In this document: piece by piece, positions 1 through 28,969 of the stretch
Position numbering within the stretch: the stretch's first letter is position 1
How the letters are laid out: each line of letters starts with the position of its first letter
Virus record (IMG/VR): IMGVR_UViG_3300005287_000001
Length of the DNA stretch: 28,969 bases
Source: a virus
Reading direction: 5' to 3' (one strand)
The notes under the pieces: model-generated
Seen by the model: the letters and a program-made list of their open reading frames with translations, nothing else
Databases searched by the model: none
Told to the model about the DNA's origin: nothing
Made by a program: the position numbers and the translations under genes

Positions 1-110
1 ATGTTTCACTTCTATAGTAATGTCAAATACAATCTTACTGATGAACAGTTCAATAAGATTATGGAGGACAAAATGGATAGAGCAGAAATCTTAATTAGTG
101 GTTATAATAA
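1..110. repeat. Exact 110-bp terminal overlap with 28860..28969, a circular-contig signature; unique genome length is 28859 bp
   Basis: Compared by eye. The first 110 nt (atgtttcacttctatag...gttataataa) equal the last 110 nt. The overlap lies inside an uninterrupted ORF. Confidence 0.95.
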
Positions 111-795
111 AATGGATGAAAGAGAACGTAATGTTTATAGTACTACTCTCCATCTGGACAATGAATTGGTATCCATTACTAAGGAAGGAATGTTGGTAAA
201 CAATCTGAAAATACAAGCCTTTAAAAATAAACAGTTAATTCGTAAACAATATACAAATGATAATTTAATGCTGGCTGCTTATAGAGATGGTTCTGGTAGA
301 TTTACTCCTACTGATGAGTTGAGTAAGGATAGTATAGAACTATTTACTGGCCAAATTAAAAAGATAACAACATTCTCATATAAAAGTATGTTACAAGATT
401 ATCTGAATACTGCAGATAGATTACTGAGAAACGAATATGAAATGGAGTTTACAGAGTTTAGAGATATAAGATACTATATGAAGGAAAGTGAACTCAATAC
501 TCTAAAATGGAGTAAGGGTAAGATAGCCAAAGCTATTGCAGACAAAAAGATGTTGAATATAGTATTTCTCAATCTTTACAATCATTTTGGAGAAGGATTT
601 GTAAGCAGTGCAGATGTTAAAAAGTATTTGGAAGGAGAATTTGATAGATTACAAATTGATTTAACTGCAAAGGCAGCTCTTATTAAAAATAATGGAATCT
701 TTAATGTAGAGGAAACATCTAAAAGAATAGATGGCAAAGTAACTAAGGGATTTGAAATTGGAAGTAGAATATTAAATTTTAAAATATATGAATGA
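1..795 (+). CDS. SF2 DExH helicase-like protein, C-terminal part; same gene as 27855..28969 across the circular junction, about 599 aa in total
   Basis: Frame is continuous with 27855..28969 (28860 corresponds to position 1, in frame). TGA stop at 793-795. No in-frame TAG. Confidence 0.7.
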   Translation: MFHFYSNVKYNLTDEQFNKIMEDKMDRAEILISGYNKMDERERNVYSTTLHLDNELVSITKEGMLVNNLKIQAFKNKQLIRKQYTNDNLMLAAYRDGSGRFTPTDELSKDSIELFTGQIKKITTFSYKSMLQDYLNTADRLLRNEYEMEFTEFRDIRYYMKESELNTLKWSKGKIAKAIADKKMLNIVFLNLYNHFGEGFVSSADVKKYLEGEFDRLQIDLTAKAALIKNNGIFNVEETSKRIDGKVTKGFEIGSRILNFKIYE

Positions 796-1204
796 ATTTA
801 AGAAAGCCGAATAGCTCGGTAGGGAAAAGTTTTAGCAAGGTCTAAAGAAGAATGGCATAAAGAACTATAAATTTACAACTAACTAGTATGATCCAATAGA
901 CTGTATTATCTGGAATAAAGGTAAAAAGATACTAATTGAGATCAAGAACAGAGATGAGAAGTATGAGAATTATCCAACACATATGATGGAGCTTCACAAA
1001 TATAGAGATATGATGAAAATGCCAGCAGATAAAAGATATTATGTTTGCATATTCGGAAACACCTTTTACTGGTACAATCTAAATGATATTGATGTTTAGC
1101 CAGAATTAATGTATGGAGCTAAAACAACAGCCATAGATACTGGCAAAGTTCTTAAACAAGTACTATTTATACCAACTAATAAAGCAAAAATTACAAAACT
1201 ATGA
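788..1204 (+). CDS. PD-(D/E)xK nuclease-like protein, 138 aa, with 4 in-frame TAG codons
   Basis: The ATG at 788 overlaps the helicase stop. With TAG as sense the product is MNEFKKAE(Q)LGREKF(Q)QGLKKNGIKNYKFTTN(Q)YDPIDCIIWNKGKKILIEIKNRDEKYENYP...DV(Q)PELMYG...KITKL. D-x(n)-E-I-K is a restriction-endonuclease-like motif. The TGA at 1202-1204 overlaps the next ATG (ATGA). This ORF is absent from the standard-code track. Confidence 0.6.
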
Positions 1205-1809
1205 AAAGAATTATATTATTCCTTATTACAATTGTTACTCTTAATGTAAATGCACAAGAGTTAGTTCTAAATAAATTAATAGATGATACTACAAGATGTT
1301 GTTGTACCAATACAGAAAAAATATTTGGCGGTACTAAATACACATTAGCTAAAGATGCTTTTGAAAACGGACAAGAAATTTACAGTCTTTATTTTTTCGT
1401 ACATAAAGCCAGTATGATTAAATCTACATTTAAAGATCCTTTAGCTTACTCACCAATAATTAAATTGATTACTGAAGATGGTGATACTATTGAAGCATAT
1501 AGAACTTATGGTGATGTTGATTTAGGAGGTAAGACTTTTACAATGCCACATTATGATCATTATTATGGCCGAATAGGTAAGTTAAGATATAGTGGTAGTT
1601 TTCAGAATGGCTATGACTCATATAATTGGACAATTTATAAAGGAACATATTTATACCAGATAGAAGAAAATAAACTTCAAATACTTTTTACTAAGAAATT
1701 TAAAATAATGTATGAAAATCAATTTGGTATATGGAAAGAAATAAATTGCCATAATATAAAGAAGCATTTACAAAAATCTTATGAAATAATGAAGCCTATT
1801 AAATTTTAA
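1201..1809 (+). CDS. Secreted protein of unknown function with an N-terminal signal peptide
   Basis: 202-aa ORF. The N-terminus MKRIILFLITIVTLNVNAQ is a classic signal peptide. TAA stop and no TAG. Confidence 0.7.
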   Translation: MKRIILFLITIVTLNVNAQELVLNKLIDDTTRCCCTNTEKIFGGTKYTLAKDAFENGQEIYSLYFFVHKASMIKSTFKDPLAYSPIIKLITEDGDTIEAYRTYGDVDLGGKTFTMPHYDHYYGRIGKLRYSGSFQNGYDSYNWTIYKGTYLYQIEENKLQILFTKKFKIMYENQFGIWKEINCHNIKKHLQKSYEIMKPIKF

Positions 1810-1813
1810 TACT

Positions 1814-1948
1814 ATGATACTATTAATAATTATACTACTAACCTTCCTTGCTGTGGTATTAGTAAAGATGATTACTAAGATACATAAAGATTTTAAAAGA
1901 GATATGTACATCGCGAAAATAGATAGAAAGTACCGAAACCTACGATAA
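1814..1948 (+). CDS. Small single-pass membrane protein, 44 aa
   Basis: ATG at 1814. Product is MILLIIILLLTFLAVVLVKMITKIHKDFKRDMYIAKIDRKYRNLR, with a hydrophobic N-terminus and basic tail. TAA at 1946-1948, followed directly by a terminator. Not in the ORF track because it is too short. Confidence 0.45.
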   Translation: MILLIIILLTFLAVVLVKMITKIHKDFKRDMYIAKIDRKYRNLR

Positions 1949-1953
1949 ATAAA

Positions 1954-1983
1954 GGGCTGTCCAGAGATGGATGGCCTTTTTTT
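1954..1983 (+). terminator. Rho-independent terminator
   Basis: GGCTGTCCA (1955-1963), loop GAGA, TGGATGGCC (1968-1976). The stem is 9 bp including two G-U pairs, followed by T7 (1977-1983). Confidence 0.7.
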
Positions 1984-2050
1984 GTACCACTATGTTTGAT
2001 TATTTAGTGGATATTAACTTTACAAACTTGCTGGTGTGATAAAAATTTAT

Positions 2051-2058
2051 TACCTTTG
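2051..2058 (+). promoter_or_regulatory. Bacteroidota-type -7 promoter box TACCTTTG (consensus TAnnTTTG) upstream of the integrase
   Basis: Exact match to TAnnTTTG, ending 8 nt before the ATG at 2067. A TTG lies about 20 nt upstream (2028-2030) as a possible -33 element. Confidence 0.45.
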
Positions 2059-2066
2059 CACCCAGT

Positions 2067-3662
2067 ATGAAAGTATTAGGTTATATCAGAGTCTCCACAG
2101 ACAAACAAGATTTGGAGAGACAGAGAGATCTCATTAGGAGATATTGTATTGACAAAGAACTCATTGGTATCGAAGAGGATTTTGCCGTTAGTGGTGCTAA
2201 GCTAAGCCGAGTTGGATTGAATAATGTCCTTACAAATTACAGTAAGGTGAATGTAGTGGTAGTGAGCGAACTATCCAGAATCAGTAGGAATGAGGATGTG
2301 ATGGAAACATTTAATCTCCTTTATGAAATACTGAGCAAGTTTAATCTGGTTATGTTGGATGATCCTAGTAAAGTATATAAGAAGAATATGGGATTGACTG
2401 ACTTTCTTATGCTGGCTATAAAAGCTTATGGTGCAGCAGATGAAAGAAAGAAGATTACAGAACGTATGCTTACTGGTAAAGTATCCATCGTAACCAGATA
2501 CCCTTTAGCGTATGTAGGTGCACAAGTTCCGTTAGGATTTAAGGTGGTCAGTACTAAGTCTATACCTAAGAGTGTATTAGAAGTAGATGAGGAGAAGATA
2601 CAAATAGTAAAGAAGATATATCAATTAGTAGTAGAAGGATCTTCTTTAAGACAAGCTACTAAGAAGATTAATATGATGTATAATTTGAATATGTCAGTAC
2701 CTGCAGTAAGATTTGTACTTAAAAATCCTTTTTATAATGGAAGGAGACTTTATAAAGGTACATATTACGATACTGGAATAAAAGTAATAGATGATATTAC
2801 CTTTAATAAGATTGGTAAAGTACTACAACATAATAGAGAGGATAAGAGAAATGATGTAAAGTTTCTCAATCCATTAAAAGGCATTCTTAAATGTACTTGT
2901 GGACATAATTTAGGTGTTGTTTACTATGATGGTGAACCTTATTATGGATGTGCCAATCATACTAGTGTTAGATATAAGGCTGCTACAATACTAGATATGG
3001 TCTGGAGAGATGTAAAGTATAGAATAGATACTCAATTATTTCTAGATGATACAAATGCCAGTATAAAGAGATTGGAGGATGAAAACTCACAGATAGAAGT
3101 ATCGGCCAAAGAAATTGAGATGCAAATACTAAATAAGGATAAAGAAAGAGATTCTTTACTAAATAGTATGACTGATTTTACCAATGTGAATTTACTAAAA
3201 GTAATAGATCAGCAAGCCAATAATATAGATGCTGAAATATCTAAATTGAATAAAAGATTGGAAGAGATGAGAGACCAGCAAATGGACAATATACATAAAA
3301 TAGAAACAGAAAGAAAAGCTCTTGTTACTAAGATAGTAGAAACTCCAGAAGGTAAAAAATCTTTATACCAGAAGTTGCTAGATAAAGTCAATATATTCAG
3401 ATCAACTAAAAGATCTTCTGTCGTTAAGATACATTATAAGAATGGTACAATTAGTACCTTGTTCTATTTAGATAGCCATAGACCTATCATATACAGCCTA
3501 CCAAGCGGTTTTGAGTGGGATGCAGATACTTGTACCATCTCAACAAAATCTAGTCCCAGAAAGGCTGGATTGAATGAAGGTAGGTACAAACTGCCAGAAG
3601 TACGTCAGATCCCTTTAAAGGACATAAAAAAACTATTCGTTATTGAGGATTGGGAAATATAA
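2067..3662 (+). CDS. Large serine recombinase (phage integrase)
   Basis: 531 aa. The N-terminus MKVLGYIRVSTDKQDLERQ is a resolvase-type catalytic Ser motif. A Cys-rich zinc-ribbon-like segment (CTCGHNLGVVYYDGEPYYGCANH) and a coiled-coil segment follow. TAA stop and no TAG. Confidence 0.9.
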   Translation: MKVLGYIRVSTDKQDLERQRDLIRRYCIDKELIGIEEDFAVSGAKLSRVGLNNVLTNYSKVNVVVVSELSRISRNEDVMETFNLLYEILSKFNLVMLDDPSKVYKKNMGLTDFLMLAIKAYGAADERKKITERMLTGKVSIVTRYPLAYVGAQVPLGFKVVSTKSIPKSVLEVDEEKIQIVKKIYQLVVEGSSLRQATKKINMMYNLNMSVPAVRFVLKNPFYNGRRLYKGTYYDTGIKVIDDITFNKIGKVLQHNREDKRNDVKFLNPLKGILKCTCGHNLGVVYYDGEPYYGCANHTSVRYKAATILDMVWRDVKYRIDTQLFLDDTNASIKRLEDENSQIEVSAKEIEMQILNKDKERDSLLNSMTDFTNVNLLKVIDQQANNIDAEISKLNKRLEEMRDQQMDNIHKIETERKALVTKIVETPEGKKSLYQKLLDKVNIFRSTKRSSVVKIHYKNGTISTLFYLDSHRPIIYSLPSGFEWDADTCTISTKSSPRKAGLNEGRYKLPEVRQIPLKDIKKLFVIEDWEI

Positions 3663-3800
3663 CTCTAAGATGCTTCTAAAGAGTTGGAAGGTGGTTTTGA
3701 ATGGGATAATATATATGTAGAGGTTTTTAGAATTCGGTTTTGCCCAGTTGTGTTTAAGGCGGAGGCGGGTGGTTTCCAAAATTTCACTTTAAAAAAATTA

Positions 3801-3843
3801 CCCCCCTTCCCCTTCGACCGCACCCATACCCCTTCCCCTACCT
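3801..3843. other. C-rich tract, giving G-runs on the minus strand; a compositional outlier in an AT-rich genome
   Basis: ccccccttccccttcgaccgcacccataccccttcccctacc. On the minus strand there are five runs of at least 3 G. It lies between the convergent ends of the integrase and the 3893..4177 gene. Confidence 0.6.
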
Positions 3844-3892
3844 ACAATAATAAAGGTGAGCCACCATTATAGTAGCCCACCAGTGGTGCAGT

Positions 3893-4177
3893 CTAAGCTG
3901 TCTTCTGCCCTAGTAACTCTTGTATCTTCTCAGAGGGAAGTGTCTTTAAATATGCAGCTATTTCATCGCTATGTTGCAATGCCATCTTCATCTCTACTTC
4001 AGAACGTAGTTGTTGGAGATTAGCTACATAGGTAGGATATACCTCTAGAAGAGTATCTATCCTCTTTAATACCTTGCCTAGTTTGGCCTCATCAGTAGAG
4101 AACCAAGTACCAAACAATTTAACACATTCAGCTCTGTTGTTGCCGAGCACCACATTGATCAAAGTAAGATCTTCCAT
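3893..4177 (-). CDS. Hypothetical protein, 94 aa; the only ORF in the genome that appears to terminate at TAG
   Basis: ATG at 4177, with an upstream in-frame TAA at 4223-4225. The stop at 3893-3895 is TAG. The sequence after it does not look like protein. Confidence 0.5.
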   Translation of the reverse strand: MEDLTLINVVLGNNRAECVKLFGTWFSTDEAKLGKVLKRIDTLLEVYPTYVANLQQLRSEVEMKMALQHSDEIAAYLKTLPSEKIQELLGQKTA

Positions 4178-4335
4178 TATACATCTAATTATAAATTGGC
4201 TAAGAGGATTATGGAGCTGCCATTATTAAACCACAGTACCTACCTCTACTAACTCCTCGATACTGTATTAGTTGCCATTAATTTAAGATTTATAACATCA
4301 GTACTTCTGGATAGATCCACAGTGAGACTGCAATA

Positions 4336-4343
4336 CAAAGGTA
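4336..4343 (-). promoter_or_regulatory. Candidate -7 box TACCTTTG on the minus strand
   Basis: The reverse complement of caaaggta matches TAnnTTTG and is the same 8-mer as at 2051. It points toward the 3893..4177 gene. Confidence 0.35.
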
Positions 4344-4371
4344 TATAAAATATCTGATATATGATATATTT

Positions 4372-4390
4372 ATTAAGGTATATTAACAAA
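4372..4390. repeat. 19-bp direct repeat, copy A (attaaggtatattaacaaa)
   Basis: Identical to 4541..4559. It lies immediately downstream (minus sense) of a hairpin and about 29 nt upstream of a TAnnTTTG box. Confidence 0.8.
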
Positions 4391-4414
4391 GTGAGGCCAG
4401 CCGAAGCTGACCTC
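4384..4414 (-). terminator. Hairpin with a UUCG loop; putative terminator
   Basis: Minus strand reads GAGGTCAGC-TTCG-GCTGGCCTC. The stem is 9 bp with one mismatch, followed by CACTTTGTT, which is a weak U tract. Confidence 0.45.
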
Positions 4415-4499
4415 TAAATTACAAAAGTGTTGAATCAACGGGTAAAACCATCACAGGCATAACTTTATGTAAACCATAAATGATTCACCACAATTGAAT
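4385..4499 (-). ncRNA. Candidate small non-coding transcript bounded by a promoter-like box and a hairpin
   Basis: No ORF longer than 13 codons. An 11-bp stem with one mismatch forms between GTGGTGAATCA and TGATTCAACAC. An inner TTTATG/CATAAA hairpin is also present. Bounded by the -7-like box at 4506-4513 and the hairpin at 4393-4414. Confidence 0.2.
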
Positions 4500-4505
4500 T
4501 CGGCA

Positions 4506-4513
4506 CAAAGATA
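4506..4513 (-). promoter_or_regulatory. Candidate -7 box TATCTTTG on the minus strand
   Basis: The reverse complement of caaagata matches TAnnTTTG. It is preceded by repeat copy B at the same spacing as copy A to its box. Confidence 0.3.
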
Positions 4514-4540
4514 ATAATAATATTTGAACTGGCAATACTA

Positions 4541-4559
4541 ATTAAGGTATATTAACAAA
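4541..4559. repeat. 19-bp direct repeat, copy B
   Basis: Identical to 4372..4390. Confidence 0.8.
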
Positions 4560-4582
4560 AAAAGGCAGATCTTCACAGACCC
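4557..4582 (-). terminator. Weak hairpin plus T7 after the holin gene; putative end of the late operon
   Basis: Minus strand reads GGGTCT-GTGA-AGATCT, a 6-bp stem with two G-U pairs, then GCC and TTTTTTT. Confidence 0.35.
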
Positions 4583-4649
4583 ACCCTCTAGATAAATTTT
4601 ACTGAAATTGCTGCAAAGGTAGTCAGAATAATCTGAACTGCCAAAGCAT

Positions 4650-4907
4650 TTAAGAATCTTTACTATTAATTTTCTTATCTATGTATTCTTTAGTCTTAGA
4701 TTCAAACTCACCTAAGTTAGTTCTAAAGTAAATACTAATGCCATAAATACCACCACTGTAGACTAAAGCCTAAGCGACATAAAGCAATACTCCAGTAGTA
4801 ATATTGAAACTGTTAAGGAAGAAACATAAGAAGGTAAGTACAACACCAGTAAGTATCATAAATATAGCTGATCCATACTATAACCATTCTTTTGTATTCT
4901 GTGTCAT
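4650..4907 (-). CDS. Holin-like membrane protein, 85 aa, with 2 in-frame TAG codons
   Basis: The ATG overlaps the endolysin TGA (ATGA). Product is MTQNTKEWL(Q)YGSAIFMILTGVVLTFLCFFLNSFNITTGVLLYVA(Q)ALVYSGGIYGISIYF...KDS. It has two hydrophobic helices and a charged C-terminus. TAA at 4650-4652. Absent from the standard-code track. Confidence 0.65.
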
Positions 4908-5320
4908 AAATGTAGTATTTGATTTTTATGTTTACTATTTGGTAGGGATATATGTATCCAGCTATAATTACGTTCATTGATTAGCTGCCCTACCACAATC
5001 TAACCATCTTTAATCATCTATTGTGCTAATTCAAACAAACGTCTATTATCTGCCAATCCTATATTAATATCTGCAGCCTCCCCATAGAGGTGCTAACTAG
5101 TCTTACTACCATTAACAGCCTTATTTAATTCTGGACATCTATAGCCAGATGTTATCTTTATTGGTTTCTTAAATTTATCTCTTAAAGGCTATAAAATCTC
5201 CCTAGCCAATCTAGAGATATTATTCTTTACAGATTGGCTGGGAGCATTATCAATATGTAGCCTATAAGCAGTAGAAGAAGCTACAAATTCTTCTAGTGTA
5301 AAATTATTTGTTATTTCCAT
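4904..5320 (-). CDS. Endolysin, zinc peptidase M15 family (Peptidase_M15_3-like), 138 aa, with 4 in-frame TAG codons
   Basis: ATG at 5318-5320. The motif is ...KITSGYRCPELNKAVNGSKTS(Q)HLYGEAADINI...YSWIHISL, giving the H..D..H metal-ligand pattern typical of this family. TGA at 4904-4906. Absent from the standard-code track. Confidence 0.85.
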
Positions 5321-5423
5321 TTTAACTAAAGCTTTACGACCACTTACTGTTGTGCATCGGATAGTGCTGTTATAAGAATAGATATATCTGAACAGTTATC
5401 AAACACCACACTACTAACCTTTG

Positions 5424-5714
5424 TTATTGCCAGCAGTTTATCCTACTTATCAGATAAAACACTACACTTATAACATTATTAGTAGAAATATCAATATTAT
5501 TGTCAGCAGTATACTCAATACCACCACCCGATCCAGTATAGGATATAACACCGTCAGTGATATTAATACTATTACCAGCAGTATAAGTAGTGTCCTTAGC
5601 TGAAATTGTACCATCTTTAATTGTTATATTGTCCCCAGCAGATTCTGCAGATATGACATTATTTAGTATGTCTGCTGTATACTTAGTATCTGTTGCTGAT
5701 AATCTGAGGAAATA
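5424..5714 (-). pseudogene. Fibre-repeat fragment with no start codon; possible remnant or unconventional cassette
   Basis: An open frame of about 97 codons follows TAA-TAT-TAA. It encodes ...AGDNITIKDGTISAKDTTYTAGNSINITDGVISYTGSGGGIEYTADNNIDISTNNVIS..., paralogous to TLTAGDNITITDNVISATGGGTEYTAG in 18744..20831. It has no ATG, GTG or TTG start. Confidence 0.35.
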
Positions 5715-5720
5715 TTAATA

Positions 5721-5846
5721 TTATTCCCTACTTTGTATAATGGTATTAGAAGAATCATTACCTTCTGTACCATCATAGTCTGTTACCTAGTAAGATCCAA
5801 TTTCACTGAAATCTAATCTAGATAATGCTATTGCTATTCCACTCAT
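5721..5846 (-). CDS. Small hypothetical ORF, 41 aa, with 1 TAG
   Basis: The ATG at 5844-5846 lies 6 nt after the tail-fibre TAA. It ends at TAA 5721-5723, in the same frame as the fibre-like fragment that follows. Confidence 0.25.
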
Positions 5847-5851
5847 ATTAA

Positions 5852-8800
5852 TTAACTATAATGTAGAGATTTATAATAACTATACAGATATGGATATGTA
5901 TCAACATTAAGCTTATTGCCATCTATATCACACAAATAATATTTAGAACCCTCTTTATAGAAATAGTATTCATAAGTAACACCCTTCTTTCCAGAAGTAT
6001 ATTGCCACATTTGAACAGCATAAATTGTCTTAGATGATGATCCTATTGATTCACTATACTCCAATACAGCATAATGTCTATACCAACCACTCAACGATGT
6101 TAGAGAATTCAAATCAGATGATGTGATATTATTAGCTGTCTTAGACGATTTGGCTGTGTATGCTCGACCATTATAAGTTGATGGATTAGAGTTACCACTG
6201 ATTCGGTATGTCTTAACAGAACTAACCTACTTATAACCTTCGTTGAATTTATAGTAGGTAGATGTGCTACCTATCTTAGATCCATAAATATCAGCACTAC
6301 TAATCTGATTGCTGGATAGTGAAACATCAGATATTGGATAAAGTGTTGTTATTTCTGACCAGCTATTATCCTTAGCTTCAACATAATAGGTAATTCCGTT
6401 TGGCCCTAAATCATATAAGACTTCACCATTCTATATAAACTGTAGGATAGCATTACCAGAACTATCCACACCAATCTGTATATTAACAGAACCATCAGTA
6501 CCTGCAACTTGCATCAATCCATTCTATAGAGTGATTGTAGCAGAACCAGTAGTAGTTAGTTTGTTAGCCTCAACAATATTGGTATTCAATTTACCTTCGC
6601 TGTTTAATAAGGCTGTCTGTGTACCACTATTATTCTATACAACAACCGTATCTGCTGTAAGTGTTATCTTTCGATTCTCTATATCTATACCAGTTTCTAG
6701 AGTTAGTTTCCTATTCAATATAACCTCTGGCGGAACCATAAATCCAGTAAGTACTCCAAAGTCTGCAACATACCATCTTCCTACTACACCAGTAATACCG
6801 TATGCCCAATTTAGTGTACAAATGCTATCATAAGCAGAAGTAAACGTTACAAAATAAAGATACCAACCATAACCTAGAGAAATCTTATCTGATGAATTGG
6901 TAAGTCTGTTGTAAGAACCAGAATCATCTGAACTATAGCAACCAGCAGTTAAGGTTGTAGATCTACTATTATAAGGCTTAGCAATAACATAGTATGTTAT
7001 AATAGATCCATTATAATCATCATATATATATGGTGCAACAGTTGTGCCCTATGCATAGGCTGCTGTCTCACTAGTTGCTGTATAATATAGATTACGATAG
7101 TGCCAACCAGTTTCTGTATCCTTAGCCTTTGTATTAGTTACTCCAGAATCCTAATGACTGAACCAATCACCAGTAGCAAACGGCTGTACAATAAGATTGT
7201 TAGTTTCTAATGAATAATCACCTTGTGCGAATCCCCAGTCAGTTGCAATCTGACCTTCCTCCAACTGTAACCAGTGAATCATATAACCACTACTATTCGT
7301 AATTGATAAGGTCACATAACCAGTTGTTGAGGCTGTATATGTGCTACCATTACTAAGTGAAGTACCATTCAGTTTAGTTGTAATAGTTCCTGCAGCAGAG
7401 TAAGTATAAATATACGTTGTACCACTCTCTATATAGACTTGTCTGGTAATAGATTTAATACTACCACCAATCAGAGATTGTGGGATTATATTATTAAACT
7501 CAGTGAGCTTACCAATCTTAGCTGAAATCTTATCAGCTGTCTGTGTTATAGTAGATACACTATTTTCCAGAGTTGTCTGTTTATTAGTAAGTGTATTAAT
7601 TGATGTTGTATGACTGCTAACAGTAGAGGACAAACTATTTGCTGTAGCTTGTACACTAGCAATATTAGTTTTATTGGTTTCAATATTAGTTTTATTAGTT
7701 GCAATATTAGATGTATTAGTTGCAACATCATCCTCCAGATTATCAACATCACTATTTAAACTGCTAATGGAAGAAGTATGGCTAGCAAGTGTTGCCTAAA
7801 TACTAGTATCAGTCTATTGTAATTTAGATATGTTAGTTTCATTGCTAGTAACTCTTCCATCTAAGTTAGATATGGAAGTAGATTGACTGCTTACTGTTGA
7901 GGACAAACCATCAACTGTTGCTTCCAAAGATGTCTGTTTATTGGAGATGTTAGTAATTTCTTCTGTATTACTGCTAACATTACCTTCCAGATTGTCTATA
8001 TCATTTTCACAAGCAGATATTCTATTCTCTAATTCAGTAGTATCAATTCCACCTATGTCTATAGACAATTCACCATTAGCTGTCCATTTGATTTTACCAC
8101 CAGCTAATTGGCCAGAACCATCTTTATTAAATTCCCACATACTATTAAGGTTACGCATTGCACCAGTTAAGTATGCATTCTCAGCATATAATCCTTGTCC
8201 TTCCAGAGTTGTACCATTCCATACAATACCCTCCAAATTACCGATTCTCACATTAGTTGGAACTGTTCCACCAGTAGAATCTACATCAGCAAGTACACTC
8301 TCACTGTTAAGTTGTTTCATAAAGTCTATGTAAGCACCATCATAAGGATTCAATTTAATAATGGTCTATCTGTTCTCATCAGATTTATTACCAATCCTTA
8401 TTAAATACTTATTCACAGCACTATCTGGATCAACTGTAGTCCAAGTGGTTTCACCTCTATCATTAGTAGAAGATCCACCAGTAAAGCCAGTATTTGGAGT
8501 TACTCTAACTGTATTGTCACCATCTTTATTAACTGAGACCACCAATCCTTTAAATGACCATATCTAAGTCTCAGAAGCCTTATACTGTAATTGTACATAA
8601 TCATTAGCTACAAATGGAGGATATTCATTAATAGTAAATATCCACTCATCACCATCTTTTGTAACCTTCTCTATCTATCCAGTATCTGTTACTAACAAGA
8701 TACCATTAGTTGCTCTCATCTCATTATATGTAATCACATAAACATCTAGGTTGCCATTTACTTTAACATTACTGAACTCTGCAGTACCATCATTTTGTAT

Positions 8801-9571
8801 GCGCCAGCCATTACCACTACCACTAGTAAATGATGGACTACCTATATCTAGACCAGTGCTTATGTAATTACTACTTATTCCTAATGCTACATTATTTGCT
8901 TTATCAACAATATAGAATCCATTTTCAACTACAGACTTTATTTCAGTTGGATATTCGGATTCTGTACCAACATATATCTTAGTACCAGAGGTTTTATTAA
9001 CCATATCCAAATCATTCCATATAGATGTTGTATCATCATTTACTGCAAACACATCAGTTTTGTTTGGTACAATATGGAACGTTTGGTCTGTGCTGCCAGA
9101 TATATTTAAGCAGTGATTTTCATCCTCATTGATACCCCAACAGTCAAATTGGAAACCATTTTCCAAAGTAAGCTCATCCACCTTTAATTGAGAAACATCA
9201 ATCGTTTCAGATGTAAGAGCTGTGATATTTGCAGAATCAATATCTAATGGTTCTGTAAGTGTAAGATTACTAATAGTAGCACTTACTATATTTGCATTCT
9301 CTGCTGTAAGTATTCCAGTAAAGTTTGCATCAATACCAGTAAGTGTACCAGTAATATTAGTCTCACCTAAATTAGCTATTGCTGCTGTAAGTTTATCTGT
9401 ATCTATTGAGTAAGCCGTTAATGTATTAGTTGTAATCTTCTCACTACTAAATTTAGTTGAATAACTGCTACTGCTAGATGTATTGGCATTAAATTTAGAT
9501 GTGGAAGAAGTGCCAGAATTACTACTACTGCTACTTCTGGCACTCACCCTTATATTAATTAAATCACTCAT
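5852..9571 (-). CDS. Giant tail fibre / receptor-binding protein, 1239 aa, with 11 in-frame TAG codons
   Basis: One frame joins track fragments 8675..9571, 7814..8353, 7151..7633 and 5852..6112. TAG codons start at 8675, 8564, 8366, 7814, 7796, 7151, 7049, 6635, 6524, 6431 and 6227. No TAA or TGA occurs inside. The central region has Ser/Thr/Asn-rich heptad coiled coil. The ATG overlaps the upstream TGA (ATGA), and the stop is TAA at 5852-5854. Confidence 0.8.
7659..7722. repeat. Three tandem 21-bp repeats inside the tail-fibre gene
   Basis: caatattagttttattggttt / caatattagttttattagttg / caatattagatgtattagttg. They encode 7-aa repeats (TNKTNI-type), in frame. Confidence 0.7.
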
Positions 9572-12252
9572 ACTTCTTTTAAAGTTATGGTTGAAGATGC
9601 CATTCTCATATCTGTATTAATAGACAAAGGATAAAATGTTTTACCTAAATATCCGATAGTATAGGTATTGAATGGACTAACATTAATAGTATTATTATCT
9701 AGTGTTGTTTCAACTATTATCTTAGGAGTATTGAACTCTTTATAATAGTGATCAACGTATAGTTTCTCAGCATAGGCTGTTATGCCTTCATTATTATCGG
9801 TAAGGTTCTTAAAGGCTGAATTGTCACTAACATTAATTGCCGTTGATATATTAATCGTCGGGGCTGCAACACCTAATTCATAAGCCTCAGATGCACTTAA
9901 AAGAGTATTGATATTAAATTCAACATCATCTTTCTTCTTTATATATTTGTCCGTTTCATCTGAACAGTAAACAATATCAGCATCCCCATCATTTTCTATA
10001 TTACCATTATCGCTAACAATCTTACATTCAAAGTCCTTTATAACAATAGCACTGATGTTGTCTAGTACATTCTTACTGTTGGCATAAAACTTAGTGCTCC
10101 TAAACATAGTTGGATGTCTCCTCCACACAGTAACGAACTCACTATTTACTGGAGCAATTATACGGAATTCTAATTGTCCATATAAATCAGAAGGAATAGC
10201 AATTGCAGTACCTTCATTATCTCCTAAATTCATACTGTCTGTAATGTTGTTAGAGATGTCAAATTTGTTACCAACTATGTAGTCACCAATATTTGGATCA
10301 TATCCTAAAGAGAATGATGGTATTGCTTCCTCAACAACTGATGCATCTGCTGTACCACTAGTTTTAGCTGTTTCCCATTCTTCCTTAGTCATCCATTTAT
10401 AAGTACTGTCATATCCCCAAACCTTATTACCATCACTGTCTAATGTATAGTTACAAAGTTCTACACAGTACTTATCACCAACCTTTAATTGGCATTGTAA
10501 AATACCTATCTTACCAATATTATCTGATACTGAACCATCGCTGTTATAAGCATATTTCCAAGTATCATTTTTCCAATCTTCATCTGGATCAGAGAAATAA
10601 AACCTATCTAAATAATATGGATAATTAGTTGGATGTCCAGAAGTAAGTTTATTAGTACCAGTACTGTCATAGAAGTAAACTCCATAACGACCATTACCAG
10701 AACCTTCTCTGTTATTGTCTACAACTGACCACCAACCATCAGTATACCAACTATGATTTAAAAGTGGTTGCAACATCATCTCACCACTAAAGACAAAATA
10801 GTTAGTTGCATCATCACCACCAATCTGTCCCCAAGCTGCTGCTGTGGTAGATTTGTAAACTATAATACCAGTATCCTCTTCAACTGCTTTATTATAAATA
10901 GTCTGGAGGTAATTACCAATTTCAGCAAACTTAGTTTCACTATCATCACCACTACCATTAACTGTAATAGTTATATAATTCTCCATACTATCTGGAGCTT
11001 TATAAGTAGTAGATGAAGCAGTACCAGCCTTGTGTTCTGTATGTCCCCACTTAGCTAAGAAAGGACAATACTTATAATTCTGTACCTAATCATAAAAGGC
11101 AAGGCTGTCAGTACTAAGTGTTCCGTTATAAACTGATTTGAAGTTTGAACCATCAAAGTAATTGAAGTCCCAACTAGCATTATAGGCTAATTTTGTAAAG
11201 AAGTCTGTTGCTTCTTGTGCATCATAGCCATCATCATAGTCATTCATCATCCAGTTATGGAAACCACTATTAGATGATTTACCTTCACCAAATGCCCATA
11301 TTTCAGTCATATATCTCTTCCTGCGAGGCCATAAAGATGTAACTGAATCATCATCCATTGGAGATGAAATAACATCTTCTATAGACTCTAATTTATCTGT
11401 AACTGCTATCTGATTATAAACATCAGCAACAGAAATATCTGTATCATCTGACATATAATCATTAACAGTAACGGTTAAGGCTTCTGAAGTAAGTGTAGAA
11501 GCAGTATCTCCTCTAAGAGTAATCCAACTAATGTTGTTATTCTTTACACTGTTCCAATCAAATATATAGAAGTCCTTACCTTCTTGTATAATATGTAAAT
11601 TAAGGAATTTAAGGATCTCTTCCAGTAATTCCTCATTTGTATACATATCATCAAAATCCTCTCCTAAAAAGAGGTTTTCAGAAACACCAACAGTTGTAAA
11701 GACATTCTCACCATTATTAGTTTTAGAACCATCATAATAAATACAACCGTCAGTATCACCAAATATAATATCTAAATAATCATAGAATGACCTAACTTCA
11801 CTATCAATTTTTCTGGCATTATAAGCACTTTCATTTGATGCTAGATAGTTGTATTCCAGAGTTGCCAGAAAATCGGTACAGTTAATCTTTATTGAATTGT
11901 ATGTTTCACTATATGGCTGTGTATAGACATTAGGTTCTATATGGCCATAAAAGACTACTGTATCTCCTTTAGAGACCGTTACTGTAGTATCTGATGGCTT
12001 ACCAGCAAACAAATAGTCACCTAACCATTTAGTACTATAAAATTCAATCTCTGCGGATTTCTTTATTATGTGTGTGAAGTTATCCTCACATTCTGTTTCT
12101 ATCTGTAACGGATCATCGCTGAAGTAGCACATAACATTACCATCGGAATCAGTTGTTTCCTCAAAGGTAATGTTAGTGCCTACAGCTGTGGATTCAATAA
12201 CTACAGTTACTAAATCATCGTTAATGTCTTTAAAACTACCAGTTATTTTCAT
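9568..12252 (-). CDS. Distal-tail / baseplate-hub protein, 894 aa if the single TAG at 11086 is read as sense; equals track ORFs 11086..12252 plus 9568..10986
   Basis: Both ORFs are in the same frame. They are separated only by TAG (11086-11088) and 33 open codons. The position directly after the tape measure matches the Dit/Tal slot. The ATG overlaps the TMP stop, and TGA is at 9568-9570. The function is assigned by synteny only. Confidence 0.55.
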
Positions 12253-15176
12253 TATTTTATTCCAGTATTTTTACCTACTGTTCCTTTTACTTTACTATAA
12301 TTTCGTAGTGCCATATATAAGTCAGAACCTTTAATCCTAACTTCACCACCTACAACTCCTCCAGTACCACCACCGTTGTCCAGTATGTTCCAGAGGTTAG
12401 CTTGCTGGCCTTTAGTAAGTACAGCTTCACCACCGTTTACTCTAATTAGATTTTGGTCACCTACAAATCCATTGCCATTAACAATACCACCATTAGCAAA
12501 TGCACCAGATATAGAAGCAATAGCTGCTATAACTGCAGCAACACCCATTGCTATAGCTACTATGTTCATTGGGAAAGGCATACTAGAACCACTAGCAGTA
12601 GCACCAGAAATACCCTTAGCTGTATTAGCTGCAACTATTGTACCAGCATTAGCAACCTCTTGTTGTGCATTTTGATTCTTAACCTATTGGTTAGCTGTTT
12701 CAGAAGCTGTCAGCATATCAGTAGCCATCTTTACTGTATTCATTATAGTCTATACAGATTGTAAAGTAGTAGTAACCACACCTACAACACTAGTAAAGAT
12801 CTCCCAAGCACTAGCACCTTCTTCTATTGCAGATACCATATTGGAAACTGAACTACCAATATTATCAATGGCACTAATAGAATCATTAAGATTATCTAAA
12901 CTTAGCCCTTCTGTATCAATCTCCAGTTTTAATGGTTCTAGACCTTCCTTCTGGAGTATTTCATTAATTTTAGCTAGTTCAGCCTCTGCCTATTTCTTAT
13001 TAATGCTACCAATCTATACATCAGTTTGTAAATTAGATACTGCTGTCTATGCATTACTATAAATTTCTCTCTTATTTTCCCTAGTTTGTTGTGGAGTCTT
13101 TACAGTAACAGTTGGAGAAAGTTGATTAAACATCTTCTACATCTCCTCCTTAGTTGGCATTTTAATCTTAGGTGTTACAACTGGCACTAGAGATTCAGCC
13201 TTAATAGACTTTTCTAAATCTTCTTTAGCCTTCTTTAATTCATTAATCTTACTTTGTAAGGTAACAGAAACTGACTTATCTGCAGATGCATTAAGTTGCT
13301 TAGATAATTTAGATATTTCTTGTGAATACCAATCTAGTGAACCTTGTGCTGCAACATCAGATTTCTTAGTAATGCCTTTGGATTTTCTACTAGAAGGTTT
13401 ATTATTGTTGTCAGAAACTACATCAAGTTTATTTGTTAAACTTTTGGCAGCCTTCTTTATTGCATCAATTCTCTTTTGTATATTAGCAGCAACTGCTTTA
13501 TCTGTAGTTTTATTAAGTTGTTTATAAAGCTTGTTTAGTTCATTACTATACTACTGAAGCTTTTTTGTTGATGGATCCTTAGTCTTATCAGTGGTATTGT
13601 TGTTTTGCGTCAGGCGTTTATTGTTGTCTGCTTGCCTTTTAAGATTGTCTGCCATTTCCTGTGCGGCCTTTTTCGCCAATTGGTCTTCCGTTCCTAATAA
13701 CTTTCGAACAGGGGCAAATGCTGCATTGGCTGCTCTGTTAATACTATCAAGCCAATCAACAACTGTCTTTAACCCATTTACAAGCTTTGTAACAGCTTTA
13801 ATAGCTCCAACCTTTATATCTGATACAAACTCATCCCAACCTTTACCAGACACATCAAAAAGGCTTATGATTGCTCTCTTTAAATCTTCGGTAGCATCCA
13901 TCTGTTCTTTGGCAAGTCTTACTCCTTCGGGTGCGTTATCGTAAAGTTCCTGCATATTACCCTTAATATCCTTAATGGTAGTTAAGAACTGATAACCTGC
14001 GTCTTCACCCGGACCTCCGAAAATGTCTGATATAGCCTGTCCAACCTCTTGTGCCTGTGGTGACATTTCTGACATTTTTTGACTAACTTGTTTCATTACA
14101 TCAAAAGTGGTAATAGAACCATCAGCTAAGCCCTTCATAACCTTCTTTGAATCAATGCCGATTGCGTCAAGTGCCTTTTGTACTGCAGGTGACATTTCTC
14201 TAATTCGGATATTTGCTTCCTTAATGGAATCTACTGCCTTATCACTAACAATACCTTGCTGCTGACTTCGGATTATTGTTGTAGATAGTTCGTCAATACT
14301 CATCCCTGCTTCTTTTGCGTAGGTAGAGTACTCCTCCATTTGAGATTTGTACTCATCCTTATCAACGGCAAGGTTTAAACCATCCTATATTGAATCTGCT
14401 GCTTCTTGAAAACTTACACCCATCTGTCTCGCAACAGTGTTAGCCGTCTTAACAACGTCATCCATACTCATACCAAACTGCTCTGCTGTTGTTTCGCAAG
14501 TTGCTCTAAAATCTATAAGGGCTTGACCTCCAAGTCCTGTGAACTGTTGAATGGCCTGATTTGCTTTTGAACTCTCAGCATTGAAGTCTACAAAAGCCTT
14601 TGCACCTGCTATAACACCTGCTGCAACTGCAGTAATACCAGCACCTTTAATCATCGTACCACTAAGTTCTGGCATTTTAAAGTCCTTCACACTAGCCATA
14701 GATGATTGTAGGTTCTTACTAAATGAGGTTATATCTCCACTCTTTAAAGAGCTGATCATATTAGATATGGAATTACTAAGATCGTCTACAGATGATTTTG
14801 CACTATCCATAGCTTCCTTAGTTTCACTAGCAATCTTACTCTATATATTAGTATATCTTTGTAATTCACCAACTAAAGTTTTATAAGCACTACTAGTTTC
14901 CTTACCTTTATCAGCTAAGTTGGCAAGTTCTTCTTTGATATTCTTTATTTTACCTTGTAAAGTCTTGCCAGAACCTCCTAATGCCTATAAATACTTTCGT
15001 ATTTCTTTCTCATTATCACCGACTGCATCGGTTACATCATCCAGATTGCCCTTTAATTTTTTAAGACCAGCTCTTTCAGATGCATTATTAAGGTCTTTTA
15101 TGTTATTGATGGCATCTTTTATACCACCAGAAAATTTACTGGTATCTAGTACCAGTTCTTCCTTTAATTGTCCCAT
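12252..15176 (-). CDS. Tail tape measure protein, 974 aa, with 10 in-frame TAG codons
   Basis: One frame joins 14985..15176, 14385..14810, 13551..14339 and 12252..12581. I checked every intervening codon. TAG codons start at 14985, 14841, 14385, 13551, 13137, 13047, 13014, 12990, 12750 and 12684. There is no internal TAA or TGA. The product is alpha-helical and Ala/Lys/Gln-rich with a Gly-rich C-terminus. TAA at 12252-12254. Confidence 0.85.
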
Positions 15177-15810
15177 TATATTATACCCTTAGATTTAAGT
15201 AATTCTTCTCTTTTCTTAGCTTTTGCAAGCATCTATTCTCTCTTCTCTTTGGTCATTGTTACTTTAGGGAGGTGCGGAACTTCTTTGTCCCAACTAAATT
15301 GTATAATATCTTTGGGCTTTAGTTTCTTTTTAGAATTGGCTTGTGCAAGTATGTAGCAGATAGACCTAGTTTGTTCCCAGTCCTCTCTGACTGAATATCC
15401 CATCTTTTTTATAATAGGTTCTAGTTCATATCGCTACATCTTGTCCATAAAATACTCTACCGAAACACATTTATATTGTAGGCAAAGTAAACACATTAAG
15501 TCCGTAAACGTAATTACTTCGCCATCCCTTTTTTTTCTGCTTGTTCTCCCTGCTGTAAGCTCTTGCTACTATCAACTACCCATTGATTAAACTTAGCAAA
15601 CTGATCTGGATTACTGTCCAACCAGTCTAAGAAATCATCAAACTTCAGTTCAATGTCTGGATAATTAGCTAAAATCACCGCAAACATATAAGTAATCATA
15701 TCTGATACTGTCTGTGGATTAAACATCTTACTTGTTATAGTTTCATATATAATATATGATCTGAACTTATTTTTAAGTTCTAATTCGTTACCGTTAATTG
15801 TTATTTTCAT
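15176..15810 (-). CDS. Tail assembly chaperone GT-type fusion made by -1 frameshift; the T part has 2 in-frame TAG codons
   Basis: After the A8 run the -1 frame stays open for about 118 codons (KKRDGEVITFTDL...KREELLKSKGII). It runs to TAA 15176-15178, which overlaps the tape-measure ATG. TAG codons are at 15434 and 15233. Confidence 0.6.
15514..15810 (-). CDS. Tail assembly chaperone (gpG-like), 98 aa
   Basis: It lies between the major tail and tape measure genes. It is acidic, with a slippery run near its 3' end. TAA stop and no TAG. Confidence 0.7.
   Translation of the reverse strand: MKITINGNELELKNKFRSYIIYETITSKMFNPQTVSDMITYMFAVILANYPDIELKFDDFLDWLDSNPDQFAKFNQWVVDSSKSLQQGEQAEKKGMAK
15529..15536 (-). 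promoter_or_regulatory. Slippery A-run (A AAA AAA G) for -1 programmed ribosomal frameshifting
   Basis: The zero frame reads GCA GAA AAA AAA GGG, 5 codons before the chaperone stop. The -1 frame is open downstream. Confidence 0.6.
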
Positions 15811-15825
15811 ACTGCTTATAAATTA

Positions 15826-15857
15826 AAAAAAAGGAGGAATCTACAAAGACCCCTCCA
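15826..15857 (-). terminator. Rho-independent terminator after the major tail protein gene
   Basis: Minus strand reads GGAGGGGTCT-TTGT-AGATTCCTCC, a 10-bp stem with two G-U pairs, followed by T8. Confidence 0.75.
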
Positions 15858-15874
15858 TAACTATTAATTATCTA

Positions 15875-16339
15875 TCAACCGTTTGTACTAGCAGTGGTTT
15901 TAACTAATGCACCTACACCGTTGAAGGATACACTGTAAGTAGCCAGTTCACCGTTACCTGCTGTCATAGATATACTAGAGATAACTGCTTTACCAGAATA
16001 CATATCATTGCTGGAAGTCCAACCACCTTCTGGTACGATGTGTCCATCATCATCTGGATCTGTCGTTTTATCTTTATTAGCTACAGTAGCAAATACGAAG
16101 TCCAAAGACTTACCAGCTAACATAGCATCTACTAATTCAGTGTAATCTGCTACAACCATAAGGTTATCACTAGTAGCTGACCAGCTCATTTTACCTCTCT
16201 TGGTAGCTCCCCACTGTCCCGTATCTTTACAACTGATGTCAATATCATCAGAGTTGATTTCTACACTACAAGAAGTAGCGCAACCTAAAGTTTTACCACC
16301 CAAGAATACTTGGATGTCTTCACCCATTAAATTAGCCAT
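15875..16339 (-). CDS. Major tail protein (TP901-1/phi13-like)
   Basis: 154 aa, in the expected position. The pattern GGKTLGCATSCSVEINSDDIDISCKD...WSATSDNLM is typical of this family. TGA stop and no TAG. Confidence 0.75.
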   Translation of the reverse strand: MANLMGEDIQVFLGGKTLGCATSCSVEINSDDIDISCKDTGQWGATKRGKMSWSATSDNLMVVADYTELVDAMLAGKSLDFVFATVANKDKTTDPDDDGHIVPEGGWTSSNDMYSGKAVISSISMTAGNGELATYSVSFNGVGALVKTTASTNG

Positions 16340-16345
16340 AATAAA

Positions 16346-16729
16346 TCAAAAAATTATATTTGTTTCAAATGTTAGAGTTTGAATATATGCATCTTCTATA
16401 AAATTTTCCACCACTCCAGTAAGATAAATCCTACCAAAGTAATCATCTCTATGTAATTCTAATATCTTCCTTATTCGTTCAGCTATTGTAGCCGTTTCAC
16501 TATAGTTCTTAGAAGCTATAGCTATAGAGAAAGTAATACTATCCTTTACTACATTAGTTTTAGTATATTCTGTACTAAGAGAATTTCTAGTAAATATGAT
16601 AAAAGGATAGCTTACTGACTCTTCTGCCACAATAGGGAAAATATTATTACCTACTAATTCGGATAGTTCACTATCTTCTTTTAGTAAGGCATATAAGTAT
16701 TTATTAAAACTAAGACCAGTAACTTTCAT
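16346..16729 (-). CDS. Tail completion / tail terminator-like protein
   Basis: 127 aa. It lies between the neck genes and the major tail gene. TGA stop and no TAG. Confidence 0.55.
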   Translation of the reverse strand: MKVTGLSFNKYLYALLKEDSELSELVGNNIFPIVAEESVSYPFIIFTRNSLSTEYTKTNVVKDSITFSIAIASKNYSETATIAERIRKILELHRDDYFGRIYLTGVVENFIEDAYIQTLTFETNIIF

Positions 16730-17175
16730 TGATTATATTTTTTATATATTTTCTCTATAGCATTTTCCAAATTAGATTGTAATGACTGCTCCACTAGTTG
16801 TGAGGTATCAGCAACTGCTTTACTAAAGAAGTGTGTTGCCTCCATCTTACCTCTATACTGACCAGATTTATTATAACGACCGACTGTTCCGTTTTCAAAG
16901 AACTTTAATTTAAAATTGCCTTTATTGGAATTACTGATAATCTCAGTTCTTCCAGATAAACCACTTTTACTTACTTTTACTATTACACCACCCTATAGTG
17001 TTAGACCCCATTTATCTGGCTTATTATATGCGGTAGTTACTCCCATAAGGTTCTGAACAGCCTTTCGTTTAATAATATTTAGAGATTGTGTCATTCCAGA
17101 TCTGATAGCTGGTTTTAGTTTTTCAACTTCAATAGCCTTTAGAAATTGCTCTAATTTTCTACTGTCTAATTTCAT
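16726..17175 (-). CDS. HK97 gp10-like neck protein, 149 aa, with 1 in-frame TAG
   Basis: The 16993..17175 fragment continues through the TAG at 16993 to TGA 16726-16728, which overlaps the next ATG (ATGA). Assigned by synteny and size. Confidence 0.55.
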
Positions 17176-17489
17176 TCAGTAATCAGTTCTGTAGTTATTA
17201 CTTTCTTGTTCTAGTCCTTTACTGGCTCAATTGCCAGTATTCTGTATTTCTTAGAATCCCATTCTATATAATCTGTTTCAATAACATCTACATAATAGTA
17301 TACCTCAAATGTCTTATTGTATATATAAACTAGAGCATTATTCTCTGTCAATCTGTTTCCAGAATTGTGAATAATTCTTGCTCTAGTTGTGACATTCAAA
17401 GCGTACTCTTGTACCTACTCACCATAGTCATTCTAAACTGTAGTTGTTCGGTATATATTTATAATATCAGTCAATAATCCTGCTCTCAT
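17172..17489 (-). CDS. Head closure / head-tail joining protein, 105 aa, with 3 in-frame TAG codons
   Basis: Product is MRAGLLTDIINIYRTTTV(Q)NDYGE(Q)VQEYALNVTTRARIIHNSGNRLTENNALVYIYNKTFEVYYYVDVIETDYIEWDSKKYRILAIEPVKD(Q)NKKVITTELITE. This is the typical Phage_H_T_join pattern. The TGA at 17172-17174 overlaps the next ATG. Confidence 0.7.
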
Positions 17490-17514
17490 ATCATACACTT
17501 TGACGTTAAACGTT

Positions 17515-18741
17515 TTAACTCTTTACCAGTATTGCTTTACCCTCACTATCAGTAGATTCGGTAAATGTATATCCAGCATTAGATAATCTGGCAATCAGCC
17601 ATTCTTTGGTTGTGTCAGAACAGTTGGTAACATATACAGTTGTCAATAAGGTACAATGGTCAAACATATATGTATAGTTAGTAACTGCTGTGCTATCAAA
17701 ATTATCCAGATGTATAGTTTTTACTGCATAACAGTAACGGAACATACTATTAGTATTAGTAAGTACTGATGAGGCTAGCCAACTAACATCTATATCCTCT
17801 ATAGACTGCCAATTATAATGCATACCACCAACAATAGTTGCAACTGTATTCTATGTGGTAGGTGCTGAATAACTAGTAATTTTCGTAAATCCAGATAGGA
17901 AGCTACTAAAGTTAGTGCTTTGTGATACATCCCATTTACTAAGATCTAAAGATGTAATTCCAGTATTGTTATTTAAATCTAGGAACTGTTCAAAGGTAGT
18001 AACCTTAGAAGTATCAATTTCACCTATATTTAATTCCTTTAGACTGTTGCACCTATAAAAAGCTCTCTTCATATTGGTTACTGCTGAAGTATCCATACCA
18101 TTAAGTGTAACTGTTTCTAGTGCAGAACACTCATTACACAAATAGTTTAGTGTAGTATTAGAGGAAGTGCCAGTAAATCCAGATAAATCTAAGTTCACTA
18201 ATGAGGAGCAAACATTAAACATAGCATCCATAATAGTAACTGCTGTTGGATTCCATCCAGTTAAATCTATAGATTTTAGAGATTTACAAGACTAAAACAT
18301 CTGACTCATATTAGTAACCTTAGAAACATCCCACATAGATAAATCTAAGGAAGTTACTTTAACACAATTATTAAACACCCTATACATATTGGTTACATTA
18401 GAAGTATCCCATCCAGTAAAGTCAAAATTAACTAAAGGAATATTACCAGTATTGTCATTAAATATTCTATCCATAGTTGTTAGATTGCTGGAATCACAAT
18501 ACTTTAACCAACTCATATCATAGGTTTTAGTGGTATCAAATGCGTTATTAGTCCACCTAAAATTCCACTAATTAGGTAATACAATACTAGGTGGTGCAAT
18601 ACCTTCTATAGAAGTAACCTTATCTGCATAGCTTCTAAAAGTGTCACTGTCAGAAACAGTAACACCTTTATTAACTAATGCCTCTTTTATCGCTGTTTTA
18701 GTATCATTTAAATATGATAACTTTTCCGATATAGTTCCCAT
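17515..18741 (-). CDS. BspA-like leucine-rich-repeat (26-residue surface-protein repeat) protein, 408 aa, with 3 in-frame TAG codons
   Basis: It joins 18292..18516, 17851..18231 and 17515..17823 in one frame, with TAG codons at 18568, 18292 and 17851. The repeat F..C..L.SLDLS.WDVS.VT.M..MF recurs. The N-terminus is MGTISEKLSYLNDTKTAIKEALVNKGV. TAA at 17515-17517. Confidence 0.75.
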
Positions 18742-18743
18742 AA

Positions 18744-20831
18744 TTAAACCTCCTCACCATTAATTGTATCCAACAGAGTAGATATATTACCAATAGTACT
18801 TTCAATCTCAGTTATTTTGGCTGTAATAACCTTATTCTGTACTGGATTCTCTGAAGTATCAGATAGTTCGGAATCTACAGTAACAGAACCTCCTCCACCT
18901 TCAGAGATAACCTCTTGAAGTGATTTAGCAGAATCCCAATTGGTGCCGTCATAATCACCAATACCTTTTATATAAGTGTAACCGTCTGCCATTATTTGAA
19001 GAACATTGCTTCTTGCGTTAATAGAACCATCACCTATTGTAAATTTAGTACCGTTGTGGGTAGTATCTGAGCCACTTGTTACAAATTTATTGTACTGTCC
19101 CAATGCAACTTCCGCTTCATTTACAGCATAATTATCCTCACCTATTGCAACTGAATATTTACCTGTTGCTTGGTTACTTTGTCCTATTGCAACTGACGGC
19201 TGACCATTTGCGGATGCAGAATTACTCATACCAATGGCCGTTGAGGCATAACTATTTGCAGCATTAGAATATCCAATAGCCGTTGAGGCATAACCATATG
19301 CCTTATTACTACTACCTATAGCAGCACTATATTGACCACTAACAGTATTATAACTTCCCAAAGCATAGGTGTAATCGTAGGCCTGTCTATTATTATTGTA
19401 TTCACCAATCATATAACTATAAGCACCTGCTTTATTGTTGTAACCTGCTGCAAAACCATATTGACCACTTACTGTGTTTGAGCAACCTATGGTTGCACCA
19501 TACATTGCACTGATGGTATTGTTACGACCTGCTGCAAATCCATACTCACCACTAACGGTATTTGACTCACCGCCAACAAGAGCTTCTGATTCAGATACTT
19601 TATTGCTTGTGCCAAATACAGCCGAATAACTACCCTTTGTTATGCTATTATCGTAACCTGCCACAAAATTTTGGTAAGTATTGGCCGAAATGGTAATATT
19701 ACTGCCAAAAGCTGCTGATGCCTTACCTTCAACTGTATTGTCACAATCTACTTCAGTACCACTCCAATGGGTGTAAGTACCTTTCATCTTTATTGAACAG
19801 TCACCATCATTAACCAAATTAAGAGTTGAGTTAATAACATTATCATCTGTTATTTCTAAAGAAGTTCCTGCGGTATATTCTGTTCCACCTCCAGTAGCTG
19901 ATATTACATTATCAGTAATAGTAATGTTATCACCTGCTGTAAGTGTGTTTTGCTTAGCAGCCAACAACTCATCTGTAGCTGTTTTATTATAGTATTGTGT
20001 AGGATCGAATGTTCCACCTCCTGCAACTTTCTCATCAATAGTAGCCTTATCATAAGTATATTCTGAAAGGGCTGTACTATCTATATAATCACCAGCATCC
20101 TATTTATTGGCTAGTGCTGTATTTACTTCTGTCTTATATTCAGTAAAGGTAGTATCTGTTACATAATCACCTTTATCCTATTTTGTATCTAGATCCTCTT
20201 TAGTTGCATAGCCATCTAATGACTAATGCTCTGTAAGATAGCCAGCATCATTAGTAAAGGCAGATACTTTAGTAGGAAAATCTGTAATATCTGTAGTTGT
20301 ATGTGTATGTTCTAAGGCTGCTTTATTATTAAGTACAGCCGTTATAACTTTATTTTGAACTGGATTTTCAGAGGTTTCTGACATCTCATCATCAACTATA
20401 CCTCCACTATTCTCCAATGCTGTAACTCTCTAATCTAAACTATCTTCAGCAGCTAATGCTCTAGCTATTTCTGTATCAATTGCCTTCTTTAATTCTTCTA
20501 AATCAATTTCGCCAATATCAGTAGTATCGCCAGTTCCATAATTTCTGTAAAGATCTATAAGGAAATTATAACTGTTTGGAATCTCTACTGCTGTCGTATA
20601 GGCTACTGATTCTCTGTTGGCATAATAGTTACCCACCAATAAAAGTAAGGCTTGTTTCAGAGGAGCAGGAATGTCACCTTTATCATCCTCCAAATCAGTT
20701 AAATATACATTAAGATGCTTAGCAATAGCACCTTCACAAGCCAGAATTAGGGCTGATATGTAATTATCATCTTCTGTAAATGTATCATTTATATTAAGAT
20801 GTTTTTTAACTTCATCAACTGTTATATACAT
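18744..20831 (-). CDS. gp6-like head-tail connector domain fused in frame to a fibre with YadA/Hep_Hag-like repeats, 695 aa, with 4 in-frame TAG codons
   Basis: The N-terminal ~103 aa read MYITVDEVKKHLNI...DIPAPLKQALLLLVGNYYANRESV...LIDLYRNY, which is the Phage_connect_1 pattern. The same frame continues with no TAA or TGA through TAG codons at 20430, 20223, 20178 and 20100. It then enters a coiled coil, HTH..DI fibre motifs and SVAIG/STAIG repeats. TAA at 18744-18746. Confidence 0.65.
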
Positions 20832-20839
20832 ATCACTAT

Positions 20840-20888
20840 AAAAATAAAAAAAGTGCAAGCAGGTAACTCTAAGTACCTACCTGCACTT
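20840..20888 (-). terminator. Hairpin plus T-rich run after the major capsid gene
   Basis: A 13-bp stem with 2 mismatches forms between 20853-20865 and 20874-20886. On the minus strand it is followed by TTTTTTATTTTT. Confidence 0.5.
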
Positions 20889-20912
20889 TAAAGGTTATTA
20901 ATTAATCAAAAA

Positions 20913-22130
20913 TCAATTTTCTGCAATAGTCTTAGCTACGATAGCTTCTGCTCTACGAGGTTTAGCATCAAAGTAAGCATTAACAACCAAGCGAACTTCG
21001 CCTTGATCAGCGAGTGTATAAGGATCAACTGTAAGGTCTATAGCACCCCACTGTGCAATTACATAGTCAGCAAAATTACCAACTACAATACCCTTAGCAC
21101 CAGCAGCTACATAAGCAGGAGTACCATCAATCTCACCATTCTCAAAGATCATACCAGTGTTGTTAGTACCCTTAATAGTGCTACGAAGAGTAGCCTTTAC
21201 AGATGGACTAACAATATAAGTATAGTCACCAAATACTTTGTTGTTCTCAAGTTCAGCCTCTAATTCACAAATATCCTTATAGTCAGCACTAATTGAACCA
21301 GCACCGTTAAAGATACCTGCAGGTTGGTTAGCTGTACCAGCAGCATCACCTAAGATAGTAGCTTGGAGCTTGTCTGTGATAGCATTTATAATATCTCTAC
21401 GCAACATCTCATCAGCAGCAGCAGAATCTTGGATCAAGAATTGCTTTGATACGTTAATCTTAGTTGTAAGACGTTTTGGGGTAAGTAATACTTCACCAAA
21501 TTCTCCTGCACCATCGTCAGCAGCTTCAATTTCACCCTTCCAAGTAGCAGATGTTCCAGCATAAGTAGGTATAGAAACATCACCAACAAGTCCAGTAAGT
21601 ATAGTAGCACCAGCTTTAGCAAGTACTAAGTTATCTCTTAGTGGATCGAGGATATTCAATTTTTCCTCTGCAACTACTTCTTGTCCAGCCGTAGCAACTG
21701 TAGCTTGTACATCAGCTCTTTCCTCAACTGGCAACTGTATTTGGCCATTGAATGAAAGGCCAGATTTACGCATTTCTGCTTTACCAACGTTAATTACTGC
21801 TTGTGCAGACTCGTCTAATTGTCTTTTATCAGCTATACTGCGAATAGCTTTTACTAATGAAAATTTATTCATACTTCTTTCCTCTTCTTCTTCTTTTTCA
21901 GCCTTTTCTTCAGTAGGCTCTGGTTCGTTATCGTCTTTCTTATCTAATTCTTTGTCAATCTCAGCAATTTGTTCTTTTATTTCTTCCAACTCAGCTTGCT
22001 CTTCCTCGTTTAATTCTCTCTCCTCTGACTGAGCAGTGCTAAGTAATTCGTTTGCGTCTTTGATAAGTTGCTCTTTCTTATCAATAAGTTCTACAGTATT
22101 CATACTGCGAAATGAAACTTTCTTCTTCAT
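20913..22130 (-). CDS. Major capsid protein, HK97 fold, with an N-terminal acidic coiled-coil (scaffold-like) region
   Basis: 405 aa. It follows the prohead protease. The N-terminus is Glu-rich. TGA stop and no TAG. Confidence 0.9.
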   Translation of the reverse strand: MKKKVSFRSMNTVELIDKKEQLIKDANELLSTAQSEERELNEEEQAELEEIKEQIAEIDKELDKKDDNEPEPTEEKAEKEEEEERSMNKFSLVKAIRSIADKRQLDESAQAVINVGKAEMRKSGLSFNGQIQLPVEERADVQATVATAGQEVVAEEKLNILDPLRDNLVLAKAGATILTGLVGDVSIPTYAGTSATWKGEIEAADDGAGEFGEVLLTPKRLTTKINVSKQFLIQDSAAADEMLRRDIINAITDKLQATILGDAAGTANQPAGIFNGAGSISADYKDICELEAELENNKVFGDYTYIVSPSVKATLRSTIKGTNNTGMIFENGEIDGTPAYVAAGAKGIVVGNFADYVIAQWGAIDLTVDPYTLADQGEVRLVVNAYFDAKPRRAEAIVAKTIAEN

Positions 22131-22138
22131 ACTTTATT

Positions 22139-22729
22139 TTATTTAACTAATAAATTCTTTCGTAAATTAGAGTAATATTCAGCAAGTTTTATCTTGCGTA
22201 ATTCTTTATTCTCAGCTTCTTTTATTAAATCTAGGCCTCTAGTATCTACAACAACACTAGTAGCGTCATAAGCAGCTCTATAAACTGGTGAAACATCAAA
22301 CAATTCATTAATATGTGTTATGATTCGTAAGTAAGAACCATCATCTTGTTTCTCCCATTTGTCCTCTGCAACAGTAAATGCAAAACTAGATGTAGATATA
22401 TCACCCCTTTTAACACCTTCTAGTAATTCATCACCTAATGCAGTATGTGGTGCTTCAAACTTATACATAAGTCCTATATCGTCTATACTTAAAGATAGAC
22501 TACCAACACCTTGTTTAGATCTTGCAAGAACACCCCTTTCTTCATTATGGTCTAATAAGGCCAGTACATCCGATTGATCTATAACACCTTCTAGAGCTGC
22601 TGGATCTATAATCTCAATAAATCCACCTAAATCATTAGATGGAGTATTAAATACAGCAGCATAACCACTAATCATACGGCTATCTACTGTATCCAATCCA
22701 ACATCACCAATATTTCTTTTTTCTATCAT
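22139..22729 (-). CDS. Prohead serine protease, HK97 family
   Basis: 196 aa with ...SGYAAVFNTPSNDLGGFIEIIDPAALEGV...LLDHNEERGVLARSK.... TAA stop and no TAG. Confidence 0.9.
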   Translation of the reverse strand: MIEKRNIGDVGLDTVDSRMISGYAAVFNTPSNDLGGFIEIIDPAALEGVIDQSDVLALLDHNEERGVLARSKQGVGSLSLSIDDIGLMYKFEAPHTALGDELLEGVKRGDISTSSFAFTVAEDKWEKQDDGSYLRIITHINELFDVSPVYRAAYDATSVVVDTRGLDLIKEAENKELRKIKLAEYYSNLRKNLLVK

Positions 22730-23988
22730 ACCTCTGTATTCGTTACATCCTCTTGTTTAACAATCTCCTCATTCTCTATTCTGTTATCTGTAGCTACATT
22801 ATTACTTGCATTTTTTAAAGTCATAAGATTTACTTGGCAGAAATGATTATCACCACCATCAACGGCTGGCAAATCAAATTCTTTTCTTATCTCATTAACT
22901 GATACAACACCAATATTGAATAAAGTATTGTAATAGTTAGCAAGTGACTCTTTATCTGTTCTAAGTAATCTGGATGTATCAAATCTTACCTAAATAGAAT
23001 CTCTCTCCGATGGCTTATACAATTTCCTTTCAAACTCTAACTCTATCTTTTCAAGCATAGGAGAAAGTGTATCCGTTAAGAATGATAAGTTTGTAGCTTC
23101 AACAGTACTATAGGAGCTATGAGATAAATCAAAGGCTTTTACTGGAGAAACTCCGAAAAATCTACATATATCTACCACATTGAACTCTCTAGTTTCTAAT
23201 AACTGAGAATCCTCTGGATTAACAGTAATTGGTTCATAGGTCATATTACCCTGCAGAACGGCAATACCATTAGGATTGCCAGTTTCTGGGCTGAATGCCT
23301 AATTCCAACTGTTTTTTAAATCTTGCTATTGTTTGGTTGTAAGACTAGATTCAACTTTAAGAATACCAGCTAAGTTAGCTCCACCTTTAAAGAATCCTGC
23401 TGAATGTGCTTCAGCATTATTAGCCAACTCCAAAGTATTCCTTGCATATTTTAAAGTGGATATACCAGTAATGCCATCATTACTAAAGTTAAGAATATGT
23501 ATCATATTGCAAGCCTCTACAATACCTTTAATACCTTTTACTGAGTAAGTAATATTTTCCTCATAGGTGCGAGGTTCAATAATAGTCACATATTCAGAAG
23601 GAATAAAGTGTAAAGCAATAGCATCACCAGCTAAATTCCTTTGTATGTAAGCATATCCATTTCCTTTTAAGAGTACACTAGTTACCAGTGTTTTCAAGAA
23701 TGTAAATCTAGTCATTCTCTTGTTTGGTTCTGAATTTAGAATCCTATAAGTAGGGTGTTGAACGAATTTACTTCTATATCCCTAAGCATCCACTTTGTAA
23801 GGTTCTAGTGGAAGCTGGGCTATAGAATCAGAAATTACTTCTACACACCTATATACTGCTGATAGTAATAAGGCCTTATTAGGTGTAGCCGTAAGAATAT
23901 TACTACCAAACAGTAAGTAGTCAAAACCAGAACTTCTTTGTTCCATTTGAACTGGAACTACTTTCTACTTTTTACTAAATAATCCCAT
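22726..23988 (-). CDS. Portal protein, HK97 family, 420 aa, with 5 in-frame TAG codons
   Basis: The ATG at 23986-23988 overlaps the TerL TAA (TAATG). One frame joins 23326..23715 and 22990..23244. TAG codons are at 23965, 23782, 23326, 23299 and 22990. The TGA at 22726-22728 overlaps the protease ATG. Confidence 0.9.
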
Positions 23989-25607
23989 TATATAACTAAT
24001 ATTTCATTTGTATAGTGTGGAGAATCTAAATACTATCCTAATGCTTCTATTATGGCTATTACACCATCTATCTTTTTACCCTTAACTGCTTTGTTAGGTT
24101 TAATGTTACCGTTATGATCTGATTTTAGTTGTACATTCTTAAAACACCATCTGGTAATCTCATTATTAAAGATAACAGCTTTGCCAGATAGTAGTAAACG
24201 TTCCAATTCTCTGGTTGGTTTATTAAAGTTACCTAGAGTCTGTGGATACTCAACTAAAGGTAATCCCATCTCTGTAGATTTAATAGCCCACTATGTGGCA
24301 TTGTACTTATCATAACCAACCGATTGTAAGTTCACTACATCAGCATATTTCATCATATCATTAGTAATATAGTCATAATCAGTAACATTACCAGCCGTAA
24401 TATGTAATATACCCTAATTCTTCCAACTCTTATATAATTCTCGGTCTGGTTTCTCTATTAAAGCAGATTCTGGTAGATAGTAATCTGTCCAGAAATAGTA
24501 AGTATCATCTTTAATAGCCATATAAGCAACAGCAGTCAAATCTGATGTGGCAGCCAAATCCACACCACAATATACATCACAATCTCTAAATGTATGCCAA
24601 TCAAAATCAGATGAAGCCTTAACAATATAGTGATCTGGTAGCCATACATCTGCTACGTCACACCACAAGTTTAAATTCTTAGTCTTAACTGATACTTCCT
24701 CTGATGGATTGTTTGTTGCTTGTTGTACCTATTCTCTAAGATATTTTTTAGTAACAGTAACATCTAAATTAGGAGTACATTTTACCCAATTCTCTTCTTT
24801 AGTCCAATCATCATCAACATCTAAAGAGTAAATAGCAACAAATAAAGAATCATCCTGCTTTAAGTTATGTAGAATTTCCACACAAGTTTCTCTTAATTTA
24901 TAGCAGGGCAAAGTCTTATCAAATCCAGCAGTTGTAATAGTACACAAGTGAGGATTTTGTCGCATACCCATAGATGATTTTATTACATCCCTAACCTTAG
25001 ATGTTTTAGCTGAGTGATATTCATCGACCAAACCAAAGGAAGCATTAAATCCATCCAGTTTAGAATCATCAGATGCAAATACTTTTAAAGAAGAGTGATT
25101 AGCATCTAAAAAGATCCTATCCCTATATGCTCTAAGATACTTAGATTTTGGATCTAGTTGCTTAGTAAAAGTCTGACAAAACTCATAAGCAATCTTAGCT
25201 TGCTCCTTACTATTAGCAGCCAAATCAACCTCAGCACCATCCTCACCGTCAGCTATTAAAAAGTAAAGACATAAGCCAGCAGCTAGTGCTGTCTTGCCAT
25301 TCTTTCTGGAGACTTCTATATAACTGCTGGTAAACCGTCTAGTACCGTCAGTTGTATAGAAGCCTACAATATTAGCTATAATAAATTGTTGCCAGTTCTC
25401 TAAGATGAATGACTAGCCAGAAGAACTACCCTTAAAGTGTTTCAGCATTTTAAAGAAGTTAATTGCTTTATCTACTTTATCCTCTCTAAAGGTAAGATCT
25501 GTTCTTTGTAAATCATTCTGGAACCTCTAGCAAGCCAAATATATCAGTTCACCAACCAAGATTCTTTTATTAAGGACATCATCAACATACTGATAATATC
25601 CTTTCAT
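23988..25607 (-). CDS. Terminase large subunit, 539 aa, with 6 in-frame TAG codons
   Basis: The ATG at 25605-25607 overlaps the TerS TGA. One frame joins 24729..25223, 24414..24668 and 24033..24269. TAG codons are at 25527, 25413, 24729, 24414, 24291 and 24033. The motif is ...FILENWQQFIIANIVGFYT...YIEVSRKNGKTALAAGL... (Walker A). TAA at 23988-23990. Confidence 0.9.
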
Positions 25608-25978
25608 TTATTGTCTTTTAAAAAACTGTCTAATGGTGAATCTTCCTCATCATTATCTAATGCATCTATTTTCTATCTATCCTTTGGTGTTAGTCCAAAC
25701 TTCTCCATTACTTTAATGCAAGCAGTTTGTGCATCCTTGCCAATTTTAACTGCAGGATGCTCACTAATATTACCCCTATCACTTCTAACTGTTATGCCTT
25801 CTTTTTCTATAAGCTTATTGGCCTTTATAAAAGTAGAGTAGTTTCTAGCCAGTATCTGTAATGCTCCCGTATCAACGTCAGCTAATATTCCCTTTGATTC
25901 TAGCATATCAATGACTACTTTCATATAAGCCTTAGCCTCTGCTTCAATACTTTTAGGCATTATAAATTCACCCGTCAT
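25604..25978 (-). CDS. Terminase small subunit (P27-family-like), 124 aa, with 1 in-frame TAG
   Basis: The 25673..25978 fragment continues through the TAG at 25673 to TGA 25604-25606 (ATGA overlap with TerL). Confidence 0.75.
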
Positions 25979-26081
25979 TTTTGTAAGATAATTAATAATT
26001 TATTCATAAGTCATACATCTCAGTGTTAAACATTAAATATTTAAGGCTAGAAGTACATCTTAGTAGTTTTTTTAATTTTCA

Positions 26082-26113
26082 TTTGGAAAATGTAAAATTA
26101 CTAGGTATATTTA
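26082..26113 (+). promoter_or_regulatory. Candidate early promoter with -33 TTTG and -7 TATATTTA
   Basis: TTTG at 26082-26085 and TAtaTTTa at 26106-26113, a 7/8 match to TAnnTTTG, with 20-nt spacing. It lies about 28 nt upstream of the ATG at 26141. Confidence 0.25.
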
Positions 26114-26140
26114 CTTATAATAATAATAAATCAAAATACT

Positions 26141-26299
26141 ATGAAAACAAAAAAATCTGGATTTGTTGGTGTAAGATTAACACCTCATTAGGAGTTTGAA
26201 CTATCAAATATTGCTAGAGAACTCAATTTAAGTAAGAGTTAGGTAATCAGATGTAGTATTGATAACCTAATAGAATCATATTATAGCCCTATAGTGTAA
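26141..26299 (+). CDS. Small ribbon-helix-helix-like DNA-binding protein, 52 aa, with 2 in-frame TAG codons
   Basis: Product is MKTKKSGFVGVRLTPH(Q)EFELSNIARELNLSKS(Q)VIRCSIDNLIESYYSPIV. This is a beta-strand then helix-helix pattern of CopG/MobC type. TAA is at 26297-26299. The last 15 nt overlap the tRNA. Confidence 0.5.
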
Positions 26300-26359
26300 A
26301 GGTTAGCACCAATATCTCTAAAATATTAGGTCTCAGTTCGATTCTGAGTGGGGCAACCA
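26285..26359 (+). tRNA. Amber suppressor tRNA, anticodon CUA, reading UAG
   Basis: Hand-folded cloverleaf.
- Acceptor stem: 26285-26291 with 26349-26355, six pairs including one G-U; position 1:72 is A-A.
- T at position 8.
- D stem: GTGT/GCAC, with GG in the D loop.
- Anticodon stem: AATAT/ATATT. The loop is CT-CTA-AA, with the anticodon at 26318-26320.
- Variable region: 4 nt.
- T stem: CTCAG/CTGAG, with loop TTCGATT.
- Discriminator A, and an encoded CCA. Confidence 0.85.
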
Positions 26360-26370
26360 AAAGAAATACT

Positions 26371-26532
26371 ATGAACAGAACAGAAACTTTTATAGAAATG
26401 TGTGAGGCAACAATAAATATGGCAAAATTAGTAAAGAAATTTGCCGTTGATTATGGCCTGCAAGATAATCCAATTTATATAGATTACCAAGATCAACTTA
26501 ATAACCTAAGTGTAGTTTATGAAGAAAATTAA
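26371..26532 (+). CDS. Hypothetical protein, 53 aa
   Basis: The ATG at 26371 lies 12 nt after the tRNA. Product is MNRTETFIEMCEATINMAKLVKKFAVDYGLQDNPIYIDYQDQLNNLSVVYEEN. TAA stop and no TAG. Confidence 0.4.
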   Translation: MNRTETFIEMCEATINMAKLVKKFAVDYGLQDNPIYIDYQDQLNNLSVVYEEN

Positions 26533-26998
26533 AAACTGGGATAGTTATAGACGTAAATAGTGTAATATAGAAAAAGCCGTTTACAACCCAGAAGTAAATA
26601 ATCTAATACAGAAAAATTATATACCATTATACCAATCTTTAGTAAAGAATGAATGGGATTTGACCTATTTTTAGGATGCTTTCCTAAAGATAACACATTA
26701 GTACAATCCAGAAGAGGATTTTGTGTAGCAGTTTATACATCTTTTCAAGATAATGAAAGGTGGTTGTATCAGAGATGATAATGCATTACTAAAGATAAAT
26801 CAAGAAGATATGTCAGTTTATTCTGGATATAATGATGTATATGTAAAGTAGAATGGTAATGAAGTACTATTGCCATTTAGTTTTGAACAAGAAGATACAG
26901 TAGTAGCTAAAACTAATAATAAACTAAAGGATGCCTTACTTAAAGAAAGCAGAGAAGCCAAAAATAAGAAGCGACATAAAACGCAAAACTAGGAATAA
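26519..26998 (+). CDS. Hypothetical protein, 159 aa, with 6 in-frame TAG codons
   Basis: The ATG at 26519 overlaps the previous gene's end. TAG codons are at 26558, 26672, 26699, 26726, 26849 and 26990. TAA is at 26996-26998. The 3' end overlaps the HNH start by 68 nt, so the true end or the HNH start is uncertain. Confidence 0.45.
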
Positions 26999-27314
26999 GA
27001 TCTACACCACCGCTAAATGGTCTAATTTGCGTAAAAGTAAACTAATGTTCAATCCTTTATGTGAATTATGTCTGGCACAGGGTAAAGTAACTCCAGCTAC
27101 TGATGTTCACCACAATTATTCCTTCCTAAACATAGATGGTAGTATAAACTATGATAGATGCTATGACTATGGAAATCTAATTAGTTTATGTCACTAGTGC
27201 CATTCAAAAATTCATAAATAGTATGGCCGAACAGAAGGAGAGGTAGGAAATCTAATATATGCCTTAAATAGAGAAAAAGAAAAAATTATTTCAGAATCAG
27301 AAGGACAAAAATAA
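26931..27314 (+). CDS. HNH endonuclease (packaging-associated type), 127 aa, with 2 in-frame TAG codons
   Basis: The track ORF 26931..27197 ends ...NLISLCH at a TAG. Read-through gives LCH(Q)CHSKIHK(Q)YGRTEG..., which completes the HNH C..C / H motif. TAA at 27312-27314. Confidence 0.85.
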
Positions 27315-27500
27315 CCGTCAGAAGTAATTTTTGATAGATTTGGAAGAGTGTGCAAAAATTGGGTAAAATTTGCACTTGGATTCTGGCAGGAAATGATTAT
27401 ATTTGTTTTAGAAAGTTAAGGAAATGGTGTTCAGATATTTTAATTCCAAAAACTAAATTCTATTCATAATTTTAAAATTTTATACAAGTTAGTTATTAAA

Positions 27501-27530
27501 AAGGGAGTTTAGACAGCTCCCTTCTTTAAA
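27501..27530 (+). terminator. Hairpin AAGGGAG/CTCCCTT followed by CTTTAAAA
   Basis: A 7-bp stem (27501-27507 with 27517-27523) and a 9-nt loop. It precedes repeat box 1 by 14 nt. Confidence 0.35.
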
Positions 27531-27537
27531 ACACCTA

Positions 27538-27570
27538 GTGTAACCATTTTACGAACCTTCCTCCTATAAG
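27538..27570 (+). repeat. 33-nt conserved box, copy 1 (gtgtaaccattttacgaaccttcctcctataag)
   Basis: 29/33 identical to 27736..27768. ACCATTTTAC is complementary to GTAAAATGGT at 27577-27586. Confidence 0.75.
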
Positions 27571-27693
27571 AAAGAGTAAAATGGTACCACCACTAAAAAT
27601 GGATATAAAATTTAAAATTGATGGTCAGAGAGAATTTTTAGAAGAATAAACTCACATTTTCCTACTATTATATTTTTCAGTACAACTGATTTC

Positions 27694-27728
27694 AAAGAAA
27701 GTTCCTTTATGGGGCTTTCTTTTTAAAA
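27694..27728 (+). terminator. Hairpin AAAGAAAG/CTTTCTTT followed by TTAAAAG
   Basis: An 8-bp stem (27694-27701 with 27715-27722) and a 13-nt loop. It precedes repeat box 2 by 13 nt. Confidence 0.35.
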
Positions 27729-27735
27729 GAAGTGG

Positions 27736-27768
27736 GTGTAACCATTTTACGTACCTTCCCCTTATAGG
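27736..27768 (+). repeat. 33-nt conserved box, copy 2 (gtgtaaccattttacgtaccttccccttatagg)
   Basis: 29/33 identical to copy 1. It lies about 87 nt upstream of the helicase ATG. Confidence 0.75.
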
Positions 27769-27854
27769 TAAGGGATTTCAGTTACAACACCAGTTTTGAA
27801 GATTAGATATAAATAAAGTTCAAATTTTTAACTAACCCATAAAAAATAAACAAT

Positions 27855-28969
27855 ATGAAAGAATTTATTATTGAAGGTGGAAATCACCGTTATTTAAGTG
27901 AATTAAAAGAATTTCAAGATGGTCTACCAGTTGGTGTAATAAATAAGACTAAACCAGATGTTGGCGGTACTTACACAGCAGCCAATTGTGATAGTAATTA
28001 CATTATTGTATGTCCCTTTAGGGATCTAGTTGATAGTATATGTGCTGATACAAATAATAAATATCCAGTGCTGAAGGTTTATCAAGGAGTAAAAGAATCT
28101 GACTTTACTAAGTATATGCAAAGTACTACGGTACATAAAATTGCTGTTACTTATGATAGTTTTAGTAGTAAAGTAATAAAGTGGATTAGTAAGTATGACA
28201 ATACCAATAACTGGAAAGTTCTAATTGATGAGTACCACTTAATTTTGGAGGATATGGATTATAGAGAGGATGCCATAGTAAATCTAATAGAGAGTGTACA
28301 CAGTTTCAAACATTACTCTTATTTGTCAGCAACTCCAATTAATGTGGATCTGGAAATAGATGAGTTTAAGAAATTGCCACATTATACAGTAACTTGGAAT
28401 AATGTAAGGAATATTTCGGTACAGAGAATTAATTGTTCTCAACTTACTAGAAGCGTCTTAGCCGTTCTTAATTCATTCATAGATGGAACACTAAGTATTG
28501 GTGGTATTAAGGTTGAAGAATTATTTGTATTTTGTAACTCGGTAACCTTTATTAAAAGACTGCTGGAGACTTTGGAAGTAGAACCAGAGGATGTAAAAAT
28601 CTGCTGTGCTTACAATAAAAGGAATGTACAAGTTCTTAACCGTTATCAAATAGAACCAATAACCAATCCTAATAAAAGATTGAACTTCTTTACTAAGAAA
28701 GGATTTCAAGGATGTAACCTATTTAGTAATAATGGACTAGTAATGGTTATTAGTGATGGCAACAAAGAAAGTACTTTAGTAGATATATGTACAACTATGG
28801 AACAGATTGCTGGTCGTTTGAGAGAGAATGAGAAATACCACAATATTTTTGGTAATGTAATGTTTCACTTCTATAGTAATGTCAAATACAATCTTACTGA
28901 TGAACAGTTCAATAAGATTATGGAGGACAAAATGGATAGAGCAGAAATCTTAATTAGTGGTTATAATAA
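27855..28969 (+). CDS. SF2 DExH helicase-like protein, N-terminal part; continues at position 111 of the window through the circular junction
   Basis: ATG at 27855. I read every codon to 28969 and found no stop. Motifs are KPDVGGTYTAAN (degenerate P-loop), VLIDEYH (motif II, DExH) and YLSATP (motif III). It is missing from the supplied track because it has no stop inside the linear window. Confidence 0.75.
   Translation, partial: MKEFIIEGGNHRYLSELKEFQDGLPVGVINKTKPDVGGTYTAANCDSNYIIVCPFRDLVDSICADTNNKYPVLKVYQGVKESDFTKYMQSTTVHKIAVTYDSFSSKVIKWISKYDNTNNWKVLIDEYHLILEDMDYREDAIVNLIESVHSFKHYSYLSATPINVDLEIDEFKKLPHYTVTWNNVRNISVQRINCSQLTRSVLAVLNSFIDGTLSIGGIKVEELFVFCNSVTFIKRLLETLEVEPEDVKICCAYNKRNVQVLNRYQIEPITNPNKRLNFFTKKGFQGCNLFSNNGLVMVISDGNKESTLVDICTTMEQIAGRLRENEKYHNIFGNVMFHFYSNVKYNLTDEQFNKIMEDKMDRAEILISGYN

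Follow-up and report, generated by a model that had tools for sequence, protein, structure and literature searches.

Evidence for TAG recoding and a CUA-anticodon tRNA in a 28.9-kb, probably temperate Bacteroidales phage genome

Background

TAG-recoded temperate phages and prophages of Prevotella and other Bacteroidetes have been described under the name 'Garnet', with genomes of 34 ± 5 kb and a curated prophage of 24.4 kb; membership is defined by a large terminase falling within the clade at ≥95% bootstrap support (reference, e.g. pig_ID_3640_F65_scaffold_1252) (Borges et al., bioRxiv 10.1101/2021.08.26.457843). For code-15 crAss-like phages (Crassvirales), so far the only phages with such proof, peptides have shown that TAG is translated as Gln (PMC9523058), and amber suppressor tRNAs associated with theta ribozymes are known from recoded Bacteroidota phages, only 4.5% of such theta-associated tRNAs encoding CCA (PMC10879173). 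The ribozyme expected in such an arrangement is a minimal HDV-like one situated ~5 nt or less from the 3' end of the tRNA. Many code-15 phages, though not all, carry a suppressor tRNA with anticodon CUA.

Judged on the published description rather than on a terminase tree, the phage analysed here appears to match the Garnet type. Common to both are a small genome (28.9 kb here), a Bacteroidetes host, low GC content, structural and lysis genes forming one recoded block, a TAG-free integrase, a suppressor tRNA and clades that mix codes 11, 15 and 4. It differs in having a large serine recombinase, whereas the recoded relatives L058 and L059 have tyrosine integrases, and in that some genes of the tRNA's own operon carry TAG. 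The initial annotation was right to place this genome among known code-15 gut phages; its description of a small integrase-bearing recoded phage as striking did not stand, such Bacteroidetes phages and prophages having already been described (Borges et al., bioRxiv 10.1101/2021.08.26.457843).

With code-15 crAss-like phages it shares TAG as a sense codon in late genes, Bacteroidales hosts and a CUA suppressor tRNA of one sequence family (that of cr125_1), but those phages are ~100 kb, virulent and podovirus-like with unrelated gene content, and recoding is here read from sequence alone. The theta-ribozyme-associated tRNAs have in common with the present one that they are amber suppressors in recoded Bacteroidota phages; here, however, CCA is encoded and an ORF lies 11 nt downstream. 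No HDV-like or theta ribozyme was matched 3' of the tRNA at E ≤ 10 in 26000-26700 using Rfam 15, a release in which the presence of a theta-specific model is uncertain.

A classical point of comparison is supE, the Escherichia coli tRNA-Gln with a CUA anticodon, a chromosomal mutant allele; it places Gln at UAG with partial efficiency, competing with release factor 1 (RF1). Both have a CUA tRNA, with Gln at UAG for supE and proposed here. The genome that harbours supE does not rely on suppression, whereas in this phage 17 genes, including terminase, portal, tape measure and lysin, would depend on it.

Genome organisation and reading of TAG

The window (the whole stretch of DNA analysed, 28,969 nt) begins and ends with the same 110 bases, positions 1-110 being identical to 28860-28969. 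This terminal direct repeat is an assembly wrap-around, giving a unique complete genome of 28,859 bp, and it lies inside a single ORF (27855..795) that stays open across the junction. When TAG is read as sense, a refined list of 27 genes is obtained. Those of the plus-strand operon and integrase region are as follows.

26141..26299, plus strand: small gene read as ribbon-helix-helix (RHH)-like, first gene of the operon (52 aa, 2 TAG)
26285..26359, plus strand: amber suppressor tRNA, anticodon CUA (ARAGORN; Rfam RF00005)
26371..26532, plus strand: g26371, conserved 53-aa gene directly 3' of the tRNA (0 TAG)
26519..26998, plus strand: conserved gene (159 aa, 6 TAG, the densest TAG in the genome)
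26931..27314, plus strand: HNH endonuclease (Pfam PF01844; 2 TAG)
27855..28969 then 1-795, plus strand: presumed replication gene (599 aa, 0 TAG)
788..1204, plus strand: NERD-like nuclease candidate, its Pfam match being below the curated cutoff (138 aa, 4 TAG)
1201..1809, plus strand: signal-peptide/lipoprotein-like gene, as read from its N-terminus (202 aa, 0 TAG)
2067..3662, plus strand: large serine recombinase (integrase; 531 aa; Pfam Resolvase, Recombinase and Zn_ribbon_recom)

Neither Pfam nor PHROG matched the small RHH-like gene, the lipoprotein-like gene or, in the phage genome itself, the 599-aa protein; the last was taken as a replication protein because a faint DEAD-like protein occupies the same position in relatives. 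The small RHH-like gene, whose 3' end overlaps the 5' end of the tRNA by 15 nt, is kept in more than 20 relatives, and a standard-code one (L016) has Q at its first TAG position. The order of tRNA followed by a g26371 homologue recurs in L001 and L030.

On the minus strand, structural and lysis genes make up a single recoded unit (4650-25978), preceded by an orphan gene.

3893..4177, minus strand: orphan gene (94 aa), ending in TAG as called
4650..4907, minus strand: holin candidate with two hydrophobic stretches (85 aa; phrog_8278, a function-unknown family; 2 TAG)
4904..5320, minus strand: peptidase M15 endolysin (138 aa; Pfam PF08291; 4 TAG)
5852..9571, minus strand: putative tail fibre (1239 aa, 11 TAG)
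9568..12252, minus strand: distal tail protein candidate, named from position only (894 aa, 1 TAG)
12252..15176, minus strand: tape measure protein (974 aa; PHROG tape-measure families; 10 TAG)
15176..17498, minus strand: tail and neck module (PHROGs), including g15176 (2 TAG), g15514 (0 TAG) and the next four genes
15875-16339, minus strand: major tail protein (PHROGs; 0 TAG)
16346-16729, minus strand: tail terminator (PHROGs; 0 TAG)
16726-17175, minus strand: Neck1 (PHROGs; 1 TAG)
17172-17498, minus strand: head closure Hc1 (PHROGs; 3 TAG)
17515..18741, minus strand: DUF285/BspA-type leucine-rich-repeat protein (408 aa; Pfam; 3 TAG)
18744..20858, minus strand: gp6-like head-tail connector with an in-frame ~590-aa extension bearing a YadA-head repeat (4 TAG)
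20913-22130, minus strand: major capsid protein (Pfam; 0 TAG)
22139-22729, minus strand: S78 prohead protease (Pfam; 0 TAG)
22726-23988, minus strand: portal (420 aa; Pfam; 5 TAG)
23988-25607, minus strand: large terminase TerL (539 aa; Pfam; 6 TAG)
within 22726..25978, minus strand: small terminase (1 TAG)

The connector domain takes up the first ~100 aa of its product, with the first TAG just past it, and in relatives the connector is only ~100 aa long. No PHROG matched the 894-aa distal tail candidate. For the 1239-aa protein, called a tail fibre in the initial annotation, length and TAG count were reproduced but the function was left without profile confirmation, the profile search returning weak coiled-coil matches only.

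TAG recoding had been claimed from an earlier hand count, and our analysis agrees with it: 67 in-frame TAG codons occur in 17 of the 27 genes (6,364 codons in the TAG-bearing genes, ~1 TAG per 95 codons), the counts for TerL, portal and tape measure were likewise reproduced, and in-frame TAA and TGA codons, said to be missing from recoded genes, are absent from all 27 genes (8,823 codons). Off frame, TAA and TGA make up ~8.7% of codons; chance therefore cannot account for a frame of 1,239 codons that has neither. Re-calling with different translation tables gave a coding density (greedy ORF coverage) of 0.914 under code 15, 0.739 under code 4 and 0.708 under code 11, with median ORFs of 190, 101 and 105 aa, respectively. 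Pfam and PHROG profiles and homologue alignments pass through the TAG sites with frames kept; for instance, Phage_portal was matched over 1-319 of 321 positions and TerL_nuclease over 3-282 of 286, across the TAG sites of either gene. As had been stated, genes end in TAA or TGA (26 of 27), often in ATGA or TAATG overlaps (eleven junctions). The one candidate exception is the orphan at 3893-4177, which may truly terminate at TAG: read-through would add 96 poor-looking residues overlapping the 3' end of the integrase, and its sole database match is this phage's own 94-aa protein. Kept frames, through-running alignments, the gain in density under code 15 and the encoded tRNA-CUA together support TAG as a sense codon in this genome.

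Suppressor tRNA

The tRNA gene, which did not figure in the initial annotation, heads the plus-strand operon, to which the presumed replication gene and the integrase also belong. Its fold is a canonical cloverleaf (anticodon stem 5 bp, D loop 8 nt); it carries an A1-A72 mismatch and discriminator A73, and scores 53.9 bits against RF00005 (gathering score 29). In an alignment with six other phage CUA tRNAs, 12 of 20 pairs covary and 1:72 is never Watson-Crick in any of the seven. In GenBank, the closest sequences are the CUA tRNAs of Dulem virus 42 and of crAss-like phage cr125_1 (annotated tRNA-Gln), the latter with 74% identity over 69 nt, 1:72 being unpaired and A73 present in both. Relatives with a detected tRNA-CUA share one tRNA family, except L026 (89 nt, long variable arm). 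On these features the tRNA-CUA is likely the decoder of TAG. Against this reading stands that neither a release factor nor a synthetase is encoded by the phage, nor any RF1 inhibitor that could be recognised; the tape measure and 1239-aa genes would each need 10-11 TAG codons to be read efficiently against RF1.

Amino acid inserted at TAG

Aligned residues were scored codon by codon, a procedure that decoded 61 of 61 sense codons correctly and, as a positive control, read the TGA columns of TGA-recoded relatives as W. The public protein matches had been translated under code 15, which makes their Q residues circular evidence. Across the clade, 246 pooled TAG columns gave Q 118.9, E 84.0 and K 77.7; among TAG columns at least 80% conserved, 18 were Q and 4 were K, the aligned codons being chiefly CAG and CAA. 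All 23 recoded relatives individually decode TAG as Q, leaving the present phage as the only one of 24 genomes in which Q is not the top call (38 columns: K 16.4, Q 13.4, E 11.7, with K and Q not separable).

That TAG is indeed reassigned but with lysine, or a Gln/Lys mixture, inserted rather than Gln alone therefore has to be weighed, and we regard it as unlikely. The excess of K over Q in this phage (+3.0) departs from that of true Gln codons (-8.8 ± 3.8, P ~0.002), yet it falls below the +22 ± 3 of true Lys codons and arises from 3-4 private columns. TAG codons private to this phage stand on K-dominated columns at portal 221 (K 36/47), g26510 position 64 (K 15/21) and Hc1 position 96 (K 19). 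Those common to relatives, in contrast, fall on near-invariant Q columns without K at TerL 293 (Q in 31/32) and TerL 439 (Q in 30/31), and on near-always-Q columns at position 17 of both g26510 and the small RHH-like gene. The tRNA itself points both ways. In E. coli, GlnRS and LysRS both read U35, and for this reason one or the other tends to charge tRNAs with a CUA anticodon; discriminator A73 is an identity element of LysRS and not of GlnRS, while an unpaired 1:72 together with the CUA anticodon is a classic GlnRS determinant. Relatives decoding Q carry the same tRNA family where a tRNA-CUA was detected, L026 excepted. Glutamine is the most likely residue at TAG, as judged from the alignments across the clade.

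Relatives, host and distribution of TAG

Among the 48 relatives first compared (Bacteroidales prophages and contigs from IMG/VR), 23 were TAG-recoded, 5 TGA-recoded and 20 used the standard code, and the present phage falls in an all-TAG clade. Prophage hosts include Parabacteroides, Bacteroides, Sodaliphilus, Muribaculaceae, Prevotella and others. One heavily TAG-recoded prophage, L059, has a TAG-free integrase and 29 TAG codons in its tape measure. The recoding density, earlier termed striking, proved lower here than in relatives: recoded relatives carry 1.79 TAG per 100 aa in TerL and 1.83 in the tape measure, versus 1.11 and 1.03 in this phage.

Recoding had also been called genome-wide; the reassignment itself stands, but its extent was overstated, as 10 of 27 genes are TAG-free and non-randomly so. 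The integrase (16 CAA/CAG codons, 0 TAG), replication gene, lipoprotein-like gene and g26371 together have 1,385 codons with 42 CAA/CAG and no TAG (Fisher P = 2.5e-5), and the capsid, protease, major tail protein, tail terminator and g15514 have 980 codons with no TAG (P = 1.2e-3). The same trend is seen in relatives. The tRNA operon has four TAG-bearing genes (the small RHH-like gene, g26510, HNH and the NERD-like gene), so that early genes in the standard code are not cleanly separated from recoded late ones.

It is very improbable that the host bacterium itself reads TAG as sense and the phage merely matches it. Bacteroidales genes flanking integrated relatives have no in-frame TAG bar one, which lies beside L059 at codon 27 of a gene whose start was called too far upstream; the phage has its own suppressor tRNA, and we know of no TAG-sense Bacteroidales. 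Phages of code-25 bacteria do match the code of their host, but in code-matching phages the recoded codon occurs in ~90% of genes (Borges et al., bioRxiv 10.1101/2021.08.26.457843), against the non-random avoidance of TAG by 10 of 27 genes here.

Damage or error, i.e. nonsense mutations in a decaying prophage or sequencing and assembly artefacts, has no specific point in its favour and can be practically discounted: 67 in-frame TAG codons stand against no TAA and no TGA, frames are kept and domains complete, dozens of independent contigs, and prophages too, show this codon with some of the positions in common, a matching tRNA is encoded and the contig closes on itself. Hardly any credence is due to pyrrolysine, suggested only by the default ARAGORN label 'tRNA-Pyl' for a CUA anticodon: tRNA-Pyl has an atypical shape whereas this tRNA is a canonical cloverleaf fitting the general tRNA model, TAG columns across the clade align with Gln, and Pfam and PHROG profile searches found no PylS or PylBCD-like domain in any phage product.

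Discussion

We consider it highly probable that this genome belongs to a temperate HK97-like siphovirus of Bacteroidales whose own tRNA-CUA reads UAG, probably as Gln, and in which TAG would gate the lytic programme. The host would use the standard code and the phage would supply the amber suppressor. After transcription, a synthetase of the host (most probably GlnRS) would charge this tRNA, and UAG would then be translated as an amino acid, with host RF1 competing for the codon. Suppression would then allow translation of the 17 TAG-bearing genes, covering packaging, portal, neck, tail, lysis and a few plus-strand functions, while the serine recombinase, presumed replication protein, lipoprotein-like gene and most abundant virion proteins would be made independently of it. 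Because these TAG-free genes need no suppressor, the codon may act as a translational gate, possibly a throttle, on the lytic programme, a role for TAG that was proposed by Borges et al. (bioRxiv 10.1101/2021.08.26.457843).

The recoding in this phage is real, and it adds to a type of phage that has been known since 2021 and has many recoded relatives in public data.

Genome closure and reassignment of TAG

The window has a GC content of 33.7%, and its opening and closing 110 bases match exactly. Because this repeat lies inside a single ORF that can be read across the junction, the window is a wrap-around assembly with a unique genome of 28,859 bp. Under standard decoding, the minus strand from ~4.6 to 26 kb yielded only short ORF fragments; with TAG as a sense codon, the same region became a single compact array with ATGA and TAATG junctions. 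In the refined list of 27 genes (8,823 codons), 17 carried in-frame TAG, 67 codons in all, and neither TAA nor TGA occurred in frame in any gene. Given that TAA and TGA together occur off-frame at a rate of ~8.7% of codons, chance cannot account for open frames of this length. Coding density under three codes, a comparison proposed in the initial annotation, was assessed with a uniform greedy ORF cover and was highest under code 15.

Coding density under alternative genetic codes
Code 11 (standard): coding density 0.708, median ORF 105 aa, 40 ORFs
Code 15 (TAG sense): coding density 0.914, median ORF 190 aa
Code 4 (TGA sense): coding density 0.739, median ORF 101 aa

Pfam and PHROG profiles covered the joined proteins end to end, in agreement with the profile check proposed earlier.

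Products identified by Pfam and PHROG profiles
Head and packaging: small and large terminase, portal, S78 protease, HK97-type capsid
Connector and tail: gp6-like connector, head closure, Neck1, tail terminator, major tail protein, tape measure
Other: M15 lysin, HNH endonuclease, large serine recombinase

The recoding described in the initial annotation is real and was rightly interpreted. Its TAG counts for the large terminase (TerL, 6), portal (5), tape measure (10) and 1239-aa protein (11) were recovered, as were its rate of ~1 TAG per 95 codons in recoded genes and the lack of internal TAA or TGA. Its statement that real genes end in TAA or TGA held for 26 of the 27 genes; the remaining one, an orphan ORF at 3893-4177(-), may truly end in TAG. 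Purines followed TAG at 69% of sites versus 70% for all codons, and no special readthrough context was seen in the following-base composition across the window.

Relatives and their genetic codes

Megablast of positions 1-25000 against GenBank phages gave no match, and the best tblastn matches of the terminase were two unannotated human faecal contigs (~70% identity). Terminase relatives at 55-80% identity were prophages in genomes of Bacteroidales (Parabacteroides, Bacteroides, Phocaeicola, Prevotella, Sodaliphilus, Muribaculaceae and Paludibacter), and further relatives were IMG/VR contigs of 20-33 kb. Stops were counted in raw-DNA translations within tblastn alignments to window proteins, which classified 48 relative loci (numbered with the prefix L) as TAG-recoded (23), TGA-recoded (5) or standard (20). 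In a rough neighbour-joining tree of terminases, built without support values, the clade of the window was entirely TAG-recoded, and its sister clade mixed TAG-recoded, TGA-recoded and standard-code members. The five TGA-recoded relatives, in which TGA aligned to Trp, thus place codes 11, 15 and 4 in one lineage.

These five loci (L003, L004, L008, L009 and L018) are Bacteroidales prophages with 4-15 in-frame TGA codons each and no such use of TAG. At L018:9493-9586, ARAGORN reported a 'tRNA-SeC' with anticodon TCA, a possible opal suppressor for which Rfam gave no confirmation.

A TAG-recoded prophage on a 224 kb contig (L059) carried 29 TAG codons in its tape measure and 11 in its terminase, with none in its tyrosine integrase or replication gene. 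A single in-frame TAG was seen in its flanking host genes, at codon 27 of a gene whose start call was over-extended. Recoding is sparser in the window than in its relatives: per 100 aa, the terminase has 1.11 TAG codons versus 1.79, and the capsid 0 versus 0.82.

Residue inserted at TAG

The best 120 terminase protein matches (P0001-P0120; 75% identity, full length) carry Q at four of the six TerL TAG positions and were at first taken as standard-code proteins. This assumption was rejected, as the DNA behind them (including loci L057-L059) has TAG at those positions, written as Q in the database proteins. These proteins had been gene-called under code 15, so their Q residues are at least partly circular evidence, and the meaning of TAG cannot be inferred from protein alignments in which it has already been written as Q. 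Decoding was therefore redone from raw DNA translations by scoring the residues of relatives aligned to each codon type, an approach which recovered 61 of 61 sense codons.

Decoding of reassigned codons from raw DNA translations
TAG, window and relatives pooled: 246 columns; Q 118.9, E 84.0, K 77.7
TAG, columns at least 80% conserved: 30 columns; Q 18, K 4
TAG, 23 recoded relatives singly: 9-66 columns; Q top in 23 of 23
TGA, TGA-recoded relatives: 28 columns; W, with W in 13 of 14 conserved columns
TAG, window alone: 38 columns; K 16.4, Q 13.4, E 11.7

The pooled ranking (Q > E > K) matched that of true Gln codons, and the codons aligned to TAG were chiefly CAG and CAA. Near-invariant Q columns were found at window TAGs common to relatives, namely TerL 293, TerL 439, position 17 of the conserved 159-aa gene g26510 and position 17 of a small 52-aa gene, where the standard-code locus L016 also has Q. 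For the window alone, the K-minus-Q difference of +3.0 fell between the bootstrap expectations for Gln codons (-8.8 ± 3.8) and Lys codons (+22 ± 3), and its lean towards K traces to a small number of TAGs private to the window (portal 221, g26510 position 64 and head closure position 96). It is probable that TAG encodes Gln and that some recent K-to-Q changes occurred on a long branch; insertion of Lys, or of a Gln/Lys mixture, in the window phage appears quite improbable. The M15 lysin has a TAG within its S-x-H motif, for which a search of PDB returned one distant match (1lbu), with R at that position, which gives no guide to the inserted residue.

A candidate suppressor tRNA

ARAGORN identified a single tRNA in the window, with anticodon CUA, which the initial annotation had missed. 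It occupies the divergent region between the minus-strand late operon, which has the small terminase at 25978, and a plus-strand operon.

Features of the tRNA region
26141-26299(+): small gene, 52 aa, conserved, with 2 TAG codons and a 15-nt overlap with the tRNA
26285-26359(+): tRNA-CUA
26371-26532(+): g26371, conserved 53-aa gene
26519-26998(+): g26510, conserved 159-aa gene

The tRNA scored 53.9 bits against the Rfam tRNA model (gathering score 29), and has a canonical cloverleaf, an encoded CCA, an A1-A72 mismatch and A73. From its sequence, we read the small upstream gene as ribbon-helix-helix-like (RHH-like), with no profile match. The order of tRNA and 53-aa gene recurs in L001 and L030, and CUA tRNAs were present in the corresponding region of L001, L027, L030 and L051. 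Its closest GenBank matches were the CUA tRNAs of Dulem virus 42 and of crAss-like phage cr125_1, the latter annotated as tRNA-Gln. Alignment of seven CUA tRNAs revealed compensatory changes in 12 of 20 pairs, and a Watson-Crick 1:72 pair in none of the seven. In E. coli, a CUA anticodon and an unpaired 1:72 favour GlnRS, whereas A73 is a LysRS element; with these features opposed, the tRNA alone leans towards Gln without settling the residue.

No HDV-like/theta ribozyme was found 3' of the tRNA in the window and six relatives, and the window encodes no release factor or aminoacyl-tRNA synthetase genes. A sigma-70 promoter near the tRNA was discarded, its scan scores being no higher than those of shuffled controls and the promoter type being wrong for Bacteroidota.

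In L026, a close TAG-recoded relative, the CUA tRNA at 5948-6036(-) differs, being 89 nt in length and bearing the long variable arm of a type II tRNA (the Ser, Leu and Tyr type); the 17 TAG columns of this locus still decode best as Gln. In many heavily TAG-recoded relatives (L033-L054, L057-L059, L002 and L019), no tRNA-CUA was found up to ~10 kb away from the terminase gene in either direction. In these relatives the suppressor may lie elsewhere in the genome, be undetectable or be absent.

Distribution of TAG among genes

TAG made up 22% of all TAG, CAA and CAG codons in the window, unevenly spread. The serine recombinase, a 599-aa presumed replication gene, a lipoprotein-like gene and g26371 had no TAG in 1,385 codons, with 42 CAA/CAG codons (Fisher P = 2.5e-5). 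A second TAG-free set (980 codons; P = 1.2e-3) comprised the capsid, protease, major tail protein, tail terminator and g15514 (a gene of the tail/neck module). TAG is not limited to late genes, as it occurs in the tRNA's own operon in the small RHH-like gene, g26510 (6 TAG in 159 codons), an HNH gene and a NERD-like gene. A matching trend was seen in the 23 recoded relatives when TAG was measured as a fraction of Gln positions.

TAG share of Gln positions in recoded relatives
Recombinase: 0
Replication gene: 0 to 0.07
Major tail protein: 0.12
Capsid: 0.17
Portal: 0.38
Head closure: 0.49
Terminase: 0.50

Late genes of relatives showed their lowest shares in capsid, protease and major tail protein (0.12-0.24), compared with 0.33-0.57 in terminase, portal, tape measure and head closure, a trend that is only suggestive as the genomes are not phylogenetically independent. 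The low TAG content of abundant virion proteins suggests that highly expressed genes are under selection against TAG, and from its depletion in the virion proteins of highest copy number it seems that suppression is either costly or incomplete.

Possible incomplete suppression and protein isoforms

A different reading would treat TAG as a graded leaky signal, not a clean 21st sense codon. Suppression against RF1 would then be incomplete, so that TAG load would set protein dosage. TAG is missing from lysogeny and replication proteins and from the virion proteins with the highest copy number (capsid, protease, major tail protein), and is frequent in proteins of low copy number (terminase, portal, tape measure, fibre and lysis proteins). 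We consider this reading unlikely, and insertion of Lys or a Gln/Lys mix less likely again.

Features with possible isoforms or regulatory roles
18744-20858(-): gp6-like connector (first ~100 aa) with an in-frame ~590-aa extension containing a YadA-head repeat
17515-18741(-): next gene after the connector, DUF285/BspA-type LRR protein
3893-4177(-): orphan 94-aa ORF beside the integrase
4177-4650: ~470 nt without a convincing gene, from the orphan ORF to the candidate holin
4366-4397 and 4535-4566: 32-nt direct repeat, 84% identical

The connector of relatives is only ~100 aa long. In the window, the first TAG follows directly on the end of this domain; if suppression were partial, two isoforms could arise, a short connector or a 704-aa fibre-bearing form. 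No counterpart of the DUF285/BspA-type LRR protein was found at the same position in the relatives checked; L007 gave a weak partial match. The orphan ORF may be a gene truly stopping at TAG in a TAG-sense phage. Readthrough to 3605 would add 96 low-quality residues overlapping the 3' end of the integrase, and the protein could exist with or without this extension as readthrough isoforms. A search of 5.8 billion proteins matched only the window's own protein, a 94-aa database entry ending at TAG, which is consistent with a standard-code gene call. The adjacent 4177-4650 region, near the serine recombinase, may be regulatory or an attachment site.

Relation to known recoded phages

TAG-recoded phages have been known since 2014, and public pipelines already translate relatives of the window under code 15. 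In crAss-like phages, peptide evidence supports TAG as Gln (PMC9523058). Borges et al. (bioRxiv 10.1101/2021.08.26.457843) described eight clades, some mixing codes 11, 15 and 4, and interpreted avoidance of recoding in integrases as a lysis-lysogeny gate. One of these, 'Garnet', comprises phages of 34 ± 5 kb with Bacteroidetes hosts, including a curated 24.4 kb Prevotella prophage, and has TAG-free integrases, one recoded structural and lysis block, and suppressor tRNAs. The TAG-free integrase of the window repeats this pattern, and every feature found in the window fits the published picture of Garnet. The window phage adds a complete, circularly closed, serine-recombinase-bearing representative to the small recoded temperate Bacteroidales phages. 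For annotation, it is a genome that a standard-code gene call shatters.

Standard-code, TAG-to-Gln and TGA-to-Trp members occur in one prophage lineage at ~60-75% terminase identity, which provides a convenient natural series for the origin of code changes; several codes within one lineage have been reported already (10.1101/2021.08.26.457843). With its small genome, single tRNA and no release factor or synthetase, the window phage would be suited to testing how a lone suppressor prevails over RF1, and equally to asking if recoding acts as a gate between lysis and lysogeny.

Follow-up and report, generated by a model that had tools for sequence, protein, structure and literature searches.

At positions 2067–5320, a serine integrase without in-frame TAG codons lies beside a lysis cassette that can be translated in full only if TAG is read as sense. 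The preliminary description took this arrangement for a possible code-based gate between lysis and lysogeny. The question is therefore whether TAG is distributed non-randomly among the genes of this phage and which pressure may have produced the distribution.

The recoded genome and its suppressor tRNA

The window (the whole stretch of 28,969 nucleotides analysed) is the complete circular genome of a temperate, siphovirus-like gut Bacteroidales phage. The circular length is 28,859 bp (28.86 kb), bases 1–110 being repeated at 28860–28969 as a 110-bp terminal repeat of the circular assembly. Long open reading frames stay open only when TAG is a sense codon, and 17 of the 28 genes carry it in frame. 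TerL, portal, TMP and fibre regain full length with TAG readthrough, and all match Pfam families (precomputed hits). The TAG codons of TerL align with Gln at 4 of 6 sites, Q being present in 103–120 of 120 homologs. These alignments indicate that TAG is decoded as Gln here, via the phage's own tRNA(CUA), which is encoded among the following genes:

26141..26299, plus strand: RHH-like DNA-binding protein, 52 aa, TAG at codons 17 and 34; the last 15 nt of the gene overlap the tRNA
26285..26359, plus strand: suppressor tRNA, anticodon CUA (ARAGORN; Rfam tRNA, 53.9 bits), CCA encoded, A1.A72 mismatch
26371..26532, plus strand: 53-aa gene directly 3' of the tRNA, TAG-free; a homolog follows the tRNA in relative L007
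26519..26998, plus strand: g26510, 159 aa from ATG (162 aa from the GTG at 26510), 6–7 TAG
26931..27314, plus strand: HNH endonuclease, 2 TAG (Pfam HNH, E = 4e-6)

The tRNA is probably charged as tRNA-Gln, as judged from the alignment of TAG with invariant Gln in homologs. A suppressor tRNA(CUA) is also present in relatives L006, L007 and L015; in several heavily recoded relatives it was not found within 10 kb of TerL. Here it heads the plus-strand (early) region, and along the circle the distance to the lysis cassette is ~7.5 kb. The RHH-like protein gives weak RHH_1 and NikA-like matches below the Pfam cut-off. In recoded relatives the TAG share of Gln-type codons is 14/24 for its family and 26/46 for that of g26510.

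The exact phage was found by searching only as free contigs, and megablast against deposited phage genomes gave no match for this genome. Its recoded relatives are prophages integrated in Bacteroidales, including cultured Segatella copri. The host genes flanking relative L039 have 0 in-frame TAG among 37 Gln codons. On the basis of these flanks and of the integration sites, the hosts of the relatives are standard-code Bacteroidales, and the same probably applies to the host of this phage.

Integrase, lysis cassette and neighbouring genes

The integrase and its plus-strand neighbours are arranged as follows:

27855..28859 and 1..795, plus strand: SF2 helicase-like gene, 599 codons, 0 TAG, spanning the circular junction (in the window it runs to the end at 28969 and continues at 111..795)
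788..1204, plus strand: g788, probable PD-(D/E)xK nuclease, 138 aa, 4 TAG, the first at codon 9
1201..1809, plus strand: g1201, moron-like, 202 aa with N-terminal signal peptide, 0 TAG
1814..1948, plus strand: g1814, 44-aa single-TM peptide, 0 TAG
2067..3662, plus strand: large serine recombinase (integrase), 531 aa; none of its 16 Gln-type codons is TAG

The integrase contains Resolvase (6.5e-21) and Recombinase (8.7e-8) Pfam domains, a Zn_ribbon_recom match below the cut-off (8.8e-4) and the motif YIRVSTDKQ. The absence of TAG is frame-specific: the trinucleotide occurs 39 times off-frame versus 0 times in frame. The protein is 40% identical to the TAG-free integrase of the integrated prophage L039, which lies at the prophage–host junction. 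All 531 codons are thus free of amber, as had been stated, and so are the secreted protein g1201, the membrane peptide g1814 and the 599-codon gene. The name helicase given to the latter stands in part. Its family conserves GxGGT, DEYH and SAT motifs (motif I here is an atypical GVGGT), and 13 of 34 members match Pfam DEAD (PF00270; best 3.4e-6), but the query itself has no Pfam, PHROG or PDB match. It is 50% identical to a DEAD-like protein of prophage L004, likewise TAG-free. For g1201, no Pfam or PHROG match was found. g788 sits between the helicase-like gene, whose stop its start overlaps, and g1201; D38 and E51-x-K53 are invariant in 11 homologs, and NERD and PDDEXK_14 matches are sub-threshold.

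The opposite strand carries the lysis cassette and the late genes:

3855..3881, minus strand: intrinsic-terminator-like hairpin (12 pairs) with T-tract, just downstream of the g3893 TAG
3893..4177, minus strand: g3893, 94 aa, no internal TAG, apparently ending on TAG
4650..4907, minus strand: holin candidate, 85 aa, two hydrophobic/TM segments and a charged C-terminus, TAG at codons 10 and 46
4904..5320, minus strand: Peptidase_M15_3 endolysin, 138 aa, TAG at codons 44, 76, 101 and 107 (Pfam PF08291, 5.6e-20)
5852..25978, minus strand: late operon, 47 TAG in total (PHROG and precomputed Pfam matches)

The start of the holin candidate overlaps the lysin stop, and its sole family match is phrog_8278, an unannotated family (E = 5.6e-12). 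The M15_3 protein is a predicted endolysin by motif and family fold. It aligns to the zinc site of 1LBU, and the residues S75, H77, G80, A82 and D84 of the S-x-H-x-x-G-x-A-x-D motif are invariant in 118–119 of 119 homologs. TAG codon 76 is the x of S-x-H (the S-Q-H zinc motif); Q is found at this site in 119/119 homologs and at site 44 in 118/119, and the TAG within S-Q-H is common to three lysin lineages. Unsuppressed, the holin would be cut to 9 aa and the lysin to 43 aa, a product too short to reach the zinc ligands. The counts of two and four TAG codons, the position of one of them within the metal-binding motif, the truncation of both proteins and the distance of about 1 kb from the integrase (988 bp from holin end to integrase stop) all agree with the preliminary description.

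The late operon encodes the tail fibre, tail proteins, tape measure, major tail, tail terminator, head–tail genes, capsid, S78 protease, portal, TerL and TerS. On this strand capsid (405 codons), protease, major tail, tail terminator and g15514 carry 0 TAG. g3893 appears to use TAG as a genuine stop. The JGI call is also 94 aa, suppression would add 96 aa, and the homolog in L039 (43% identical) has TAG at the same C-terminal point, L039 being the only other lineage with such support.

Distribution of TAG codons and its possible causes

TAG was compared with Gln codon usage, as had been suggested, by randomly redistributing the 66 TAGs over the 304 Gln-type codons of the genome. The gene-wise distribution is non-random (heterogeneity P ~1.5e-4 by permutation). 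The integrase and the helicase-like gene have 0/16 each (P = 0.02 each) and the capsid also 0/16; zero TAG in at least three of ten Gln-rich genes has P ~3e-4. The TAG-free set of the preliminary description differs from holin plus lysin with Fisher P = 3e-5, these genes having been picked post hoc. In this genome alone the lysin (4/8) is marginal (P = 0.07) and the holin (2/3) is not significant.

The family comparison covered 13 deduplicated recoded Bacteroidales prophage lineages (TAG share of Gln-type codons, background 0.30), the pooled tests taking codons and lineages as independent. Integrases have 0/78 over four lineages (serine integrases 0/53, p = 8e-9; tyrosine integrase 0/25) and the helicase-like family has 4/62 (p = 1e-5). 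The g788 family has 39/54 (p = 3e-11), the highest share of all families. The lysin family has 17/31 (p = 0.004), TerL 71/180, and capsid, TAG-poor in all relatives, 18/152 (p = 5e-8). The relatives do not represent one recent clone: TerL identities are 67–76%, and integrases are 33–40% identical or non-homologous. Independent recoded lineages share both features, the avoidance of TAG by integrases and its enrichment in lysins.

The proposed split of the code between lysogeny and lysis survives in these two conserved features but is too simple: capsid, protease and major tail are TAG-free too. Nor are TAG codons foreign to the lysogeny side: g788, g26510, the RHH-like gene and the HNH gene (4, 6–7, 2 and 2 TAG) all lie on the integrase strand, and the TAG/Gln ratio is the same on both strands (0.20 plus versus 0.22 minus).

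The best explanation in our opinion (probability about 0.6) is tRNA-dependent licensing of lytic growth combined with TAG-free genes for the plain host cytoplasm. TAG would be placed where translation should need the phage tRNA: in the lysin, holin, PD-(D/E)xK-like nuclease, RHH regulator and g26510, and also in HNH, terminase, portal and most tail genes. Genes working in the plain host cytoplasm (serine integrase, SF2 helicase-like gene, secreted and membrane moron-like proteins, g3893) would do without it, so that the tRNA would license the lytic programme. Stray transcripts made in a lysogen or soon after infection would do no harm, holin and lysin being truncated without the tRNA, and integration and early functions could go ahead. 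A second pressure may act on top of this, very highly expressed proteins such as capsid avoiding TAG because suppression is presumably inefficient; the TAG-poor capsids of all relatives point to such an expression-level effect.

When and how the tRNA is expressed is inferred here, and with it the lock or timer function itself. The plus-strand unit with the integrase also holds the tRNA and several TAG-rich genes, and there is no clear terminator between tRNA and integrase, only weak candidates near 27760–27890. The two may thus form one transcription unit, in which case tRNA synthesis would accompany any expression of the integrase. Amber suppressors need not harm the cell, and constitutive expression from the prophage is therefore conceivable. 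A gate presupposes that lysogens keep the tRNA silent, which the sequence by itself does not show, and the gate is a proposal that is partly supported.

Selection on translational efficiency could act without any gate: suppression would compete with RF1 and be inefficient, and TAG would be purged from abundant proteins but tolerated in low-copy ones. The capsid counts fit this, as do the TAG-rich low-copy enzymes (TerL, nuclease-like protein and lysin). As the sole cause it is nevertheless unlikely. Integrases are low-copy enzymes as well, yet have no TAG among 78 codons, and the helicase-like family is TAG-poor while the gene overlapping its stop has the highest share. Since these contrasts go beyond abundance, expression selection is best seen as a second, additive pressure.

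It is also conceivable, if doubtful, that the code state itself sets the choice between lysis and lysogeny, for example via TAG-gated regulators, and so goes beyond the role of a safety lock or timer. A switch of this kind has been proposed by Borges et al., and here an RHH-type regulator with two TAG lies directly upstream of the tRNA and overlaps it, while g3893 beside the integrase appears to end on TAG with a 96-aa extension upon suppression. However, no repressor or anti-repressor was identified in the genome, the RHH assignment is below Pfam thresholds, and the g3893 stop is backed by one other lineage only. An elaboration of this idea, which we regard as improbable, uses TAG in both senses. 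g3893 would stop on TAG in lysogeny and be disabled by a 96-aa extension when the tRNA is made; the RHH-like protein, the nuclease-like protein and g26510 (possibly a serine integrase directionality factor) would be made only after the tRNA, as the first RNA product of the early region, accumulates. If true, whether the integrase integrates or excises, and whether the phage commits to lysis, would depend on the code state, which would do more than block leaky lysis genes.

Mosaic origin, with TAG-free genes newly acquired from standard-code phages or hosts and TAG not yet accumulated, is very improbable. Standard-code prophages do occur in the same TerL clade (L011–L014, L018, L022–L028, L030), and module exchange is evident from the non-homologous integrases, serine or tyrosine, of the relatives. 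Against it, codon usage shows no sign of recent import: that of the integrase, the helicase-like gene and g1201 correlates with that of the late genes (r = 0.89–0.93) as well as late genes do with each other. Moreover, the helicase-like gene is inherited within the clade, its L004 homolog being TAG-free as well, and the serine integrases have diverged to 40% identity, both TAG-free. That a few long genes lack TAG by chance is hardly credible: single genes reach only P ~0.02 and were chosen post hoc, but the genome-wide tests and the replication in independent lineages speak against it.

For the licensing explanation, selection for suppressor-independent translation of the integrase and suppressor-dependent translation of the lysis genes appears supported, because recoding with a phage tRNA, the standard-code hosts of the relatives, the predicted truncations, the conserved pattern and native codon usage agree.

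Relation to known recoded phages

This genome is a good new example of a phenomenon already published in 2021–22, and the hypothesis itself is not new. In agreement with the preliminary description, which had pointed to a published recoding hypothesis, Borges et al. (bioRxiv 10.1101/2021.08.26.457843, later Nat Microbiol 2022) state both the code-switch idea and integrase statistics for the Garnet and Topaz phages. Garnet phages are described there as temperate and TAG-recoded, with Prevotella/Bacteroidetes as hosts and genomes of 34 +/- 5 kb (24.4 kb in a curated prophage). By this description they share with the present phage a small genome, reassigned TAG, recoded structural and lysis genes, and an integrase among the few TAG-free genes (p = 5e-3 in Garnet). 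Like the relatives here, they are prophages of standard-code Bacteroidetes; they have identical free circular forms, and their code is proposed as a lysis/lysogeny switch. In contrast, recoding is less dense here (17/28 genes with TAG versus a Garnet mean of 71%), and capsid, protease and major tail are TAG-free. Three features were not met in the Garnet account as consulted: a TAG-rich nuclease-like gene beside a TAG-free helicase-like gene, the overlap of a TAG-bearing RHH gene with the tRNA, and TAG as the apparent stop of a neighbouring gene.

According to the same text, Topaz (Oscillospiraceae) is also a small recoded prophage in a standard-code host with integrases avoiding TAG (p = 1e-16), but it has a Firmicutes host and belongs to another phage lineage, while the relatives here are all in Bacteroidales. 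The published descriptions of crAss-like code 15 phages agree with ours in TAG=Gln in late genes, a phage suppressor tRNA, Bacteroidales hosts and preferential recoding of lysis genes; Gln at TAG was demonstrated there by metaproteomics, as reported by Peters et al. (PMC9523058). They differ in being ~100-kb and podovirus-like; their discussion centres on lytic growth, and they offer no contrast with an integrase. Also, no theta (HDV-like) ribozyme was found beside the tRNA here (compare PMC10879173). The Jade code-change module upstream of a lysis cassette, as outlined by Borges et al., resembles this genome in having code-change machinery in standard code and recoded downstream lytic genes. 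Jade, however, uses TGA=Trp with a tRNA synthetase and RF1, while here there is a tRNA alone in an opposite-strand early region.

The complete genome is compact (29 kb), has a single code-change component (the tRNA) and shows a clean contrast of TAG-free and TAG-dependent genes. With relatives in the cultivable hosts Segatella copri, Bacteroides and Parabacteroides, the phage family offers a practical system for a first experimental test of code switching in prophage safety or in the lysis/lysogeny choice. The family comparison also refines the published idea: TAG avoidance by capsids points to a cost of suppression, the strongest enrichment is in nuclease-like and small early genes and not in the lysis cassette, and for one gene TAG seems to have remained a true stop.

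TAG codons in the integrase region and the lysis cassette

In-frame TAG is absent from the serine integrase and from three further plus-strand genes, and it is present in both genes of the adjacent lysis cassette.

In-frame TAG codons of the genes concerned
Across the circular junction, plus strand: helicase-like gene, 599 codons, TAG 0
1201..1809, plus strand: g1201, signal-peptide protein, 202 aa, TAG 0
1814..1948, plus strand: g1814, TM peptide, 44 aa, TAG 0
2067..3662, plus strand: serine integrase, 531 codons, TAG 0
4650..4907, minus strand: holin candidate, 85 aa, TAG 2 (codons 10, 46)
4904..5320, minus strand: M15_3 lysin, 138 aa, TAG 4 (codons 44, 76, 101, 107)

These counts agree throughout with the preliminary description, which contrasted amber-free lysogeny genes with a TAG-bearing lysis cassette. 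Its statements that one lysin TAG (codon 76) falls inside the zinc motif and that both lysis proteins depend on suppression are also borne out: unsuppressed, translation would end after 9 aa in the holin and after 43 aa in the lysin, in the latter ahead of the zinc ligands. TAG is lacking only in the reading frame: off-frame, the integrase contains 39 TAG trinucleotides and the helicase-like gene 38. TAG makes up 66 of the 304 Gln-type codons of the genome (0.22), and the proposed check of TAG per gene against Gln codon usage gives a non-random distribution (heterogeneity P ~1.5e-4 against random placement). The integrase, the helicase-like gene and the capsid have 0/16 each (P = 0.02), and the TAG-free set named in the preliminary description differs from holin plus lysin (Fisher P = 3e-5) as well as from the rest of the genome (P = 4e-5).

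TAG is nevertheless found on the plus strand (four in g788, 6–7 in g26510, two in HNH and two in the RHH-like gene), and not every late-strand gene carries it, the capsid, protease, major tail, tail terminator and g15514 genes being TAG-free; the TAG share of Gln-type codons is 0.20 on the plus strand versus 0.22 on the minus strand. The contrast is therefore one between individual genes and not between modules.

The window begins and ends with the same 110 bases, which makes it a circular assembly with 28,859 unique bases, and the helicase-like gene is a single gene across the junction. The same genome is present as ~28.8 kb contigs in two further metagenome assemblies, host DNA being attached in neither. 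A megablast search with 25 kb against deposited phage genomes gave no match, and an IMG/VR scan by integrase gave no relative. Read in the standard code, the minus strand breaks up into short ORFs; once TAG is taken as sense, it forms one continuous late operon (TerS, TerL, portal, S78 protease, capsid, head-tail genes, tail terminator, major tail protein, tape measure, tail proteins, fibre, M15 lysin and candidate holin), in which the gene identities are backed by Pfam and PHROG. Between fibre and lysin lie 96 stop-free codons (5424-5714, minus strand), with no ATG, GTG or TTG close to the 5' end and preceded by a 41-aa ORF (5721-5846). Residues 291-354 of the window gene g18744 match their product at 45% identity (E = 3e-12), and the stretch could be a fragment, the product of a frameshift or a paralog of the fibre repeat.

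Decoding of TAG and the suppressor tRNA

ARAGORN and Rfam find one tRNA with the anticodon CUA (26285..26359); Rfam searches around it, at the gathering threshold and at E <= 1, return this tRNA alone and no HDV-like or theta ribozyme. Its position 1:72 is unpaired, which fits a Gln-type acceptor end and is not decisive alone. The six TAG sites of TerL were compared with 120 homologs (~75% identical): four are almost exclusively Gln and the two remaining ones are K or M. In the lysin, the column of codon 44 is Gln in 118 of 119 homologs and that of codon 76 in all 119. Within the invariant zinc motif S-Q-H-x-x-G-x-A-x-D, codon 76 occupies the Q position; the motif itself can be aligned to the metal site of the 1LBU carboxypeptidase. 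The Gln columns at the TAG sites of both proteins thus show that TAG encodes glutamine (code 15).

The tRNA(CUA) heads the plus-strand region in which the integrase is also located. Its 5' end is overlapped by 15 nt by the 3' end of the RHH-like gene (26141..26299, plus strand, 52 aa). A near-consensus Bacteroides-type promoter is possible upstream of the RHH-tRNA pair, as judged by eye (TTTG at 26082, 20 nt, then TATATTTA; 7/8). Genome-wide, the pattern TTTG-N18-22-TAnnTTTG gives 2 matches versus 1.25 expected and is uninformative, and scans with the sigma-70 model, which is unsuited to Bacteroidales, gave no excess over shuffles. Among the prophage relatives found through TerL, a suppressor tRNA is located near HNH/TerS in L006, L007 and L015; none was found within 10 kb either side of TerL in the heavily TAG-recoded L003-L005, L008, L009, L016, L021, L032 and L034.

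Conservation of the TAG pattern in relatives

Relatives of TerL number in the thousands, and the closest ones in species-representative genomes are prophages of Bacteroidales (Bacteroidaceae, Sodaliphilus, Segatella copri including the cultured isolate iAP1412 with prophage L021, Parabacteroides, Bacteroides and Muribaculaceae). That these are standard-code prophages, their proteins having been called full length, was ruled out by direct translation, which revealed heavy TAG recoding. The clade is a mixture of standard-code and recoded members, some recoded far beyond the window genome (in L004, TAG counts are 11 in TerL, 9 in portal and 29 in tape measure). Both codes occur side by side at 56-76% TerL identity within the same bacterial order (standard code in L011-L014, L018, L022-L028 and L030; TAG recoding in L003-L009, L015, L016, L032 and L034), which suggests a repeated or recent code change.

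TAG was pooled over 13 deduplicated recoded lineages, with a background TAG share of Gln-type codons of 0.30. Because the pooled tests take no account of shared ancestry, their p-values serve only as a guide; the direction of depletion or enrichment is the same in every lineage.

TAG among Gln-type codons by gene family, with Fisher p
Serine integrases: 0/53, 8e-9, depleted
Tyrosine integrase: 0/25, 2e-4, depleted
Helicase-like: 4/62, 1e-5, depleted
Capsid: 18/152, 5e-8, depleted
g788-like: 39/54, 3e-11, enriched
RHH: 14/24 (7/7 in L007), 0.005, enriched
g26510: 26/46, 1e-4, enriched
Lysin: 17/31, 0.004, enriched
TerL: 71/180, 0.002, enriched

Two serine integrases only 40% identical are each TAG-free, as are the helicase-like genes of the window phage and L004 at 50% identity; the g788-like neighbours of the latter have 4/6 (window) and 7/8 (L004). 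Three lysin lineages have TAG at the Q of the S-Q-H motif.

Expression level alone accounts for the TAG-poor capsid and leaves the integrases and the helicase/nuclease contrast unexplained; it is more fittingly regarded as a second, additive pressure. The major capsid gene (20913-22130, minus strand) is TAG-free in the window and TAG-poor in all recoded relatives, unlike TerL and portal, which suggests a cost of suppression in proteins made at high levels. The evidence does not support a recent import of the TAG-free genes: in codon usage they correlate with late genes (r = 0.89-0.93) as well as late genes do among themselves, and their TAG-free status persists across deep divergence. Chance is excluded by the genome-wide test and by replication in other lineages.

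The helicase-like protein of the window has no match in Pfam, PHROG or the PDB. Its family (proteins of ~600 aa, 1,238 representatives) has conserved GVGGT, DEYH and SAT motifs, and 13 of 34 members match Pfam DEAD, so that an SF2 helicase-like assignment is reasonable, though helicase is not proven. The start of g788 (788-1204, plus strand, 138 aa) overlaps its stop codon. An invariant D-(x12)-E-x-K signature in the g788 family, together with PDDEXK_14 and NERD matches below threshold, makes it a probable PD-(D/E)xK nuclease; homologs occur in L004, L006, L007, L009, L016, L032 and L034. PDB sequence and profile searches with both families gave nothing useful. The g788-like family is the most TAG-enriched of the clade, though its neighbour, whose stop it overlaps, is the TAG-poor helicase-like gene. 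Ahead of the helicase-like gene, a 541-bp non-coding gap (27314-27855) contains GTGTAACCATTTTAC three times, direct or inverted (27538, 27576, 27735), as well as an AT-rich inverted repeat, and is a candidate origin of replication.

The proposed gate and an apparent TAG stop

Borges et al. (bioRxiv 10.1101/2021.08.26.457843) describe small TAG-recoded prophages ("Garnet" in Prevotella, "Topaz" in Oscillospiraceae) and preferential recoding of lysis genes in other clades, and propose that recoding may serve as a lysis/lysogeny switch. The present phage probably belongs to or sits near Garnet. The gating interpretation of the preliminary description restates this hypothesis; with pattern and hypothesis already published, the genome is a well-resolved further example. 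It is valuable chiefly as a tractable system for tests and for refinements to the published idea, for which no experimental test was found in the searchable literature. The gating interpretation is supported in part: translation of the integrase without the suppressor, and of the lysis genes only with it, is genuine and selected for. The dichotomy of lysogeny versus lysis is too simple. A gate would presuppose that tRNA(CUA) is off in lysogens.

A host that itself decodes TAG as sense was named as an objection to gating. The integrated relative L039 has the same junction of lysin, holin, small gene and serine integrase, followed by host genes (GC 0.25-0.33 in the prophage versus 0.41-0.45 in the host). 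In the five complete genes of the host flank there are 37 Gln codons and no in-frame TAG; hosts of the phage family thus read TAG as stop. The objection fails for the L039 host, and a host of the same kind is inferred for the window phage itself.

Between lysis cassette and integrase lies g3893 (3893-4177, minus strand, 94 aa), with no internal TAG. Its terminal TAG is directly followed by an intrinsic-terminator-like hairpin of 12 pairs with a T-tract (3855-3881). A homolog search returned only the self-match; pairwise, an L039 gene is 43% identical (E = 4e-25) and has TAG at the same C-terminal point. Taken together, terminal TAG, hairpin and L039 suggest that TAG is a real stop here, inside a phage with TAG as Gln. 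Suppression would append 96 residues overlapping the integrase 3' end.

Upstream of g3893, a short ORF (4189-4281, minus strand) reads MATNTVSRS, then TAG-TAG-AGG-TAG; with read-through it would run to a TAA 12 nt ahead of the g3893 start codon. It is absent from the L039 leader, and could sense suppression or be due to chance. A G-rich tract (3800-3845, minus strand; GGGGAAGGGGTATGGGTGCGGTCGAAGGGGAAGGGGGG), unusual given how AT-rich the genome is, separates the g3893 terminator from the integrase 3' end and may be linked to attP or be structural. Directly after the holin stop, a perfect Bacteroides promoter consensus, TTTG-N20-TACCTTTG, is present (4614-4645, minus strand), and two copies of a 32-nt direct repeat (4366-4397, 4535-4566) lie further downstream of the holin, each with a hairpin terminator beside it.

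Follow-up and report, generated by a model that had tools for sequence, protein, structure and literature searches.

Code 15 phages of the gut, in which TAG is reassigned to glutamine (Gln), carry a suppressor tRNA (10.1101/2021.08.26.457843; PMC7886860; PMC9523058). The same studies tested which gene families, such as lysis genes and a tail tube gene, are enriched in the recoded codon. In the literature on code 15 phages, a depletion of TAG from the major capsid gene was nowhere stated as far as we found; it is only implied by the phAss-1 paper, in which, out of four marker proteins, the large terminase (TerL) and the tape measure protein were named as TAG-containing (PMC10607447). That phage structural genes are subject to translational selection is well documented (Lucks et al. 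2008, PMC2266997).

The window analysed here is a stretch of 28,969 nucleotides from a virus (IMG/VR record IMGVR_UViG_3300005287_000001). In a preliminary description of this DNA, it was proposed that the most abundantly needed virion proteins avoid TAG, that this avoidance reflects selection where translation flux is highest, and that TAG would act as a dosage-tuning codon. Based on a comparison with relatives and with an unrelated recoded group, we conclude that translational selection against TAG in the major capsid protein (MCP) gene is real, and that this finding is modestly new.

Genome organization and evidence for TAG recoding

The window is the complete genome of a temperate Bacteroidales siphophage of the HK97 type, a gut phage of approximately 28.9 kb; its 110-bp terminal overlap defines a circular genome of 28,859 bp. 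When TAG is read as a sense codon, the TerL, portal, tape measure, fibre and distal-tail (Dit-like) genes become single long ORFs, and the PHROG identities in the window agree with the full-length read-through products. Using ARAGORN, a suppressor tRNA gene with anticodon CUA was located on the plus strand (26285..26359), with an A1.A72 mismatch, discriminator A73 and an encoded CCA end. Since read-through of TAG gives full-length TerL, portal, tape measure and fibre proteins, and a tRNA(CUA) is present, the recoding is real. Genes for tRNA(CUA) were also detected in six recoded relatives, and none was found in the non-recoded loci scanned.

In the relatives, TAG clearly fits Gln best, with Gln conservation of 31% at TAG sites and 32% at CAG sites. 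At the 23 alignable TAG sites of the window, Gln and Lys fit equally well (0.75 each), and the 95% confidence interval of the Gln-Lys difference extends from -0.56 to 0.59. Judging from these alignments, TAG likely means Gln in this genome, Lys being also possible.

The early/lysogeny genes are TAG-free, namely the serine-recombinase integrase (2067..3662, plus strand; 531 codons, 0 TAG; PHROG 95) and two further plus-strand ORFs, one at 27855-795 across the circle junction and the other at 1201-1809, each with 0 TAG; the exception is ORF 788-1204, which contains four TAG. An adaptor ORF has a TAG as codon 143, beyond which it continues as a fibre-like extension, and is the sole candidate for single-site read-through.

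TAG codons in the late genes of the window

All of the late genes described below are located on the minus strand. As previously counted, TAG is found six times in TerL (23988..25607; 539 codons), five times in the portal gene (22726..23988; 420 codons), for which orthologues were found in all relatives, ten times in the tape measure gene (12252..15176; 974 codons) and eleven times in the tail fibre gene (5852..9571; 1239 codons). The M15 peptidase-type endolysin (4904..5320; 138 codons; PHROG 894) has four TAG among eight Gln-type codons, and is followed by a holin-like ORF with two TM segments (4650-4907) that carries two TAG. ORF 4451-4846 is probably spurious as a gene, and using the holin-like ORF in its place led to no material change in the statistics. 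The top TAG density in the window belongs to the gene downstream of the tRNA. The Dit-like gene (9568..12252; 894 codons), absent from the earlier list of TAG-poor genes, is low in TAG although its product is low-copy, with one TAG (codon 389) out of 13 Gln-type codons. In three non-recoded relatives (L033, L071 and L112), the gene is a single ORF without interruption.

The five genes highlighted in the preliminary description are indeed minus-strand ORFs that together comprise 980 codons and no in-frame TAG. They encode the prohead protease (22139..22729; 196 codons, 3 Gln; PHROG 80), the HK97-type MCP (20913..22130; 405 codons, 16 Gln; PHROG 617 and 10), the tail terminator (16346..16729; 127 codons, 1 Gln; PHROG 78), the major tail protein (15875..16339; 154 codons, 2 Gln; PHROG 1407) and the tail assembly chaperone G (15514..15810; 98 codons, 6 Gln). 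PHROGs assigned four of these genes, one of which must be renamed, as the supposed tail completion protein best matches the tail terminator. Chaperone G was without a family match in PHROGs; its identity is supported by gene position and by a slippery A8 run at 15529-15536, where a -1 shift is predicted from chaperone G into the chaperone T frame (15176-15496, minus strand), which has two TAG.

The expectation of approximately 10 TAG in these five genes was too high. Based on the rate of the other genes, we obtained 9.3 by length and 7.4 by Gln codons, while the pooled rate gave 6.4-7.8 under any normalisation, for an overall range of 6.4-9.3. The probability of observing no TAG would be 2-4e-4 had the five genes been specified beforehand; the actual choice rested on their zeros. 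In a permutation test of the kind advised earlier for judging the distribution against chance, the weight held in zero-TAG genes gave only p=0.04-0.05 once the post hoc choice was corrected for. The overall heterogeneity of TAG gave p=0.006-0.011, and the absence of TAG from MCP, taken from the window alone, has only p~0.01-0.04. The five genes contain 28 Gln codons, of which the four small ones hold 12 together, with a probability of 0.04 of zero TAG. Off-frame TAG trinucleotides occur at normal frequency in the five genes; thus, the absence of TAG is at the codon level, and avoidance of the trinucleotide at the DNA level can be ruled out.

TAG depletion of the capsid gene across the family

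The comparison set consisted of the window and 18 other recoded lineages, dereplicated at 90% nucleotide identity. Loci were anchored on TerL, after an MCP-anchored scan of viral contigs had returned three short loci; consequently, they were not selected by the TAG content of MCP. In the 18 other lineages, MCP contains 26 TAG where 71.9 are expected (Mantel-Haenszel odds ratio 0.23, z=-7.4). In every one of the 19 lineages, its TAG content is below that of the neighbouring genes, with 26 TAG among 281 Gln-type codons and an exact stratified P=9e-17, a cell-count value that overstates independence, as the lineages share ancestry. A count of alignment columns is robust to shared ancestry: TAG is ever found in 17 of the 56 Gln columns of MCP, compared with 45 of 77 in TerL (p=0.0016) and 34 of 62 in the portal protein (p=0.009).

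The depletion is uneven along MCP. With the MCPs of the 19 lineages taken together, TAG has a fraction of 0.08 in residues 1-86 (delta domain), 0.17 in residues 87-175 and 0.011 (1/92) in residues 176-405; in terms of columns, TAG occurs in 16 of 40 N-terminal and 2 of 19 C-terminal Gln columns (p=0.03). The MCP alignment has 18 TAG columns, which are scattered and, for the most part, specific to single lineages. A general 5′ bias of TAG within genes is marginal outside MCP, where the mean relative position is 0.488 vs 0.525 (p=0.05). Protein conservation was rejected as a cause, given that the mean identity of MCP (0.54) is lower than that of the TAG-rich TerL (0.67) and portal (0.62) proteins, and so was scarcity of CAG, as both CAA and CAG are raised in MCP.

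Among the five genes, TAG avoidance is replicated in the relatives only for MCP. The major tail protein, with nine TAG among 25 Gln codons, fits the background; its counts reject an odds ratio of 0.21 (P=1.7e-4), as well as one of 0.5 or below (P=0.025). Background rates are also seen in the prohead protease (13 of 43) and in chaperone G (10 of 44), with MCP-like depletion rejected for both, and the tail terminator, with 19 of 43, is enriched. The zeros of these four genes in the window are thus sampling noise in short, Gln-poor genes, and the proposed rule, by which all five genes would avoid TAG owing to their abundance, is not supported. The underlying idea of selection where translation flux is highest is supported for MCP, but not for the other four. 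Neither was a gradient observed when TAG was compared with the expected virion copy number over 12 gene families (Spearman -0.2, p=0.5).

Other families depart from the background in the opposite direction. TerL is enriched in TAG across the family (Mantel-Haenszel odds ratio 1.79), as is Neck1. The Dit-like gene shows no depletion in the relatives (odds ratio 1.2). In heavily recoded relatives, TerL carries approximately 15 TAG, which implies a high efficiency of suppression.

Avoidance of ordinary rare codons

Compared with the other late genes, MCP avoids several codons to a similar degree, with odds ratios of 0.21 for ATA, 0.19 for AGG, 0.23 for GGG and 0.21 for TAG, and a pooled value of 0.22 for ATA, AGG and GGG; CTA has 0.34. 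The "rare" codons were defined internally, and may not mirror the codon preference of the host. The codons raised in MCP are CGT (4.5), CGC (9.2), ATT (2.8), CTT (2.6) and GGT (2.0), and its preference is coherent over many amino acids (CGT/CGC, GGT, GCT, TCT, ATT and CTT). In 21 non-recoded lineages, the pooled rare-codon odds ratio of MCP is 0.23; the same bias in standard-code relatives indicates that it is independent of recoding.

The major tail protein also avoids rare codons (odds ratio 0.37-0.49); the prohead protease of the window, with 11 of 40, does not, and the tail terminator gene is rich in them. Within the family, TAG and rare-codon use have a rank correlation of 0.17, which is not significant, and a log-scale Pearson correlation of 0.61, which is driven by MCP. 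A parallel between TAG and codon bias is seen for MCP, the tail terminator and TerL only, while the major tail protein departs from it. Being codon-biased yet TAG-normal, the latter shows that TAG is not a simple follower of codon bias in this family.

An unrelated crAss-like group recoded at TAG, entered through a single BLAST match of the tRNA in a phage collection, shows the same feature. Its MCP has two TAG where 53.6 are expected (odds ratio 0.03), with depletion in 25 of 25 clusters, and its TerL is enriched (odds ratio 3.78). Over 12 gene families of this group, the log odds ratios of TAG and of rare codons are correlated with r=0.95, or 0.88 without MCP. For the remaining TAG-poor ORFs of the crAss-like group, PHROGs gave no useful annotation.

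Probable translational selection and alternative explanations

Based on these results, TAG is probably a translationally poor codon, purged from MCP by the same selection that acts on ATA, AGG and GGG. The late operon would be read with TAG as a sense codon by means of the phage's own tRNA(CUA), and TAG would be poor because this lone tRNA competes with the host RF1. In most late genes, TAG would drift to 15-60% of the Gln codons, and in MCP, the most heavily translated gene, it would be removed together with ATA, AGG and GGG. Slow or error-prone decoding of TAG may be the cause. The depletion in MCP fits selection at the highest translation flux, given that it is of the same size as the avoidance of ATA, AGG and GGG. 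Passive translational selection explains the data, and nothing here requires TAG to be a dosage-tuning codon, as had been suggested; TAG gives the impression of a poor codon, too costly for the most active gene, and not of a special dosage switch.

A cost of truncation is a possible, if doubtful, alternative. If RF1 ended some chains at each TAG, the loss of synthesis would be greatest for MCP, truncated subunits might poison capsid assembly, and TAG would be purged from MCP, especially late in the gene. The fall of the TAG fraction in residues 176-405 and the difference between N- and C-terminal columns agree with this expectation, as does the restriction of the effect to MCP, the codon-biased major tail protein being without TAG depletion. 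Nevertheless, the 5′ bias in other genes is only faint, and the match in size with ATA, AGG and GGG, together with the crAss-like correlation, is simpler under general translational selection. The truncation and slow-decoding models overlap and are inseparable from sequence alone. Active dosage tuning, by which an adaptive number of TAG per gene would set stoichiometry or timing through partial suppression, throttling low-copy proteins and leaving high-copy ones free, is unlikely. Borges et al. (10.1101/2021.08.26.457843) have proposed that recoding regulates late and lysis genes, and the enrichment of TerL, needed in catalytic amounts, in both groups is in line with tuning, as are the enrichment of the tail terminator and Neck1, the TAG content of the endolysin and the high density downstream of the tRNA. 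However, copy number has no graded effect, the major tail protein and the protease are not depleted, TAG positions differ between lineages with no conservation, and the TAG enrichment of low-copy genes runs parallel to one in ordinary rare codons, which is expected under relaxed selection. A broader proposal, possible but not favoured, is that TAG acts as a graded throttle in recoded phages and is nowhere a neutral synonym, its content in each gene being set by selection in proportion to translation demand, with TAG nearly excluded from the capsid and enriched in terminase and lysis genes, so that recoding would double as a control of stoichiometry and timing across unrelated phage orders.

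It is very improbable that the pattern arose by chance, as five zeros picked post hoc from approximately 19 late genes of low TAG density. The modest permutation value, the few Gln codons of the four small genes and the background TAG rate of their relatives are all compatible with chance, but the recurrence of MCP depletion in every family lineage and every crAss-like cluster is not. Chance is therefore refuted for MCP, and stands for the protease, the tail terminator and chaperone G, and probably for the major tail protein. A mosaic origin, with a capsid module newly imported from a standard-code relative and TAG yet to accumulate, is hardly credible. In its favour, the gene pool commonly includes non-recoded relatives, and two lineages with ~95% nucleotide identity (L011 and L012) carry different MCP alleles, with TAG at 0 of 13 and 5 of 21 Gln codons, respectively. 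Against such an origin, the best identity of the window MCP to a non-recoded MCP is 60%, compared with 75% for TerL, and the same pattern is found across lineages (60-85% for MCP and likewise 60-92% for TerL); moreover, the depletion recurs in every lineage.

The preferred explanation, selection against TAG as a poor codon, predicts that suppression is incomplete or slow late in infection. Two unrelated phage groups provide comparative evidence that a reassigned stop codon is still costly to translate, and its avoidance in the capsid gene is as strong as that of the worst ordinary codons. These data are relevant to the open issue of whether gut phages use stop-codon recoding for regulation or acquired it by drift. 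For annotation, a TAG-free capsid gene does not indicate the standard code, and recoding is better recognized from TerL than from MCP. A heavily recoded prophage of the family (locus L051), from an isolate-derived assembly of Segatella copri strain iAP1412, offers a tractable system.

Comparison with known systems

A tRNA with a CUA anticodon, of the E. coli supE type, reads UAG incompletely, and each UAG lowers the yield of full-length protein. By analogy, amber suppression against RF1 may offer a mechanism for the cost of TAG in this phage. Programmed read-through at a single site is used for minor products, such as the A1 protein of Q-beta, where the stop codon sets the ratio of two products. 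Unlike that type of read-through, the genes studied here have many TAG each, at positions that are not conserved. Programmed read-through as a form of dosage control was rejected on these grounds, the TAG columns of MCP being scattered.

The window resembles the code 15 phages in having TAG in structural and lysis genes, a TAG-free integrase and TAG-free plus-strand genes, and a tRNA(CUA); it also shares with them close standard-code relatives, Bacteroidales hosts and the presence of recoded prophages in standard-code hosts. It differs from the large code 15 clades described in being a small (28.9 kb) temperate siphophage of the HK97 type. MCP resembles the structural genes analysed by Lucks et al. 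in its coherent codon preference, and uses ATA, AGG and GGG less than the neighbouring genes of its operon do; unlike in those genes, a reassigned stop codon, for which the phage encodes the tRNA, is among the codons avoided here.

TAG usage in the late operon

The first and last 110 bases of the window are identical, which indicates a circular complete genome of 28,859 bp, whose single tRNA (26285-26359, plus strand) has the anticodon CUA. With TAA and TGA as sole stops, the minus strand from 25978 to approximately 3900 reads as one unbroken late operon. It encodes, in order, the small terminase (TerS), large terminase (TerL), portal, protease, major capsid protein (MCP), adaptor with an extension, a leucine-rich-repeat (LRR) protein, head closure and Neck1, followed by the tail terminator, major tail protein, chaperone G/GT, tape measure, a Dit-like 894-residue protein, fibre, endolysin and a holin-like ORF. 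PHROGs matches were obtained for TerS, protease, MCP, adaptor, head closure, Neck1, tail terminator, major tail protein, endolysin and integrase. No TAG occurs in the serine integrase or in two further plus-strand ORFs.

The preliminary description proposed that the prohead protease, MCP, tail terminator, major tail protein and chaperone G avoid TAG as highly translated genes. Its counts are correct: the 980 codons of these five genes include zero in-frame TAG, while TerL has 6, the portal 5, the tape measure 10 and the fibre 11. Off-frame TAG trinucleotides occur in the five genes at normal frequency. The expectation of about 10 TAG was too high, since the rate of the other genes gives 9.3 by length and 7.4 per Gln codon, and the pooled rate gives 6.4-7.8, depending on normalisation by Gln, Lys, both or length. 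A count of zero would have a probability of 2-4e-4 for genes named beforehand, a value not applicable as it stands because the five were picked for being zero. A permutation that scored the weight contained in zero-TAG genes gave p=0.04-0.05, and the p-value for heterogeneity among genes was 0.006-0.011. Within the window, the MCP taken alone gave p=0.012-0.036, and the four small TAG-free genes hold just 12 Gln codons jointly (p=0.04). The low-copy 894-codon tail gene, which is a single gene because it is one ORF in non-recoded relatives, has 1 TAG and had been overlooked. The highest TAG density of the genome, 7 in 162 codons, is found in the ORF right after the suppressor tRNA (26510-26998, plus strand).

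Several further features lie on the minus strand. The tail-chaperone ORFs (15514-15810 and 15176-15496) form a classic G/GT arrangement, in which the G stop is closely preceded by an A8 run (GAA AAA AAA GGG) at 15529-15536, and reading in the -1 frame carries on into the T ORF; TAG occurs twice in the low-abundance T part and not at all in the G part. The adaptor ORF (18744-20858) comprises a head-tail adaptor domain of approximately 108 residues and continues through its first in-frame TAG (20430-20432, codon 143) into a fibre-like extension of approximately 560 residues, which has repeats and is missing from relatives. If codon 143 were partially suppressed, a short adaptor would be made alongside a long fusion. 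The gene of the LRR (BspA-like) protein (17515-18741; 408 residues, 3 TAG) is unusually located between the adaptor and head-closure genes. The last late ORF (3605-4177) encodes 94 residues in the standard code; read-through of its TAG at 3893-3895 adds 96 low-complexity codons antisense to the 3′ end of the integrase gene, and this TAG may still be an effective stop.

Comparison with recoded relatives

Scanning viral, genome and metagenome collections with TerL as anchor identified approximately 100 loci of the same family, whose prophage members reside in Bacteroidaceae, Prevotella/Segatella, Sodaliphilus and Parabacteroides genomes. The family forms a graded series of many standard-code members, lightly recoded members, the window among them, in which TAG makes up 13-25% of Gln codons, and heavily recoded members, in which it accounts for about 60%. 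TerL identity between recoded and standard-code members can reach 90-92% (L075 and L069 versus L100), and two loci with 95% nucleotide identity (L011 and L012) differ in their MCP allele and in its TAG load; thus, both the code change and capsid-gene exchange are recent in this family.

Clustering at 90% nucleotide identity gave 24 recoded clusters, with the MCP present in 19. Leaving the window out, the MCPs contain 26 TAG versus 71.9 expected (Mantel-Haenszel odds ratio 0.23, z=-7.4), and TAG was lower than in the neighbouring genes in 19/19 lineages (exact stratified P = 9e-17). These lineages are related to one another, so the cell-count p-values overstate independence. The depletion also held in a column-level test, which shared ancestry affects less: TAG ever occurs in 17/56 Gln columns of the MCP, versus 45/77 in TerL (p=0.0016) and 34/62 in the portal (p=0.009). 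Capsid genes of relatives are thus depleted in TAG, but 1 to 5 TAG per gene are seen among them, so the codon is disfavoured there without being fully excluded.

The other four genes behave differently from the MCP. Across recoded lineages, window included, the major tail protein (9/25 Gln codons), protease (13/43) and chaperone G (10/44) use TAG at the background rate, an MCP-like depletion being rejected for each, and the tail terminator (19/43) is enriched, as are TerL and Neck1. No gradient of TAG with virion copy number was observed (Spearman -0.2, p=0.5).

Codon bias of the major capsid gene

Compared with the other late genes, the MCP avoids ATA (odds ratio 0.21), AGG (0.19), GGG (0.23) and CTA (0.34) and prefers CGT, CGC, GGT, GCT, TCT, ATT and CTT, a broad, coherent bias also present in the MCPs of 21 non-recoded lineages. 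Its odds ratio for TAG (0.21) matches that of the pooled rare codons (0.22), and CAA and CAG are each raised. In the window, only the MCP (7/73 rare codons) and the major tail protein (1/25) show the rare-codon bias, which is absent from the protease (11/40), tail terminator (10/24) and chaperone G (4/12). The parallel between TAG and rare codons is imperfect in the window's family, where the major tail protein shuns rare codons but not TAG.

Other causes were considered. Protein constraint was rejected, the mean identity of the MCP (0.54) being below that of TerL (0.67) and the portal (0.62). Recent import was likewise rejected, since recoded MCPs are 60-85% identical to standard-code MCPs, no closer than the TerLs (60-92%). 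The position of the remaining TAG codons is uneven: 16/18 TAG columns in the alignment of 22 recoded genomes fall within the first 175 residues, and residues 176-405 have TAG at 1/92 Gln codons (19 lineages). This near-absence may reflect a truncation cost specific to the capsid subunit. One conserved MCP Gln (window residue 130) is TAG in 7 aligned genomes.

TAG in crAss-like phages

Starting from the tRNA of the window, the search reached Dulem virus 42, a crAss-like phage with genes that are broken up under the standard code, and a portal-anchored scan gave 80 related loci. Over 25 clusters, their MCPs contain 2 TAG versus 53.6 expected (odds ratio 0.03; lower in 25/25). Across 12 gene families, the log odds ratio of TAG correlates with that of ATA/AGG/GGG (r=0.95; 0.88 without the MCP). 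Together, the depletion and the correlation indicate that, in two unrelated orders, translational selection treats TAG as non-optimal.

The late genes of Dulem virus 42 look fragmented because the record (PP511876.1) is annotated in the standard code. Two insertions that carry endonucleases split its MCP (7563-10835) into three exons, and a LAGLIDADG gene interrupts its TerL.

Amino acid at TAG and suppressor tRNAs

Family-wide, Gln is the residue in non-recoded orthologues at 31% of TAG sites, compared with 32% for CAG sites and 40% for CAA sites, and Gln is the top-scoring amino acid at TAG in every relative. Unlike these clear cases, the window has TAG as frequently at conserved-Lys as at conserved-Gln positions: over 23 alignable sites, one of them portal codon 221 (23326), Gln equals Lys (0.75 each; 95% CI of difference -0.56 to 0.59). 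TerL 439 (TAG at 24291) is Q in 86/94 orthologues, and residue 96 of the head-closure protein Hc1 (TAG at 17211) is K in 20/26. The Lys-site TAGs could reflect K-to-Q replacement via AAG>TAG, insertion of Lys by the suppressor or ambiguous charging; this ambiguity has no effect on the main TAG tests.

One relative (L004:5948-6036, minus strand) encodes an 89-nt tRNA(CUA) with a long variable arm, others in the family measuring 72-75 nt, and acceptor mismatches occur in the tRNA(CUA) of the window (A1.A72) and of another relative, L029 (T1.T72). This non-uniformity suggests several independent acquisitions. The heavily recoded lineage of Segatella type yielded no tRNA(CUA) in up to 10 kb on each side of TerL.

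Relation to known systems

Based on these sequence comparisons, selection against TAG where translation flux is highest is supported for the MCP, in which the avoidance appears real, replicated and mechanistically ordinary; the proposed five-gene abundance rule is not supported. Our full-text literature search, of incomplete coverage, found no explicit report of capsid-gene depletion of a recoded codon. Yutin et al. (PMC7886860) relied on stop codons within TerL, MCP and portal to mark recoding, and a TAG-free MCP is only implied in the phAss-1 paper (PMC10607447). The Borges preprint (10.1101/2021.08.26.457843) looked for gene families with an excess of the recoded codon and suggested that selection raises or lowers its frequency depending on the family. 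The TAG-rich endolysin (4904-5320, minus strand; 4/8 Gln-type codons) and holin-like ORF (4650-4907, minus strand; 2/3) of the window are in line with the published enrichment of the recoded codon in lysis genes. Codon selection on phage structural genes was established by Lucks et al. (PMC2266997), and the avoidance of TAG by the MCP is a modest extension of known principles.

Follow-up and report, generated by a model that had tools for sequence, protein, structure and literature searches.

A phage head-tail adaptor that continues into a predicted neck fibre in a TAG-recoded gut-type siphophage

A gene in a gut-type phage genome encodes a head-tail adaptor (Ad1) that continues, in one reading frame, into a long adhesin-like fibre. 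Within the window (the entire 28,969-nucleotide stretch of viral DNA that was analysed), this fusion gene occupies positions 18744-20831 on the minus strand and runs from an ATG through 695 sense codons to a TAA stop. Its four in-frame stops are all TAG, at codons 134 (20430-20432), 203 (20223-20225), 218 (20178-20180) and 244 (20100-20102), and none is TAA or TGA; a sequence-only reading of the window had described this 695-codon frame continuing past a connector domain, with its first TAG at 20430, and both observations stand. We consider it probable that the TAGs are read as glutamine (Gln), that the product is a single adaptor-fibre polypeptide predicted to form trimeric neck fibres, and that a DUF285 protein docks onto these fibres to complete an accessory adhesin. 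The chain begins with the adaptor (residues 1-100) and passes through a linker and helix into a shaft; after this come a YadA-like beta-solenoid head (~370-645) and, at the C terminus, a helical module.

The N-terminal domain (residues 1-100; 20532-20831, minus strand) is an HK97 gp6-like Ad1 adaptor by Pfam, PHROG and fold comparison. Residues 3-96 matched PF05135 (Phage_connect_1) with E = 1.8e-15 and a score of 57.6 bits (cut-off 21.2), spanning profile positions 2-101 of 101; the domain also matched PHROG_40, 'head-tail adaptor Ad1' (E = 4.5e-21), and the adaptor profile additionally matched the solved adaptors 9lbn and 30yu. AF2 models were computed for two separate parts, residues 1-133 and 245-695. 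The first folded with a pLDDT of 91 and had HK97 gp6 as its best Foldseek match (3jvo; TM 0.77, rmsd 2.8 Å), with the phiXa adaptor (9lbn), YqbG and the GTA adaptor among its other fold matches. The proposed Phage_connect_1-type identity of the N terminus was thus confirmed, and structure prediction of this part and of the rest, which had been suggested as a check, yielded a gp6 fold for residues 1-133 and a YadA-like solenoid in the remainder.

Ad1 proteins assemble into a 12-mer ring below the portal, and the fusion is the sole adaptor of the head-neck module, with no second PF05135 match among the neck genes. The gene order is TerL, portal, protease, major capsid protein (MCP), fusion, DUF285 gene, head-completion protein (HCP), Neck1, tail completion and tube. 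Directly upstream of the fusion lies the MCP gene (20913-22130, minus strand; PF05065, E = 2.5e-25; no TAG); the HCP gene (Phage_HCP; 17172-17489, minus strand) is the one that comes immediately after the adaptor in relatives that have no fibre/DUF285 cassette. The phage itself is a small (~28.9 kb), gut-type, temperate, HK97-like siphophage, for which the only hint of a host is weak and comes from one MCP of 53% identity, whose contig was binned with a Muribaculaceae MAG; Bacteroidales are candidate hosts.

That this connector family normally stands alone, as had been noted from the sequence, was borne out by its closest representatives, 102 of 150 of which are no longer than 115 aa. Extensions of more than 40 aa were present in ~22% of close relatives and long fibres in only ~4%, many relatives carrying only short extensions of 40-90 aa that end in G(D/E)Y. 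A search for homologous fusions, also suggested by the sequence-only reading, found six in phages that use the standard code: uninterrupted open reading frames directly after the MCP gene in P0263 (491 aa), P0259 (467), P0296 (335), P0266 (315), P0255 (309) and P0269 (235). A tblastn search of 50,697 GenBank phages returned stand-alone adaptors only and no adaptor-fibre fusion. On this comparative genomic evidence the fusion is genuine and recurrent, because standard-code relatives carry uninterrupted equivalents, and it is apparently an undescribed way of mounting neck fibres. The recurrence extends over both standard-code and TAG-recoded relatives.

Beyond the adaptor, residues 101-145 (20397-20531, minus strand) form a flexible linker (~98-110) and an amphipathic helix (111-130 and beyond), modelled at pLDDT 62 and, for residues 111-130, pLDDT 95, respectively; the helix is presumed from the model to begin a coiled-coil stalk. 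Stand-alone adaptor relatives terminate inside the region homologous to the linker. The shaft (residues 146-368; 19728-20396, minus strand) contains a first S.TSENPVQNKVI module (~150-170), a PTR-like HTH element and FTNDAGYLTEHQSL / TYDKATIDEKVAGGGTFDPTQYYNK modules, the last of which are common to stand-alone phage fibres whose homologous regions align from query residue ~106-132 onward. In the AF2 model of residues 245-695 the shaft had low pLDDT as a monomer. An HTH..DI element had been read as the fibre repeat; it occurs in a single copy, and the actual shaft repeat is of the PTKVSAFTNDAGYLTEHQSL type, shared by hundreds of phage fibres.

The head (residues 369-645; 18897-19727, minus strand) was predicted at pLDDT >90 as a left-handed beta-solenoid of ~16-17 repeats of 14 residues. 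Its SVAIG/STAIG block, likened to YadA heads in the sequence-only reading, matched PF05658 (YadA_head) at 28.5 bits (cut-off 25), and its top PDB matches by Foldseek were indeed heads of trimeric autotransporters (BpaC, UspA1, CbpF, AtaA, EibD, BoaA and YadA; E from 1.7e-4 upward). It also matched viral 'YadA-like proteins', a fold common in uncultured phage fibres. The resemblance to YadA-family trimeric autotransporter adhesins is confined to this 14-residue left-handed solenoid: those proteins have a signal peptide, a YadA stalk/neck and a membrane-anchor beta-barrel and sit on the bacterial outer membrane, whereas the fusion has none of these parts and its head would sit on a virion adaptor. 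The fusion gave no match to PF03895 or PF05662, the YadA anchor and stalk profiles, and we rejected membership of the autotransporter family because the protein lacks the PF03895 anchor, begins with an adaptor and ends in helices, sharing the head fold only.

The C-terminal module (residues 646-695; 18747-18896, minus strand) consists of a second S.TSENPVQNKVI element, two AF2-predicted helices (666-680 and 683-692) and a terminal ...LLDTINGEEV. The SENPVQNKVI motif previously assigned to the C terminus is present there, at ~660-669, and is not restricted to it, a second copy lying at ~153-162. A C-terminal end of this type is also found in P0266, P0263, P0296 and P0180, and it precedes DUF285 genes in L020 and L023.

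Two nucleotides past the fusion stop begins a gene for a 408-aa DUF285/BspA-type leucine-rich repeat (LRR) protein with three TAGs (17515-18741, minus strand; PF03382, E = 6e-34; LRR_5, E = 7.5e-11). Across the loci compared, with a single-protein scan for the DUF285 N terminus used in gathering them, fusions with the ...LDxINGE.. end were followed by a DUF285 gene with a conserved N terminus (MGTIxDKL...) in 8/8 cases, overlapping or separated by at most 4 nt, these eight loci being partly related (L007/L013, L011/L012) and L010 having weaker motifs. The pairing was absent from the controls: 0/10 DUF285 loci without that N terminus, 0/3 fusions with other ends and 0/7 stand-alone adaptors. 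Because the fibre end and the DUF285 protein are coupled in this way, the pattern suggests that the DUF285 protein is a fibre-tip partner docked on the C-terminal module; the coupling is one of gene adjacency and could also reflect co-inheritance or a chaperone role. Gut phage genomes encode an abundance of unexplained BspA-type LRR proteins, and the coupled pair offers a testable rule for how they attach to virions.

These features can be assembled into a model in which the sole Ad1 adaptor is extended C-terminally, in one chain, by a fibre of ~590 residues. The assembled adaptor ring would send its extensions outward at the head-tail junction: nearest the ring the linker, then the helical stalk and the repeat shaft, and finally the YadA-like beta-solenoid head with the C-terminal helical module beyond it. 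It is the covalent linkage to the adaptor domain that points to a neck location. Twelve separate fibres are unlikely by analogy: since the head resembles obligate trimers, the 12 chains would more plausibly make four fibres, three neighbouring chains probably joining in each, so that a virion would bear about four trimeric neck fibres. Such an arrangement would require a symmetry mismatch, from a 12-fold ring to 3-fold fibres, of a kind not known from any Ad1 protein. The C-terminal ...NPVQNKVI...LDTINGEEV module would most likely dock the N terminus of the DUF285 protein, which would form the distal adhesin. The whole would act as an accessory adhesin comparable to lactococcal collar-whiskers, with committed binding presumably left to conventional tail-tip proteins (9568-12252 and 5852-9571). 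We infer both the adhesin function and the physical docking from domain content and gene arrangement.

The extension could instead be structural, a reading we regard as improbable, in which it braces the head-tail joint or contacts the capsid or tail and the DUF285 gene is an unrelated neighbour or encodes an assembly chaperone. For the collar/whisker complexes of Bas63, XM1 and Milano, a role in strengthening the joint between head and tail has been proposed (PMC12609058, PMC10491603), and the short G(D/E)Y-ended extensions of many relatives are too short to reach a host. However, the present system carries adhesin-type domains distally, namely a YadA-like head and a BspA-type LRR; stand-alone tail fibres with Phage_tail_C tips and LRR partners contain the same modules for shaft, head and C terminus; and the fibre/DUF285 cassette is dispensable in close relatives, as is typical of accessory host-range modules.

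The accessory-adhesin model further presupposes that the four TAGs are translated, and TAG is an ordinary Gln sense codon throughout this genome. This assignment follows because the phage encodes a suppressor tRNA with anticodon CUA (26285-26359, plus strand; ARAGORN anticodon cta; Rfam tRNA, 53.9 bits), because 51 in-frame TAGs are spread over 13 late genes (6 in TerL, 5 in portal, 10 in TMP) while all 17 late genes terminate with TAA or TGA, and because homologues have Gln at the corresponding positions. Gln was found opposite the TerL TAGs at aa 439 and 293 (NATQWAI) and the portal TAGs at aa 221 and 230 (WNQA, KQQQD); in the fibre, the TAG at aa 203 aligned to Q in 186 HSPs (YLTEHQSL), and Gln also lay opposite aa 244. 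The phage tRNA-CUA would accordingly decode all four fusion TAGs as glutamine, like the other 47 late-gene TAGs, and none would have a role at the domain boundary.

The sequence-only reading had instead taken the first TAG, just past the adaptor domain, for a read-through dosage device. A leaky codon 134 would yield a bare 133-aa adaptor on termination and the adaptor-fibre on read-through, producing a ring with a controlled minority of fibres. Several observations fit: the first TAG follows a complete adaptor domain, so that the truncated product would probably be assembly-competent; MCP, protease and tube, which rank among the most abundant structural proteins, are encoded without TAG, perhaps a sign that suppression carries a cost or is incomplete; and a substoichiometric fibre load would ease the 12:3 mismatch. 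We nevertheless find this reading highly improbable. The gene contains four TAGs, not one, and they belong to a set that includes the TAGs of TerL and portal, where truncation would be useless; in the recoded relative L017, the MCP gene itself carries four. TAG serves at 4/19 Gln positions of the fusion gene (21%, against an average of 22%), and since the adaptor domain has only one Gln codon, chance alone would be expected to place the first TAG beyond it (P = 0.79 that residues 1-103 hold no TAG; P = 0.17 that the first TAG falls within 104-134). Position 134 is not conserved among homologues, and the sequence surrounding it appears unremarkable: its TAG-A context is the commonest among all 51 TAGs, and the downstream RNA showed no significant structure (z = -1.67; 12 of 200 shuffles folded equally well). 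There is likewise no conserved slippery site, on which ground a programmed frameshift at the boundary was rejected.

Relatives are equally informative on this point. The six standard-code fusions are stop-free at the boundary, and therefore all 12 subunits would be extended in those phages, while a TAG-recoded relative closes its plain 100-aa stand-alone adaptor with a real stop. Read-through of the Qbeta A1 type employs a single conserved leaky stop at a module boundary, whereas the fusion has four TAGs and its relatives have a sense codon or no stop at the equivalent place. The proposed dosage device was therefore not upheld, although the recoded phage may still produce a fraction of its adaptor cut short at 133 aa.

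Separate translation of two proteins is very unlikely. Here the adaptor would end at TAG 134 and the fibre would start internally, for example at the in-frame ATG of codon 150, which has a GGAGG 16 nt upstream. That spacing is too long for a Shine-Dalgarno interaction, however, and the fibre product would still need three TAGs to be read through (codons 203, 218 and 244). It would also have no anchor, whereas homologous stand-alone fibres carry a Cys-rich N-terminal anchor (MGCCEPVL...), and standard-code relatives have continuous open reading frames; internal initiation was rejected on these four grounds. A chimeric assembly, or a decayed gene (pseudogene) in which an adaptor gene has run into a disrupted fibre gene, is scarcely credible and was likewise rejected: the standard code does yield apparent fragments of 133, 64 and 407 aa, but the same sequence is present in three metagenome records, the interruptions are exclusively TAG, essential genes show an identical TAG pattern, and intact homologous fusions exist in other phages.

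The two further metagenome records were found via the 133-aa fragment and are 100% identical to the phage over 13.1 and 9.7 kb, so that no TAG/CAG polymorphism distinguishes the phage sequence from either contig. An exact-protein look-up with the 407-aa C-terminal fragment gave no match, and a search of public sequencing runs returned no run. Gene calling under the standard code reports an 'adaptor' and a 'YadA-like protein' alongside junk fragments in place of the single gene, and the lesson for annotation is that such calls hide the adaptor-fibre architecture.

More broadly, and only tentatively, we can envisage a lineage of gut siphophages that mount adhesins on the 12-mer adaptor, with three adjacent chains braiding into each fibre and four fibres per virion. 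A C-terminal fibre plug (...NPVQN.VI...LDxINGEEV) would accept interchangeable BspA/DUF285 LRR tips through their conserved N-terminal socket, the same plug and socket being shared with ordinary tail fibres, and the neck would thereby become an extra, swappable site for binding hosts or mucus. Incomplete suppression could thin the fibres in the TAG-recoded member. We would give this extended picture somewhat less than an even chance.

TAG-to-Gln recoded gut phages with a suppressor tRNA have been described (Borges et al. 10.1101/2021.08.26.457843; Peters et al. PMC9523058), and these code 15 phages, like the present one, carry a tRNA-CUA and use TAG within structural and lysis genes, with Gln at the positions that align to it; the present phage shows no essential difference from them, being a ~28.9-kb temperate HK97-like siphophage rather than a crAss-like or jumbo phage. 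With Ad1 proteins of the HK97 gp6 and SPP1 gp15 type the fusion shares the N-terminal 100-residue profile and fold, the gene position between capsid and head completion, and the status of sole adaptor, but that family is typically ~100 aa and stand-alone, and the fusion adds a fibre of ~590 aa.

The neck passage structure (NPS) of lactococcal phages is a close functional parallel, combining a ring anchor, a helical trimeric stalk and a distal binding module on a siphophage (PMC6669499). As in TP901-1 and the 936-group, the structure predicted here from genes would be an accessory, dispensable junction fibre, present in some relatives and absent from others. The NPS is, however, a separate protein with a BppU-like beta-sandwich, for which an 18-mer collar of 6 trimers round the connector has been proposed (PMC6669499), and its head is a BppA-type CBM, whereas the fusion has a YadA-like head, would use the adaptor itself as its anchor (12 chains) and is accompanied by a separately encoded LRR partner. 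Neck fibres, often with trimeric coiled coils, are also known from T4 fibritin (wac), the XM1 gp40 collar spikes, the Bas63/Sf14 collar-whisker and phi29 gp12 (PMC12609058, PMC10491603); these are separate products attached to the adaptor or neck non-covalently or by disulfides, and none is a C-terminal extension of Ad1. Collar and NPS anchors are dedicated domains on separate proteins (BppU-like, Ig-like or the wac N terminus), in contrast to the Ad1 anchor of the fusion. For fibre number, the Anabaena myophage A-1(L) is reported to have a pentadecamer that anchors five neck fibres (PMC10966104), a precedent for a fibre number equal to ring size divided by three, although there the ring is a dedicated 15-mer of a myophage and not a 12-mer adaptor. 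To our knowledge, every described neck or collar fibre is a separate connector-binding protein; a covalent fusion would mount the fibre differently and with great economy and, if true, would pose the structural question of how a 12-fold ring feeds 3-fold fibres.

The gene at 18744-20831 (minus strand) constitutes one reading frame, running from an ATG through 695 sense codons to a TAA, and its only interruptions are four TAGs at codons 134, 203, 218 and 244 (window positions 20430, 20223, 20178 and 20100). Standard-code translation, and likewise public gene calls, split it into pieces of 133, 64 and 407 aa. Two further metagenome records are 100% identical to the window over 13.1 and 9.7 kb, and the frame is therefore no assembly accident. 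Residues 3-96 match the full PF05135 profile (E 1.8e-15) and PHROG_40, 'head-tail adaptor Ad1' (E 4.5e-21), and the adaptor-domain profile retrieves the solved adaptors 9lbn gp5 (4e-7), 30yu and HK97 gp6. An AF2 model of residues 1-133 (pLDDT 91) superposed best on HK97 gp6 (TM 0.77, 2.8 A), in agreement with the gp6-like connector identity proposed in the sequence-only reading. Modeling placed a flexible linker at ~98-110 and a confident helix at 111-130; beyond residue ~106-132, homology extends to hundreds of phage fibres that exist as stand-alone proteins, bear a Cys-rich start (MGCCEPVL...) instead of the adaptor and frequently end in a Phage_tail_C tip. The repeat block, residues ~370-645, was modeled as a beta-solenoid with a 14-residue repeat (pLDDT >90), whose best PDB matches are without exception trimeric autotransporter adhesin heads (BpaC, UspA1, CbpF, AtaA, EibD, BoaA and YadA) and whose best viral matches are 'YadA-like proteins' from uncultured phages, bearing out the suspected YadA-head resemblance. 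The fusion protein contains no adhesin anchor, stalk or signal peptide, and the likeness is therefore limited to the head fold. Its final 50 residues comprise a second S.TSENPVQNKVI motif, two helices and the terminus ...LLDTINGEEV.

The surrounding genes are ordered TerS, TerL, portal, S78 protease, major capsid protein (MCP), fusion, DUF285/BspA-LRR (408 aa), head completion, Neck1, tail completion, tube, chaperones, tape measure and two large tail-tip proteins, leaving the fusion as the sole adaptor of the module. Because window positions 1-110 are identical to 28860-28969 (110 bp), the record represents a complete genome, either circular or terminally redundant, of ~28,859 bp (about 28.86 kb). 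An ORF at 27855-28967 continues over this junction into 1-795 as one large gene, and a large serine recombinase with Resolvase and Recombinase domains (2067-3662, plus strand) suggests a temperate lifestyle.

Read-through of TAG, and not of TGA or TAA, joins fragments across the window into genes of 1239, 974, 894, 695, 539, 420 and 408 codons, and every long gene restored in this way terminates in TAA or TGA. A tRNA with anticodon CUA (26285-26359, plus strand; ARAGORN; Rfam tRNA 53.9 bits) occupies the intergenic region from which the late operon and the plus-strand genes diverge; A1/A72 is unpaired atop its acceptor stem and A73 is the discriminator. In-frame TAGs number 51 across thirteen late genes of the minus strand, or 22% of all their Gln positions, including six in TerL, five in portal, ten in the tape measure and four in the Peptidase_M15 endolysin (4904-5320, minus strand; 4/8 Gln positions). 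At conserved sites these align with Gln of standard-code homologues, as in NATQWAI and YLRDQVQ of TerL and WNQA and KQQQD of portal, and in the fibre motif YLTEHQSL the TAG stands opposite Gln in 186 alignments. This is the TAG-to-Gln reassignment already known from gut phages (10.1101/2021.08.26.457843; PMC9523058), and the recoding itself is nothing new. Plus-strand small ORFs at 788-1204, 26519-26998 and 26931-27314 carry 4, 6 and 2 TAGs and look like genuine genes, the first slotting between its neighbours with overlaps of 8 and 4 nt and the last containing HNH-type Cys/His motifs; recoding therefore extends beyond the late operon. The integrase (2067-3662), ORF 1201-1809 and the end-spanning ORF lack TAG, as do the MCP (20913-22130, 16 Gln codons), prohead protease (22139-22729), tail tube (15875-16339), tail completion protein (16346-16729) and chaperone G (15514-15810). 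Genes neighbouring these last five use TAG at 8-75% of Gln positions. The most abundant proteins may thus avoid TAG, although the MCP of a TAG-recoded relative (L017) has four.

The sequence-only reading had suggested that partial suppression at TAG-134 would act as a read-through dosage device. That reading is borne out in part: the fusion is genuine and recurs in relatives, as described below, but the device finds no support. TAG occupies 4/19 Gln positions in this gene (21%), the genome average, and since the adaptor domain holds a single Gln codon, the probability of a TAG-free stretch over residues 1-103 is 0.79, with a probability of 0.17 that the first TAG falls within residues 104-134. 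The +4 base of TAG-134 is the commonest among the 51 late-gene TAGs, and no significant RNA structure was found in the 90 nt downstream (z -1.67). Incomplete suppression could still yield short forms alongside long ones, but nothing singles out this gene. Separate translation of the fibre from ATG-150, the only nearby in-frame ATG, was rejected, as its GGAGG is badly spaced and its anchor-less product would still need three read-throughs. All four TAGs cluster in the shaft (codons 134-244, window 20100-20432), with 0/13 Gln codons past residue 244 being TAG (permutation P 0.004, post hoc). One possible explanation is a mosaic gene whose head was recently gained from a standard-code source.

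A search for homologous fusions, as the earlier reading had suggested, recovered only stand-alone adaptors from GenBank phages, and in the six IMG/VR relatives closest to it (43-56% identity) the adaptors measure 98-108 aa and stop at TAA or TGA directly before the head-completion gene. Exhaustive HMMER searching yielded 914 adaptor relatives, and the best 150 representatives divided into 102 of <=115 aa, 41 of 116-200 aa and 7 of >200 aa. Among these 150 were six clear standard-code fusions of an N-terminal adaptor to a fibre (P0263, 491 aa; P0259, 467 aa; P0296, 335 aa; P0266, 315 aa; P0255, 309 aa; P0269, 235 aa), all encoded directly after the capsid gene and several with Phage_fiber_rpt and PTR repeats immediately past the adaptor domain. 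In these uninterrupted standard-code cases the extension must be present on each of the twelve adaptor subunits, which removes the rationale for a dosage device. In none of the eight fusion genes examined was the adaptor/fibre boundary marked by a conserved stop, a slippery site or some other device. In locus L014 alone (3281-4210, encoding P0255), a ~10-A run at codons 101-103 coincides exactly with the boundary and has an instant -1-frame stop, a possible slippage site that could yield a short adaptor. The closest genome-level relative, a TAG-recoded phage contig assigned by binning to a Muribaculaceae MAG (MCP 53% identical), encodes an adaptor of 100 aa without any extension, and its next gene is the head-completion gene. 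Gain and loss of the fibre cassette are therefore independent of the genetic code. A second adaptor subgroup of 155-190 aa (P0246, P0254, P0279, P0286, P0294, P0297, P0328, P0355 and P0388) carries, besides a short extension that is helical, a small element at the C-terminus that ends in G(D/E)Y; in locus L016, the head-completion gene directly follows such an adaptor. In locus L010 (3482-5353), prohead protease and MCP are called as a single 623-aa ORF (Peptidase_S78 and Phage_capsid).

The DUF285/BspA-LRR gene starts 2 nt past the fusion stop, and every fusion ending ...LDxINGE.. is followed by such a gene, overlapping or with a gap <=4 nt (loci L007, L010 with weaker motifs, L011/L012 and L013), whose product begins MGT(I/T)xDKLxY...TKxAIKxA..KGV...FRSYAxKI. 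This partner is absent beside fusions with other C-termini (L014, L015, L016) and beside all stand-alone adaptors examined. Searching from the DUF285 side, we found the same N-terminus in loci L020 and L023, where the upstream non-adaptor proteins end ...LDKINGEVI and ...LDIINGEVV, while upstream genes were unrelated at ten DUF285 loci lacking it. P0180, an unrelated 629-aa fibre ending ...LLDTINGEEV, precedes with a 1-nt overlap an LRR_5 protein starting MGTTADKLNYIIATKEAIRKTIEAKGV. The pairing thus holds at 8/8 loci versus 0/10 (hypergeometric ~2e-5 if independent, yet some of the eight are related), and the simplest reading of these sequences is that the LRR protein would dock on the fibre end as a plug-and-socket pair. 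Fibre-then-LRR gene pairs are also frequent beside stand-alone fibres, as in locus L018, where three successive large-protein-then-LRR_5 pairs span 3986-13084; in L020 (3211-3501), the DUF285 gene is preceded by one for a small protein of 94 aa that bears an ...NPVQNRVI...LDKINGEVI module. Both loci suggest that fibres and LRR proteins form a modular system in these phages. What makes the finding notable is the adaptor-anchored fibre together with the proposed fibre-LRR docking pair, rather than TAG.

The adaptor domains would assemble beneath the portal as the usual 12-mer, with linkers letting the C-terminal parts exit the ring. Since heads of this family are obligate trimers, three neighbouring chains would join into one fibre, probably giving about four fibres per virion rather than the twelve envisaged earlier, each with an LRR protein at its tip. 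Such fibres may act as accessory adhesins for gut surfaces or for glycans of the host envelope, comparable to lactococcal collar-whiskers, which are dispensable, carry carbohydrate-binding modules and have been proposed to act in accessory adhesion (PMC6669499). A-1(L) has a 15-mer ring anchoring five neck fibres (PMC10966104), a precedent for a ring oligomer fixing fibre number via division by three. We found no published account in which the Ad1 adaptor itself constitutes the fibre. Known neck fibres and collars, among them T4 wac, XM1 gp40, phi29 gp12, the Bas63/Sf14 collar-whisker, lactococcal NPS and Milano collar, are all separate proteins on the connector, whereas here adaptor and fibre are one chain, and the fusion is best filed as a new form of neck/collar fibre and a new domain architecture in the Ad1 family.
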